A stretch of DNA of 63,680 nucleotides, the filler included. It is 14 parts of 14 records of this genome, joined end to end, with 100 filler letters (N's around TTAATTAATTAA, not from the genome) between each part and the next. Parts side by side here need not be neighbours in the genome. Positions count along the whole stretch, not along the records: positions 1 to 4,798 come from SRR7504441_56874; positions 4,899 to 11,381 come from SRR7504441_56881; positions 11,482 to 15,821 come from SRR7504441_56884; positions 15,922 to 19,037 come from SRR7504441_56897; positions 19,138 to 22,891 come from SRR7504441_56914; positions 22,992 to 26,949 come from SRR7504441_56915; positions 27,050 to 31,244 come from SRR7504441_56942; positions 31,345 to 36,177 come from SRR7504441_57604; 6 more parts are not named here. One strand, written 5' to 3'. Under the pieces are notes generated by a model that worked only from the letters and a program-made list of their open reading frames with translations, ran no database searches and had not been told where the DNA came from. Shown here one piece after another: positions 1 to 63,680 of this stretch. Made by a program: the position numbers and the translations under genes. Position 1 is the stretch's first letter; every line of letters starts with the position of its first letter.

Positions 1-548
1 CCCCCCCCCCCGGCCCACCAGCACGAGTAGGCTGGGGTGTCGTAGCCCGGCTGGATCATCGCTAGTTCGTCCATCGTCAGCCCGCGCTCTTGGGCCCACC
101 CAGCCACCCGGCTGCCCGGCCCGAGCTCCCGGATGTACGCGTGGTGGCACTGCGCGTCGACCTCCGCAGCGAGCGCCGCCCCTTCCGGCCCCGAGCGCTG
201 CATTAGCGCGGCGACGGCGCAGGGCACGCCCGCGTGGTCTATGAAGATGGGGGTGCGGCCTTTGGCTGGGTCAAGGTTTGTGGGGAACTGGCCGCCCGAG
301 ATGTACTCCGATAGCGCCGAGAGCGAGGCCCGCCGGGCCTGGCTGCTGGCGGGGCTCAGCCCGGGGAGTTGGGCACCGGACAGCTGGGCGAGCACCCACC
401 GGAGATGGGCCGAGATCCTGCGCCCCGCTGAACCTCCCGCCGGGCCGGGCTGGTGCCTGGTCTGCTCCGAGTCCCACCCGGGGAGCGGCGGCCGGCCACG
501 GAACGCCACGAAACCGGCGTCGCCGACCACGGAGTTGACAGGAGCCAT
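1..548 (-). CDS. Conserved hypothetical protein of a bacterial-type family (RI..HL / FP.N / P.FID..G..CAV / GLT..E.AMIQP.Y motifs); 3' end runs off the contig
   Basis: Manual translation from ATG 548: MAPVNSVVGD...SEQTR|ISAHLRWV...YISGGQFPTNLDPAKGRTPIFIDHAGVPCAVAALM...WAQERGLTMDELAMIQPGY. Probable in-frame 39-nt GC-AG intron at 418-456. Absent from the ORF track because there is no stop before the edge. Confidence 0.7.
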   Translation of the reverse strand, partial: MAPVNSVVGDAGFVAFRGRPPLPGWDSEQTRHQPGPAGGSAGRRISAHLRWVLAQLSGAQLPGLSPASSQARRASLSALSEYISGGQFPTNLDPAKGRTPIFIDHAGVPCAVAALMQRSGPEGAALAAEVDAQCHHAYIRELGPGSRVAGWAQERGLTMDELAMIQPGYDTPAYSCWWAGGG

Positions 549-1066
549 GATGGAGCACTCGGCGCCTCTCCAGAGATCAGTTGTGACACTAGGAGATCTT
601 AACGGACGCGGAGGCATCCCGCGGAGGAGCAGCCCCGGCAGTGACCGCTGGAGGCGCTGTGCTGCGGGGCGGGCGGGGAGGCGGAGGCGCCTGCGCTGCG
701 GCCGGCCAAGGAGGCGCCCGCCGGTATTGCAATCAAGCCCGGGCGCAAGCCGGGCAGATTTGTGGTGCAGACCGGCAGCGGCCAGCGAGTAACCGCGAGC
801 GGGCACACCGTCACCGAAGACTTCAACGGCATATCCATGAGCCGAGTAGACGCCCAGCCCAAGTAGACGTCCGGTTCCACACGATTTGCAGCAGCACGCC
901 AAGAGCGGCTCGAGGAGACGCGGCGGGTCGTTGTTTACTGCTAGGGGTCATGCCAGGGGTCTACGAGGGGTCTACCAGTACAAAGCTATAGCTAGCGTTT
1001 ACCTTTACTTATGCCTGCCGGGCTTCTCTAGTTGTATACACATACTCTTAGCAGCCTAGAGCGGCT

Positions 1067-3637
1067 TCAATACTTGCCGGCCTCCCAAATGTCGATCAGG
1101 GCGAGTGTGGCGCCCCAGTGGTAGAGCGGGTTGCTGTTGGACACGTCGTCGCCCCGACCGGTGTCTGGGCTCAGGTTCTCGTGCACGTGGTGCTTGGCCA
1201 GCCACTCGACAAGCAATGCCTCCCGGCCCTGCACCGCCAGCTGCCTCCGGGCGGTGGCCACCTCGGATATGTTGGCGTACAACGGGTGCCGCAGTCCTAG
1301 CCAGACCAGCAGGTTGAGCGGGCCCCACACTCGGCCCCGCCAATACGAATTGTCGCCGTACGCCGGGTCAGACGCCGGAGTGGACGGCAGCGCGTAGCGG
1401 CAGCGGCTCCTGTTGAGTGCGCCGGCCATCTCGCCCACGCAGTAGCCGGTCGGGGAAAGCAGCCAGTGGATGGCCATCGCCCTGGCTTGTTCAGCCGTGG
1501 CAGTGCCGGAGAGCATCGGGTAGAAGGAAGTGGGCGAGCTGTGCTGGTTGAACGCGCTGGTGTCCACTTGGTAGTTGAGGAAGATCTTAGCCTGATCGCT
1601 CCACAGCTGGGCCTGCAGCCGGGTCGCCATCTGGGCTGCGCGCGCCCTGAACATCTCGGAGTCTGTCTCGTTCCCTAGCGCAGTCGCCAGCTCGGCCAGC
1701 GCGTGGCACTCCGAGATGTACTGGCTGGTCATGCCCACGTCGTAGACCAGCAGCTTTGAGCGAGCCGGGTCCCAGCTGACCGCGTCGTACATGGGCGAGT
1801 TGTCCATCCCGGTCTCCCATATAGCGGCCTGCTTGGTGTGCCCGTCGTGAGGGGCAGTGCTCACTGAATCGGACCCGACACTCACCAGGTTGGCAGGCCC
1901 GAGCAGCCGGCGCTCGAGGACCCATTGGTTCCAGGTCTTCAGGTCGTCATACAACAGCCGGACGAGCATCAAGTCGTTGAACTTGAGCCAGTTCTGGTGC
2001 AGCACCAGCGCCCCAACGTACGGCTCGGACCGGTCGTCATTGGTCCACTGGGCGCACTCGGCGTTTGGGACTTGTCCATTGACAGTGCGCCCGCGGGTGA
2101 CCATGATCAGGTTGCTGGCTGCGAGTGCCTGGTCTGACTCGGCCGCCATCATCGATAGAAAGTAAGTGTCCCAGTCCCACACGATGAACGGGTTCACGCC
2201 AAACGTCCGGCTCACGGGGGTGACCACCTTGACCCGCTGGTCCCAGACCGTGTTCCATCCGATCACGGTCCTCATCGCTTCGGCTGCATCCCGCGTCCTC
2301 CCCACTTCACTCCGCGGGTACCGCCTGTCCAGCCCCTCTACCAGCTCGCGCTCTCGGGCTTCCAGCACCGCAGCTGCCTCGGGGTCCGACAGCGGGGCGC
2401 CGAGGCCCTCGCCGGCCGAGATGTACACTGGCCGGTCAAGCCTGACTGCGAGCGCATTGGGCGGCATCAGCCCAGCCAACCCCGCAGGCAGCCGCCGGTC
2501 CGAGCTCGGCAGGCCGCCCGGGACGTACAGCTGGAGCTCCGGGAGCCCGGTGGGTCGGGCGCGCACCAGAGCGGTGCGGGCGCTGTAGTTGGAGATTGTT
2601 AGCGAGCCGCAGAGCGCCAGGAAGTGGCCCGGCATCCCGGCCGAGCCATTGACTGCGAGGCAGTCGAAGAAGAACCCGGGAGCCACCACCAGCCACAGAT
2701 CGCCGGCCTGGACGGCGGGCTGGTTGGGCAGCGCGCGGATGACTAGGCTGTGCCCGGACCGGTCGAGATGACCCGAGCTGATAGTGACATTGGCTCGCTG
2801 GGCGTTGCTCCCGTTCCATTGATCGACCCGCTGCGCAAACGAGCTGAAGCTGCCGTTGAAGCTGTGGTGGCCGGGCCGCACCATGCACTCCCGCTCGTCG
2901 GGGCACTTGTCCACTAGTCCGTTAACGAACAGCCTGCCGCTCCGCCAGAGCTGCAAGTCGGCCCCGAAGCCGGACGGCAGGTGGAGCTGTCTGGCGGCCG
3001 ACTCCCGCATCCAGCTGTTCCAGCCCACCCCCAGCCGGCCCTGCAGCTGCTGCCGCCACAGCTCGGGCTCGCTGATCACCGGGCTGAGCGCGCTCGTCGG
3101 GATCGGCTCGAGCGGCCTTCCGCCGGCGGCCCACAGCACCGATACGGTGCCGTTGTGCGAGAGCCACTCGAGCCGCAGGTGCACCCCCGAGGCCATCTTG
3201 TGCGTCACGTTGTCCCGGCCCGCGAACAGGCTTGCGTCGGCCACTGGCTCCCACGGGCCGCACCCGCCGGGCAGCGCGCCCGACCGGTCGGCTCCCGGCG
3301 GCCCGACTGGGGCGTCGCACGAGGAGTCGACGATGATGTGGTCGTCCACCCAGAGCCGGACGGCCGCACCCGGGCCCACCTTCACCGCGAATTGGGTCGG
3401 GCCGGGGGCCGGGGCGGTGAGCGTGCCGTCCAGCCGGGCCGAGAAGACGGCGGCCGGCCCGAGGCAGTCGGCCGGGCGGTCGAGCTGGAGAGTCGGGAGC
3501 TCCGTGCTGCAGATCTGGCGACCGAAGGCGAGCACTGCGTCCTTGTGCCACTGCACGCGCACCCCGCCGCCTGCCGCAGAGCTTATCGTCAGCCCCACCA
3601 GCAGGCCAATCGCCGCCCACGACTGGAGCGTGGCCAT
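1067..3637 (-). CDS. Secreted PA14-like + GH63/MGH1-like (alpha/alpha)6 glycoside hydrolase
   Basis: 856-aa intronless ORF; signal peptide; PA14-like 'VRLWVDDHIIVD'; WDWDTYF, ETGMDNSPMYD, YWRGRVWGP, YHWG motifs. Confidence 0.8.
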   Translation of the reverse strand: MATLQSWAAIGLLVGLTISSAAGGGVRVQWHKDAVLAFGRQICSTELPTLQLDRPADCLGPAAVFSARLDGTLTAPAPGPTQFAVKVGPGAAVRLWVDDHIIVDSSCDAPVGPPGADRSGALPGGCGPWEPVADASLFAGRDNVTHKMASGVHLRLEWLSHNGTVSVLWAAGGRPLEPIPTSALSPVISEPELWRQQLQGRLGVGWNSWMRESAARQLHLPSGFGADLQLWRSGRLFVNGLVDKCPDERECMVRPGHHSFNGSFSSFAQRVDQWNGSNAQRANVTISSGHLDRSGHSLVIRALPNQPAVQAGDLWLVVAPGFFFDCLAVNGSAGMPGHFLALCGSLTISNYSARTALVRARPTGLPELQLYVPGGLPSSDRRLPAGLAGLMPPNALAVRLDRPVYISAGEGLGAPLSDPEAAAVLEARERELVEGLDRRYPRSEVGRTRDAAEAMRTVIGWNTVWDQRVKVVTPVSRTFGVNPFIVWDWDTYFLSMMAAESDQALAASNLIMVTRGRTVNGQVPNAECAQWTNDDRSEPYVGALVLHQNWLKFNDLMLVRLLYDDLKTWNQWVLERRLLGPANLVSVGSDSVSTAPHDGHTKQAAIWETGMDNSPMYDAVSWDPARSKLLVYDVGMTSQYISECHALAELATALGNETDSEMFRARAAQMATRLQAQLWSDQAKIFLNYQVDTSAFNQHSSPTSFYPMLSGTATAEQARAMAIHWLLSPTGYCVGEMAGALNRSRCRYALPSTPASDPAYGDNSYWRGRVWGPLNLLVWLGLRHPLYANISEVATARRQLAVQGREALLVEWLAKHHVHENLSPDTGRGDDVSNSNPLYHWGATLALIDIWEAGKY

Positions 3638-3668
3638 TTCAACAGGACTCCGACTGTAACGGACTTCA

Positions 3669-4607
3669 ATGCCGTCGGCCGCGGCAGCACCGTCGGCCGT
3701 AGTAGCAGCAGCCGCAGTGGTAGTGCCGGCCGAGGCAGCAGCGGCCGCGCCGGTGAGCGAGCCGGTGCGGTGGGGCCAGTTGGGGCGGCCGGTGCACTAC
3801 CGCGTGATGGACCTGCTGGAGCCCATAGCGCTGGCCCGGCTGTTTCTGGCCTCTCGCCGCATGAGCCGGCGGGTGCTCGCGTTCCTAGCCGACGAGCCCA
3901 ACCGCCTGGACCGCTCGCTCGAGGCGGCGAGAGGCCGGCCCTACGGCTGCGGGTATTGGGAGCTGGACGGCTGTTGGGTCCAGCTGGGGCTCTGGCCGAG
4001 CATGATCGCGGTCGGGGCCGTTGGGGCGCTCGAGGAAGACGCGGCCGACTGGCTGCGGCTGGAGCTGCGGGCCGGGCCGGGCTGCGAGCAGCTTGCAGAG
4101 CACCTTGTCGAGTTTGGCCGGAACTGTGTGGCGATGGCCGGAACAGAGGCCGACCCGGACAGCGAGGCGACAGAGGCGGACGACGGCGTGATCAAGGCGG
4201 CCGCGCTGGAGAGGCTGCCGACCGCAGCCGAGGCCGGGGCCGGAGGATCCCGTGAGCTGACGATTCTGACTTATGGGGATGCGCTGATCAAAAGCAAAGC
4301 GAGTGTGCGGCAGTTGGGCTCGCAGCTGGAGGTGAACGCCAAGTCTCTCAACGGCCGGGGCGGCGGCGCGAATACAAGATGCAATGCGCTGCAGGACACA
4401 CGGATCATTAGGAACGTGGCGAGCGCGCTGAGCGAGGGACACGGCAGGCTGCTGTTGATGCACACCATTCGCAAGATAGAGCAAGAGGGCTTGCGGTGCA
4501 TTAGCGTGTTTTGCACCAAAGGGCGGCATCGGTCGGTCGCGCTAGCTGAACTGCTAAAGGCTCGATACTACCCGCAGGCGGTGGTCAAACATCTCACGAT
4601 AAGCTAG
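3669..4607 (+). CDS. Protein with C-terminal RapZ-C-like domain
   Basis: 312-aa ORF ending ISVFCTKGRHRSVALAELL...VKH, the C-x-x-G-x-H-R-S-V motif of the RapZ C-terminal domain. Confidence 0.65.
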   Translation: MPSAAAAPSAVVAAAAVVVPAEAAAAAPVSEPVRWGQLGRPVHYRVMDLLEPIALARLFLASRRMSRRVLAFLADEPNRLDRSLEAARGRPYGCGYWELDGCWVQLGLWPSMIAVGAVGALEEDAADWLRLELRAGPGCEQLAEHLVEFGRNCVAMAGTEADPDSEATEADDGVIKAAALERLPTAAEAGAGGSRELTILTYGDALIKSKASVRQLGSQLEVNAKSLNGRGGGANTRCNALQDTRIIRNVASALSEGHGRLLLMHTIRKIEQEGLRCISVFCTKGRHRSVALAELLKARYYPQAVVKHLTIS

Positions 4608-4798
4608 TGGAATAAAACGATGCTCTGCATGGTTTTTAGTTTGTCGTGGCCTCGTGATCTGATACTCGCAAACTTATTGGACTGCTATGCGCATAGCGAA
4701 TGCCGTTGGAGAATTAAGGCACAAGCAACACACACGGCGTCATGCCCCACGAGCACAATCATATCACGCCATAGACCGACACCAGCAGCATCAGCACC

Positions 4799-4898
4799 NN
4801 NNNNNNNNNNNNNNNNNNNNNNNNNNNNNNNNNNNNNNNNNNTTAATTAATTAANNNNNNNNNNNNNNNNNNNNNNNNNNNNNNNNNNNNNNNNNNNN
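4799..4898. other. Artificial contig linker N44-TTAATTAATTAA-N44 (first of 13; others start at 11382, 15822, 19038, 22892, 26950, 31245, 36178, 42017, 45346, 49621, 53950, 59559)
   Basis: Identical 100-nt N-padded spacer carrying stop codons in all six frames. Confidence 0.98.
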
Positions 4899-4922
4899 CC
4901 GGCCGGAGCTCGAGGACTCCGA

Positions 4923-6107
4923 CTACATCCGAGCAAAGAGCGCTTTCCACACATCCTCAATCCCTGCGTCGAATGGTGCGCACGCGTCGAGCGCCACTGA
5001 GTTGTGGAACGCGCGGCTGGCGTTGCAGGCCGGTCGGACCCTGTCTAACAACACTGCTGACTCAGGTAAGCTATGCGTGAGTGGATGGCCATCCCAGACT
5101 ATGTTGGGCTCAACAAATCCGATCAGCTTGAGGTTGGCCTGCATCAGACCTGTACACTATAAGAAGTGGCCTTAGCATGTGTGTTACATACCGGGCTCGC
5201 AGTACGATTTGGGGTCGATTGGCTCTGGGCCGCACTCCTCGTGTGCATGGAAGAACGCCCGGATTGGTACAGTTGGCTTCATCTCAGAGAGCCAGCTGCT
5301 GGCACACACGGTGCAATCTTGTGGCCCAGAGAAGAGCACTGCTGGGATCGCCTTCTTGAGCGAGAGATAGGCGGCGTGCCCGGCCCCCTGCGAGTGCCCG
5401 CTTACCAGCAACCGGCCCCACAACACTTGCTGGTTCTGCAAGAAGAGCCCACCCCAGCTTACAGACTGCAACGCGGCCAAAACCAGCGCAGCTACCGAAT
5501 CGGTTGGGCTGACGTCCCACAGGTGCTCGCTTGAACCCTGAACGGTCGGGCTAGCCTCCCCGAACAGCATCCGTTGGTGCAGCTCCTCGTTGCACGGGCC
5601 AGGCGCAGCCGTGGCGTTGCACCAGGCATTATTCTGGCTGACTGCCACCGGCTGGGACATGTGCACTAGTCCAAGCACATGGTTGCCTGCTGCGGCCGCC
5701 GCTCGGAGCAGCCGGCTGTATAGCTGGGGCGTGCCCCCCGTGCCTGGCAGGAAGACCACCAGCCGCGGCGGCTCGGCGCTTGCAGGCCCCGACGGCTGTA
5801 AAAGCGTGTTATTGGCGGCCCAGGCGTACCGGCGGGCCTCACAGGACAGCTTGCCCGGTGGGTCAGAGGCACACATGGACGTGTCGTTATGCCGAATAGG
5901 CATCCGGCCCGAAGGATCTAGGCTCCACAGGCCCCTGAGCGCCCCGGCGGTGCACAGCCCACGGTCCCAGCCGGAAGCGAGGGTGGCTGGGTGCGCGGTG
6001 CACGCGCTCGGTAGGCTGGCCCCTGCGCACGAGCGTGCCGTCAACCCCGCGATGCGAGCACACAGCAGGACAGCGCACAGCCCACGCCGCCGTTCACTGC
6101 TGGGCAT
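4923..6107 (-). CDS. Secreted alpha/beta hydrolase (BPSS1187-like), 1 intron
   Basis: LVVFLPGTGG and GHSQGAG nucleophile elbow; GT-AG intron 5150-5191 joins EPG|LMQANL. Confidence 0.75.
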
Positions 6108-6180
6108 TGATGTTGCCGTTACCGCCACGGCAGGCCACCTGAAGCTGATGGCAGTGTACGGCAGGACGCTGTGCTGCCAA

Positions 6181-7090
6181 ATGGGCAGCTGGGGTGCCGT
6201 CCGGGGACTGTGCCTGGTGGCTGGCCGGGCAGGAATTGCCGCACGAGCTGAGCAGGAGGTCGCTGAGCTGCTCGACCCGCTCGAGACCAGCCTTGAGTAC
6301 CGGGGCGGGATCCGGTTCTACGTGCACAACGGCACTCAGCGCCGGCTGCCCGGGGTCACCTCGGTGCTCAACCGCACCCGGAGCGAGCGAAGTCGCGAGG
6401 CAGGCGGCCCACCCAGCCAGGGCCGAGCCGGTGCAGGCACTCAGGAGCTGGAAGGAACGGGTCGGGGCGGAGGAGGCCACCCGGATCTCGCAGGCAGCGA
6501 TCAAACGGGGCAACGCGCTGCACAGCTGGATCGAGCAGTGGGTGCGCGGGTTGGAGCCCCCGGTTCTCGAGCCGGAAGTGCTCCCGTACGCAGTGAGCGT
6601 TAAGCCGGTACTTGAGGCGCTCTCGTCCGTCCGGTTAGTCGAAGCCCCAGTGCTGCACAACGGACTAGGATTCGGTACGCTGGCAGCGGCACAGTGGTGA
6701 GCCGCGGGCAGCGGGCACAGTGGATCTGGTGGCGAGCCTGAACGAGGAGGCGTGTGCAATCTGTTGTCTGGCTGAAAAGCTGTATGCAGGTTTATCTAAT
6801 TGATTGGAAGACCTCGCTCCGACCTAAGCAAAAGCTAGCGTACTTGAACGACTACCCACTGCAGTCAGCCGGTGCGTGGTCAGCTGGCGGCGGGCGAGGG
6901 CCGGACAGCCTACCTCGGAGCGATCGCGCAGAGCTACCCGGAGCTGAAGGTTTCGCGCGCGCTGATCATCGTGGCGCTCCCGGATCAGCCGGCGGAGGTG
7001 TGGGAGTTCAGCAGGGAGGAGATGCACAGATTTTGGGACCAATGGGTGGCCCGCCTGCACCAGTTTCAGCTCATCGAGCAGGCAACCTAG
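6181..7090 (+). CDS. MGME1: MGME1-like mitochondrial PD-(D/E)XK exonuclease, 4 introns
   Basis: Spliced protein: LPGVTSVL...LRSWKERVG...RGNALH...FAGTVDLVA...YLIDWKTS...YPLQSAAY; introns 6400-6436 (GC), 6675-6711, 6750-6789 (GC), 6872-6908. Confidence 0.8.
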
Positions 7091-7258
7091 CCCACCTCCT
7101 GCTGCGCCTTCTTTGATACCGTACTCGCATTACCAATTGGGTTACTGTACCAATTATTGTACACTTAGTACAATATTATTACAATATTATCGCATTAAAT
7201 GTTTAACATCAACGTTTCAAGAGTTTTAAATTCCTACGAAGCATACTAGTTGAAGATC

Positions 7259-7450
7259 GAGAGGGGTGGGGTCCCCTCTCCTGCTGAGGCCCAGTTGGAG
7301 GGGCTAAGCGCTTGAGCCTACTGTAGGCTGGACCCATCAAGATTCGGCACTCCGACAGTGTGTCACGCTTGATAGTGTAGTTCGCATAATTATAACGCGT
7401 CTGCACCTCCGACTTAAGTAAGGACTGGAGGGTTAGTATCCTATCCTCCT
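7259..7450. ncRNA. Candidate structured non-coding RNA (unassigned)
   Basis: Run of consecutive hairpins in an intergenic region (GAGAGGGG/CCCCTCTC, AGCCTAC/GTAGGCT, ATCAAG/CTTGAT, GTGTAG/CTGCAC, GGAGG/CCTCC). Confidence 0.3.
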
Positions 7451-7826
7451 TAGGTCAATACTGCGAATATTGCGTTTACATGTACTTTAGTAGTACTTGC
7501 CTGATTAAACTGCTAGCGAGTCCAAAAAAAAGACACATTGGCGCTCGGTAAGCCCTGGGCCCGGACCGATCGCCCATCTAGCCCGCCCGCCCAACTGCTC
7601 ACACCATCCATTGTCTGCCGAACTCAACTGGTCTGCCGGCAGCATTAGCGCGAGTTGATCGCCCGGCAGCCCATGCAGTACTCATACAGTAGCCTACTAC
7701 CAGGTACCGGTACTCACTAGACTATTCGAACTATAGCAATGACTATAGTCTACAATACCGTAGCCGTAACGGACCTGTGTAGACAGCACGAGACGTCGGC
7801 CACTGCCACGAGCACACGCAGCAGCC

Positions 7827-8413
7827 ATGATGGCCGGAAACCCGATGGTGCCAGTGATGGCAGTAGGCAAGCAGATGGTACCCAGCCTGCCAGGGGTGGC
7901 TGCGAGCCCGCCGGCAGATCACTGCCCCCACACGGGACCGAATGGGGCTGCTCTTCCGAGGTGGCCGGCCGGCCGGAGGCGACTGGCAACTGGGCGGGCA
8001 GCGATGGACCGGGACGGAAACGGCGTGATCAACCTGAACGACTTCTCGCCCCAGCTGCGCAGCCAGAGCGGGGCGGTGCATCTGCACGTGCAGAGCATAA
8101 CGGACGAGTTGGCCCGCAACTTCGACTTCAACGGCGACCGCAGCATTACCGAGGGCGAGTTCCTAGGCATGGTAGCCCCTCGGTCGGGGTAAGCCTGGAG
8201 CAGACGGGTTTGTGCTGTTGGTGCTCAAGCGACGGGGCGCAGCTCTTCCGGCGGTGGGGCGCTAAGGGCGGGCGGGGCGAGCGCAGGCAGGCTGCAGTGG
8301 GCGACCAACTGAGCCAGCTGATGCTTGGGCTGGACAACGAGATGAACATGCTGATCCAAGACTTTGAGCGACACCTGGCCGGGGGCGACGAGGCGCTTTC
8401 GGCGTTCAGATAG
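7827..8413 (+). CDS. Small EF-hand calcium-binding protein, multi-exon
   Basis: DRDGNGVINLNDF and DFNGDRSITEGEF EF-hand loops; short introns; exon boundaries approximate. Confidence 0.7.
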
Positions 8414-8475
8414 AGCGGGCACGACCGGCTGCCTTGGTGCATCCCGGGATGTATATTTTTAATAGAGAGTACGAG

Positions 8476-8503
8476 TACGAGTACGTATATATACGTACTC
8501 GTA
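8476..8503. repeat. 28-bp perfect palindrome between convergent genes
   Basis: TACGAGTACGTATATATACGTACTCGTA equals its own reverse complement. Confidence 0.9.
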
Positions 8504-8516
8504 TAATTAATCCGTT

Positions 8517-11063
8517 TTAAGCATCGACCCCGGGTTCGTCTTGCGGCTCTACCGGTAGTGAATCGGGCTGGCCACCGGCCGACACGAGCAACGGCGGCTT
8601 GGTTGGGTCGTACCGGTTGGGGAAGCTTCTCTTGGCCAGGCCCTCATATTTCCAGGTCCGTTCGGCCTCTTGTAGCGCCCACTCAAGGTCACGCTTCTCC
8701 GCAGTGCCCTGCCCCCAGGCTCTAGCCGGCACATGCCAGGCACGCACATCATCGGCCTCGTCGAGCCGGTTTGCGAGCTCAACCAGGTGCGGCGGGTCAG
8801 GCCATCCACTCCCTCCTAGTCTCACCATGGCCGTCAGCTCGTCTGGCCTCTCGCTAAAATAGTCCTGGCAGTTCAACTTGAACTGGTCCCGCCCAACTGA
8901 CTCACCGCCCGGCAGTATCCCCGCCTGCCCCTCCCTCATCCGCCACCCAAACGAACTCGCACCGCTTGACCGGCTGGGTCCGGAGCACCCCGCACTGCCA
9001 GGAACTGTTCAAGCTCTTTAGGCTCTATCAGGTCGTCCCCACCAGCCACCGCAGCCACAATCGTATCGACGGCTGACTCCGGCGGCAGCGTGAGAGAGGC
9101 CATCCCGTCATGCAGACATTGCTTTGCCCTGGCCCACTCACCACGCGATATGTACCACTCGCCGTGCGCACGAAGCACTTGAGCTGTCTCAAGCCCATCC
9201 AGTCCGCCTGGTAGACTCTCCGGGTCGCCTTGGTCCGGCTCAGCCCAAGGGTACTCGGTGTAGTTCGGCCCGTACCCACCCTTCCCTCGCCGAATCCCAT
9301 CACGCTCATTCGGTTTGCCCGCCTTGGCCGCAGCTTCCTCCTGGGCCTTGACCCGCACTTTGACCTCGCTGGCCGAGGGCTGGTCCAGCTCCGGTCGGGG
9401 CCTGCCCTCGATACGGTCGTCCCATAGCTTGCTAACTGCCCGCTCATTCTCCATTTTTATCGACACAAACCGGTCGGCTTCCGACTGCCCAAATTCGATC
9501 TCCCCGGACACCTTGGGCTGGTTCCAGTGCAGTCTGCCCTCTTGGCTGCCGCTGCCCACCAGCTTGCCCGCTCTGACCAGCGCGTAGTGCTCGCACAGAG
9601 GCGCCGGCCCGCTCGCCTCTGCGCTCCCTCCTGGAGCTGAGTCGAACCTGCGCTTGGCTTCGTCCGGCTCTAACCTCCACCGACGCGGGGTGGCCCGCTC
9701 CGTGCCGGCCACCTGCGGTCCGCGCCAGGTACCGTTGGCGCCCACCATCTCCGGCTGGTACCCCTCTGGATGCTCGGTCCATCCCCCCCTGGCCAGACCG
9801 CACTTCATCCCTTCGCGCGAGTAAGGCGCAGTCGTGCTCGGGTAGTGCCTCAGCTCAGCCCATACCCCGGCGTCTCGAGCCTTCTCCGGACTGCCCCGCT
9901 CGACCGGCCTGCCTGACCCGATCGAGTCCCCTGGCTGCGGCTTGTGCAGCTGCATCGGGTGCTTGGGCTCAGCCTGCGCCGCCCGCCGCTTGGCTGCGTT
10001 GGGGAAGAGCGCCGGGTCGTTCACTGCGGGGCACATATCTTGGTAGCCTTGGTTCTCATAGTCCGGCCCGCCGGCCCAAATTGGCTTACCAGCCACCCAC
10101 TCCCACGGCGGCTTGTAACTGGCCAGACGCTCCTTGCGTGCCTTGCGCTCTTCGGCCTTCTTCTGCTCCTTTTGCCTGCGCAGCTGCCGCACCGACCGAC
10201 TTTCTGCCCCCGCCACCGCATCAGAGCACACCTAACCCCGCCGGGCACCCAGCTTTTTCAGACCCTCGGCTCTCTTTCGCTCAGCAGTCTTGCCAAACAC
10301 CGATTCCCTCGCCCTGACTGCCAGCCCGTCCACCGGCGCACTCTTGGGCTCCCGCCATGGCTGGAAGAGGCTCGTGAGCGGCTCCTGGCCGGGTCTCAGC
10401 GCCCTCTCCTGTGGCTACCCACCAGCTTGCCAGCGGGGCCTGACTGTTGCGCCGCATCTTGAAGCGACCCGGTGAGTGCCTGTCGCGTGGCCTCGTCCTT
10501 GGCCACGCCCAGTGCATCCAAATCGTCCGTGTTGAGCGGCCCTACTCGCGCGTGGTTCTCCCTGCCGCCCAGTCGTGCTGCCAGCCCAGAAGATTTGACC
10601 TGAGCACCCGGATGGCCGCCAAACTACCCGCCTTGGCCGCAACGTGCCTGCACCCACTGAGCGTGGGGCGGCCGGGAGTGGCTCACAGTGCGGTGTCCCC
10701 CTGCTGGGCGTACTTGCCGCCATAGTGCTGGAGCACTACCCCCCACGAGGCCTCCTCCGGCTCGACCCCTGCCTCGTACTGCCGCGAATCCGAGGCCAGC
10801 CTGAGGAGCTTGGAGGCCTGCCGCCCAGTTCAACCACAGCACAGACCACTGTGCGCCTTTTTGTCAACCGCCACGCACAGCATGCACGCGTCGCGCGCCG
10901 AGGCCGGCTCGTCTATGTCGTACTTGGCACTCCGCTGCTCAGCGTTTACGTCCGCCACTTGCTTCTTGCATTGCTTGTTGATCGCCGACGCCTTGTCCTG
11001 CCCCTGGCTCAAACAGCGCAGCGAACCTCCCACCCGGAGAACAAGCAGCAGGAATTTGGCCAT
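8517..11063 (-). CDS. Large multi-exon hypothetical protein (weak EF-hand-like segment near the C-terminus)
   Basis: Chained ORFs 10830-11063, 8936-10231 and 8517-8939 linked by short GT/GC-AG intron candidates; start codon uncertain. Confidence 0.45.
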
Positions 11064-11877
11064 TGGGCTCAGCTTTGGCGGCTTGGCGCTGTTCCCGGCC
11101 CGGGAGCGCGACCGGGCCAGCGAGACGGCCTCGGCGATCTGGAGCGCCTTTCGCTTCTCGGCCGCGTTGTCTGGAGGGGTCTTCGCCTTCCGGCGGGGGG
11201 CAGTCCCCCGCCGCTTTCCCAGCGCTTGGTCGCGGGGTGCCAGCGTCTTATTAGCCCCGAGCTCCCTTCCGATGCATGTGTTCTATCTTTGGCAATTAAT
11301 CGAGACAGCGCGTTTGACCCAGCGTGAATATTTCCCATAAATGTTCTGGTGAATGTTCCAGTAAATGTCGCTGGGAATGGGNNNNNNNNNNNNNNNNNNN
11401 NNNNNNNNNNNNNNNNNNNNNNNNNTTAATTAATTAANNNNNNNNNNNNNNNNNNNNNNNNNNNNNNNNNNNNNNNNNNNNCTACAGGGCTGGGTGAGTG
11501 GAGACGGGGACTGGGAGCTGGTTTCGTGACTGGGGTTTGTGGCTGGTTGCTGGGCTGATGGATAAATGGTTGAGCTCGTGGGTGGGGTGGTGACTGGGGT
11601 GGTGTGAATGGGAATGGGTCGGCGTCCCCCAGGAGAGCTGCTGCCGGTCCTTGCAGCTGGATCAGCTGGGTAGAGTGTCCGGATTCAGCAGGGCCTGCAG
11701 GGAGCCCGAATCAGAGGTGTGGGTGGAAGGGGGAATCCCACCCGGACCTGCTCACTCTGGTGTTGCCGAGTCTCGGATCCGTCCTCCCCGGGGTGCGCCT
11801 GACTCAGTCAGTGACGGGCTGCTCTCAATAAAAAAACTTCACTCCCTCGACGTGCTGCGCGCGCGATCCCACGGACG

Positions 11878-13763
11878 ATGCCAAAGAAACGTGGTGGCGG
11901 TGGCGGCGGCGGCGACAAGCGCGAGGCGTTCTTCAGCGCAATCCGGACGGAGAAGCTGGACACGATCCGGTATAGCCTGTCGCACGGAGGCATACCGGTG
12001 ACAGCGGAGGACGATGACGGGCACAGGCGCCGGCTGCGGCCGCGGTGTGTCTGACGTGGCGCAGGCCGCTCGAGATTGCAGCCACGTACGGTAAGAGCAA
12101 GTCGCTGGATCAAATGCTTCAGATCCTCGACCGGCAGCGCGTGCTGCGCGACTGCATCGACCTGCCCGACGAGGAGGGCCGGACCCCACTGATGGTGAGC
12201 TGGCGAGCTCCGCCGCCGGCCCAGGCCCGGGACAGATGGCCTGCGCCAAGGGGAATCTGGGCTGTGTCATCTCGCTGTGCAACTACAATGCTAGCATCAC
12301 CCGCAAGTGCGACAAGGGCCTCACTGCGCCCCAGTATGCCGAGAGGGCCGGCAAGCAAGTGCGTGCGCCGGCCGTAGCGCTGGCGGTGACGCGGACCGAC
12401 AGAACGTAATTGACTACTTCGCGCCCGAGAGCGAGAGCGAGGAGGAGGATGCGGCCCCGGGCGAGGGCGAGGACGAGCTCACAGCTGGCGAGAAGCGGAA
12501 GCTAAAAAAACAGCAGGTGCGCGCCGGTGCTGACCCGGCCGAGCCTACTGGCAGTTGGAGGAAAAGGAGTTTGCTGGCGTACTAAAGAAGACGGAGAACG
12601 TGTCGCTGGAGGAGGCGCACGCAGCTAAAATTGGTGCTTTGCGGTCCAATGTGCTGTGCTGACAGACAACTTGCCAGAGGAGGAGGAGAAGGCTCAGGAG
12701 GCGAAAGCGGAGATGCAGGCCGGTGCGGTGTGGCCCGAATTGAAGACGCTGCAGCATGCTGACGAAGGACGTGACGTCAAGGTGGCTGGCAGATTAGCTG
12801 CAGGCTCTAACATGCGCCAGGAACTCACATTGGTGAAGGAGCAGCCATCGGATGCGGTTGGGGGCGCTGAAGGCGGCGTCGATCCGGCGCTCTGGGGCTG
12901 CAGTTTCCTGAACAGGCTCTCGTTAAAGGTGAATCGGCGCTCGGGCCACTGCTGAGAGAGCCTGGGTAGATGCCAGCAGGCATGCTAACCTCGGTCTCAC
13001 CAGCAATAGCTCAGTTGAATGCCCTCGACGTTCTCATCTTGACTGGTCCCAGACCTCAGCCGGCCAGCCGTCCAGCCTGCTACAGGTAACGCTCTCGAGT
13101 CGCTGCCAGAGTCAATCGGCGAGATTTCAACGCTTCGTGTGCTCGAGGTGGACCAGAACGCTTTAGCGAGCGTGCCGGCTTCGATGGGGCAGCTAAGCAA
13201 GCTGGAGGTGCTCGCTGCCGGGGCGAACCGGTCGAGCTTTGGGCTACAGGTGCTAAATTTAGCCCAGAACAACATAACAACACTCGAGCCGCTGATTACA
13301 GGCATCCTGCCGGGGATGGCGGTCAGATGAGAAGGGGCTGGCAGGGAGCTTGCCCAACTTGCTCACGTTGCTGCTCGACAACAACCAAATCGTCGAGCTG
13401 GCTCTGCCATTCGGGACGGTGCCTGCACTGGTCAGCACTACAGGGCTGACTGCTGCGTGTCAGATGGAGCGGGTTCAGACAATTTCTGCTGCAGGCAACA
13501 AGCTGGAGATCATTTCAGAAGAGATGGGCTTGGTTGGTGGCTCTCTGGCCTCGCTTTCATTAGCAAACAACCAACTGACCTCGATTTCTGCCATACGTGA
13601 CCTAAAGGACAAGAAGCTAAAACATTTGAATGTGGAGGACAACCCTATCGCAGATAAGAAGGTGCTCAAGTTGCTCAATGGCTCCCGCCCGGAGGCAATC
13701 ATCAAGGAATTGCTCAAGTATTTACAAAAGGAAGGCGGTGGTGGGAAGAAGAAAAAGAAGTAG
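11878..13763 (+). CDS. Ankyrin-repeat + LRRC47-like leucine-rich-repeat protein, 11 introns
   Basis: Spliced: DDDGHRPLEIAA, EEGRTPLMMACAKGN (ankyrin); WPEL...LRRs...NPIADKKVLKLL...ELLKYL. Introns 12027-12064 (GC), 12195-12235, 12359-12402, 12517-12554, 12634-12665, 12782-12820, 12929-12969, 13046-13085, 13208-13249, 13302-13344 (GC), 13419-13463. Confidence 0.8.
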
Positions 13764-14133
13764 CTTGTAGCCAGCTCGTACGTAGCTCCTACTACGGACC
13801 ACGATTAATTGACGTCGATTCGTGACTTAATTGTTAGTACATGGGCACGCCGCCTGCACGCCGCCGGTGCATTGCGTGCAACGAATATGCATGCAGGATT
13901 ATTAATTTTAAATAATACCAATTCATAGGATACTCTAGACAAATGGGGCTACGAAGTCGGGGGCAGACGGTCAGCGGGGGCACGCCGTACGTACGTTTAC
14001 GAAAGCGCCGCTTGTTAGCCGCCTACGTACTCGTACGCAGTACACGTCTGTTCTTTCGCAGGCCTGAATTACTCGCAAGCAAGTTGGAAGACAATCGCGA
14101 CCCGGTCAACTCCGCTCACGTCGCACCGGCACA

Positions 14134-15321
14134 ATGTCCTCCTCCTTTGCTGCGCTGCTCGTCCTCCCACTGGTAGCCATGGCCGCGCAGGACCTGGACC
14201 TGGTGCTCTACGGCGCCACCGGCTGCGTTGGGCACCTGGCCGCTCGGCACCTCGCAAACCAGACCGGCCTCGCCTGGGCCATCGCCGGGCGCAACCACAC
14301 CGAGCTGCAGGAGCTCGCCGCCGTCCTCGCGTCCGACGGGGGGCCGTCTGCTGACCCGGAGCTCATGACCTTCCCGCTGGACGGATCGGTCGACATCAAG
14401 CCGTTCGTGGCCCGCGCCAAAGTCGTGGCCACCGCCGCCGGGCCGTTCAGTGTGCACGGTGGGGAGACGTTGGTGCAAGCGTGTGCCGAGCTCGGGGTAC
14501 ACTACACGGACACCTCGGACGAGTTCTACTGGCAGCGGTGGATGATCGACCGGCATCACGCGGCGGCCGCACGCTCCGGGGCCAAGATGGTGCTGAGCAG
14601 CGGGTTCTGCGTGCTGGCTGGTGACCTAGGCGCGCAGCTGGCGATCTCAAAGCTGGCAGCCAACGGCCCGGTCAGCCTGGACGCCTGGCTCGAGACGTAC
14701 AACGGCGGAATCTCGAGCGGAGTGATCAACACGGGCAAGGCAATCAAGAACGCCAGCTACCCGAAGGAATGGGACAGCGACCCATATGTTCTGGCCCCGA
14801 ATGCGTCGGCCGGGCTCAAGCCAGACTCGCTGGTGGTCGGGATGAAGTATCCTGGACTGGTCAAGGGGGAGGGGGTGGTGGTCGCCAACCTGTTTGGGCC
14901 CTACGATGCGAGGCTGCTCCGGAGGACGTTTACACACCGGGAGCAGGAAGTACAGCTCCGGGTAGGCTCGCCCCCTGGGCTGTACACCAAGTGGACCGCC
15001 TTCCTGGCCGCGCACCCTAGGTCGTGGGGGTCCTTTACAAAGTGCCCCACGCAGCAGCTGCTGCAGGATGGGAGCTGGCAGTACCGATTTACAGCCCGGA
15101 GTGGTGGCAACTCGAGCACAGTACTGCTCAAAGGACAAGGCGACCCGGGGTACCACTTTACAGCCTGGGGACTGGCGGAGGTGGCACTGTGTCTGGCGGG
15201 AAGCACCGCCGGTTGCGCCGAGCCTGGTGCTCAAGGTGGGGTTCTCACTTCAATGTCAGTGCTCAATCCGATGGCCCTCAAGCAACGGCTTGAGCACATC
15301 GGACTGGTCAAAGCTGAGTGA
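14134..15321 (+). CDS. Saccharopine dehydrogenase-like oxidoreductase (SCCPDH family) with N-terminal signal-like peptide
   Basis: LVLYGATGCVG Rossmann motif, AIAGRN, AGPFS..GE.LV.AC...G.HY.D, GDPGY. Confidence 0.8.
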   Translation: MSSSFAALLVLPLVAMAAQDLDLVLYGATGCVGHLAARHLANQTGLAWAIAGRNHTELQELAAVLASDGGPSADPELMTFPLDGSVDIKPFVARAKVVATAAGPFSVHGGETLVQACAELGVHYTDTSDEFYWQRWMIDRHHAAAARSGAKMVLSSGFCVLAGDLGAQLAISKLAANGPVSLDAWLETYNGGISSGVINTGKAIKNASYPKEWDSDPYVLAPNASAGLKPDSLVVGMKYPGLVKGEGVVVANLFGPYDARLLRRTFTHREQEVQLRVGSPPGLYTKWTAFLAAHPRSWGSFTKCPTQQLLQDGSWQYRFTARSGGNSSTVLLKGQGDPGYHFTAWGLAEVALCLAGSTAGCAEPGAQGGVLTSMSVLNPMALKQRLEHIGLVKAE

Positions 15322-15921
15322 ATCTGGTCGGAGTGACAATACTAGTCTTAGACTCAGACAACATGCTAGTAGTGTAGTTGAGAATAAAAGCATTCTAATA
15401 GTTACGACATCATAATCCAACTGAATTATTACGTACAAATAATTGTCTTTTGTAAGCTTTAATTTGTAATTTGTTACTTGTTATTTGCTTAATTTTTAGC
15501 ACATGCATGCGCTTGCAGAGATGGCCAACTAAGTAGTCAGCTCCTTGCAAATATGCTTTCTTCCGCATTCCTCTAATGGTCCGCGCATTCATCATTAGTC
15601 TTGTTTCCTTGGATAAGCTGGATTATAGGAATAACGACGGTTCTGATTGTTCTCCCAGTATGCCCACCTAGCCCCGCTTCCCCTGCCTTCAGGAATATCG
15701 TGATCTCCATTAAATTCATCGTTCCAGGCCAGGCATTCATTAGTCTCATCGGTTGTCAGTCTGAGCCGATATTTGCCCGCAAAGTTGTAATCGCTGCCGG
15801 AGCCGCTGCCGGAGCCGCTGCNNNNNNNNNNNNNNNNNNNNNNNNNNNNNNNNNNNNNNNNNNNNTTAATTAATTAANNNNNNNNNNNNNNNNNNNNNNN
15901 NNNNNNNNNNNNNNNNNNNNN

Positions 15922-17034
15922 AGCCTCACTCGCCGCCTTCTGTGCTCTCGCTCCATCCAATTTGGCGACGCGCAATGCCGCTAGTTCGAGCACCTGTCAC
16001 CGCCCGTCGCCCGGGCAGCAGGGCTGGATGCCTTCGCGCCAGCAGCATCGAGGCGACCGATGCTCGCAAGAGCACGCAGCTCGCCATCGACAGCGCTGCT
16101 CACAGGCTCCCCGGGCTCGCGGCAGCAGATCCACCTGATCTGTTCGCCCCTCGGCCAGTGCTCCCGCAGCAGCAAGGCCAGCGTCTCCCTCTCCTTACTC
16201 AGCAGCTGTTCGGTGCTGGCTTCTAGCCTGGTCTGCAGCTCGGCCACCGCCTGCCCCAGCTAGACCCGCACCCAGCCAGAACCGTACCGGCGGCCAGCTG
16301 CATGTCCGCTTCTCGGCCAGCCGCTGCAGCTGCTTGGCCCGGCCGGACAGCTTGCAGTGTTCCTCGACACATTGGCGCTCGAGCACTCCTGACTCCCGAC
16401 AATCAACTCAACCGCAGCACACAACAGCCACCTGGGACCATCCGCTCGAAATCTCCGATCGCCTCCGGTAGACTCAATCCCGCCAGCAGCTCACTGCCCC
16501 GGCTGGTCCGCCGTGCGCCAGCGGCGTTCACGCACCTCGCCCGGAGCCTCGCTCCTACCCAGCTGCGCAGGTACAAGGCCACAGCCCTGTCGACAGGCGG
16601 CGTGTCGACAGCTTCGATCAGCTCATCCGCCGCGTCCAGCTGGAGCGATGCCTGCCTACCCATCCCCGCCGGCCACCCTGCGGCCGCACCGCCTGCGGGT
16701 CCACTGGATCGTCCGCCGCCTCGCCAACCACGCCGGCCATCCAGCGGCTCGCCGCGATGTCCCGCACCCCCAGAGGCAGCGATGCGTCCTCCGCCAGCGC
16801 CAGCAGCCCGGGACCCGCTGGCAGCAGCCGGAATCGGCGCTCCATCCCGCCGCGAAGCACCCTGGCTCGCTCTGTGGCCGACAGCATCGCTGGCAGCAGC
16901 CCAGGGGCCGGCCGGCCGGCGCACTGCTGGTCGCATTGTGCGATCGCATTGTCCAGCCGGCGGAGCGTTGCCCGGTCCAGACGAGAGGCCATAGCAGCCT
17001 CGAGCTTGGCCCGAAGCTCAGCCTCGGCAGGCAT
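15922..17034 (-). CDS. Hypothetical coiled-coil protein, multi-exon, 3' end uncertain
   Basis: MPAEAELRAKLEAAM... followed by chained helical ORFs separated by short intron-like segments. Confidence 0.4.
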
Positions 17035-17166
17035 CGTCTCGAAAAGAGCTAACGGCTCTTGCCGAACGGAACGGCGGGGAGACGGGAGAGGAGCACAGTG
17101 CGCCATGCACTATGCGACTATGGAAGTTTCAACTATGCATATTTTTAAAAAGTTTCAATCCGCAGA

Positions 17167-18924
17167 CTAGAAAAAGTCTCGAACAAATCCCAAGTCTCGC
17201 AGGTAGGTCTCATACATCATCGAGCAGACATCATCATCCCCAAAGAAGCTCCCGTGCTCGCCTGGGGAACCAACACTCAAGCACCGGTCAGCGGGCGCCG
17301 GACCGTTCGGTATTCGACACGACAGCTTGAGAGCTAGCTTGTCCAAGCTATTGTTGATCACCTCGGCGTTGCGGGTCATCTCCTTGGCTGTGGCCCGGAG
17401 CAGCGTGCACAGCGCCTCCAGGCTGCCTTCTTGCCCGTCCGCTTGAGCAGTCCCAATCCCAAGGACCACACAGCAGCGGAAGATCTTGTCGCGCGGCCAG
17501 TCTCCACTATCATGCGCTGCCCCGGCCCAGTGAGCCGCTGCGGCCGAGCTGGCGGCACCGGCGTGGACGCATTGCTCTAGCAACGGCTGGTAGTGCCTGC
17601 AGACGGCTCAGTCGGATTGCAGTGGGCCTGTACCTTCTGAACAGCCGCTCTGCGAAGCTCGGCGGCATCATGTGATCGTTCTCGGCCCACATCACGAAGA
17701 AGAAGCCCTGTCGCCCGTGACCGGCCGGCCAGTCCCGGCTGCTACCTGTATCTTGTCCACTTTGGCCAAATTATTGTAAGCGTCGGTGGACACGCCGGGC
17801 AGCCGGACATCTGGCCCGGGCTGAGCTGCCCCGGCCGGCCGGGATCGGACCGGAGAGCTCCTTAGGGAAGCAGGTCTCGACCACCGAATTGATGGCAAAC
17901 TCCGGCACCGAGCTGCTGATCAACGAGGTTGTGGTGGTCGCCACCTGGGTGCAGTTAGCGCGCTCGCTCGTGCGAGCTGACACCTCCTTGGCGTTGACGA
18001 ACGTCTGGTCCACTGTGCAACACACCCCCGGATGTTGCGCGGCCACGCTCACAGCCAGAGCCCCGCCTATAGACAGCCCATGTGCCAGGATCCGGTTCCG
18101 CGGGATCCCTCGATGCAACAGGAAATGCACCTGCGACCAACGTTTGTTCAAGACAACTGCTGTGCACCGCAGCGTCCGCATCAAAGTAGCTCGAGAGCTC
18201 TGTGGTCTCTCCTGCCCCGGGCTGACACCACCAGCCGGCCGGGACTTGCCTTGGCTCCCGGCGTATCCCCCCATTGTGATCATGAGCACAGAGAGTCCAC
18301 GCTGCCGGTACCAAGCCCCCCTACCCCCAGCTGGCCCACTGGCCGACCGACCGCGCACCAGAGCGCCATGTCGATAGCGATGGCGCAATTGGCGTGGAAC
18401 AGGCAAACAGCCGCGTTGGTAGAGGCGGGCGGGGTCTCCAGCCTGTCCATCAGCATCAGCCGGCTCGGCCGGGCCGTTGGACCAGAGCCCATCCAGCCTA
18501 CGGCCATCCCGGGTGTTGACGTTGACTGGTTCGGCCCCGAGCCAGTCGATAATCACGCTGCCCGAGCTCGCTGGCCGCCCCCGGGCCGGCGCACTGTTTC
18601 CAGTCGTCCACGTCCACGAAGTACTCGTGCATGTGCTTGAACTCGAACAAGTCCTGGAAAGACATGCCCTGCCCGCCCAGATCGCCCCCCACCCGTGCTG
18701 CCGCCCGCCTTGGCCACGAAGAAGGTCTTGCTCCGGATCGCCCGGACTAGGACGCCATCGTCCTTCCCGTCCGCCGGCCCCAGCGGCCTGTAACCGCTCA
18801 CACGAGGCCCTGCCCGGGCGCACTTCTCCACCGCGGCCGGCACTAACTCGCGGAGCGCCTTGTCCGGCCCGGGCGAGACGCTGATGCACCCCGCCCCCTC
18901 CGACGAACTGGCACAACCTCCCAT
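17167..18924 (-). CDS. ABHD-family alpha/beta hydrolase, probably N-myristoylated, multi-exon
   Basis: MGGC start; TRDGRRLDGLW, FHAN, GGYAGSQGETTELSSYFDA, ILAHGLSIGG; GC-AG introns 18669-18708 and 18212-18249, plus several GT-AG introns. Confidence 0.75.
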
Positions 18925-19359
18925 GTTCCTGTCTCCGGTAACGCAGCACCTGGCGCCGGTGAACGGTCTTTTTTCCCTGCTGGTTTGGCCCTCTGTCCTG
19001 TTCCCTCGCTTGGAAGATAGCCAATCTTCTGTAGAGGNNNNNNNNNNNNNNNNNNNNNNNNNNNNNNNNNNNNNNNNNNNNTTAATTAATTAANNNNNNN
19101 NNNNNNNNNNNNNNNNNNNNNNNNNNNNNNNNNNNNNGTGCGGAGTCGACCGGACGGTAACTAGTGCCACCGGGCGGGGTGTGTGGGCGCGATGGGCCTC
19201 CTGCGGGGGGGCGGTTTACTAGGCCGCTCTCGTGTAGGTAATTGGTTGTTTTCTTTTAATAAAGAATAAATCCTAAACTATATATTGGTATACATCCGAA
19301 TTAGTACAATCATGTATCGATAAAGTGAATGAGTGCTCATGGCAAGTGTGAACGATTGT

Positions 19360-21142
19360 TTAAGACTCGCACGTGTACTTGCCATCAAAGAGCGGGAAAG
19401 CAGTATAAGCATAGTCAGAACCTGCACTGCAATCTGGGGCATATGCATTGATCAGCCCGCAACCAAATTGAGCCAGAAAAAAGCTCGAAATGCTGTAGAA
19501 GAGCATGAGCCACGTGTCCCGGCACTGATGGCATTCATTCACGAAGGTACTCACAGTGCTGAGGCTGCCAAACAGGCCCGTGCCCATGTAACCTCCCCAG
19601 TGGTACCCGGGCTCTTTGGGAAGGCCCCAGTAGCTGAAGATGAATGCATCCCCCCATGCTGAGAGCACATTGGGCAGCATCGTAAAAACCTTGACCTGCC
19701 CTAGCGTCTCAAACCAGCTGTCCATCGGTCGCGGCTTACCTGCCCTACTTTGTTGTTGTAGAGCGACAAAACATAGCGCAGCATTGCACCCACAGGTGCA
19801 AATATCATGCAGCGGGCGGTCCCTCGCCACCAGCTGGTTTCGTCGGCGAGGAATGCAATAAGATATACTGCCAGCGTGCACGCCACAAAGCAGCCAGATG
19901 AGACCCAAACATGCATCGTAATGGCGGTGGCGGCCTCATGATTCGCAGACTCGGCCAGTTCGAGGCCCTTCACCATCATGGAAATTTGGGCATCAGCCGC
20001 CTGCTGCTCCTGTAGCAGACTCTCTAGATTGCTCTCTGACACCCACAGTCACTGTCAACAGCGTGCCCCAAGATGCCAGCAGCGCGCTACGCTAGAGAGC
20101 ACCTGGTGTCAGGTCGGCCGCCCATTGGTCGGCGTACTGTGGGGCGAGCACAATCTCAGCTTGGGAGCTCTCAACTCTGGCTAGACCCTCGACCGCTCGC
20201 ACAGCACGGGCTTTCCACCAGCCTTTCCCGCCTACCTTGTCGCGCGCCTTGCTCCAGCTTGATCGGAGGCTCTTGGTCTGCTGTGGTGGCGGCTGTTGCT
20301 CATCCTTCTCTGGATCTGCTGTCTGCTCCGGGGCTTCCTCTGTGGCCTCGTCAGCACCGGTACACGTGGCAATCCCTTGGATGGCCTTGTGCGTCAGAAA
20401 CTGGCCAGCGGTATGGGCAGTGAAAAACAGGTGGAATTGAATCAGCAGTAGTAGGATCATATCTACCCAGCCACCGGCGAGCACACCGTCGTGGTTGCTG
20501 TCCATCGAGAGCTCGGCACTGGCATGGGTGCAGCTTTCCTGTACGGATGATACACCCACTGCCCGTGACAAGTTGAACTGCCAGGTGGCAAATGTGGTAA
20601 AACAGCCGCAGAAGCCCGTTGCGAGTCCGACGTACAAGTATGGGTTGCATTGGGCCACGCGCGGCTGAACCCTGGGCGTTCATGGCTGCCAGGACAGGGG
20701 GCTTCGCACCTGGATCACGGTGAAGCAGCCCATAGTCATACACCCGAGCACGTTTGATAGAAAGAACCCACTGCCGCCATAGTAGCTCGGCCCAAAAAAC
20801 AGCTGGTAGGTGATGTTGGGATGGCGGGCCGAGTAGCTCAGATGCGTCTCCCATCCCGCGTTGCAGAGCTGCACCCCACGAGCTCTGCGGGTGTGGTGTG
20901 GGCGGGCTCACATATTCCATCCCTTTGCGGGCCAGCACCCCGAAGTAGGAGCACAGCGCTACGTAGAGGAGGTTGAACAACAGGTCCCGGTCGAGCCACG
21001 GCCGGCTGGGCTCGGGCTCGGGGGCGGGCTCGACCGTCGGGGCAGGCTTGGGCGGGGGCGAGTCACTGATCACGCCGCTGGGGCCTCGGGGCTTGTGCAG
21101 GGTAAATGTCGGGTTGGCTTCCTCGGTCCAAGCAGACGCCAT
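19360..21142 (-). CDS. FEX1: Fluoride export protein (double CrcB/Fluc domain, FEX type), multi-exon
   Basis: YFGVLAR, NVLGC, GLATGFCGCFTTFATW, APVGAMLRY, GTGLFGSLSTVSTFVNE. Confidence 0.85.
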
Positions 21143-21401
21143 GGTCCGGTCTGGGGGCGGTGCGAACCCTCCAGTCAACGCCGCGGCAAAGAACTAACGG
21201 ACACGTACATGTCGTTTGGTTGCCACACTTGGGGTGAGGAGGGTGCGAGTACCTAGCGTCGGGGACCGAGGTGGGATGGGGCGGTTATTTACTGAGGTTA
21301 CCTTGGTACTGAACTAAATACACAGTGAAACGCTCCCTGGTTACTCCCTTAGACAACCAATGTACATGTACATGTACTCGTACAACGTCTGTAGTAGTAA
21401 T

Positions 21402-22166
21402 TCATGAATCCTTCTGCACGGTCACCACGCCTGCTGCCATCAGGCCTGCGAGCGATTGGGGCTCCGGTGGTAGCGCCGGGACCGCACCCGCGGCCTCTAG
21501 ATCTCGATAGGCCCCTTTGACGGCCTGAGCGACGGCTGCAGCAATCGGTTCCGCCGCCTCGGCCCCAAAGTGAATCCCGTCCGCGGCAACCACTGCGACT
21601 GCTGAAAGATCCACATGACGCAAACCGTCCTCCTCGCACGCGGCTGCCAGCGCCGCAATCGTCTCTCGCGATCTTTTGTCGCAATCCGCAAATCCCCACT
21701 TGACGTTAGCCGCCGAATCTCGGAGCGCCGGTGGCGACACCACCACCACCGCGGGTGGGCAGCCTGGGTGCGGCCCGGTGGAGCTGGAGCGCACATCGGC
21801 CACCAGCGCGCGCAGGCCGCTGACAACGTCGTGGGGTCCGAAGTAGTGTTTCTGCTTGAGGTCGTTGCAGCCGAGGGCCAGCACAAACACCGAGACCGGC
21901 TTGTGGCTGTGCAGGCAGGGCAGCAGGTATCGCCGGCCGTTGAGCCCCTCCGGCATCAGCATCGCCTCCGAGCCGGCCGGGTCGTCGAGCACGGTTGTTC
22001 GCCCATTCAGCCCTTCAGGGACCACCAGGAAGCCCCGACCGAGCCGCTCCCCGAGCACCGTGGTCCAACGGTTGCCGTACGCCAGCCTTCGGCCGGAGCC
22101 GTCCGCGCCGTCCACCCCGTACGTGTTGGAGTCGCCAAAACAGAGCACGACCGCCGGGTCTGCCAT
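21402..22166 (-). CDS. SGNH/GDSL hydrolase (arylesterase-like)
   Basis: CFGDSNTYG, EGLNGRTT, LGCND and DGIH catalytic blocks; intronless. Confidence 0.85.
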   Translation of the reverse strand: MADPAVVLCFGDSNTYGVDGADGSGRRLAYGNRWTTVLGERLGRGFLVVPEGLNGRTTVLDDPAGSEAMLMPEGLNGRRYLLPCLHSHKPVSVFVLALGCNDLKQKHYFGPHDVVSGLRALVADVRSSSTGPHPGCPPAVVVVSPPALRDSAANVKWGFADCDKRSRETIAALAAACEEDGLRHVDLSAVAVVAADGIHFGAEAAEPIAAAVAQAVKGAYRDLEAAGAVPALPPEPQSLAGLMAAGVVTVQKDS

Positions 22167-22234
22167 CAGCGGTGCGTTTCCCGCTTCTTGCGGAGACTCT
22201 AGTTTTATATTTGGAAAATTAGCCAACTTCAGCG

Positions 22235-22891
22235 ATGGAGCCGACCCTGTTCGGCGACGGTCGCGAGCTCGATTTGGGCGACTGGATCAAGGTGGCTCGC
22301 TCCGCTGCCGGGCTGGCCGACCTCGGGGCCGCAGAAAGTGCGCGCCGACTCGGACCGCGTCGCCGAGAGTCCGCGGCCCGCCTCGACTGGAGGGCTGACA
22401 GGTAGGCAGGCACCTTCAACCGGATCACCGGCCGGGCCGAGCCAACCCAGCAGCCCGACGGTGCGGCCGACCGGAGGCCTCGGCTCATCCGGGGCAGCGG
22501 CCAGCCTGGTCTCCTCCTGGCTCAATCCGACCCTGGACGAGCAACTGCCGGCGCCCGGGCCGCCGCGGGTGTCCGAGCAGGAACCGGACTCGCGGTGGAG
22601 CGCCCAGTTCAGCAGGGAAGTGCAGGCCAGCAAGCGGCGAGCCCCCCGGCCCGAGGGCCCGGCCCGACCCACTCGGCTGTCGATTCTGCGCGCGGGCAGC
22701 CAGGGTCGGCCCGAAGAGGTGGGTAGCAGGCCCATGGGCCACCAGCCGGCCACAGGAGACTGTGCCACGGAGCGAGCTGGCCCCGGCGTGCGACCCGGGC
22801 CGGGCGATCGAGAGCCGGCACAAGGTGCCTGTGGGCCGGTCGACGGGCGGGATTGGGACGTCAGGCGCTTAAGGAGCTCCGGAGGGAGCGG
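22235..22891 (+). CDS. Hypothetical protein, 5' fragment
   Basis: MEPTLFGDGRELDLGDWIK|KVRADSD... via a short GT-AG intron; runs into the linker. Confidence 0.4.
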
Positions 22892-23047
22892 NNNNNNNNN
22901 NNNNNNNNNNNNNNNNNNNNNNNNNNNNNNNNNNNTTAATTAATTAANNNNNNNNNNNNNNNNNNNNNNNNNNNNNNNNNNNNNNNNNNNNTGCTTTATA
23001 ACAGTTCTAACGCCATCAAGGTACATACGGTAGGGGGTGTAGCCGCA

Positions 23048-25149
23048 ATGCAACGGATCGTGGCACCCAACAGCATGGCCGAGTACACCACCAGCCGAGG
23101 CAGCCACGTGGTGGTGCCGGCCGGCGACCACGGGGCCCGACTGCAGCGTTGGGTGTCTCGGGCCTTCCGGGATAGCCTGCTCTCGGCAGGCGATTCCCGC
23201 TCGCAGGCCTGCCTCGCCGCCGGGCAGGGCCGGCTGCTGGTGAACGGGGCGGTGGCCGCTGGCCGGGCTGAGCTGACGGCCGGAGATGTGGTAACACTGC
23301 TCCCGCCGGGGCCGTCGAGCGAGCCACCTGAGCCGCGGGCCGGGAAGCGGCGCCGGATGGTCGTGGAGCCGAGTGAGGCGGCGACCGGGCCGGAACTCAG
23401 CCGGAGCTTTATGTCGTATTACGAGGCCCAGCGGCTGTGCAGCCCGGAGAGCTGGCGGCTGGTGGCCGAGCAGTTCCGGTTGGGGCTGCCAATGACCGCC
23501 CGGCTGAATCGGAGCTCTCCGCTGCATGAGCGCACGTCGGCCGGTCTGGAGGGCGATCGCTGGCTGGCGGGGCGGTGCGGGGTCGTACTGCAAGGGGAGA
23601 ACGGAGGGCGGCTGCTGGCTGGCGGACAGGGGACCGGGGAGCTGGTGCAGCAGGAGCTCACCTCGATGCTGCCTGTTGAGCTGCTGATGCAACCCGACGA
23701 GCCAGTGGCTGCAGTGCTCGACCTTTGCTGCGCTCCCGGCTCTAAGACGGCCCAGCTGATCGATAGGATTGCCGGCTCGGAGACCGTGCTGCTGGCCAAT
23801 GACATAGAGCCGCTCAGGGCCGAGAGGGCCCTCCGACGGGCCTGGCTGCAACCGGACAGCACCCGGGTCGCCGTGACGGCCAGTGACGCTGCGCATTGGA
23901 CAGCCCCTGTGCTGGCAGGCCGGCCAATGTCGTTCGACCGGATTCTGGCGGACGTGCCCTGCTCCGGTGCCCCGTGCCCGGTTGGGCTGAGCGTTTGCGC
24001 TAGGCGACGGGACGTTTCGGAAGTCTCCGGATAAAGTCGATCGTTGGACCGTCAAGCCGTCGCTCTCCAATCACCCTGTGCAACTGGCCATCCTTACGAG
24101 AGCGATCCAGCTGCTCTGCCCCGGCGGTGCCCGGTGTGCTGGGCCGGGCTGAGCCGCTGGCAGGCCGGCTGGTGTACTCTACCTGCAGCCTGAATCCGAT
24201 CGAGTGCGAGGCTGTTATCTTGGCCGCTCTCGAGGCATACCCTCAAGCCCAGCTGATCCCAGCTCTGCCGCTGCTCACACCAGCAGTTCCAACGGCCATG
24301 CGCGGCTGCCTGCACCCGGGGCTGACCAGCTGGCGTGTGCCTCGCCCTCAGTTTGGCGAGTTAGAGCCCGACGAGAGATGGGCGCTTGCCCCTGATCCTC
24401 CTGAGCAAGCCTGCCATCTCCTCTCGACGATGTTCCCCGCGGGCGCTCGCCAGCCTGACCTCGCAAGCTGCGTGCGCGTGCTCCCGAGCCAGCCCGGGGC
24501 TCCGTGCGGCGGCTTCTTCCTGGCCTGCCTGACAGTCACTGCGAGCTCGCCGCTGCCGGCCGCCGGGCCGTCTGGGCCGGGATTCCGCCCGTTGGCAGAG
24601 ACTGACCCCACGGCCGAGGCTGAGATCCGCGCCATGTTTGGTCTAGACTCAAACGCGGCGCGGCTGGCCCGGTGCGGGGAGGGTGGCGGGCTGGTGCTAC
24701 TTGTGTCGGAGCAGCTACTCGCTCTCAGCCTCGGCGGGCAGCTGGTGGGGGGCGGGCTTCCAGCGTTTGCGGCGATTCCCGCAGGGGCACCCGGATGGGA
24801 AGCCGCCGCCACGCGCTGGATGGTGTGCCAGCCGGCGGCGGAGCTGCTAGCCCGAGTGGCCTGTCGGAGGGTGATTCGTGTGGATGGGGTGGCGTGGCGG
24901 AGGATACTTGATGTACGATCGGTCGGTGTGCAGCGCATGATAGATGCCGGCCAGCTTCGCGGATGGGAGAGCTGCCAGTGTGCTGGCGAATGGCAGCTCG
25001 GGGCGGTGGTTGCTGTGGGGGAGCACGGTTGTTGTGTTGCAGCCTTGCTAGAGCAAGAGCCGGGTGCTGCTTACGAGCTGCAGCTCACGCTATTAGCGAG
25101 TACGGAAGTCTTGGCGCGATTCGCCGAGATTGCTAAACAGGCCATGTAG
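23048..25149 (+). CDS. S4-domain + NOL1/NOP2/Sun (NSUN2-like) RNA m5C methyltransferase, 2 introns
   Basis: VLDLCCAPGSKT, LLAND, FDRILADVPCSG|DG, RLVYSTCSLNP; N-terminal S4-like SRSQ...GRLLVNG...GDVVTL. Confidence 0.85.
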
Positions 25150-25428
25150 ACCCAGAGTCTGGCCCGTGGGAGGAGCTACGGGAGGGAGAGGAGGCTCAGG
25201 GCATGTGTACGGGGTTTGAGAGCGACGCCGGACGCGGGCCGACTCTTGGCCACGTCCACGCTTAGTTGTACGACTCGGTAATTAAATTCATTAAATATGT
25301 GGTCAATCATAACAACCATTGAATCCGTCCTTATCAAATGACTGCTGTGTCGATGGGTCACACCTGAACTTGGACTAATATTAATCAACATTCGTAACAT
25401 TCCCGAGCTCGACACGTGTCAGGCCCTA

Positions 25429-26817
25429 CTAGCAGACTGTCTGCACTAGCGTGTGCCCGGCCCCTGTCAGCAGATCCTGCAGCCGCCGCACTCCATTTAT
25501 CAGGTACAACGGTCGGCCACTCTCGTCCAGCACGAGCTTTGGCCGCTCTCGCCGCGCCAGCACCAACGGCAATCCGTTAACTCTCTCGACTACAGGCCCG
25601 TAGGCGATACCGGCTTGGCCAGGGGCTGAGTGCCAGTGGACACCGTCTTGCGACCAGGCGTGCCGGCCGCTGTTGATGCTGTAGAGGTTCATGCCTGGGT
25701 TAACCGATTATTTCCTTATTAGGAAAGGCGGGTTAACACACCGTGCGCCAGTAAATGGAACCCGCGCGCCGTTTTGAATAAATAAGCGTCTTCTGCGTGT
25801 GAGTGCAGGCTGTTGTACCCAAACACCGGGCCTGCTGCAACGTCCACCACAAACGGCCCGTCCAGGCTGCAACGGCATAGCTTAACAGTTAACACACCTT
25901 CCTAATTAGGCAATCTAGCTCAACACCTGGCCGCCCGGCCCACCAGCACGTACTCCTCGCCCAGCCGATCCGATGATGTCGTGCAGTGCGAGGTAACAGC
26001 CATCATCGCCGTCCCGTCCTCCAGAATCAGCGGACTTGGGTTCGAATTATGCAAACTGCACCACCTGCCGGCTGCCGTTAGATTCCGTTACCGTTGAATC
26101 CCGCACCAGCCGGGCCGGGCCGACTTGTTGGATAGCTCAAAGCTAACGGGCAGCTCGCTTTCCCAACTGACGGCCTCGACTCTTCGGGTGAACCGGCGCA
26201 TGTTGCTGGCGCCGGTGCAGGCCTGTGTTGACTGGTTATTCCCGTATTAGGTAACGGTCACCGGTGCCCTTGGGAACGGCGGGTCCCGAGTCTGGTTGTT
26301 GCAGCGCTGATAGCCGTTGCTGGCACATCCGTTGTAAACCATCAGCGAGACGTTGCCCCCATGCTCAATCGCCTCAGGGTTATGCGCCTCGGGGCCCAGC
26401 ACCTATCCGTTAGATTCCGTTAAACCCCTTTAAACTGCCCCCCGGGGGCACCGCCGACTCGAGCGCCCACTGGCCGGCTGCTGGCGGCCCGGTCAGCTTC
26501 CCAACGTACGAATTGGTCTGCCAGTACTTCAACGGACATCCACCGGCGATCAGGCTCAGGTACACCCCGCCGTCCTTAACAGATGTGGTCTTGCGTTGGC
26601 CGTCCAGCAACGGCGCCCCGCCCCACGAGGACAGCGACTGGTTCCAGTAGCCCGGAAGCGGCGAGGTCACCGGGCAGAGCCGTAACGAGCCGCAGCTAGG
26701 ACCGGTCCAGCCCGGGTCGCAACGGCATTTGCCGTTGGCCGGCGCCCCGTTGAGGGAGCACTCCAGGGCCCCGAGCGCCCCGCAGCAGAGGACAACAAGC
26801 CCCCAGATCCGGCACAT
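25429..26817 (-). CDS. Secreted EGF-like + GH43-like beta-propeller glycosidase, 5 introns
   Basis: CSLNG...CRCDPGWTGPSC; SSWGG; AHNPE; NSNPSP; AEDAYLF; RERPKL. Introns 26403-26451, 26223-26261, 26065-26106, 25867-25926, 25695-25741 restore a single frame. Confidence 0.75.
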
Positions 26818-27210
26818 CAGATGTCCCCCGAACACCAACGGCACGCTAACGGAAAGTCAGTTAGTTGGGGAGATTGCAGGCCAGGGCCGGAAGCAACCAC
26901 GAGCAACGCCGCCGCACGGGAGACAGAGAGCACGAGCAAGATGACGATGNNNNNNNNNNNNNNNNNNNNNNNNNNNNNNNNNNNNNNNNNNNNTTAATTA
27001 ATTAANNNNNNNNNNNNNNNNNNNNNNNNNNNNNNNNNNNNNNNNNNNNAGCATCCAAAGACTGACTTGATTATGTATACATTATGTCAATGATAAAATA
27101 ATTAAAATCAACGACTTAACTAGTTACTTGAAGATACTGTTGTATATTGTTGTACAATGTCCATTGTAACTAATTGATCATGTGCCTAGTCAATAGAGAG
27201 AGGCCACTGA

Positions 27211-28263
27211 TCATACTTTGGTAGGCGATTGCGTGGCTGAGTGAGCCTCTTGACAAGAAGATTCCATCTCCTGCGCTTTATCCTTGCTGCTACTCGATTT
27301 TGATCCTTTCAGCTCATTATCAAAGGCGACAAGCGTCTCATGATCAACAAAGTAAAGCACGAATGCCATCCCAATCAGGCCCACGCCCAAGTAAAATGGC
27401 CGGTTGACAGCAGTCCCAAATAAGACCCATGAAGCCCCAGTTGTCACCAACAGGGACGCTGCAGTGGCAAACCTGTTAGTGATATTATCGCAGTATTTGA
27501 GCACAAAGCTGACGGCCTGGCCCATCAACGCAGAGCACATGATGACAGACCAGGTCATAGAATCAAACCCGTGGAAGAAGGATGCTGTTCTGCGCTCAAC
27601 CGTCGAGCGGTAGAGGAATTGGGCCGCACAGAACAGCACTGAGAAGGCATACAGCTGCAGGTTCTGCCAGTGGGTCGAGTCGGCCGAGCCCTTGAGCAGG
27701 AATTCGTTGTACACGCCCGCCATCCCAGACAAGCACGACAGCCCGAGCATGATCAGTACCCCGGTCACGAACCCGCTCGCATAGCTGGACCCGCCCGTCT
27801 CGAGCGTGGCCACCATCTGGCCTAGCATCAGCACCCCTAGCCCGATCCACTGAACCAGTCGCAATGGCTTCCGAAGGAAGACGCGGTACAGCAGCCCGGT
27901 CACGATGATCTTGATGTTGTTGAGCAGCTGGTAGGTAGGCGCGTCTAGATAGGACAGCCCGATGAAGACCAGGTTGTTGTGCACCGCGTACAGCAGAGCA
28001 GGGATGGCGTACCGCAGGCATTTATGATCCAACGTCACCTTGGTCCCGGCTGGGTCCTCGGCCCGGGCGCGCAGCAGCAGCGTGCAGGCTATCAGCGCCT
28101 TGGCGAACTCTGTCATCAGCACTGCGCAGTTGGGATCGTATTGGTAGCCGGAGCCGCCGGCTTTGGAGGCGGTGATCAGCAGGCTCTGGCAAGAATACAG
28201 CACCATCATAACGCCCATGAGCGTGAGTTTGAACCACCCACCCACCGGCTGCGGGGTCGGCAT
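27211..28263 (-). CDS. Nucleotide-sugar transporter (SLC35A / CMP-sialic acid/UDP-Gal type)
   Basis: YAIPALLYAVHNNL, TYQLLNNIKI, AGVYNEFLLK, QNLQLY, LKYCDNI; multiple TM segments. Confidence 0.9.
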   Translation of the reverse strand: MPTPQPVGGWFKLTLMGVMMVLYSCQSLLITASKAGGSGYQYDPNCAVLMTEFAKALIACTLLLRARAEDPAGTKVTLDHKCLRYAIPALLYAVHNNLVFIGLSYLDAPTYQLLNNIKIIVTGLLYRVFLRKPLRLVQWIGLGVLMLGQMVATLETGGSSYASGFVTGVLIMLGLSCLSGMAGVYNEFLLKGSADSTHWQNLQLYAFSVLFCAAQFLYRSTVERRTASFFHGFDSMTWSVIMCSALMGQAVSFVLKYCDNITNRFATAASLLVTTGASWVLFGTAVNRPFYLGVGLIGMAFVLYFVDHETLVAFDNELKGSKSSSSKDKAQEMESSCQEAHSATQSPTKV

Positions 28264-28401
28264 CTTGTTCCGTCGGTGTTGTTCGCTTGTGCTGAGCCGG
28301 GTCCGCTTGTGCAGAGCCAGCGTGCGACCTGTCACCTAGCCCCCCAAATTGATGAACGCCAACTGAAAACGGCACCGGCTCTGCAGCCACTGTGGAAGCG
28401 C

Positions 28402-31077
28402 ATGCAGGCTGCCGCCGCCGCAGCAGCCGCCGCCACTGTGGCAGTGCTGGCAGCAGTGATCGGGTCGCTCCTGGACGCGCCACCGAACCACTGCAGAGAT
28501 CCGCCGGACCGGGACGCCTTCAGCGCCGTGTACAGCCAGCGCGGATACCGGCTGATGCGGTTCGAGGCCCAACAGACCGGGGCGGCCCGAGCGGTGCTGC
28601 TCTTCGTACACGGCCACGCCGGCTCGTACCGCCAGGGCCGTACCATCGCTTCGCTGCTCGGGCCGGAGCGAGTGGCCATGTACGCGGTGGACTTCGGTGA
28701 TGAGTGGAGCGCGCTGTCCGAGCTGACGCTGCAGCGACAGGCGACCGCGCGCCCGGCCGCTGGCTGAGAGCAGGGGGCAGGCCAGGTCCGCTCCGTCTAG
28801 CCGGTGAGCGGCCCCAGTGATGGCGGGGATAGGTTTGTAAGGGACTGCACGCAAGTGATCGCCCGGGCGGTGGGGCCCGGCGCCGGAGGGGTGCTGCTAG
28901 GCCACTCAATGGGCGGTGTGGTTGCGATGGCCAGCTTGCTTCTGCCCGGGTTTAGGCTCAGATGGTCCGGACTAGTGACGCTCGGGACCCCGCACCGGGC
29001 TCCGGTGTTTCCAGTGAGCCATGGGATGCTCAATTTGTATGCCAAGCTGCACCAGGCCCAGGCCGACGGCCGCTTTGGCTCAATCCCAGTGATTTCAATC
29101 AGCGGCGGGGCCCGGGACCTGCTGGTTCGGTCCGACTTGACACAGCTGGGTAGCAGCACGCTGGCTGACGATCTGCAGGGCCTATCGGTGCCAACTGTTG
29201 ATGTGGCTGGGCTATGGCAGACAGTGGACCATCGGTCAGGCTAAGGCCTGCTCCAAGCTGAGCTCCCGGCAGGTGCTTGCTCTGGTGCGAGCAGCTGGTG
29301 CTGCCCCTGTGCCAACTGCTTCGACAATGCCTGTCCAGCCCAGGGCTCTCCCCCAAAGCTACGCTCAAGGCGGCTCGGAACCAACTGTTAAGCCATGCGC
29401 CAGATCCTGTACTGTCGGACGTGATAGCCGAGCCATCAGAGTGCAGTACACTCGAGCAGTCCAGTTGGAACTGGCAGCCTGGGCCTGGCTGCGGCAGCCT
29501 GTGCTGCTTTCGATGGCCACTGGCTAATTTCAAGCACACAGAGCGCACCACCATTGCCATCACAAGCTCTATTCGAGAGCTAATTGTTCTCGGGGTAGAC
29601 GGTTCCGGCTTAGTGACTCGCCTGCCGCTCCAGCCTGTGAGACAGCCAGCCACTAGTCACAGTGCCGAGGCGGCTTTCACAATGTTAGTGCTCAACAGCA
29701 CGGCGCAGCTCGATCGACTAGTGCTCATATCGTCTGGAGCCGGCTGGGCCCGAGGTGCCGAGCAGTGGACCTCACGCAGGCCGACACTGAGTCTTGGTCG
29801 CAGGTGAGCTGACTCAGTGGCACCAGCTAGAGCTGAAAGCTGATAACAGCTGGCGCACTCTGCTGGCTCTAGGATTATTAATTCCAGCCGACTCTGCACC
29901 TGTTCTGTTCGTGGACCTGCCTTCCCTTCACCGCTGGATTGCACTACAGCTGACGTTCAAACCTGTTGATCCCACCAAGGCTGTTCGCAGCGTGGTGCTA
30001 CATTCACCGCCTGGTTCCTGCCAGCAACAAATCGGCAGCTCAAAAACTTGCTTCCTTGGTCCATCTGAGCCTCGTGAAAAGCTGACACTCCTCCCATCAG
30101 GTTGCACCTGCAGCTGATCTGACAATTGCTGAGTGATACTCTCTCAGGATCGGGCGAACACCTGTACTTTTCGTTCCAAGTCTTGCTGACACTCGGCTAC
30201 ATGTTGCATGCCCTGGGCCCTGTGGTTCTCTCGTTTGCGGTCCTCTGCTGCATGCTATGGATTGTAGTCGAAGGCACCAGCCTTTATGCCTCCAATAGCA
30301 TGTTAGCCACCGCACTCGTTGCACTCGGTCCTCTGATGGTTTGGCTCTTGACTGGGGCGACATGGCTTCGCTCTGATAGGTGCCATCACATTGCCAGAGA
30401 CGATTGTTTACCATATGTGGCAGATCAGCTAGCTCGTTTGAGGCCATAACTGGAGAGCCACTATCGATCTGGGTCGGTTGCTTGGTTTGGTTGCTGGCCT
30501 GTAGTTTTGCAGCAATGTCTCTCTGCATCTGGCAGCTAGTTTGTAGCATCCTTGGTATTGGCTACTTCCTGATAGCTCGCTCCTGTATGCACTTGCCGAG
30601 CTTCCAGAAGCCACATCTTGTGCTTGCATGGAGTGTGGGTCTATTGCTGATGCCTCTTACCACCTGTTGGGTACTCCTTGGGTCGACTATGCTCATAGAT
30701 GCCTCGCAACCGAATGCATGCCCTCAGATACGTGCGCTGCTGTTCGCCTATGCAGTAGCAATGGCATTCCAAACGCTGACACATATAGCTGCTCGTGACA
30801 CTGAATGGTCAACATGGTCGTCTACACTTTGTTTCACGACGCCAATTGGTGAGCTCTGAAGTAGTCCTAGAAGGTTCCAACTAAAGCTGTGCCAGGTGCT
30901 CATTTGATCTGCTTATGTCGGCAAGATTGCCGTCATCTACAAAACACTTCGCTTTCGGGGCTATGCGCAGTTTCCTATGCATTATTCTATGGCCCACACC
31001 TTGTCCCCAGAGTCCTTGATGCCACAACTTGTATGGCTGTTGTTTCCTTAGCCTCAAATCTGTGGAACCGTTGGTGA
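28402..31077 (+). CDS. PGAP1: GPI inositol-deacylase (PGAP1/BST1), multi-exon
   Basis: LFVHGHAGSYRQGR, VDFGDE, GHSMGG, TLGTPH, SISGG.RD.LV, VDHR|CLLWCEQL; C-terminal TMs; includes 5-nt micro-exon 28781-28785. Confidence 0.85.
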
Positions 31078-31344
31078 AGGTGGAGCTCATTCGCATCAAT
31101 ATTTCCGATGAACTGACAATGATTGCATGAATTCACTGATGTCCAGATAACCTTGTCAGACAAACTAACTAATAAGTCTGACTATCTCCATGTACCGGTA
31201 TTGCATAACTAAAGCACATTTGAATTACGTTTTTAACACATTTTNNNNNNNNNNNNNNNNNNNNNNNNNNNNNNNNNNNNNNNNNNNNTTAATTAATTAA
31301 NNNNNNNNNNNNNNNNNNNNNNNNNNNNNNNNNNNNNNNNNNNN

Positions 31345-31850
31345 AGGCGCAGGAGGAGCTGGACGCGTATGTGCTGATGAGTCTTGGGGTACAAGCGCAC
31401 CAGCTGAGATGTCTCATAGAACCCGGGGCAAGGTCGAATCTCTCTCAAGTGCGATTCAGGGTAGTCCAAGAGATCCTGCTAAAGACTCCCATTGTCTTCT
31501 TTGCTGGCAGTGCAAGTCTCCCCAGGTCTGAGCGATGTGACGTGGCGTTGCGATCTGTGGCTAGAGTAATGCTGGAGCACCCGTCTATTTTTCTTCGAGT
31601 CGAGGGACACACAGACCCTGCAGAGGTACAATCAAGTCGGGCTGCCAAGCAACTTTCTTGGGCGCGGGCAGAAGCTGCGTGTATAAAACTCTCCACAGTG
31701 GCAGGAGTAGACCAGCAGCGGCTTGAATGTGTCGGGGAGGGCTGCAGCTGTGCTTACCCTCAAGGGACGCGGAATAACCGGCGTATTGAGTTCCATATCA
31801 TTCAATGCGAGGAGGAGGATGATGATGAAAGAAGCATAGTAAAGTTATGA
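31345..31850 (+). CDS. OmpA-C-like domain protein, 3' fragment
   Basis: LRVEGHTD, LSWARAEA, G.G, NNRRIEF. Confidence 0.75.
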
Positions 31851-32061
31851 TACATTGTTCTAATTACCGGCTTCAAGGTTACCATGCTGGCGGTTGTATT
31901 GTAAACACACAAATACTGCACTGTAACAATTGCACGATATTTTTAATATATTTTTAATATGTCGATTACTCTGATTCCTTTGATATTTTTGGTTGTACAA
32001 TATAGCCAAGCATCTTGAGTGACTATAGAGTGAGCAACGAATCGTCAAGGCCTCGTCATGA

Positions 32062-33875
32062 TCAAGGCCCCCCTTGGATCTCGCTAGGGTTCCTGCTTTT
32101 TGCTTGCGCCGAGGCTGCTGATACCGGTGTGACCGGCCGCTCGGGCAGCCACTGTGTCAATAGCGGAGGACCATCTTCGCTGGCGTTGCGCTCATCCTCA
32201 TCGGGTGCCCATTGATTGCTGAAGAAATTTGCGCTAGCATTCAGCGGGGTGGTCTCACCGCTGGCGCCATCCGCCTCGCCAGCCCAGCGACTTGCAGCGG
32301 TGCCGTGCGGTAAAAGGGGTTCGCTCGCCTTCTCGCGTGCAGCCTTCTGATCGGCAATGTATTTCTGGTCCCTTTGCAGGGCCGCAGGATCAACTTCGAC
32401 CTTGAACATCGGTCCGAATCCGACTCCATCGACGAGGTCCCTGCTGAGCTTGCCCTTGCTTTCCAAGTCGTACTCGAGCTCACCCTCCGGTTTCTCAGCG
32501 AAGTCGCTCGGCTGCCCCGAAGCCGATCAGGCCAGGCACCAGCCTGGCAGCTCACCACGTAGCTTTGGCTGATATACCCACCTTTGAGCCATCCGGCCTG
32601 CACGAGCTATCAGCGCCAGCCTAAGTTAGCTAGTGACCCGAAGGAGCTGGAGCGCCACTGCACCGCCGCACGACATGGAATCTTCGAGCGCTAGCTTCTC
32701 AACTTGGCTCAAAGAGTCAGGTCGGAGCCGGTCCAGGCAGCACTTGGAACAGCAACACTGCACCGTCCAGCTGAGCCCCGACACCCACCCGCCGCACCCG
32801 CTCGGTGCACTGGGAGCTGACCATGTGTGCCGTACCATAGGGCACGCTCACCATCTCGACACACTGCCCCGTGCCTCAGCCGGCTTCTGGCCGGGCCAAA
32901 CCTGTTGGCTCCATTGCCTAAAGTCGAGAGGATTCTTCAGCTGCCGATAACTCCCACCTGGGAACCGACTGTGCGGTCCACTCGGCTCCACCCAGCTCTG
33001 CCGGGCAGCGTGCAGCCGGGCCGTGTCTATGGAGGTTTTCCAGATCTCGCGTGTTTCGTCCCATTTGGGCTGGAAGCCTTCAAGCTCTACTGGTAGGCTC
33101 GGCTGCGGCCCGTCCGGACGGTCCATATTGAGATCCCCGGCCCGCTCGAGCAGCCCAGCCCAATCATACCCTGCCAGCCTTCCGGGGCCGGCCGGGTGGG
33201 GCGGGACCGCCCGGCATGTCGAATGAAGATCTATCCCCGAGGTCCCTCTCGCCCAGCTTGCGGAGGTTTCGCGGGATCGGCTTCGTGGTCCCATCCGACC
33301 GACGCGACTCGCCCTGGCACCCATCAAGACGCCCCGACCGCACCCAGCACCGGCATCGGCGGGCGCCGGATCGGCCTGCCCCCAACTGTTAGAACGGGAG
33401 GCCACGACTGGGAGGCGCACCTCCAGTAGACCTCGCCGCCTTGAGCCAACACCGTCCGTATCACCATTTCAAGCGGCCGGGCGATGCAAGCCGGCGCGAC
33501 GGACTCGAGCAAGTGCGGCCTGCCCCCCCCGGTGATCCGGCGGCCGGGCGGGTCGGGTCTAGAATTACGCTTCGAGCTCGATCATGATACTGCCCCCCGA
33601 AGGTTGGGTCGGCGCAAGGGCCGGGGTCGCACTGTCGGCCGTTGAGGTTCTTGGCCGGGACCATGGAGGCGCCGTGGTAGATCAGTCCGACGTGGTCGAA
33701 CCGGCAACAAGAGAGGCATTTGATGCACCGCACCCTGCAGCTCGAGTTGTTGGCGAACAATAGCACGTCCCCCGGCCTTGTCTGTCTGAGCAACTCCTTC
33801 AAGGAAACCGGCTCCCTGCCGGCCGCTTCGAGCCTGCCCCGCCCCCCGCGCGCACCCGGGGGAGTCGGCTGCCAT
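32062..33875 (-). CDS. Permuted papain-like (YiiX/NlpC-P60-like) domain protein, multi-exon
   Basis: RPGDVLLF...FDHVGLI near the N-terminus and a distal SCGGAVA..L..AGWL; exon structure approximate. Confidence 0.5.
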
Positions 33876-33971
33876 GGAGTTACAACCACGCGCGGGCTTC
33901 ACGCTCGAGATGACACCCTGGCCTGACGTCCCAAGTCCCGATATGTTCTCATTCACAAAAGGAAACTTCAG

Positions 33972-34182
33972 GAAGTCTGGGAAGCTTGTGGACGATGCGA
34001 AGGAGATTCAACTGATGCTGGTGATGCTCGCGATGGTGATCATGCTCAACTCTAGGCTGCTCCTTATTAACTCTGACCGGCAAGCCGCTCAACCAAGTAC
34101 CTGCAGCTGCTCGAGCGCTCGAGCTCCTCTCCGAGACCGAACGCGACGAGTTTTGAGCCCCAAGCGACCGTCTCGCTCTTTC
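33972..34182 (+). repeat. Diverged direct repeat, copy A
   Basis: Shares GAAGTCTGGGAAG, a 28-nt identical block (34013-34040) and a 56-nt block with 2 mismatches (34127-34182) with copy B. Confidence 0.9.
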
Positions 34183-34376
34183 AGCCCCGTAGCCGACCAT
34201 CCCTCCACGCCTTGCAATCATGCTGGCAGTTGTCTCGTTGTTTGTCGGTATAGTGTAGCGACGTAGCTACTCAGCAACTCATGATCAGTGCGATCAGTGT
34301 CGCAAAGCATGCAGCGAGGTGTTCAAGTACCGTTGCCCGGTCTTTGGGTTTGCACTGGCGGAGTCAACACAGTGGC

Positions 34377-35505
34377 ATGGGCAGTCCGGGCTTCCTCGCC
34401 TCGATCATCGCGGGGGCGCGGGGCAAGCGGCGCAAGCCCCCGCCCCCGCCGGCCCTCCCGGCCCGGCAGCCGCGCGCCCGGCCCCGTATCCGGCTGCTCG
34501 GGCTCCCAAGCGAGCTGCTGCTCCGGGCCCTCGCCGACTCGCTCGGGCCTCACTCGGACCAGCCGCAGGCCATGAAGCAGCGCCAGCGGCTCACCCTCAC
34601 CCTCCGAGCCGGCTGTCGCGCCCTACTCCGGGCCACCCAGAGTCCCGCTCTCCGGCCGCGCGGATGGTCGTTGGCCGGGGCGTCAGGCCCGGACAAGGCG
34701 CTGGACTGGATTTCCCGGCAGTGGCCGCTCGAGCGGCTGCACATGCCGCAGCCCAGACTGGCCGGGAGCAGCCTGGTGGCGATCGCCGGGCACCAGAGGC
34801 TAAGCCACCTCGATCTGAGCGGCTGCATCGCGCTGACAGACGGGATGGTGCGCCCGGCACGGGACCGTGCGGACCTAGGCGGCCAGGTGGGGCTGATCGC
34901 GCGCGGGTGCCACCAGCTCACTCGGCTGGGGCTACGCCGGTGTTTTGCGCTGACGGACAACGGATTCATCCACATAGCGGACAACTGCGCTCGCCTTACT
35001 GAGCTTGACGTCAGCTTCACTAACATAGGCAGCTCGCTGGCGCAGGTGGCTCGGCGCGCCTGCTGCGGACCAACCCGAGCTGCAGGTGGCGGCGGGCTGC
35101 CCGGAGCTGACCAGCGTCAAGCTGAGCCATTGCCACAACCTGACAGACTCCGCGGTCCAACAGCTGGTCGGCTGCAGCAGGCTCGAAGCGATCGATCTGC
35201 ACAGATGCGTCTGCCTGACCGACCAAGCGCTGGCCAGCCCCGGGCCCAACCTGCGCCGGGTGGGACTCCGGCTCTGCCTGTCTCTAACTGACGCGGCTCT
35301 GGCTGGGTTCCGGCCTGGGCAGCTGGAGAGATTGGACTTGGCCAACACTAAACTGACAGACCAAGGGGTAGAGCCACTGGCTGCCCAGCCCGGCCTGCGC
35401 GAGCTGGACCTCACCGGGACCGAAGTGACTGAGCACGGGCTTAGGCTGCTTAGGCGATTGCCTGCATTGCTGAAGCTGCGGGTGAGTGGCGATATAATGA
35501 ATTAA
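34377..35505 (+). CDS. F-box/LRR (FBXL-like, Cys-containing LRR) protein, 2 introns
   Basis: LLGLPSELLL F-box-like start; repeated L..LDLS.C..LTD motifs. Confidence 0.8.
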
Positions 35506-35695
35506 ACTTGTTATGATTAAAGCAGCTGGCGCTCGAATCGATTGCGTCACAACGCTACTTGAGCGGGATACCGGACAAAGTGACCAACTAGGCCGGGATC
35601 CACATCATCCAATTAGTCTGACCTGCACGTGCACCGTCCGTATAGGCTGTCAACGGTAAACGGCACGAAGGCGGCACGATGCAGGGTCCTCCGGT

Positions 35696-35920
35696 GAAGT
35701 CTGGGAAGGGGAAGGCCGGGAAGCGGACGATGCGGAAGGAGATCCCGGGGCCGGGTCTGATGATTCAAGTGATGCTGGTGATGCTCGCGATGGTGATGCT
35801 CGGCTTCGGGCTGCTCCACACCATCTTCAACTACCTCCCGATCGACAAGCTGCTCAACCTGCTTCTCTCCGAGACCGAACGCGATGAGTTTTGAGCCCCA
35901 AGCGACCGGCTCGCTCTTTC
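35696..35920 (+). repeat. Diverged direct repeat, copy B (contains a 71-aa TM ORF at 35679-35894)
   Basis: Matching blocks at 35770-35797 and 35865-35920. Confidence 0.9.
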
Positions 35921-36277
35921 GGACTTGCGACATCGGGGGCGGCACCCCCTTTCAAGAGCGGTCACAACCAGGCCGGGAGCAACGATCCCCGGCGCTCTTG
36001 AGGAGCCGGCGACCAGGGAGGACCGCTCTCGGCAACCTAGCGCCCGCCTCAAGGTGCGCAGGCCGGCTGCCGGCGGAGTGCCTAGATGGGCCATTGTGTG
36101 ATGAGATCGATCAAATAATACTTAGACATGCATCTGAAGCAACCTGCGATGTTGATATCCGTGGTCGAGTCTGATTANNNNNNNNNNNNNNNNNNNNNNN
36201 NNNNNNNNNNNNNNNNNNNNNTTAATTAATTAANNNNNNNNNNNNNNNNNNNNNNNNNNNNNNNNNNNNNNNNNNNN

Positions 36278-37354
36278 CACCAGCATCTCCGTCGGCGACC
36301 AGTCGAGCGTCGCCCCGCCAGGCAGCAGGTTCCCGGTCAGCATGTCCACCGTGCTCGGCGACAGCATCCTCTCCCCCCGGGCTGTTTCGCCACGCCGGGC
36401 GAGCATCGTGCCCAGCAGCAGCAGGTCCGAGGCCCTACCAACCATCTGCAGATCCGCAAACACCGCCGCGTCCAGCTGCCCGAACGCGGCGCACGAGTGG
36501 ATGTGCTGAGGCCCAAACTCGGCAGGTGCCATGTCGCGCGTCTCAGCACGGCACAGGTGGAGAGGGAGCAGCGTGGAGGCATCACAGTTCCAGCCGCACT
36601 CGGCCGAGCAGCCAAGCGGGTCCAAGACCTGGTCCCGCACAAACTCCTTCAACGAGCGCCCCGTCACCACCTCGATGACCCGCCCGACGACGATATGGCC
36701 CATAGCATAGTCAAAGCGCGTGCCGGGCTCAAATTTGAGTGGCACTGAGCCCAGGATTTCGGCGTGTTTCTCCAGACTCCCGATATTGCGGACCCAAGTA
36801 TCGATCTGGTCCGAGGTCACGAGCGAGAGGAAGCCCACGCCCTTCTCAATCAGGTCCGAGTCGGTCGGACTCAGAGGAAGCCAGTGCGCTAGCCCGCCGT
36901 AGGTGAGTCCAGAAACGTGCGTGAGGCAGTCCCGGATCGTGACACGCCGTGCTGCGGGCTCAAGCGTCGCGCTCTCCCCCTCGCCTCGCGTGACGCGCGG
37001 CTGGGCCCAGCCACCGCCCAGGTAGTCAGCAACCTCGTCGTCGAGATCCACGGCGTATTTCTCGAAGAGCACAGCGGCGGCCACGCTCGTGAACAGCTTG
37101 GTGGAGGAAAAGAACCTGTATACTGCTGTTGCGTCGTCCGAGACTTTGGGGCCGCAGGCTGGACCGACGGAGGAGTCATACGCTAGCTGGCCGTGCCGGG
37201 AGACGAGCAGGCGCGCAAAAGGCAAACGGCCCTCGTCAACCATTGACTGCATGCAAGCTGTCGCCCGTCGGAGCCGCAGCTCGTCGAGGCCCAGAGACGA
37301 TGGCGCTGCTGTTCGCAGAGTGGAGAGCGACCTCAATTGCCGCATTGGCGTCAT
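36278..37354 (-). CDS. Beta-lactamase-family serine hydrolase, 3'-truncated by the contig end
   Basis: FSSTK (SxxK), LTHVSGL, PLKFEPGTRFDY. Confidence 0.85.
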
Positions 37355-37411
37355 CCAGCGCATTCTATGCCAGCGTTCCGAACCGTGCCGTTATTTTTCA
37401 CGGCGATAAGA

Positions 37412-40097
37412 ATGCACAGCCGACGGCTCAAGCGGGTGCTCCGAGCGGCTCAAGCGGGGCGGGGTTCTCTACGGCGGTCGGCGAGCACCGGGGCGGAGGA
37501 GCAGGCGGATGTGTTGGTGGTGGGCGGCGGGGTGGTCGGGACCTCTGTGGCCTACCACCTGGCCAAGATGTCCGGCGGCCGGCGCGAGGTCACGCTGCTC
37601 GAGAGAGATCAGCTCACCTCCGGCACCACCTGGCACGCGGCCGGGCTGATGGTCACGTTCGGCTCGCTCTCCGAGACGTCGACCGAGTTCCGCAAGTACG
37701 CCAAGCAGCTGTACGCCGGGGAGCTCGAACGGGAGACCGGACTGAGCACCGGGTTCAAGGGCTGCGGGTTTATCGAGCTGGCCACCTGCCCAGACCGGCT
37801 GGAGGAATACCGGCGGGTGGCCGCGTTCAACCGCTACTGCGGAGTCGACGTGCGCGAGATCTCGCCGGGCGAGGTGGCGGAGCGATTCCCGCTCTGCAGA
37901 GTGGATGACGTGCTGGCCGGGTTCTTGGTGGAGGACGACGGGCGGGTCAACCCGGTGGACGCCACCATGGCGCTGGCCAAGGGCGCCCGCATGCACGGGG
38001 CTACTGTTAGAGAGGCGGCCCCTGTGGCGCGGCTGCTCACGGAGCCTGTGGGCGGGCGGGCCGGCCGGCGGAGGGCGGCGGGGGTGGAGCTGGACGATGG
38101 CACGGTGATCCGAGCCCAGACGGTGATCAACTGCAGCGGGATGTGGGCCCGGCAGATGAGCGAGCAGTGCGGCGTGGTCTGCCCCAACCAGGCAGCCGAG
38201 CATTATTACCTAGTGACGGACGCGATGGAGGACGTCCACAAGGACTGGCCGGTAGTGGAAGACCCGAGCTCGTACACGTACATCCGACCGGAGGGCGCGG
38301 GACTGATGGTCGGGCTGTTCGAGCCGGTGGCGGCAAGTTGGGCGGTGGACGGGGTGCCCAAGGAGTTTAGTTTCGGTGAGATATCTCCGGACTGGGAACG
38401 GATGGCGCCCTTCCTAGAGAAAGCGATGGGCCGGGTGCCCCGCACGCTGGAGGTGGGGGCCAAGACATTCTTCTGCGGGCCGGAGAGCTTCACCCCGGAC
38501 CTGGGTCCGATCGTGGGCGAGAGTCCTGAGGTGGATGGTTTGTTCATCGCTGCGGGGATGAATTCAATCGGGATCTTGACTGGTCCTGGCGTGGGCCGAC
38601 TAGTGGCCCAGTGGGTGCTAGATGGGTACCCTGAGATGGACGTTACCGGGATCCACCCCGACAGGTTCCAGCAGTACCAGACTACCCCGACCTACCGCTC
38701 TCTAAGGGTGGTGGAAAGCCTCGGAAAGGTCTGCCGCTTCTGGTGCAGGGCTCACCGGTGCGGTAACAGGTGTACAAGTGCCACTATCCAAATGAGCAAG
38801 TGCTCACCTGCCGGGGGGCGAAGCACTCGCCGCTGTACGCTCAGTTGGCCCAGGCCGGCGCCTTCTTCAGGGACGTGTCTGGGTTTGAATCTGCCGATTG
38901 GTTCGCTGCTGGGTCACAGCCACCGAGCCCTGAAGAGGTCAAGCTCACGTGGGGCCGTCCGGAGTGGTTTGACTTCTGGGCGGCCGAGCACCAAGCCTGC
39001 CGGGAGAGGGCGGTGCTGATGGACATGAGCTTCATGTCCAAATTCAGAGTGCAGGCAGCTGATGGCTCGGCGCGGCTTGAGCCGGTGGCAGGGGGCAGAG
39101 GCCGGGGAATTGCTCGAGCGCCTATCAACTGCGCACGTGGACGGCGATTCGGAGCGGATCACTTACACGCAGTGGCTCAATCCCCAGGCAGCGGTCGAGG
39201 CGGCCTAGCCTGATTCCGGGGCAGGGCACTCTGGAGGCTGATTTGACCGTCACCAAGCTCGCTCACGACGACTTCATGGTGGTCGCTTCGGACACAGCGC
39301 ACCGGCACGTTGAGGCCATTCTGCAACGGAACGCGCCGGCCGGCGTGGCCATCGCTGATGTGACGGGCGCAATGGCCCAGATTAACTTGCAGGGCCCAAA
39401 CTCGCGCGCAATCCTACAGAGCCTCACCTCTCGAGACCTTTCAGATAGCGCCTTCCCGTTCCGGAGTGCCTGCCGGCTCTCGATGGGATTCGCAGAGCCG
39501 CTGTGTACTCGGATCACTTATGTGGGCGAGCTTGGGTTTGAGCTTTATGTGCCGGTCGAGCAATCCGTCCACGTGTATCAGTTGCTGCTCGAGGCTGGGG
39601 CTGAGCACGGTCTGCAGCACGCTGGTCTCAAGGCGCTGGCCAGCCTGCGGATGGAGAAGAGCTACCGTGACTATGGGCATGATGTAGATAATACTGACCC
39701 AATCCTAGAGACTGGGCTGGGGTTCACGTGCAGGCCGGAGGGTGGCTATATCGGCGCAGAGGCGGTGCAGCGGTACCGTGAGGCCAATCAAGACAGTGGT
39801 AAATTACGGTTGGCTAAGCGGGTGGTCGGAGTCCTGGTGAAGGAGAGCGAGCCGCTGCTGTACCATGGTGAGGTGCTTTGGCGGGACGGCAAGCGGGTGG
39901 GCGATGTGCGAGCGGCTTCGTACGGGCACACCCTGGGCGGAGCAGTTGGGCTGGCCCTGGTGCATGGCGAGCCGTATGTCACGCCCAAGTACTTGCGCGA
40001 GGGCGACTGGCAAGTCGAGGTGGCCGGACAGCGGCACCCAGTTGCGCTTTCGCTCAAGCCGCTGTACGATCCAACCAATCTCAAGATCAAAAGCTAG
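37412..40097 (+). CDS. Mitochondrial dimethylglycine/sarcosine dehydrogenase family (FAD oxidoreductase + GcvT), 3 introns
   Basis: VVGGGVVGTS, LTSGTTWHAAG, CGPESFTPD, RITYVGELGFELY, SLRMEK; introns 38729-38769, 39055-39091 (GC), 39188-39224 (GC). Confidence 0.9.
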
Positions 40098-40233
40098 GCC
40101 TCAAGCTAAGCCTCAAGAGGTGATTAGTAGTGATTAGTCATTGAAGAATTTCAAACCAAAAATCTCTTGATACATGATTGTATACGTACTGCTCAATTAA
40201 TATTTATGTACATGTACAGGACTTCGTGCTAAC

Positions 40234-41269
40234 TCAAAACTCGAAGAAGGCCCGTGCAACTTTTGCCTGAGCATGTGAACCGTTCGCATTAGAGATGCGG
40301 TACAACATATACACTATGAAGCAAGTCAGATATGCAACGCGAGTGAAGTAATCCACATACCTTGCCCATTGCCGCCCAAGATTGTCTTCACGCAGTGCAC
40401 TCATGGGTACTCTGTCGTTCGAGCGATCGCTTACATGATGATAACCATCTGATATTTGCTTGCTGACGGCTATGTCGTTGTTGGGCAGATCTTCAGGCTT
40501 ATCATCCAGGTCGACCACTGCGTCACTAGCTTCGCTAGAACTCTGTTCACTCGAAGCATCGTCATCTGTTCTCGAAGCATCGCTTGACTTGCCTGTTCCA
40601 CTTATGTCGCCTCTGTCATGATCATGAACACCGTTGCCATTGCCATAAACAGTGGGATTCTGAAAAACCTGCATGTCAATGCCAACGCTTGAGATGCCAG
40701 CCTCAGGTTTGTGATGATCCGGTGCTGCGCGCACGTCTGCCTCTTTAGGCTCAGTGGCATCCTTCGGGCACCAGCTTGGTACCCAAACTGGGCGATGCTT
40801 TAGTAATGACTGGGTCAACCACACGACGACAATCCACTCAGCCCCCCTGATACGTCACTATAACCCGAGCAAACTCGAGTTGACTGTTTGGCTTCTCTGC
40901 TATGTTGTATAGCATGATGTCCGGGACCCACACGGCCCCTGTGCCTGTCGAGGGCAGCTGTAGTTCGACAATCCCTTCCCAATCCGCGGGGTTCCACCTC
41001 AGACGGTAATCATTCCAGTAGTGCCGCAGCCATATAACGGCGGCCAGTTTGCCCCGCACTTCGTCCACGGTAGTCAGCGTCCGGAGCGCCATCCCCATGT
41101 CGCACTGCACGGTGCTGTTGGCGCTAGCCAGTGGTATCTGGATGGCCGAGTAGTTGGCAAACAGATCCTGGATGAGCCGCTCGTGAACCCCAAGCTCGAC
41201 CGCCGGTGCCAGCCTCACCCAAAGCAGGGCGAGCACCAGTCCCTCACGCCTAGGCCTGACTGGGGGCAT
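40234..41269 (-). pseudogene. Cys-loop (nAChR-like) ligand-gated ion channel lacking the Cys-loop and M1-M3 (pseudogene or misassembly)
   Basis: Signal peptide, ERLIQDLF..Y, WNDYRLRWNP, VWVPDIMLYN, then a stop/frameshift at about 40840 directly into a post-M3 loop and M4 (ARYVDYFTRVAY). Confidence 0.6.
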
Positions 41270-41547
41270 CGCGTGAAGGGCCCCCAAAGATCTAGCTACG
41301 TACCTGGTAGCTACAGGCTGTATGTAGACTGAGCTGTAGACTGATCAGTCTACAACGTCTACAGGTTTACAGTCAATCGTAATAACAATTCAGGGTATGC
41401 AAGGGGACCGGCACGAATGCATATGGAGACCCCTTGTTTAACCATATTGCAAGTGGTGCTCCAAGTAAAGCTTTTATTGCAACACACTTGAGGACTCAAG
41501 AACTATGTAAAATACAAACTCTCTATCTATTATCTTTGAGCATATGC

Positions 41548-42016
41548 CTAGACAGCGATATCGCCATCGTATACCATCCCAGCCAAGAATAGCTCAAACT
41601 CGGCCTCACCCTGCCCCACATTCAACCCACCACCGGCAGGTTTTGGCTGCCGCACCTTCTTGCGCCATATCTTGTTCATGAATCCGCTCCACTCCTTCCG
41701 GCTCACCCGGCCGCTAGCATCAGCGTCGAGATCGTCCCATTCAGGCTCGAGCACGTCGAACAAGCTGCTGTACCTAACCTCGTTCCGCTCGATCGAGCCA
41801 CTCGCATCAGAATCGAGCGCCTCCCAGATCTTGTTCAGGAGCACATCTGTCCCGAGTGACCGAATCTGCTCAATAGCCTTAGCACGGCTCTGGTCTGGCT
41901 TGGCTGGCTTGGTCTCGGGCTCGGCTGGCTTGGGCTGTTTCGTCTCGAGCTCAGCCTGCTTTGCACCCTGCTCGGCTTCGGGCCGCGGCGCTGTGTTGAA
42001 GTCGACCGCTGTGAGC
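41548..42016 (-). CDS. EF-hand protein, 3' fragment
   Basis: DSDASGSIERNE and DADASGRVSRKE loops. Confidence 0.75.
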
Positions 42017-42212
42017 NNNNNNNNNNNNNNNNNNNNNNNNNNNNNNNNNNNNNNNNNNNNTTAATTAATTAANNNNNNNNNNNNNNNNNNNNNNNNNNNN
42101 NNNNNNNNNNNNNNNNGTAAGCCCTCATAGGGTGCAATACAGATCCAGAATCGATCGAATACTCGTTCAAATGAATCATGCAGGCCTCCTGAAAGCTTTC
42201 GAAACAAAACGC

Positions 42213-42894
42213 TCATTTCTTTTTCTTCTTCGTCGGAGCCTTAATCTTGGCCGGCTTCTTTGCGCTTGCTTTCAGCTCTTTGCTTTCGGGATCTCTGGAA
42301 ACGCATCGGACGTAGCCGGCCTTCTGCTTGCTCTTGATTGTCTTCTGGGCAAACTTCTCGGCCGCCGCTTGGTCTGCGTGCACCTTCCGCGACATACCGG
42401 GCGGCTGATCGTCCCCGATCTGGCCCCAGCGCACCAGCGTGACCGCCCCAGCCACAGTCATGCTCCACCACTTGCTGTGCCCGTCCTCCGTGTTCTCAAA
42501 TCGCTCCTCCAGCGCCGCCTCCACTGCAGCCACGTTCTGATTCACGCTGTCCAGCAGCTTGGCCAGCGTCTGCTGATCGGCTGGCTCTAGCTCGCTGAAC
42601 CCAACCAGCTCGCTGCTGCTCTCCGGGCGGGCCTTGCCCATCCGGCCCTTCCGGATGTACTGCAGGAACCCGTCGATGCTGTACCACTGCTCGATCGTGG
42701 CCCCGGGCTTGTCGCTGTAAGGGCTGGCGATCGTCTTCCCGATCCGGAGACCGCCCTTGGGGATCGGCTGCTGGCTCGAGCGGCACTTGGACCGGCCTAA
42801 ACAACTCAGAGCATTCGGCCGGCGGCTCACCCGACTTGGCATACTCTGCCTTCCAGCCCAGCGCGTCCGCGTCCTCGTCATCGGCTCCAGGCAT
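42213..42894 (-). CDS. Stand-alone zf-PARP-like + WGR domain protein, 1 intron (42797-42830)
   Basis: AEYAKS|GRSKC...IPKGGLRIG...WY; HSKWWS...VRWGQIG...KSKQKAGY. Confidence 0.8.
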
Positions 42895-43092
42895 TGAGCA
42901 GTTGCGAGATCGAAAACGTTCTACAGCAACGTGTCAGTAAGCAGTACAGCTATACAGCACTGAACTGAGCTTGTCTACAGCTGTAGTGTTAGACTATGGC
43001 TACGCTGCACGGCTACACGAGCTGCACATGCACATTATAGGGCTCAGGAATTGTTTCAAAAAGACTTTATCGTTTCGTGTGTTTGTTGGCTT

Positions 43093-44356
43093 TTATACGC
43101 GCATCATCAAATTGTCGCCATCCCATCCCAAACCTCCAATGAGACCGAACCCAGATCTACCATTTACACCTCCCAGCATCCTTAACCCAACCAGCTCGGG
43201 TCCAGTCTGTGCCTCGTCCAATTTGTGCCTGTACTCTGCCCAAGCACACAAATATGACCGCTCAGCTGCGTCTACACAATCCACAGCTCTCTTCCTGACC
43301 GCATCACGCTGCTCTGAGACCAGGTCCGCGATGAGTTGTAACACATTCATCCCGGCCTCGCGCGACCAGTTGTGTAGAGGATGCCCCTTGTCACTCCGCA
43401 GGCCAGTAAGAAGAGTGAGCATCCTCCGGTCCTCCCTGTCAGCATCAAAGTATCGCAGGATCGCTTGCTCGTCAGACATATCAAACCAGAGCGGAGGCTC
43501 CGGATCGCGCGGGTGAGTCAAATAGTCGAAGTTGATCCATCCGCTCACCGATTCAGTGCTGTATCTCTCGAAGGCGTCGTCGAGCTCCTCTCTCATATCC
43601 CAAGGCCCCCTAACAGACGACGAATCCCAATCCTGCTCAATCCTTGTCCGCAACTCATCGGCGCTCAGAGATTTGACTTCTCTAAAAGTGAGTCCGCAGT
43701 ACTCGATGGCGAGCCGCTTAAGCTCAGTCAGTCGTTCTAGCTCAGTCGGCAGCTTTTCCAGTGTATCGAGCTCGTCGAGCGGACTGCTCGGCTTGGGACA
43801 GAACTGGTCGTTGTACTCCCGATACAATCGAATATAAGCTGCCTGAGCGGCCTCCCTGCTGAGGCCTTTCAGATCGGCGTAAGCAGTGTATCGTTCAAAC
43901 GAAGGCTCATCAAATGCTTCCTTGCTGGGCTCGATCGAGATGTCGCCGTGGTTTCGCTGCAGTTGGTACGCCTCCATCCGAATCTGGACCGCCGGATCGA
44001 CGTCTGACCATTTCGCCGCGCCCTTGACGGCCTCCCAATATGTCGGCAACCTGCATGGGCATACTCAGTCGATTCTCTGGGGATATCGGAGGGCGGAGCA
44101 GGTGCCGGCCAACCACCGTGGTGGAGCTAGGGCGGGGCGGATACCGTTCTAAGTCGCCTGGAACGAGCTCACACCCGGTCTCTGCGAGTGCCGAGCTGTT
44201 GTATCCGCGTAGAAGGCCAACGAACTTGCTTCGGTACGCTGCGGCGGTGCGCTGCGGCGGTGGGATCGGGGGTGCGTACGACTCCCATTCCCCTCCAGGA
44301 GCGTATTTTTTGTACTGGTCCCAGCCCTCTGCGGGTGTGGAGTCGGAGTTGCCCAT
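43093..44356 (-). CDS. Myristoylation-motif protein with acyl-CoA-binding (ACBP)-like domain
   Basis: MGNSDS start; YQLQRNHGDI...Y.AY.DLKGLSREAAQAAYI. Confidence 0.55.
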
Positions 44357-44478
44357 GAGACAGGCCGGCCCCTCTACAGTACTGATACAACAGTCAGCTG
44401 ACAGTGCTGAGCAGCCGGGGGATGCTCCAGCTGGAAGTCGTCCGTTATAAATAACGGCGCTTGCTTTGCAGAAGGGCG

Positions 44479-45158
44479 ATGGGCTGCGGAAACAGCAACG
44501 AGAAGCAACCACCGGCCAAGGAAGCGCCGGCCAAGGCTCCCGCGAAGCAGGAGCCTGTGTCGCCTGAGAAGGTGCATCGCGCCGGCTCGGCCGGGCTGCA
44601 GCGGGCGCAGTTGGACGGGCTGGCGATCGCCTCCGAGGTCGCGGCGCAGAAGGCGCACAAGGAGGAGTACCCCCGGGGTCCGGGGCCCGGACCGAGCCGG
44701 GTGGCAGGGAAGAGGCGGCGGAGGCCACAGCGGCCCGGCTGAAGGAAGAGAAGGACGTGAGGGAGGCAAAGGAGAAGCTGAAGAAGGTGACCAGGCTGAA
44801 CACTCGGCCACCTGAATCGGGCCCACAGGAGCAAGCGGAGGCGGTGGAAGCGGAGAAGGCGGCCAATGCGAAGGAGAAGGAAATGATGCGGACGTCCGTT
44901 GCCGACGACGAGGAGTACGAGCAGTCGGAGGCAGAGCTGCAGGCAGCTCACCAAAAGGCCGAGAAGGAGGCCGCCGAGGCCGCCGAGGCGAAGGCAAAGC
45001 TCGAGAAGGAGGTCAAGGAGGCGGAGGAGGCGCGGGCTCGGGAGCAGAAAGAGGTGGAGGAGGCCGAAGCAGCTAAGGCTAAGGCAGAGAAAGCAGAGAA
45101 AGTGTTGGAGGAAGCTGAGGCGAGGGCGGCGCAAGAGGAGACGCACCCGCACCCTTAG
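44479..45158 (+). CDS. N-acylated (MGCGNS) E/K/A-rich coiled-coil protein, multi-exon
   Basis: MGCGNS start; low-complexity EK-rich exons joined by short introns. Confidence 0.6.
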
Positions 45159-45537
45159 CCGGTAGGCGACTTTTGGCCTCATTCGACTGCTTTTGGTGCC
45201 GCGTCCGGGGATGAATCGGAGATTGTTAACGCATGTGAAAGTTGATCATGAGTTGGTTTTTATTACACGCACATTTACGCGTACTAGGCCTAATTCATCA
45301 ATTGAAATTGCTCATGAGTGCAAGCTTGCCACCGCAGCCAGCGCGNNNNNNNNNNNNNNNNNNNNNNNNNNNNNNNNNNNNNNNNNNNNTTAATTAATTA
45401 ANNNNNNNNNNNNNNNNNNNNNNNNNNNNNNNNNNNNNNNNNNNNTGTGGCATAGAGCAGTAATTAACATTATTAACTACACAGCATTGGGGCTCTCAAT
45501 CACTCTAAAATCATTTGGTCGGTTTTGTTAATTAATC

Positions 45538-48500
45538 TCATTCTAGATCTGGCAAGTATTCGTGTGAGTATTGTCTCAAGCCCTTGCTGAGTGGAGACAG
45601 CGCCTTTCGCGTCTCCTGGCAGTTCATGGCTTCCCAGTATGCATCCCACTCTTGCATACTCACCTGTAAGATTCAACACACGCAGTCACGCCTGCGCTGC
45701 ACCCACACGCAACACCTGCAGCTCCCCGTCGCGATTTTGGATCATTTGAGACAATTTATCTTGCATCGATGAGTACTCGCCCGGCACTCGTTCGAGCAAC
45801 GCCAGCAGATCGCGGAGCCCAATCTCGCCGTCCGTAGTGTTGCTGTGTGTCAATTGTGTCACTTGATCAAACACTTTGTTGATTAACTGATGTGTGTATT
45901 CTTTCAACGCCTCGCCTTCCAGCCCGCTGCTTGAACTCCTCATCAACCCTTGATTCAAACCTGGAGCTGCCGCCACAGTCTTAGCGTCCTGAGCCACTGC
46001 TGCCGCGCTCTGTCTCAGCAGGTTGAGCTGCTGCAATTTGTCCATTGATGTCCTGCTCCGCCTCATATCCGACGAGCCTGTCTGAAGAGGCTCAGCGGAG
46101 CTCGTTGGGCTCGTGCTCGCGCTCCGACGTAAGAGATTGGCAGCCCCCACAATTCCTGTTGTGACGCTGAGTGACAGCCAGGTGCAGCTTAGCGCACCTC
46201 TGACATTGCGCCACTTTTGGTGTTGGGTGTTGCGTTGCTTATGTAGGATCAGCTCCTGAATCTCCTCGAGTTGAGTGATGGCCGTCTCCATTCCAATCTG
46301 GTTCTTCTTTGAAGACCACAAATTGAGCCAGTCTTGCCGTGAGAATTTGCCGTTGTTGTCTTTGTCGAGTTGCGACCATAGTGAAAACATGTTGAGCCCT
46401 GCCTGCCCTCAAGCCCCAGCTCAACAGGCCAAGCACCATGAGGGTGCTCTCCAGTGAACAGCCCGCCCTTGCGTGGGTGGTACCAGAACCACGCCTCCTC
46501 GTCCTCGTCCTGGTCAACCAGCGCAAACACCGCATTGGCTTGAGCCTCTATCACCGACAGAGACCTGTCCCTTGTTTTGCTCCTCCTCAGCTGCAATCTG
46601 GGCCGATCCGTTGTCCTCATCTCGGATTCCAAGTGCATTAGCTCCGTGGCCGCCAGCGTGGGCTTCTGCCGCTCCCACCGAGTCCAGAACTGGAGCCATT
46701 CGTCCAGTGTCACCTGGACCAAAGCAGATCAGGCCTTTCCAGCACGGCCCCACGCACATTCGCTTTCAACCGGTCGCGCCATTCCGGACGAAGCTGCAAC
46801 ACGCGCTCTGTCCGGATGATCGCGTGGTCCTCGCCGTGTTCTTCAGGGTCGGGTTCTGTTAAGGTGAGCTGCTTAAACAGCTCGACAGCCGCGTTGTGGC
46901 TGGACTTGCTGAGTGCCACAACCCGTCGCGGGACCGATTGGACCTTGTTCAGGAACCCAACAAACGGCTCCAGCTTGGGCATGATGGACGCGGCCGCTTG
47001 AGTAGACTTGAGGATTGTGTTCAAGAGCTTGAAGAAAGGCTCGAACTTGAGCGAAATGGCGGCTATTCGACGCAGCGCTCCGTCCACCTGAGCGCAACAG
47101 TCAGCCAACTCTCACGCGCAGTCACGGCACCGGGGGCAAGAGTGCGAGTTTCAAGTCTGCGGACCACGCGTCGACTAGCTTTTTGACATAGCTGGACCAC
47201 GTGGCAATCGTCTTGAGCCAGTCTACAAACGGTACCAACGGCTGGACCAGTCGGCCCAGGTCTGCCATCAGTGACAGCGCCGTGGTGGGCTGGATCAGGT
47301 CCGGGCTCTGGACCGCGGTGGTGCAGGCTACAACACCATCGAGGAGTTCCTGAAACTTCCGACAGAACGGCACGAACGATGTCATCTTCTCCCTGAAACT
47401 CTTGGCGTCGTCCTGCACCCGGATGAACAGATCTACCAATTCTTCAATGTCGCTGAGCAGACGATCCGAGCCCGCGATCAGGCACACATCACGCACAATG
47501 CCATCAAGCAGGGGCGGCTGTAGGAAGTCCAAAAACACCTTTGTGTCCGGCACCACCGTCGCTATTTGGCGAATAATCTGGTTGCACAGCTCGTGCACCC
47601 GCAGCGGCAGTTGCCCGGGATCGACCCGCACCGTCGAGTCATTGTACCAGCTGGCCGTTTTGAACTCGTCCATGATGTACTGTGCCGAGTTTTGGTCGAT
47701 CACAGAGTCCAGAGTGGAGTCCGATTCATCCGCCGCCGGCTCAACTTTGCCCTCTGAGAAGACTCCTGTCCTGACTCGATGCAGCGTCGGCGCCCTGTCC
47801 AGATGGATCATCGGTTGGATCGTATCGATTGGCATGTCCAGGCTAGAGCGGAGCTGATCCGGCTCTGTTCGTTTGCGCAGCAAGGAGGATGGTTTGAGCT
47901 CGTCCTCGGCAGCAAACAACAATAGCTCCCGGTGGGTCTGCGCCGCGTGCCTCGCCATGTCGGCTGCCAGCCTCTTGGCCTCCAACTCGGTCAGTGTCTT
48001 GCCATCATAAAACACCATATCCACGGCCGGCTCCAATTCAGTTACTCCTACGGGCACATCCCAGCTGGAGCGAAGGTTGTCTGCCACCCGCCGCCTCCGC
48101 ACGAGCGCAGATGGTTTCAGCGCGTCCTCGGCAGCAAACGAGAGCAGTTCACGGCGGGCGTGCGCGGCGGCTTCGGCCATGTCTTGAGCCAGCTTGGCCG
48201 CCTCAAGCTCGTTGAGCAATGGCTCAGCTCTGTCTGTGGGGCCCTTCCGATCACGGACTAAGCTGTCTGCTCGGGTGCGGTCCGGGTCATTGATCGGCCC
48301 CAATTGGTCCGCGGTGATTGTAGAGCTGAGCACGCCCGGGCCATTAGCTGGTGGGTCCCTAGCAGGCGTTGGGCTGTGCCAACTGCTCCTTAAGCACTCA
48401 CGCTGCTTCCGTTCCCGCACCAGGCTGTCTGCACGCGTCCTGTCAACGTCGCTGATCGGCTCGGGCTGGCCCGCAGTGACTGTCGAGCTGAGCACCCCGA

Positions 48501-49532
48501 GGTCGTCTATCCGAGAGGCTGGGCTAGTGGGGCTGTCGTGACTGTCGCGACTCCCCCTCAGTCCCAAGCTTCTAGGCTCATCCTCCGGGGAGGTCACTGG
48601 ATCCGGTCCCCTCACCCCCCCAAGATCTGCATACTCGCCCGGCTGCTCCAGCCCGCTCTCGCTTTCCCGCAGCTGCTCAGGCCCCGGTCCGTCCCCCACG
48701 GTGCCCACCGCCCGCCCGAGGGGCTCGGGCTGACCGTTGGGCCCTGCTGTGCTCAGCACTCCGAGGTCGTCAAATCCCGCGCCAGGCTCAACCGGCCGGT
48801 CGACCCCGCCACTCAGTTGCAGCCCCCGCAGCACGCGATCCTCCAGCGCTCGGGCCTCCTCATCCAGCCCCTCACTTGGGAGGCTCTCCAGCCCATCTGC
48901 AACCGGCTGCTCCCCTCCACTGATCACCGCAGGCCGCGCCGACCGCACGCGCGACGGGTGCCCAGGCCACTCGCGCTCCGACAGGTCTATGCGCCGGACA
49001 CCCGCCCGGTCGTACCACGGGGCTGGCGGGGTCTCGTAGTTCGCTTCGGAGCAGAATGGCACCCTGCCCTCCAGGCTGGCCTCGGCCCCCGCCGGCCGCC
49101 CACCTGCACTCCACGGAGTGACAGTCTGCTGTCCGCCGGTGCGTGTTGTACAGCCGCATGGCGGTGGCTGGTGGAGGCTCCGGCGGCTGCCACGGGCTCA
49201 GCAGCGACGTTGGGCACCGGCCACACCTTGACCGAAGCTTTCCCCCTGTCGTCGGCAAAGCAGCAGCCGGTGGTGGCGTCGCAGACAGACATGCCGGTGG
49301 AGACCCCGGAGGCGAGCTGGCGCACCATGCACCCGTCGGTCCGGTCGCCGCCCCGCACAACGATCCGGCTCCGCTGCTCGTCGATCGCCACGAGCAAGCC
49401 GTTTCCGAACACCCGGCGGCCTCTCCGGTACCGGGAGACGTCGCCAGACTGGTACCGCCGCAGCACGTCCAAGCAAGGGGCCGGCGGCCGGACAGCCGCC
49501 CGCCTTGTCCCGGCGCGCGTCTGCGTGTGCAT
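45538..49532 (-). CDS. Large multi-exon protein with internal repeats and C-terminal EF-hand-like motifs
   Basis: Chained ORFs 47122-49062, 46710-47108, 46249-46722, 45686-46390; DKDNNGKFSRQDW; start and exon boundaries inferred. Confidence 0.55.
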
Positions 49533-49907
49533 TGCAATCGTCAATCGACCACGGCCACGTGCGTAAGAATTTTTGTTTATTTTGTTCTATTAGTACGGGG
49601 ATAACTATAATTCTCCCACCNNNNNNNNNNNNNNNNNNNNNNNNNNNNNNNNNNNNNNNNNNNNTTAATTAATTAANNNNNNNNNNNNNNNNNNNNNNNN
49701 NNNNNNNNNNNNNNNNNNNNCTGAGTGGTTTTATATACCTGTAAGGTATCCACCTAGCTACGTTAACCCTAACCTACATGATTGTTACATGCATGATTGT
49801 ATTAGGTATGCGGGACCGGCCAATTGCAATGACTTAGCCAGCCAGACTACGCAATTCATTCGAAAGTTCTAATAATGCTCTTGTCGCTTCATGCGCTTAG
49901 ATCTAGC

Positions 49908-52351
49908 TCAATAGTAGCCCTCTTCAATCATGGTGATCATACCGTTGAGCGCTCCCCAGTGGTAGAACTTGGTGCCCGAGCAATCGCCTCCATGGTCATC
50001 GGCGGTCTTGTGAGGTGAATAATTCTCACAGATGTGTCGGTGCTCGTGCCATTGACTGAGCATTAGAGCTGTCATCTGCTTGCAAAGCGCCTTCCGCCCG
50101 GAACGGACCTCTGGCACATGATCGTAATGCTGCAGGCTCCAGTATGTGAGCTGAGCCATCGGGCCCCAGACATAGCCTCGCCAGTAGCCGAGTGGCGGGA
50201 ACGCAGGATCGCTGCGCTGAATGGATGGCAGCCCCCAGTAGCAATCATCGTGATTGCCAGCAAAGTCTCCCTGCGGTGCAATGCAGAAATGCTCCGGAGA
50301 AAGGAGCCAGTTCTTCACCATCGCAATGGCTTGACTATCAGTAGCTGCCTCAGCCATCAGTGAGTAGAAGCTGGTTGGCGAAATTCGTCGATAAAAAGAG
50401 CCATTCCAAAACTTGTTGGTGAAGATCCCCCCGGTCTGGTCCCAGAGATTCGCTGCAATCAGTTCTCGCTGCGACTTGGCCCTGGCTTTGAGCATAGGTA
50501 TCTCAGAGGTACGGTTGATCAGCCCAGCCAGCACAGCCAGCGCTTCGGCTTCCTGTACAAACATTGAGGCAAAACCTACATCGTAAAGCTCCATTTGGCC
50601 CACAGAAAAGGAGCCCTCGGAGAACACGCTTGCATTGAAAAAATCTCCATCATACATTGGGCTGTTATCCAGGCCTGACTCGAATCTGCCTGCTTGCATT
50701 GTCCCGGGTGAAAAGTCTCTGTATCCGGAAATTGTGTCCGAGCCGAGAGACACGATGCCAGCCGGTCCAAACATCCTCGAGTTCACAAACCACGTATTCC
50801 ATTCGAGCAGGTCGTCGTAGAGGAGCTCAACAAGCCAGATGTCCTTGTATTTTGTGAACATTTCTAGCAACACCTTGGCACCAATTGGTGGCTCAGTGCG
50901 GTCGACGGATTTGGATCCCCCGGCGCTGTAGTTTGGCACGAATCCTCGAGCTGTCCTCGATCGGATGACCTGAATGAAGTTGGAATAGGCTATCGCCTTA
51001 GACTTGGGGTCCAGGGAAGTCATGTACGAGGCAAAGATGTTGTCCCAATCAAATATGACATATCCCCAATCCGAGCTCTTGGCCTGCTTGACAAAGTTCC
51101 ATGACCGCGACACCGGCAGAAACGGGCCATACTCGGCTGGAGAGTAAATGAAATTCCAGAGCGTGGCTGCTTGGATCGCTTCTTTGACCTCGGCCAGCTC
51201 GCCCCAAGCTTGGTAGCTTGCCAGCTCCTTTGACCTGGCGAGCCCCACTACGCTTGATATTTGAGCCAAACTCGGTGCTGTGTCGCCCTCTTGGAACCCG
51301 AGCGGTCCGTGCCCCAGATTAAACCCGACTCCCTCTGTCATTCCGGCAGGCAGATCACTGGCTGACATCGCAGACTGCGCCGGCCTGATTTGAGTCGCTG
51401 GCATCCCGAGTGGTGTGAGAGTGATGCTGCCGTCAGCGCCGATGCTGATTGCCCCGGCGCGGAACCAGCAGTACCTTGGGAGCAGCACCAGTGCGTAGTC
51501 CGAGCAGTTTGAGCAAGAGACTGGCTCCACCAGCATGCTGAGCGCCCGCTGGCCGCCCGAGATGCTGATCGAAACATTTACCCCTTGGAACCCAACGTAA
51601 TACTGCCAGTAGCTCTGGTCCGCCGCGAACGGGCCCACCCTCACCTGGGCGTTGCTGCTCTCTATGTGCGCTTCGGTGAGGCAGTGACCTGATGAGTGCT
51701 GGCATATAGCTGTAACCAGCGAGAACGACTCGGGCAATCGGACCACTCCGAGCATGTTGTAGCTCCAGGTGTTCCAGCCGACCGCCAACTCGCGCTGAAG
51801 CGCCCGCCGCTTGAGCTCGGCCGGCAGGATGCCGGTGCTGAGCTGGGCGGGTGGGATGGCAACTGAGGTCGGCGCCGCCCCTGCGGGGAGAGGAACGGGG
51901 AAGAGCGACCACTGGACCGAGACCGTTGCCATGGGCTGGCTAGTAACGGTCCCGTTCTGGTCCGCCTGGGAGTACACCCTGAGCAGGAAGGACATGCTGG
52001 TGTTGTTGCCCCAGAGCGGGTACTGAGGGCTGCCGTCGGTGCTTGAGGGTGTGTTGCCGAACGGGGGGTCGGTGTGGCAGACCAAATGGTCGGCAATCCA
52101 CAGAAATGCGACCTGCCCCCCCTCGAACGAGCAGTTGAAGCTATAGTAGCTCGGGCGGGCCAGCAGCACCGAGCCGGTCAGCTCGGCCGAGCCGCCCGCC
52201 GCCGGCAGCCGGATGGCGAGCCGGTCGAGCGAGTCCACCAAGCTGGTCTGGGCCGGAGTGCCCGAGAGCGCTGTGTTGGTGTAGGTGTCCAGGGTGAGGC
52301 TGCTCAGCGCCACGGACGCCGTCAAAGCCAGGTGGGCCAGCAGCGTGCGCA
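49908..52351 (-). CDS. Secreted PA14-like + GH63/MGH1-like glycoside hydrolase (paralog of 1067-3637)
   Basis: MRTLLAHL signal peptide; FDWDNIF, ESGLDNSPMYD, YWRGYVWGP, FYHWG. Confidence 0.8.
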
Positions 52352-52541
52352 TCGCCACGGTGCAGAATAAATAACGGCAACCGACAGACTGAAAACCTGC
52401 AGCTGATCTCGCCGCATTCCGCATTGCCCCACCGCTTTGCTAGTCAATATATATAATATGGATATAATATATATACTTGTACTAGAACACACACACACGT
52501 GATTGTGGACGAGTACTTGACGTACGAGTATATCGTGAGCT

Positions 52542-53846
52542 TCATTCCACGATCACATGATCGATGTCGACGGCTGATGTCGGCGCACCTTCACTTTCCT
52601 GTTGAATGGCGCATTGCAACGCAACACGCTGAAGTTGTCGCGCCCTCTCGTTGGTTGGTGTGGTTTCGATTCTATTCATTGCATAGCCAAATCCAACGCG
52701 ATGCTCTGGGTGCCACTGCATCGCCGAGCCTCCGAGCCCCATCCAGCCCACATAGCCAAGCCGTGAATCTTTAAACAGGTTCCAACCGGCGTTCGAGAAC
52801 CAAGTGTCCATCATGCCGAATATTTTGGCGTGCTTGGGCTCGCCCAGTGCCAGCTCTAGCCCTTGCGCCGACAGAAGCCTGTGCCCCCCAGCCAGAGCAC
52901 CTCCTTCGACTATGGCTGCGGCAATTTTAGCTAAGGCCCGACCCGAAGCGTGCCCATTGGCAGATGGTACCTCGCATTGGCGGACCTCTGTGCAGTTGAA
53001 TGAGAGGATCCCGTCGATTTCGTCGTCGCCCTCTGCGAGCTTAACAGGAGGCTTGGATGAACAGCAGCAGCCACAGCACATGAGCAGTGGCAGCCCTATC
53101 AGCATTGCCACCCGAAGAAGACAGGATTCGACAGGGGCTTTACCACAGCCCAGGCAGCGCGGGCAGCAGCACAGCTGGCACCAGGCGGAACAGAGGCCCT
53201 CTTTCTCGAGGTCTTCCACTTTATCTAGCAGCCGGTCAGGCACGCTGATGCAGATCTCGTCATCCAATCCAAGCGGCTGAGCAATCTCTTGGTCGAGGAA
53301 TTGCCCGACTGTCCTGCCTTGTGGGTCTGCCCGCCTCACAATCTCGTTTAGGATCCAGCCGCGTGTGACCGCGTGGTAGATGCGCTTCTCACCGGGCGGA
53401 TGGGCGGCAGTCTGCGATGCCACAATATCTGAGAGGGCACCGCTCTTGATTGCCTCCGTGGTGAGCGACGAGGCGCTCGGGCGCTGATCGAAGTTGGCTA
53501 GCCCAGCCTCGTGACGCAGCACGTCCGCCAGGGTAGTGTCGGCCTTGCCGTTCTGAGCGTACTCCGGCCACAGCTCGGCCACCTTTTGCTCATATCGGAG
53601 GTGCCCACGGTCGACCAGCATGGCCACCACCAGGCTGGTGAGTACTTTGGTGGACGAGAAGATGTTCTGGATGCAGGCCGCGGAATACGATCCATTTGCG
53701 CCGGCCACGCACAAGTCAACCTTAAGCTCGCCCTTGACATACACGCAGACCTGCGCGCAGTCCTCGCGCCCGTCCAGCACGTGGCGTGTGAAAGCATCTT
53801 TCACCGCTTCGTACCCGGGCGCACAGCTACCTGTCACTCGTTCCAT
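52542..53846 (-). CDS. Beta-lactamase-family serine hydrolase with a Cys-rich hydrophobic insert
   Basis: FSSTK, LRHEAGL, YHAVTRG, PSANG, GWMGLGGS. Confidence 0.85.
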   Translation of the reverse strand: MERVTGSCAPGYEAVKDAFTRHVLDGREDCAQVCVYVKGELKVDLCVAGANGSYSAACIQNIFSSTKVLTSLVVAMLVDRGHLRYEQKVAELWPEYAQNGKADTTLADVLRHEAGLANFDQRPSASSLTTEAIKSGALSDIVASQTAAHPPGEKRIYHAVTRGWILNEIVRRADPQGRTVGQFLDQEIAQPLGLDDEICISVPDRLLDKVEDLEKEGLCSAWCQLCCCPRCLGCGKAPVESCLLRVAMLIGLPLLMCCGCCCSSKPPVKLAEGDDEIDGILSFNCTEVRQCEVPSANGHASGRALAKIAAAIVEGGALAGGHRLLSAQGLELALGEPKHAKIFGMMDTWFSNAGWNLFKDSRLGYVGWMGLGGSAMQWHPEHRVGFGYAMNRIETTPTNERARQLQRVALQCAIQQESEGAPTSAVDIDHVIVE

Positions 53847-54080
53847 TCGTGCCGACTGGCCGTCCGGCGGTCCGCGTGATCTGGTCACTGGCAGCAACGG
53901 CAGTGCCGGCTGGATTCATGGCCCGCAAAAAATAAGGGTACCCACGCCGNNNNNNNNNNNNNNNNNNNNNNNNNNNNNNNNNNNNNNNNNNNNTTAATTA
54001 ATTAANNNNNNNNNNNNNNNNNNNNNNNNNNNNNNNNNNNNNNNNNNNNTGCTCTGATCGCAGCGGTGGCGGCCACGGGT

Positions 54081-57000
54081 ATGGTTGCCAAGCTTCCTGA
54101 GGCAAAAGTAATCTTGGCCTCGGCACCACTCGCCAAGGCACCAGAGGACGACTTTTTGCTGGCTAATGCAGCTGCCCTCAAGGCACCACAGTCGCCAGTA
54201 GCTTACAAAGCAGCCATACTTGACTTCGGGCGCGCGGTCTGCTGCCCTAATCAGGACTGTCCATGCGTCGGTCTGTGCAAGTGCGGTGCAATGTGCGCCT
54301 GCGGCTCGGTACCTCGTGACGAGGGACAGTGGAAGAGCTACGTCGAGACTCACTTCAAAGAACTCGAGCAGATGGCCCAAGCAGCCATCCAGTTTTCACA
54401 GCCATATCTGTGCCCCTACGAGGACTGCGAGTGCGGAATTGGCTGCCAATGCGGTGCGGAATGCAAGTGTGGTCGGGTGAAGCGCTCTGATGCCAACATG
54501 TACAGGCTGTCACTCGCTCAGGTGCGGCTTGGGTTGATGCCGTCAGCCCTGTCTGTGCGCGAAGCCCAAAATTGGCTCGCTGGATATGCAACCGCGGAGG
54601 CCTCGACTGTAGCGCCCCTGAATGACCAAGACCCGGATGGGCTCAACCCTCTGACTGACGATGCCTCGCACTACGTGCTGCTTGATGCGCTCGATGGAAC
54701 AGAGCTGGAGCAAGTCGTGCTGCGAGTGCGCGGGATGAGCTGCGCTTCTTGTGTGGCGCATATAGAATCTGCTGTCAAAGCGCTCACCGGAGTCTCCAAA
54801 GTGAGCGTAGCGCTAATGACTGCGAAGGTGACTTGCTTGGCCGGCCGCTGGTGAGCGCTGGGCAGGCCGAGGTATGGTTTAATTCTGGAATGGTCAGCGT
54901 GTCGGAGCTCTGTGCTGCCATCCAAGCCATTGGGTTTGAAGCTGAGCCACTGGATACCAAAACTAGGCAGCTTAGGTTGATTATTACTAATTTGGACATC
55001 GCCAAAGCCGCTCGGTTAGTGGAGCAGCTGCCAGCAGTGATCTCGGCCCAGCAAATTGGAGTCGGAGTCGAAGGCCAGAGCTCTGCCCACATAGATCCTG
55101 GGTTGGAAGGTGGCACACTCTTGATTCATTATGAAGGGTCTGAGATCAGTGGCCGAGCAATTCGGGCTGCATTGCTCGAAGCAGGGGCAGGAGTCTCAGT
55201 ATGCCGCACATCGGATGAAGAGGACAGTGAAGCTACGGAGGTAAAGCAATGGATGTGGCGCTTTATCGGATCTGCTATCTTCACTGTTCCAGTATTCTTG
55301 CTGGCAATGGTGCTGCCTTACATCTCTGCAGTCAAGAGCGGACTGGATGAGGACATCTGCCCGGGCTTGACGGTTTCCTCGCTCCTGCTGTGGGTGCTTT
55401 CTACTCCAGTGCAATTCTGGTATGGCAGAGTTTTTTACATCGGCGCCTACAAGGCCTTGAGGTCTGGACATGCAAACATGGACGTGCTGGTGGCGCTGGG
55501 TACATCTGCTGCCTACTTTTACTCTGCGCAAGCAGTGATTCGGTCGATCGCCAACAAAGACTCCCAAGCGGGGCATGCGGCCCACTTTTTTGAGACTGCT
55601 GCGATGCTGATAACCTTCATCCTGCTGGGCAAGTTCCTTGAAACCAAGGCCAAGCAGCAGACTTGCGCTGCAATCCAGCTGCTGATGGAGCTCCAGCCGC
55701 CCACTGCTTTGCTGGTTGGTAAGAATGGGACTGAGGAGACAATCGATGTCGAATTCCTCGAGCCGGGCGATGTAGTTAAAGTGGTACCAGGAGCGAGCCT
55801 GCCTGCGGACGGTACTGTGGTGGATGGCGGGAGCAGCTGCGACGAGTCAATGCTCACTGGGGAGTCAGTGCCTGTCTTTAAGCAGATTGGCGACTCGGTA
55901 GTCGGTGGGACCACCAACTGCGACGGGGTGCTGCTGGTCAAGGTGGATAATGTGGGAGATGACTCGGTACTTTCCAACATCGTGTCGCTGGTTGAAGATG
56001 CTCAGACCAGCAAGGCCCCAATCCAAGGCTTTGCAGACAAAGTGTCGCAGTACTTTGTCCCAGGTGTGGTCATCACGGCAGTGCTCGTGTTTGCGGTCTG
56101 GTTTGCCGTGGCTGAATCTGGTGCCACCCCGGATTCATGGAATCACAGCGATTCGCATGAGGCCAACCCAAGGGACGATCCGTTCTTATTTGCTTTCGAG
56201 TTCGGAATTGCAGTTTTGGTGATCGCTTGCCCATGCGCACTTGGGCTGGCCACTCCCACAGCTGTCATGGTGGCAACAGGAGTGGGGGCCAAGCATGGTG
56301 TGCTGATCAAAGGTGGAGAGCCCATGGAAACCGCCCATCTTGTGTCAGCCGTGGTGTTTGACAAAACTGGCACGCTCACTCATGGCAAGATGCAAGTGAC
56401 GGGCTGTAAGCTCTTGACGCAGGACGAGGCGTTTGCTCTGGAGGCTGCACGGGCAGTCGAAAGCATGTCAGAGCATCCAATTGCCAGGGCAGTGGTACAG
56501 TACGTAGAGGAGCGCCAAGAGGGCCAACCAGCCAGCTCGCCGCCAGCAGCCGTCTCTGACTTCGAGGCCACGCCGGGTCAGGGGGTGCAGGCCTCGGTTA
56601 GCTATGCCAAGGCTCAGTCCCATGTGCTGATTGGTAACCGCAAGTGGCTAGCCTCGAACGGAGTGAGCTTCATGGCTGTGGAGGCGGCAATATGTGAGCA
56701 CGAGGCAGCCGGCAAAACTGTGGTACTGCTTGCCGTAAATCTGGAGTTTGCGGGCTGGTTTGCCATCGCAGATACACTCAAGGAGGACACGGCCGACACA
56801 ATTGTAAATCTTCAGGCCCTAGGTATCTTTGTTGCAGTGCTGACCGGAGACAATCGCCGTACGGCCGAAGCAATTATTGGACCGCTTGGTGGGTCTTGCA
56901 GTGGCTTTGCTTGAGCCTTGGTGCCAGGTGTGGACCAGCTCTGGGCTGATGTGATCCCTGCCCAGAAAGCAGCCAAAGTGATGGAGCTCCAGCGGCGGGG

Positions 57001-57577
57001 CGAGGTGGTGGCAATGGTGGGCGACGGGGTCAACGACAGCCCCGCACTCGCCCAGGCTGACGTCGGGATCGCGATTGGAGCCGGGGCCGACATTGCAGCC
57101 GCAACAGCCGATATCGTGCTGGTCAATTCGCAGCCGTCGAGTGTTGCGGTGGCGATCGCGCTGTCGGAGGCCACTTTTGTGCGGATCCGGCTGAACTTTG
57201 TGTGGGCGTTCGGGTTTAACGTGCTCGGGATCCCGCTGGCTGCGGGTGCGCTGTACCCGCCCTACCAGATCGCGCTCCCGCCCATGTTTGCTGGGCTGGC
57301 GATGGCCTGCTCGTCAGTGACTGTGGTGCTCTCCTCGCTGTTGCTCAAGCGGTGGCGACCTGCCAAGCAAGAGCGTGACCCGCCAAGCCAGGAAGAGCTC
57401 AAGACCAGGCGGTTGCTGCGGCACGCCAGGCTGGTACCCGGACACGTGGTGCTGAGCACCAAGGCGGTGATCTTCACCTGGCTCTCGCTCGGGCTGCTGG
57501 TGGTAGGTTTCGTGGTGTTGATCACAATGCTAGCGTCCGATGAAGAAAGCTCAGGCCACAACAGCCATGGCATGTAG
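54081..57577 (+). CDS. Copper-transporting P1B-type ATPase (ATP7/HMA5-like), 2 introns
   Basis: [36 protein letters not shown]; introns 54828-54865 and 56889-56927; 5' end is close to the contig edge. Confidence 0.92.
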
Positions 57578-57851
57578 ATAGCTTACAATAGTCGCATAGT
57601 CGCTTCACTCAAAATACACTCAAAATACGTGAAAAATACATAAACATACAAAAATGCTTTTAAACGAGGGAAAGCAAGTGTTGCTACTATATGCGTTTCA
57701 TTAAATGCGATACTTAACTGGCCATAGTCTAGTCGTAGCCAGACTGTTAGTCTTAGTACATAGCATTTGAATTAAATCGACCGTTCACGAGAGGCCGCCA
57801 CCAGCACTAGAGGGCTCCACAAAAGTTTACGTGTACGCGTACATCTAGTTA

Positions 57852-59291
57852 CTAATCTGCAATGTGGATGCAAGATTGTCTGCAATGCTGACCATCCTCG
57901 TTGTAGTAATCGTGGTTTAAGCCAATGGCGAGCCTCCAACCTGCGCTCGACAGGCTTAGCACGTGATTGTATCCCCAAATCTGGTGCTGCTCGTGCTCCT
58001 TGTTCGTGTAAAGGGCGTGCAAGCCCACCAGCCGCCATGACAACAAGTCTAATTTGTCAATGTTGAAATTTTCAAAGGTGAGCAGAGGAGAGACTGCCAA
58101 ATAAGGCTCCTCTTGGTCCTGTTGACAAGCCACAACGAGCCGTCCTCCGACCGGTGCAATATCCGTTATCTTGACACTCGGCTCGCAAAATGCAGGGCAG
58201 TTCCACGGCTCAATCGCAACCTGCTGGCCATCGAACCGGACTAGACAGCCAGTAGCGGTGCTGAGATTGATGTATGCTATGTTATCGTGATCAATGGAGC
58301 ATAGAGTGAAAGCACGAGAGTGACTGGTCAGGTCACCTAGTCTGAGATGTGAACCGCACAGCGCTGACATTTGGATCGGAGCAGATTCCGAGCCGTCCAA
58401 ATCGTTGCCAATCCCGACTGCGTACGCCTGGTACAACACTGCTGTGCTGAGCCCGTCTGAAAAGAGTACGTGCAGCCGCGCAGACTCCCATAGCAGACGC
58501 AACACCCTGACAGACGGGCCTTCGCACGCCAATTGGACTGCCGCTTCATCCGATTTTGGCTGGCCGCGCTCGGTGCACCAGAAGCGGAAGCGAAGGGTGT
58601 TTGGCTCGTCGGTTCGCACGGTGCAAAGCATGGTCTGGTCGGGGCTGAGACAAATGGCGGCGGGGTACAAGCTTGCCGGCAAGCTGTATTCACATCCGTG
58701 CAGTCCGTTGCTCAGATCGATTCTGTAGGCTACGACTCTCTGCCGTTCGGACAAATACAGGAGCCGGTGTCGGGCGCACCAGAGCATGCTGTAACTGGTT
58801 CGGTACTCAGCGTGCTCAAGCTCCCGAGGCAAGATACGGCGAGTCCCGTGGGTGGTGACCGGACCCGGCCGCCAGCCCACCGCCGTCCGCAGCACATAGC
58901 TCAGCGGCTGACCATGTGGTGCGCGCCACTGAAGCCGCTCCAATCCACGCACCGTCCCTCGGAGCGCCTGGCAAACCGCGGTGCATCGTTGCAGCCCGAG
59001 CGCGTTGGCAGGCGGAATCTGCCGCTCGACTGCTTCGGGCACCAGCAGGTTGAGTACATAAGCCCAGGCCTGGGGCGAGAAGGCGCTGCCCGCATTCTGC
59101 CAGGCCGCCCGTTCCCGGTCCTGCCGGGCCTGCTCGAGCGCCCGGCGCACCTGGCTGTTCGAGAGCCGCCAGGGCCGATCGGACTGCGGGTTCACCCGCA
59201 GGATGCGCTTTGCCTGGCTGGCGCTGATGCTCAGGTCGGGCAGCAGCCCAGCTGCGGCCACGAGCTCGTCAAAACTCGGCTCGTCTGGCAT
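57852..59291 (-). CDS. Hypothetical protein (possible F-box-like segment plus beta-rich C-terminus)
   Basis: Long ORF from MPDEPSFDEL; no family recognised. Confidence 0.5.
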   Translation of the reverse strand: MPDEPSFDELVAAAGLLPDLSISASQAKRILRVNPQSDRPWRLSNSQVRRALEQARQDRERAAWQNAGSAFSPQAWAYVLNLLVPEAVERQIPPANALGLQRCTAVCQALRGTVRGLERLQWRAPHGQPLSYVLRTAVGWRPGPVTTHGTRRILPRELEHAEYRTSYSMLWCARHRLLYLSERQRVVAYRIDLSNGLHGCEYSLPASLYPAAICLSPDQTMLCTVRTDEPNTLRFRFWCTERGQPKSDEAAVQLACEGPSVRVLRLLWESARLHVLFSDGLSTAVLYQAYAVGIGNDLDGSESAPIQMSALCGSHLRLGDLTSHSRAFTLCSIDHDNIAYINLSTATGCLVRFDGQQVAIEPWNCPAFCEPSVKITDIAPVGGRLVVACQQDQEEPYLAVSPLLTFENFNIDKLDLLSWRLVGLHALYTNKEHEQHQIWGYNHVLSLSSAGWRLAIGLNHDYYNEDGQHCRQSCIHIAD

Positions 59292-59658
59292 CGCCGTACT
59301 GACCACAGTGACCACCCGGCGAGTACTGCGAGCAGGCCGTTGTCCGTTATGGCGGACCGGCCGGGAGATTGTCAGTTGTGCCCGAGACGGCATAGTCCGG
59401 ACATAGTGCAAACCTCGCTGCAGGAGATGATGGCCGACAACCAATCTATCGACCTCGACGCACTCATGCTCGCCGATCTGCATCGGGTTCAAGTGGACAC
59501 AAGTAGGCCGGGGGGTCAGTTGTTGTCTGACCTGCTGGCGCGGCTGGACGACCACGTCNNNNNNNNNNNNNNNNNNNNNNNNNNNNNNNNNNNNNNNNNN
59601 NNTTAATTAATTAANNNNNNNNNNNNNNNNNNNNNNNNNNNNNNNNNNNNNNNNNNNN

Positions 59659-60632
59659 ACCAGTTTAACTCGGATAAGTCGTATTCTACAACGGCCGAAT
59701 CATGAGATTGAGCATCCCGACTCTGCGGTTCTTGCCATCTAGGGTCATCGGATACTCGCCCGGCTTCCCCGTATTGTAGCAACCCTCTATCTGCTCGACG
59801 CAGCTCCATCCAAGTGAGTCGTCCAAAGCATCCTTGACATGCCGGTCAAGCCATGGATCAAACGGGCTCTGGCGCGAGTCCCAGCACCTACGATCAATCA
59901 ACAGCAGCCGGCATCATCGTACTCACCCCTGGGATATCCGATACTCCTGCCCTTTGACTATCTCGACCGGCTCATCCAGCCGCTCAAAGGCGAACCCATC
60001 AAGAATCTGCCCCACAGTCCGGCGGGACAGCATACCAGCCGCACCAAGCTTGCTGGCCCGACCTTTGCCAAGCAGATTCGCCGCTTCTTATTCCACAAAT
60101 TCACCACGGTGGCACCCGTCAGCCGCTTCCCGTACCCGCCTGCCCGAACGGTGGGCTGCCCAACCAGCCGGGCTGCACTTACGCCCGAGTGCAAACACAG
60201 TGAAGTCGACCGTGGCTACAAATTTAAACCCGACCTCGCCGTGCCAGTTGTCCCTGTTTGGCTGGTTCCAGTCGGCTTTGTTCCACATCAGCCGGGGCAT
60301 AGAGCTCTGGTAAGCCGCCTTGAGCTCCCGTTCGGACACGACCACCACCGCGTCATCGCACACCCCAGTGTGGGCCCACAGCATCTCCGGGGCCAGCACT
60401 GCCCCCGCAAACTCGAGCGGCAGCTGGCGGGTGAGGTAGTCGTCAAATTTATGGTGCAGCCGGTCCGAGGCGTGCCGCACAATCAAGCCCGGGGCCAGCC
60501 GGTGCTGCAGCTCGCTCACTGGCCAGTCTAGGTCCACCGGCTCGGCCCGGCGCTGGCCGGACTCGAAGCACAGCTGCAGGGTGACTGTGCGGCCCGGATT
60601 CATCGTGGGCTCCTTTGAGGGGCAGCACCCCA
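59659..60632 (-). CDS. N-acylated (MGCC) protein with DUF4082-like beta domain, multi-exon
   Basis: GEVGFKFVATVDFTVFALG...VNLWN...FERLDEPVEIVKGQEYRIS after removing short introns. Confidence 0.5.
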
Positions 60633-60717
60633 TGACCCGGGGTCGATAGCCAATAGCCAAGCCGTTACTTTCTAACGGATTCGGTGTACCGGCATACCGG
60701 TAGAGTGCCAGTTGGCC

Positions 60718-62373
60718 ATGCGCCGGTTCGTGCCCTTCGCCTCAGATCCGTCACTGGACCGGCGCGGGCAGCCGATCGGGTCTCGGCTGGTGTCCACCTC
60801 CCCCAAGCGCTGGTGCGAGACCCTCGCGTGCGCCAATCGGGTGATCTGCCCCGGGGCGTACCACTGCGCCGAGTGTCTGCCGGAGCTCGAGATCATGTCC
60901 AACCTGCTGGCCAACCTGCGCGACCCGGGGCTGCTGCTCCGGGCGCTCCGATTCTGGCGGAATCAGCTGCTAGCTCGCGCATGGAACAGCCACCAGGCCC
61001 TGGCCCGGTCTAGAGCCGAGCTGCGCCGGGCGATGCGGCGAGCCGTGTGCTGCTGGTCAGCCCGGGCGGCGGCCAAGGCAATCAGGAGCTGGCGACAGAC
61101 GTGTGCAGCTCTTCAGGCAGCGCAACGGCGGCAAAGGCGGTCGCTGGGCAAGGCGGCCAATTTCTGGGTTAGTCAGTTGGTCGGCCGAGCTTGGCGCAGC
61201 TGGCGGGAAAAGTACGGAACGGGCGAGCTCGAGACCATGATGGATCCAGCCGAGGAGCGGTCACTCCGCAGCGCGTGGAGGTTTTGGCATAATCGGCAGC
61301 TGGGCAAGGGCTGGATCAGCTGGCGGGAAAAGTACGAAACCGGTGAGCTCGGAATCATGTGGGAAGAGAGGCAGGAGCGTGCAATGGGCCGAGCTATCGG
61401 GCGCTGGCGGATTGCGCACCTCGGGAAGGCCTGGAGCAGCTGGCGGGGTAAGCACCTGTCAGGCGAGCTTGCGCGCGCGCTGGATGTGAGGCAGGAGCGC
61501 GCCATGGGCAAGGCCGTTGGATTCTGGCGGAACTGCCTGCTCTCCCGGGCCTGGACGAGCTGGCGGGACAAGCACGAGGCGGGGGAGCTCGGGCGAACCC
61601 TGGACGAGAGGCGAGAGCGGGGGATGGAGCACTGGCGGGTCCGGAGGTTGGGACGGGCGTGGCTCCGGTGGGTGCTGGCTCATCTGGCAGGCGACTTGGG
61701 CGCCGATTGGGAGGCCGAGCTGGCCCAGTCGCTAGACAGCGCGGCGGTGCACTGGCGGGTCCAGCGGCTGAGCAAGGCCTGGCGCAGATGGCGGGACAAA
61801 TATACTGCCGGGGTGCTTCCTAGCCGGGCGGAGCTGCTTCTAGAGCAGATTGCGATCGGTTACTGGGTGAATACACAGGCCTGGCGGGCCTGGCACCGGA
61901 TCCGAGGCTGGTACCTTGCCGACACCTGGCCGCGGTGGGAACAGCACAACTTCTCAAGTGTCGGTTGCAATGTGTCGGCATGGTATCAGCACCCGGGGCC
62001 GCGGTCGCCACCGATCCGGCACTACTATTCGGTCTGGCACGAGGCCGAGTGCGTTGGGTGTAACAAGGAGCAGGGTCCCTGGCCCCAAATGGACCCTCAA
62101 CTGGCTGCTCAGCTCGAAGCGCTCCGCAAAGGCCCGCATTATCAGGAGGCCGATCGTCCGGTTGAGCCGGATCATGCGGATCTGGACGGCCTCCAGCCCG
62201 AGCCACTCGCACTGCGTGTGACGGCGCCGCCACCAGCTGAGAGCTGCCCGGAGCGGACTTTGGAGCCGACGGGCAGATGGACGAGCAAGAGGCATGTTGC
62301 TTGCAAGGATGTGAGTGAGTGGCGGGCGAGGATGGATCGGCAGTTCGATGAATACAAGCGACAGCACGGCTGA
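60718..62373 (+). CDS. Sfi1-like centrin-binding repeat protein
   Basis: About 9 repeats of A...W....L.(K/R)AW..WR.K, matching the Sfi1-type A-x7-LL-x3-F/W-x2-W pattern. Confidence 0.7.
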   Translation: MRRFVPFASDPSLDRRGQPIGSRLVSTSPKRWCETLACANRVICPGAYHCAECLPELEIMSNLLANLRDPGLLLRALRFWRNQLLARAWNSHQALARSRAELRRAMRRAVCCWSARAAAKAIRSWRQTCAALQAAQRRQRRSLGKAANFWVSQLVGRAWRSWREKYGTGELETMMDPAEERSLRSAWRFWHNRQLGKGWISWREKYETGELGIMWEERQERAMGRAIGRWRIAHLGKAWSSWRGKHLSGELARALDVRQERAMGKAVGFWRNCLLSRAWTSWRDKHEAGELGRTLDERRERGMEHWRVRRLGRAWLRWVLAHLAGDLGADWEAELAQSLDSAAVHWRVQRLSKAWRRWRDKYTAGVLPSRAELLLEQIAIGYWVNTQAWRAWHRIRGWYLADTWPRWEQHNFSSVGCNVSAWYQHPGPRSPPIRHYYSVWHEAECVGCNKEQGPWPQMDPQLAAQLEALRKGPHYQEADRPVEPDHADLDGLQPEPLALRVTAPPPAESCPERTLEPTGRWTSKRHVACKDVSEWRARMDRQFDEYKRQHG

Positions 62374-62630
62374 CCAGAGCCAGATAGCATGACATGTACA
62401 TTAATATAATTAATGATATAAGCTTTACTCAATCCTGATTCAGTACTGACTTACTGGACAATACGCTATCGCCCAACCTGTACAATCGTACCTGGTACTA
62501 AGTCTTGGTATTTCTTGGTATTACTCAGTAGGTTGTATCAGTGGCTACAATCATGAATGTTGCAGCTCTTTACCGTTACCGGTAGTAATATCCGTTATCG
62601 CCCAACCGGCGCCAACCTGCGGACCGCATC

Positions 62631-63665
62631 ATGGTCCACTTTCAGGCCTTGTTCGTCTGTGGGTTCCTGTTCGGCTCGGGGCTGGCCTCTTTACCGTCGG
62701 TGCCGGTGTTCCAGAAGGGCGAACGCGGCTACGTCGGGATGCGTATCCCTTCGGTGCTGCTGCTGGCGGACTCTGGGGCGCTCCTGGCGCTCTGCGAGTG
62801 CGGCCAGCCCCACTTCTCCGGTGGTTTGGTCAACACCGGCTGCGACATCTGCTCCAAGAAGTCTACGGACGGCGGGGCCAGCTGGGGGCCACTCCAGGTG
62901 GTGATCAAGAACTCCAGCCAACCCAGCCCGGTGTATGATCCGGTAAGCAAGGCGGTGGTGCTCAACTTTAACGGCGCCCCCCACTGCCTGGAGGCCAACG
63001 GCTGCGGGTTCAACCTGCAGATGACCAGCACTGACGATGGCGATAGCTGGGGCCCACCCGTCCCACTTGATGGGTTCCTCGGGCCTAAAGGGCACGCGGC
63101 TGCCGGTCCTGGCGTGGGGCTCGCGCTGACGGTGGGGCCACACCAGGGCAGGCTGATGTTCATCGGACACCGCGGCGCGTACGTCGAGGACTCGGTGTGG
63201 TTCACGGACAACGGAGGAGCGACATACAATACCTCAGCAAGCGTGCTGCCCAAAATGGACGAAGCTCAGCTCGTCCAGAACAGCGACGGGCTCGTAATTG
63301 CAAACATGAGATGGCTCGGGAGCGCCACAAAGGGCCGGGCGGTGGCCACATCCAGCGACGGCGGGGCCACCTTCTCAGAGATCACGTATGATTCGCAGCT
63401 GCTCACCAGCGTCTGTCAGGCCAGTATCTTCCGATCAAATTCCAATGGCCTGATTTACTATGCAGCGCCCTCAGCATCCGGACGGAAAGCCGGAACGATC
63501 CGCCGGAGCCAGACTGGCTTGCCCGGCTCATGGCAGAACAGCACCGTGGTTGTCACCGACGGCACATTTGCATACTCTTGCCTGACTGATGTACCGCAGA
63601 CCGGCAAGGCTGGCTTGCTTTGGGAGTCGGACCATGGGATCGTTTTCTCCCTCTTTGACCTATAG
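62631..63665 (+). CDS. Secreted sialidase/neuraminidase (GH33)
   Basis: Signal peptide, RIPS, Asp-boxes STDGGASW, STDDGDSW, TDNGGATY, SSDGGATF, and AYSCL. Confidence 0.88.
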   Translation: MVHFQALFVCGFLFGSGLASLPSVPVFQKGERGYVGMRIPSVLLLADSGALLALCECGQPHFSGGLVNTGCDICSKKSTDGGASWGPLQVVIKNSSQPSPVYDPVSKAVVLNFNGAPHCLEANGCGFNLQMTSTDDGDSWGPPVPLDGFLGPKGHAAAGPGVGLALTVGPHQGRLMFIGHRGAYVEDSVWFTDNGGATYNTSASVLPKMDEAQLVQNSDGLVIANMRWLGSATKGRAVATSSDGGATFSEITYDSQLLTSVCQASIFRSNSNGLIYYAAPSASGRKAGTIRRSQTGLPGSWQNSTVVVTDGTFAYSCLTDVPQTGKAGLLWESDHGIVFSLFDL

Positions 63666-63680
63666 AGCGCTTGTTTATTA

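What the first reader, a model, noticed from the sequence alone, without database searches (positions are those of the whole stretch)
418..39224. Unusual mini-intron system: frequent non-consensus GC donors and G-rich acceptors
Seen: frame-restoring introns are tightly sized (mostly 37-45 nt). At least ten start with GC: 418-456, 6400-6436, 6750-6789, 12027-12064, 13302-13344, 18212-18249, 18669-18708, 28741-28780, 39055-39091, 39188-39224. This is roughly a quarter of those I reconstructed. All ten follow an exonic AG, yet +3..+6 are mostly non-consensus (GCGCCG, GCATCC, GCAGGC, GCGTGT, GCGACC, GCAGCG, GCGGGC). Acceptors are often G-rich (GGGCAG, GGGGTAG, GGGGATAG) with no pyrimidine tract, and a CTGA-like branch element often lies shortly upstream. 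Known: GC-AG introns are about 1% in most eukaryotes and normally need a near-perfect AG|GCAAGT; elevated rates are reported in a few algal lineages. Inference: intron definition here relies on length and exonic AG, possibly with divergent U1/U5/U6 or U2AF.
Basis: partly seen in the sequence, partly recalled or inferred. Interest (0 to 1): 0.7.

Follow-up and report, generated by a model that had tools for sequence, protein, structure and literature searches.

The report
Tiny introns often starting with GC
An uncultured, GC-rich marine protist (closest named relative: Telonema) interrupts its genes with 37-45-base introns, roughly one in six of which begins with GC instead of GT; this is real, but the same habit is already known from other GC-rich marine microbes.

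Summary
All ten listed intervals are AG|GC...CAG|G, 37-43 nt. Nine have support from homologues at both ends. At 28741 only the GC donor is supported, and only by exclusion.

An eleventh GC-AG intron (8167-8203) is seen spliced in RNA contigs of three runs from two studies. None of the ten is covered by RNA.

In 34 introns checked by RNA or homology, 10 start with GC. That set is biased towards genes with claimed GC donors. A self-trained gene finder gives 13-15 GC of 110-114, against 0-1 GA or GG decoys. A curated set gives 14 of 86 (16%, interval 10-25%). So "a quarter" is somewhat high.

Lengths run 37-45 nt with a hard floor at 37. GC donors always follow exonic AG (10/10, against 9/24 for GT). 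There is no pyrimidine tract.

GC-AG abundance in GC-rich marine protists is already published: Emiliania, Aureococcus, Micromonas pusilla and Pelagomonas. This scan also noted the same habit on other pieces of this genome (e1-7377686, e1-7377916). I file it as a new member of a known kind. The divergent-snRNA idea is untested.

The parts
418..456 (-). GC-AG intron, 39 nt, in frame and without a stop, in a bacterial-type gene (1-548, minus strand)
   Evidence: for the sequence; the 13 codons are absent from 3 of 3 bacterial homologues (L081-L083). The spliced form scores higher than the unspliced form (88.2/86.3/82.8 against 81.6/77.0/76.6 bits).
6400..6436 (+). GC-AG intron, 37 nt, in a PD-(D/E)XK nuclease-family gene
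   Evidence: against a profile of 79 homologues, the GC model scores 232.1 bits with no gap. The competing GT intron 6364-6403 scores 214.4 bits with a gap. The family was named by Pfam on homologue P0021.
6750..6789 (+). GC-AG intron, 40 nt, same gene
   Evidence: the junction lies in a gap-free stretch of the profile alignment. The neighbouring GT introns 6675-6711 and 6872-6908 are also gap-free.
7878..7917 (+). GT-AG intron, 40 nt, EF-hand gene (7827-8413)
   Evidence: an RNA contig of run X5 skips it.
7961..8001 (+). GT-AG intron, 41 nt, EF-hand gene
   Evidence: skipped in RNA contigs of X2 and X5.
8167..8203 (+). GC-AG intron, 37 nt, EF-hand gene.
   Evidence: skipped in RNA contigs of X2, X5 and X8 (two studies), with 53, 51 and 32 letters on the shorter side. 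The joint can slide by 2 places, and only the +2 register gives an AG end, which makes it GC..AG.
8254..8290 (+). GT-AG intron, 37 nt, EF-hand gene
   Evidence: skipped in RNA contigs of X2, X5 and X8.
12027..12064 (+). GC-AG intron, 38 nt, in an ankyrin-LRR gene (11878-13763) with 11 introns
   Evidence: gap-free junction against P0008 (Telonema subtile transcript, 70% identity over the full length) and against P0009, P0010 and P0013.
13302..13344 (+). GC-AG intron, 43 nt, same gene
   Evidence: gap-free junction against the same four transcript-derived homologues.
18212..18249 (-). GC-AG intron, 38 nt, the only one with GCAAGT, in an alpha/beta-hydrolase-like gene (17167-19035) with 13 predicted introns
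   Evidence: gap-free against P0004. P0005 has a 1-residue gap and P0006 a 2-residue gap nearby.
18669..18708 (-). GC-AG intron, 40 nt, same gene
   Evidence: gap-free junction against P0004, P0005 and P0006.
28741..28780 (+). GC donor of a PGAP1-like gene. The acceptor is ambiguous: 28780 followed by a 5-nt exon and a GT intron 28786-32, or 28800 giving one 60-nt GC-AG intron.
   Evidence: Pfam PGAP1 matches on both sides; both exons are in one frame and are separated by two in-frame stops. No GT-AG solution is shorter than 93 nt.
39055..39091 (+). GC-AG intron, 37 nt, in a dimethylglycine/sarcosine-dehydrogenase-like gene (37412-40097)
   Evidence: no gap at the junction in 7 of 7 intron-free homologous loci. 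An in-frame GT donor 6 nt upstream would delete two residues that all seven keep; in two relatives' read-through proteins, similarity stops at the same residue and the next codon is GTN.
39188..39224 (+). GC-AG intron, 37 nt, same gene
   Evidence: no gap at the junction in 7 of 7 loci.
10818..10856 (-). Candidate GC-AG intron, 39 nt, not validated
   Evidence: chosen by the self-trained gene finder. It contains an in-frame stop.
15994..16031 (-). Candidate GC-AG intron, 38 nt, not validated
   Evidence: chosen by the gene finder. Its length shifts the frame.

Best explanation
These are ordinary (U2-type) spliceosomal introns of an uncultured, GC-rich marine protist. Its closest named relative is Telonema subtile.

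The introns have been squeezed to a narrow 37-45 nt band, with a floor at 37 nt. They are richer in G+C than the exons and have no pyrimidine tract. Their remaining signals are a weak G|GTGCG-type donor, an A about 12 nt before the 3' end, and a GGCAG|G acceptor.

About one donor in six has C instead of T at position +2. I think this is a tolerated T-to-C change, favoured by the GC-biased make-up of the genome. It survives only where the neighbouring positions make up for the lost pair with U1 snRNA: A at -2 and G at -1 always, and A at +3 mostly.

Shown here: the introns are removed or must be removed, the GC ends, the share of GC donors, the AG and +3 association, the length band, and the composition.

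Inferred: pairing with a standard U1, mutation bias as the driver, and recognition of the intron as a unit of fixed size.
For: Independent support for 10 GC-AG introns:
- RNA contigs skip 8167-8203 in 3 of the 4 runs laid, from two studies.
- Gap-free alignments of spliced proteins to intron-free or transcript-derived homologues support 39055 and 39188 (7 of 7 loci), 18212 and 18669, and 12027 and 13302.
- A profile of 79 homologues supports 6400 and 6750.
- Three bacterial homologues support 418.

Share of GC donors:
- 10 of 34 validated introns.
- 13-15 of 110-114 in three runs of the gene finder from very different priors. Decoys took 0 GA and 1 GG.
- 14 of 86 in the curated set, Wilson interval 10-25%, p = 2e-9 against a 2% rate.
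- The finder recovered all 4 RNA-confirmed introns exactly.

Compensation: exonic AG in 10/10 GC against 9/24 GT donors (p = 7e-4). A at +3 in 7/10 against 4/24 (p = 0.005).

Length: 34 validated introns span 37-45 nt, with ten at 37 and none shorter.

Other signals: A at -12 in 33 of 86 introns, against about 12% at neighbouring positions. Intron interiors are 73% G+C, exons 62%.

Published parallel: GC-AG shares of 39.6%, 22.2% and 7.7% in the three most GC-rich of 61 genomes, with a standard U1 5' end (PMC3033335, passages).
Against:
- The validated set is biased, because five of its six genes were chosen for having claimed GC donors.
- The gene finder erred in both directions. It took a GT alternative at 6400. 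It probably called GC at 60140, where a GTAAGT donor lies 6 nt upstream.
- The finder also missed two in-frame introns and misplaced one acceptor in one gene.
- The GT donor consensus (G at +3, C at +4) is itself a poor match to a standard U1. That leaves room for a changed machinery.
- The window is 14 short contigs of a bin, so some contigs could come from another organism.
- The tie to Telonema rests on one gene.
Confidence: 0.85

Rival explanations
1. The splicing machinery itself has changed. The changes could be an altered U1 or U6 pairing register and 3' splice-site recognition without U2AF65. In that case GC donors and G-rich 3' ends would be native signals of this lineage rather than tolerated deviations.
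For: - The GT donors have an unusual consensus. At +3, G is found in 15 of 24. At +4, C is found in 16 of 24.
- There is no pyrimidine tract: T makes up 15% of the last 20 nt.
- The introns are richer in G+C than the exons.
- There is a sharp 37-nt floor.
Against: - GC donors need A at -2 and G at -1, and prefer A at +3. These are the positions that a standard U1 5' end pairs with (established knowledge).
- Aureococcus and Micromonas pusilla have many GC-AG introns with a standard U1 5' end (PMC3033335).
- No snRNA or U2AF gene could be examined here.
Confidence: 0.12
2. The GC donors are artefacts. They could be wrong gene models where a nearby GT donor is the real one, or T-to-C errors of a metagenome assembly.
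For: - Competing in-frame GT donors do exist at 6364, 6 nt upstream of 39055, and 6 nt upstream of 60140.
- The gene finder is error-prone.
Against: - The RNA joint at 8167 allows no GT-AG register.
- Homologues reject the GT alternatives at 6400 by 17.7 bits.
- At 39055 the GT alternative would cause a two-residue deletion against 7 of 7 homologues.
- Random errors would not be tied to an exonic AG (10/10 against 9/24).
- GA and GG decoys are hardly ever chosen.
Confidence: 0.02
3. The GC-AG introns belong to the minor (U12-type) class.
For: Two candidates (13302 and 15994) begin GCATCC, which resembles the U12 donor core. The U12 consensus is recalled from memory.
Against: - The other GC donors lack that core.
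- No intron shows a U12-type branch motif. Their 3' parts look like those of the GT introns.
- GC and GT introns have the same lengths, 37-43 nt.
Confidence: 0.01

Closest known systems
GC-AG-rich introns of Emiliania huxleyi (Feldmesser et al. 2014, PMC4028052; passages read)
   Same: A GC-rich marine protist in which GC donors are a major class. They made up 56% of 241 manually mapped junctions, and some were checked by RT-PCR. The acceptor stays AG. Standard gene finders mispredict such junctions.
   Different: The share here is lower, about 12-16% and at most about a quarter. The introns here are 37-45 nt. I saw no intron-size figure for Emiliania in the passages read. The lineage is different.
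GC-AG introns of Aureococcus anophagefferens, Micromonas pusilla and Pelagomonas calceolata (Iwata and Gotoh 2011, PMC3033335, passages; bioRxiv 10.1101/2024.10.30.620910, one passage)
   Same: The GC-AG share is high: 39.6% and 22.2% from EST evidence, and about 14-17% and 14% predicted. The papers link it to high genomic G+C. The U1 5' end is standard where it was examined.
   Different: The pelagophytes are intron-poor (0.14-0.92 introns per gene), with average introns of 103-177 bp. Pelagomonas peaks near 210 bp, the introner size (PMC9481584). Here some genes carry 11-13 introns in under 2 kb, all 37-45 nt.
GC-AG introns of animals and plants (about 1%; 1.3% over 61 species, PMC3033335)
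   Same: They are U2-type introns in which a C at +2 is offset by a better match at neighbouring donor positions. That this holds in animals and plants is recalled. The offset itself was measured here.
   Different: The offset here is short: -2, -1 and +3 only. Only 1 of the 10 listed introns has GCAAGT. The class is 10 or more times as common here.
Ultra-short introns of ciliates such as Paramecium (about 25 bp; PMC5014332, abstract seen in the search listing only)
   Same: A very narrow length band close to a physical minimum. There may also be a shortage of introns whose length is a multiple of three (6 of 34 here, p = 0.035). The Paramecium case of that shortage is recalled, not read.
   Different: Ciliate introns are AT-rich (recalled) and shorter. 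These are 73% G+C and have a floor at 37 nt.

Membership tests
U2-type spliceosomal introns with GC-AG ends | The interval is absent from mature RNA | tested here: met
8167-8203 is skipped in RNA contigs of 3 of the 4 runs laid, from two studies. For nine of them the spliced product matches intron-free homologues.
U2-type spliceosomal introns with GC-AG ends | GC at the 5' end and AG at the 3' end, with exact junctions | tested here: met
   for the sequence. Junctions are gap-free against homologues. Only the acceptor of 28741 is ambiguous.
U2-type spliceosomal introns with GC-AG ends | A stronger match at the other donor positions offsets C at +2 | tested here: met
   Exonic AG in 10/10 against 9/24. 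A at +3 in 7/10 against 4/24.
U2-type spliceosomal introns with GC-AG ends | Branch-point adenosine upstream of the 3' splice site | tested here: inconclusive
   A peaks at -12 (33 of 86 introns). T[GA]A with its A at -9 to -19 occurs in 48 of 86. No lariat data.
U2-type spliceosomal introns with GC-AG ends | Processed by U1/U2/U4/U5/U6 snRNPs | not testable with these tools
   No snRNA gene in the window. No whole genome held.
U12-type (minor) introns | Conserved donor core and a conserved branch motif near the 3' end (consensus recalled) | tested here: not met
   Only 2 of 13 GC candidates begin GCATCC. No conserved branch motif was seen in the listed sequences.
GC-donor-rich intron sets of GC-rich marine protists | High genomic G+C together with a GC-AG share of 10% or more | tested here: met
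   Contigs are 56-67% G+C. GC-AG is 13-15 of 110-114 and 14 of 86.
Introner elements (mobile introns in many near-identical copies) | Many introns that are near-identical along their length | tested here: not met
   Among the predicted introns of 70 nt or less, one pair shares more than one 12-mer (a 16-nt block, 26065-26106 and 26403-26451). The other listed pairs share a single 12-mer. One window cannot exclude families elsewhere in the genome.

The most novel reading that the evidence does not exclude
This lineage may recognise its introns mainly as units of fixed size, through three features:
- a roughly 37-nt molecular ruler between the splice sites;
- a G-rich, pyrimidine-poor 3' module read by something other than a classical U2AF65-pyrimidine-tract contact;
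- a donor defined chiefly by the exon-side AG|G.

Position +2 would then be nearly free to drift between T and C. That would make it a natural case of 5' splice-site choice that depends little on intron-side pairing with U1.
Probability: 0.15. Interest if true: 0.65.

Novelty: new member of a known kind. Interest (0 to 1): 0.35.

Why it matters
Practical value. Gene finders that expect GT-AG, longer introns and pyrimidine tracts will mis-model genes of this lineage. My own finder chose a wrong GT intron at 6400 and missed in-frame introns. Protein catalogues from marine metagenome bins will therefore carry frameshifted or truncated products unless GC donors and a 37-45 nt length model are allowed.

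Biological value. This adds a probable telonemid, a deep and little-sampled branch of eukaryotes, to the GC-rich marine protists with many GC-AG introns. It shows the trait together with extreme intron shortening and G-rich introns. That combination bears on how little sequence information a spliceosome needs.

I found no paper in the held library that describes the nuclear splice signals of Telonemia. One 2026 preprint reports what it calls the first genomic data for Telonemia. The passages I read say nothing about splice sites.

Tried and rejected
Only one contig could be laid. On contig 4899-11381 the RNA contigs covered only the EF-hand gene. Positions 6400 and 6750 had no cover, which says nothing about their expression.
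- The runs found hold only small shares of the stretch (0.16 or less). I name no habitat or strain from them.
- No whole genome is held, so there are no genome-wide logos and no snRNA or U2AF search.
- Rfam found nothing in the window, and no tRNA genes were found.
- A codon-only gene finder without splice-site models was too noisy to count donors. A first version of the trained finder timed out.
- Without strand masks the finder merged genes across antisense ORFs. I then masked the opposite strand of Pfam-supported ORFs.
- Solved structures did not settle the PGAP1 junction. Exon 1 found no PGAP1 chain, and the exon 3 alignment starts at residue 19. Pfam coordinates there are only roughly consistent with either model.
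- U12-type introns and introner copies were considered and rejected (see Membership tests).
- 60140-60176 was dropped as a GC intron, because a GTAAGT donor lies 6 nt upstream in the same frame.
- 43170-43212 (GC, acceptor GAG|G) stays in the curated count but is doubtful.
Full report
**What the window is.** The 63,680 bases are not one stretch of chromosome. They are 14 contigs of 3.1-6.5 kb, joined by spacers of 44 N, a 12-base stop-codon linker and 44 N. G+C is 56-67% per contig. No whole genome is held for it. Public runs that share words with it are marine or aquatic metagenomes and metatranscriptomes, all with small shares (0.16 or less). Pfam finds eukaryote-type and bacterial-type genes side by side on the same contigs.

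**The observation.** Each reads exonic AG | GC ... CAG | G, and lengths are 37-43 nt. Three are on the minus strand.

**RNA evidence.** Only one contig could be laid, because the spacers block longer stretches. On contig 4899-11381, RNA contigs of four runs covered one gene, the EF-hand gene at 7827-8413.
- They show four joints, skipping 40, 41, 37 and 37 bases.
- Three are GT-AG.
- The fourth (8167-8203) was seen in three runs of two studies, with 32-53 letters on the shorter side. It can only be read as GC-AG once the 2-base sliding is allowed for.
It is the one case not chosen for having a GC donor.

- *Dimethylglycine/sarcosine-dehydrogenase-like gene (37412-40097).* The spliced protein aligns to 7 of 7 intron-free loci with no gap at any of its three junctions, including the GC introns 39055 and 39188. 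The in-frame GT donor 6 nt upstream of 39055 would remove two residues that all seven keep. In two relatives' read-through proteins, similarity stops at the same residue and continues with a GTN codon. This suggests a GT donor at the same position in relatives. That is inferred from protein, not seen in DNA.
- *Alpha/beta-hydrolase-like gene (17167-19035, minus).* The spliced protein is gap-free against P0004 from residue 59 to 282. That span crosses eight junctions, including both GC introns. There is a one-residue gap five residues after the junction at 279.33, and three more junctions further on are gap-free locally. The first two predicted introns are not covered.
- *Ankyrin-LRR gene (11878-13763).* The best named hit is a Telonema subtile transcript protein from EukProt, 70% identical over its full length. 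Eight of nine predicted junctions are gap-free, both GC introns among them. The alignment also exposed errors of my finder. One acceptor was 12 nt off (the real intron is 12634-12677). Two in-frame GT introns had been missed (13208-13249 and 13419-13463). The gene has 11 introns: 9 GT and 2 GC.
- *PD-(D/E)XK nuclease-family gene (to 7090).* I built a profile from 79 of 103 representatives, those 180-300 residues long. My finder's GT alternative 6364-6403 scores 214.4 bits with a gap. The junctions at 6675, 6750 (GC) and 6872 are gap-free.
- *Gene at 1-548 (minus).* It has only bacterial homologues in the genome collection. All three lack the 13 codons of 418-456, and the spliced form scores higher. 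A real 13-residue insertion cannot be excluded, but its ends coincide exactly with AG|GC...CAG|G.
- *PGAP1-like gene.* The two Pfam-matched exons share a frame and are separated by two in-frame stops. The GC donor at 28741 is part of every short solution that keeps the conserved exon end. The shortest GT-AG solution is 93 nt and would delete conserved residues. It stays open whether the acceptor is 28780 (followed by a 5-nt exon and a GT intron) or 28800 (one 60-nt intron).

**How common are GC donors?** There are three estimates.
- *Validated introns.* Among 34 validated introns, 10 are GC. Five of the six genes were picked because of claimed GC donors, so this figure is biased upwards.
- *Self-trained gene finder.* I wrote a dynamic-programming gene finder that trains itself on codon use, donor and acceptor matrices and length. 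It recovered all four RNA-confirmed introns exactly. The opposite strand of Pfam-supported ORFs was masked. Three runs from different priors converged as follows:
  - T:C at 50:50: 15 GC of 110;
  - T:C at 999:1: 13 GC of 113;
  - all four GN donors equal: 98 GT, 15 GC, 0 GA, 1 GG of 114.
- *Curated set.* This set has 86 introns, 14 of them GC: 16%, Wilson interval 10-25%, p = 2e-9 against a 2% rate. It joins the 34 validated introns to predicted introns that are 33-50 nt long and needed for the frame. I left out three predictions shown or judged wrong (6364-6403, 12634-12665, 60140-60176). I also left out predictions in 4900-5600, where the strand is doubtful.

So GC donors are far above the usual 1%, but nearer one in six or seven than one in four.

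**Anatomy.**
- *Length.* Validated introns span 37-45 nt, with ten at exactly 37 and none shorter. In the curated set, one unvalidated intron of 34 nt falls below 37.
- *GT donors.* They read G|GTGCG loosely: G at -1 in 62 of 71, G at +3 in 52 of 71, C at +4 in 39 of 71.
- *GC donors.* They always follow AG (10/10 against 9/24, p = 7e-4). They prefer A at +3 (7/10 against 4/24, p = 0.005). Positions +4 to +6 show no consensus.
- *Acceptors.* CAG in 32 of 34, with G at -5 in 22, at -4 in 20 and at exon +1 in 21.
- *3' region.* The last 20 intron bases are 45% pyrimidine and 15% T, so there is no pyrimidine tract.
- *Branch candidate.* A peaks at -12 (33 of 86). T[GA]A with its A at -9 to -19 occurs in 48 of 86, most often as CTGA.
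- *Composition.* Intron interiors are 73% G+C (G 42.5%), against 62% in the exons of the same genes.

**Mechanism.**
- Shown here: the removal of the introns, the junctions, and the statistical ties described above.
- Inferred from the known U1 pairing scheme: a C at +2 loses one pair with U1, and is kept only where A at -2, G at -1 and often A at +3 add pairs.
- Inferred from the correlation with G+C published for other species: the GC-rich make-up of the genome supplies T-to-C changes (PMC3033335).
- Consistent with the data but not shown: the narrow length band and the weak internal signals suggest recognition across the intron.
- Not testable here: a changed U1, U6 or U2AF. Published cases with a standard U1 5' end make it unnecessary.

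**What is known.** Passages read give the following GC-AG shares:
- Aureococcus 39.6%, Micromonas pusilla 22.2% and Chlorella sp. 7.7%, against 1.3% overall (PMC3033335);
- about 14-17% in Aureococcus strains and about 14% in Pelagomonas, with average introns of 103-177 bp and 0.14-0.92 introns per gene (bioRxiv 10.1101/2024.10.30.620910);
- 56% of 241 junctions in Emiliania huxleyi (PMC4028052).

What differs here is the lineage, the extreme and uniform shortness of the introns, their G-richness and their density (11-13 introns in under 2 kb).

Searches for Telonema or Telonemia with intron terms found no description of their nuclear splice signals. A 2026 preprint that reports first genomic data for Telonemia says nothing about splice sites in the passages read.

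Two earlier reports of this scan, on other pieces of the same genome, reached the same conclusion, with shares of about one in four and one in seven. This finding is therefore a repeat within the scan.

**Verdict.** This is a new member of a known kind, of moderate interest.

Noticed in passing
window 4799-4898 and 12 further places: The window is 14 separate contigs joined by spacers of 44 N, a 12-base linker and 44 N. No gene order across contigs can be read from it. Features near contig ends are cut.
   Followed up: yes
window 28741-28832 (+): The PGAP1-like gene needs one of two arrangements. Either a 5-nt exon (28781-28785) sits between a 40-nt GC-AG intron and a 47-nt GT-AG intron, or there is a single 60-nt GC-AG intron ending at 28800. 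A 5-nt exon between two mini-introns would be unusual.
   Followed up: partly
window 1-548 (-), 37412-40097 (+), about 6300-7090 (+): Three intron-bearing genes have mostly or only prokaryote-like relatives. The gene at 1-548 matched only three bacterial MAG loci at 36-38% identity. The dehydrogenase-like gene is 55-66% identical to intron-free loci. The nuclease gene's relatives are 215-240-residue proteins. If these genes were acquired from bacteria, their mini-introns, including GC-AG ones, were gained afterwards.
   Followed up: no
curated set of 86 introns, whole window: GCCGGC-type palindromic 6-mers (GCCGGC, CCGGCC, CGGCCG, GGCCGG) occur in 31 of 86 introns. Each occurs in about 4-6% of 40-nt windows of the whole sequence. 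Their role is unknown; it could be local pairing, an enhancer or a trace of origin.
   Followed up: partly
window 26065-26106 and 26403-26451 (-): Two predicted introns of one EGF-like gene share a 16-nt block and are less GC-rich than most. This recalls the copied introns that earlier reports noted elsewhere in this genome.
   Followed up: partly
34 validated introns: Introns whose length is a multiple of three are scarce: 6 of 34, with one third expected, p = 0.035. This would fit selection for retained introns to break the frame.
   Followed up: partly
window 7961-8001, 10562-10599, 10818-10856, 18669-18708: Several unrelated introns end in nearly the same 12-base 3' module, with CTGGGCGG just before the final CAG. 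This may be the preferred branch-to-acceptor unit.
   Followed up: no
window 1067-3637 (-) and 49908-52352 (-); 36278-37363 (-) and 52542-53846 (-): There are two intron-free GH63/MGH1-like glycoside hydrolase genes and two beta-lactamase-family genes, on different contigs. They are either expanded families or redundancy in the bin.
   Followed up: no
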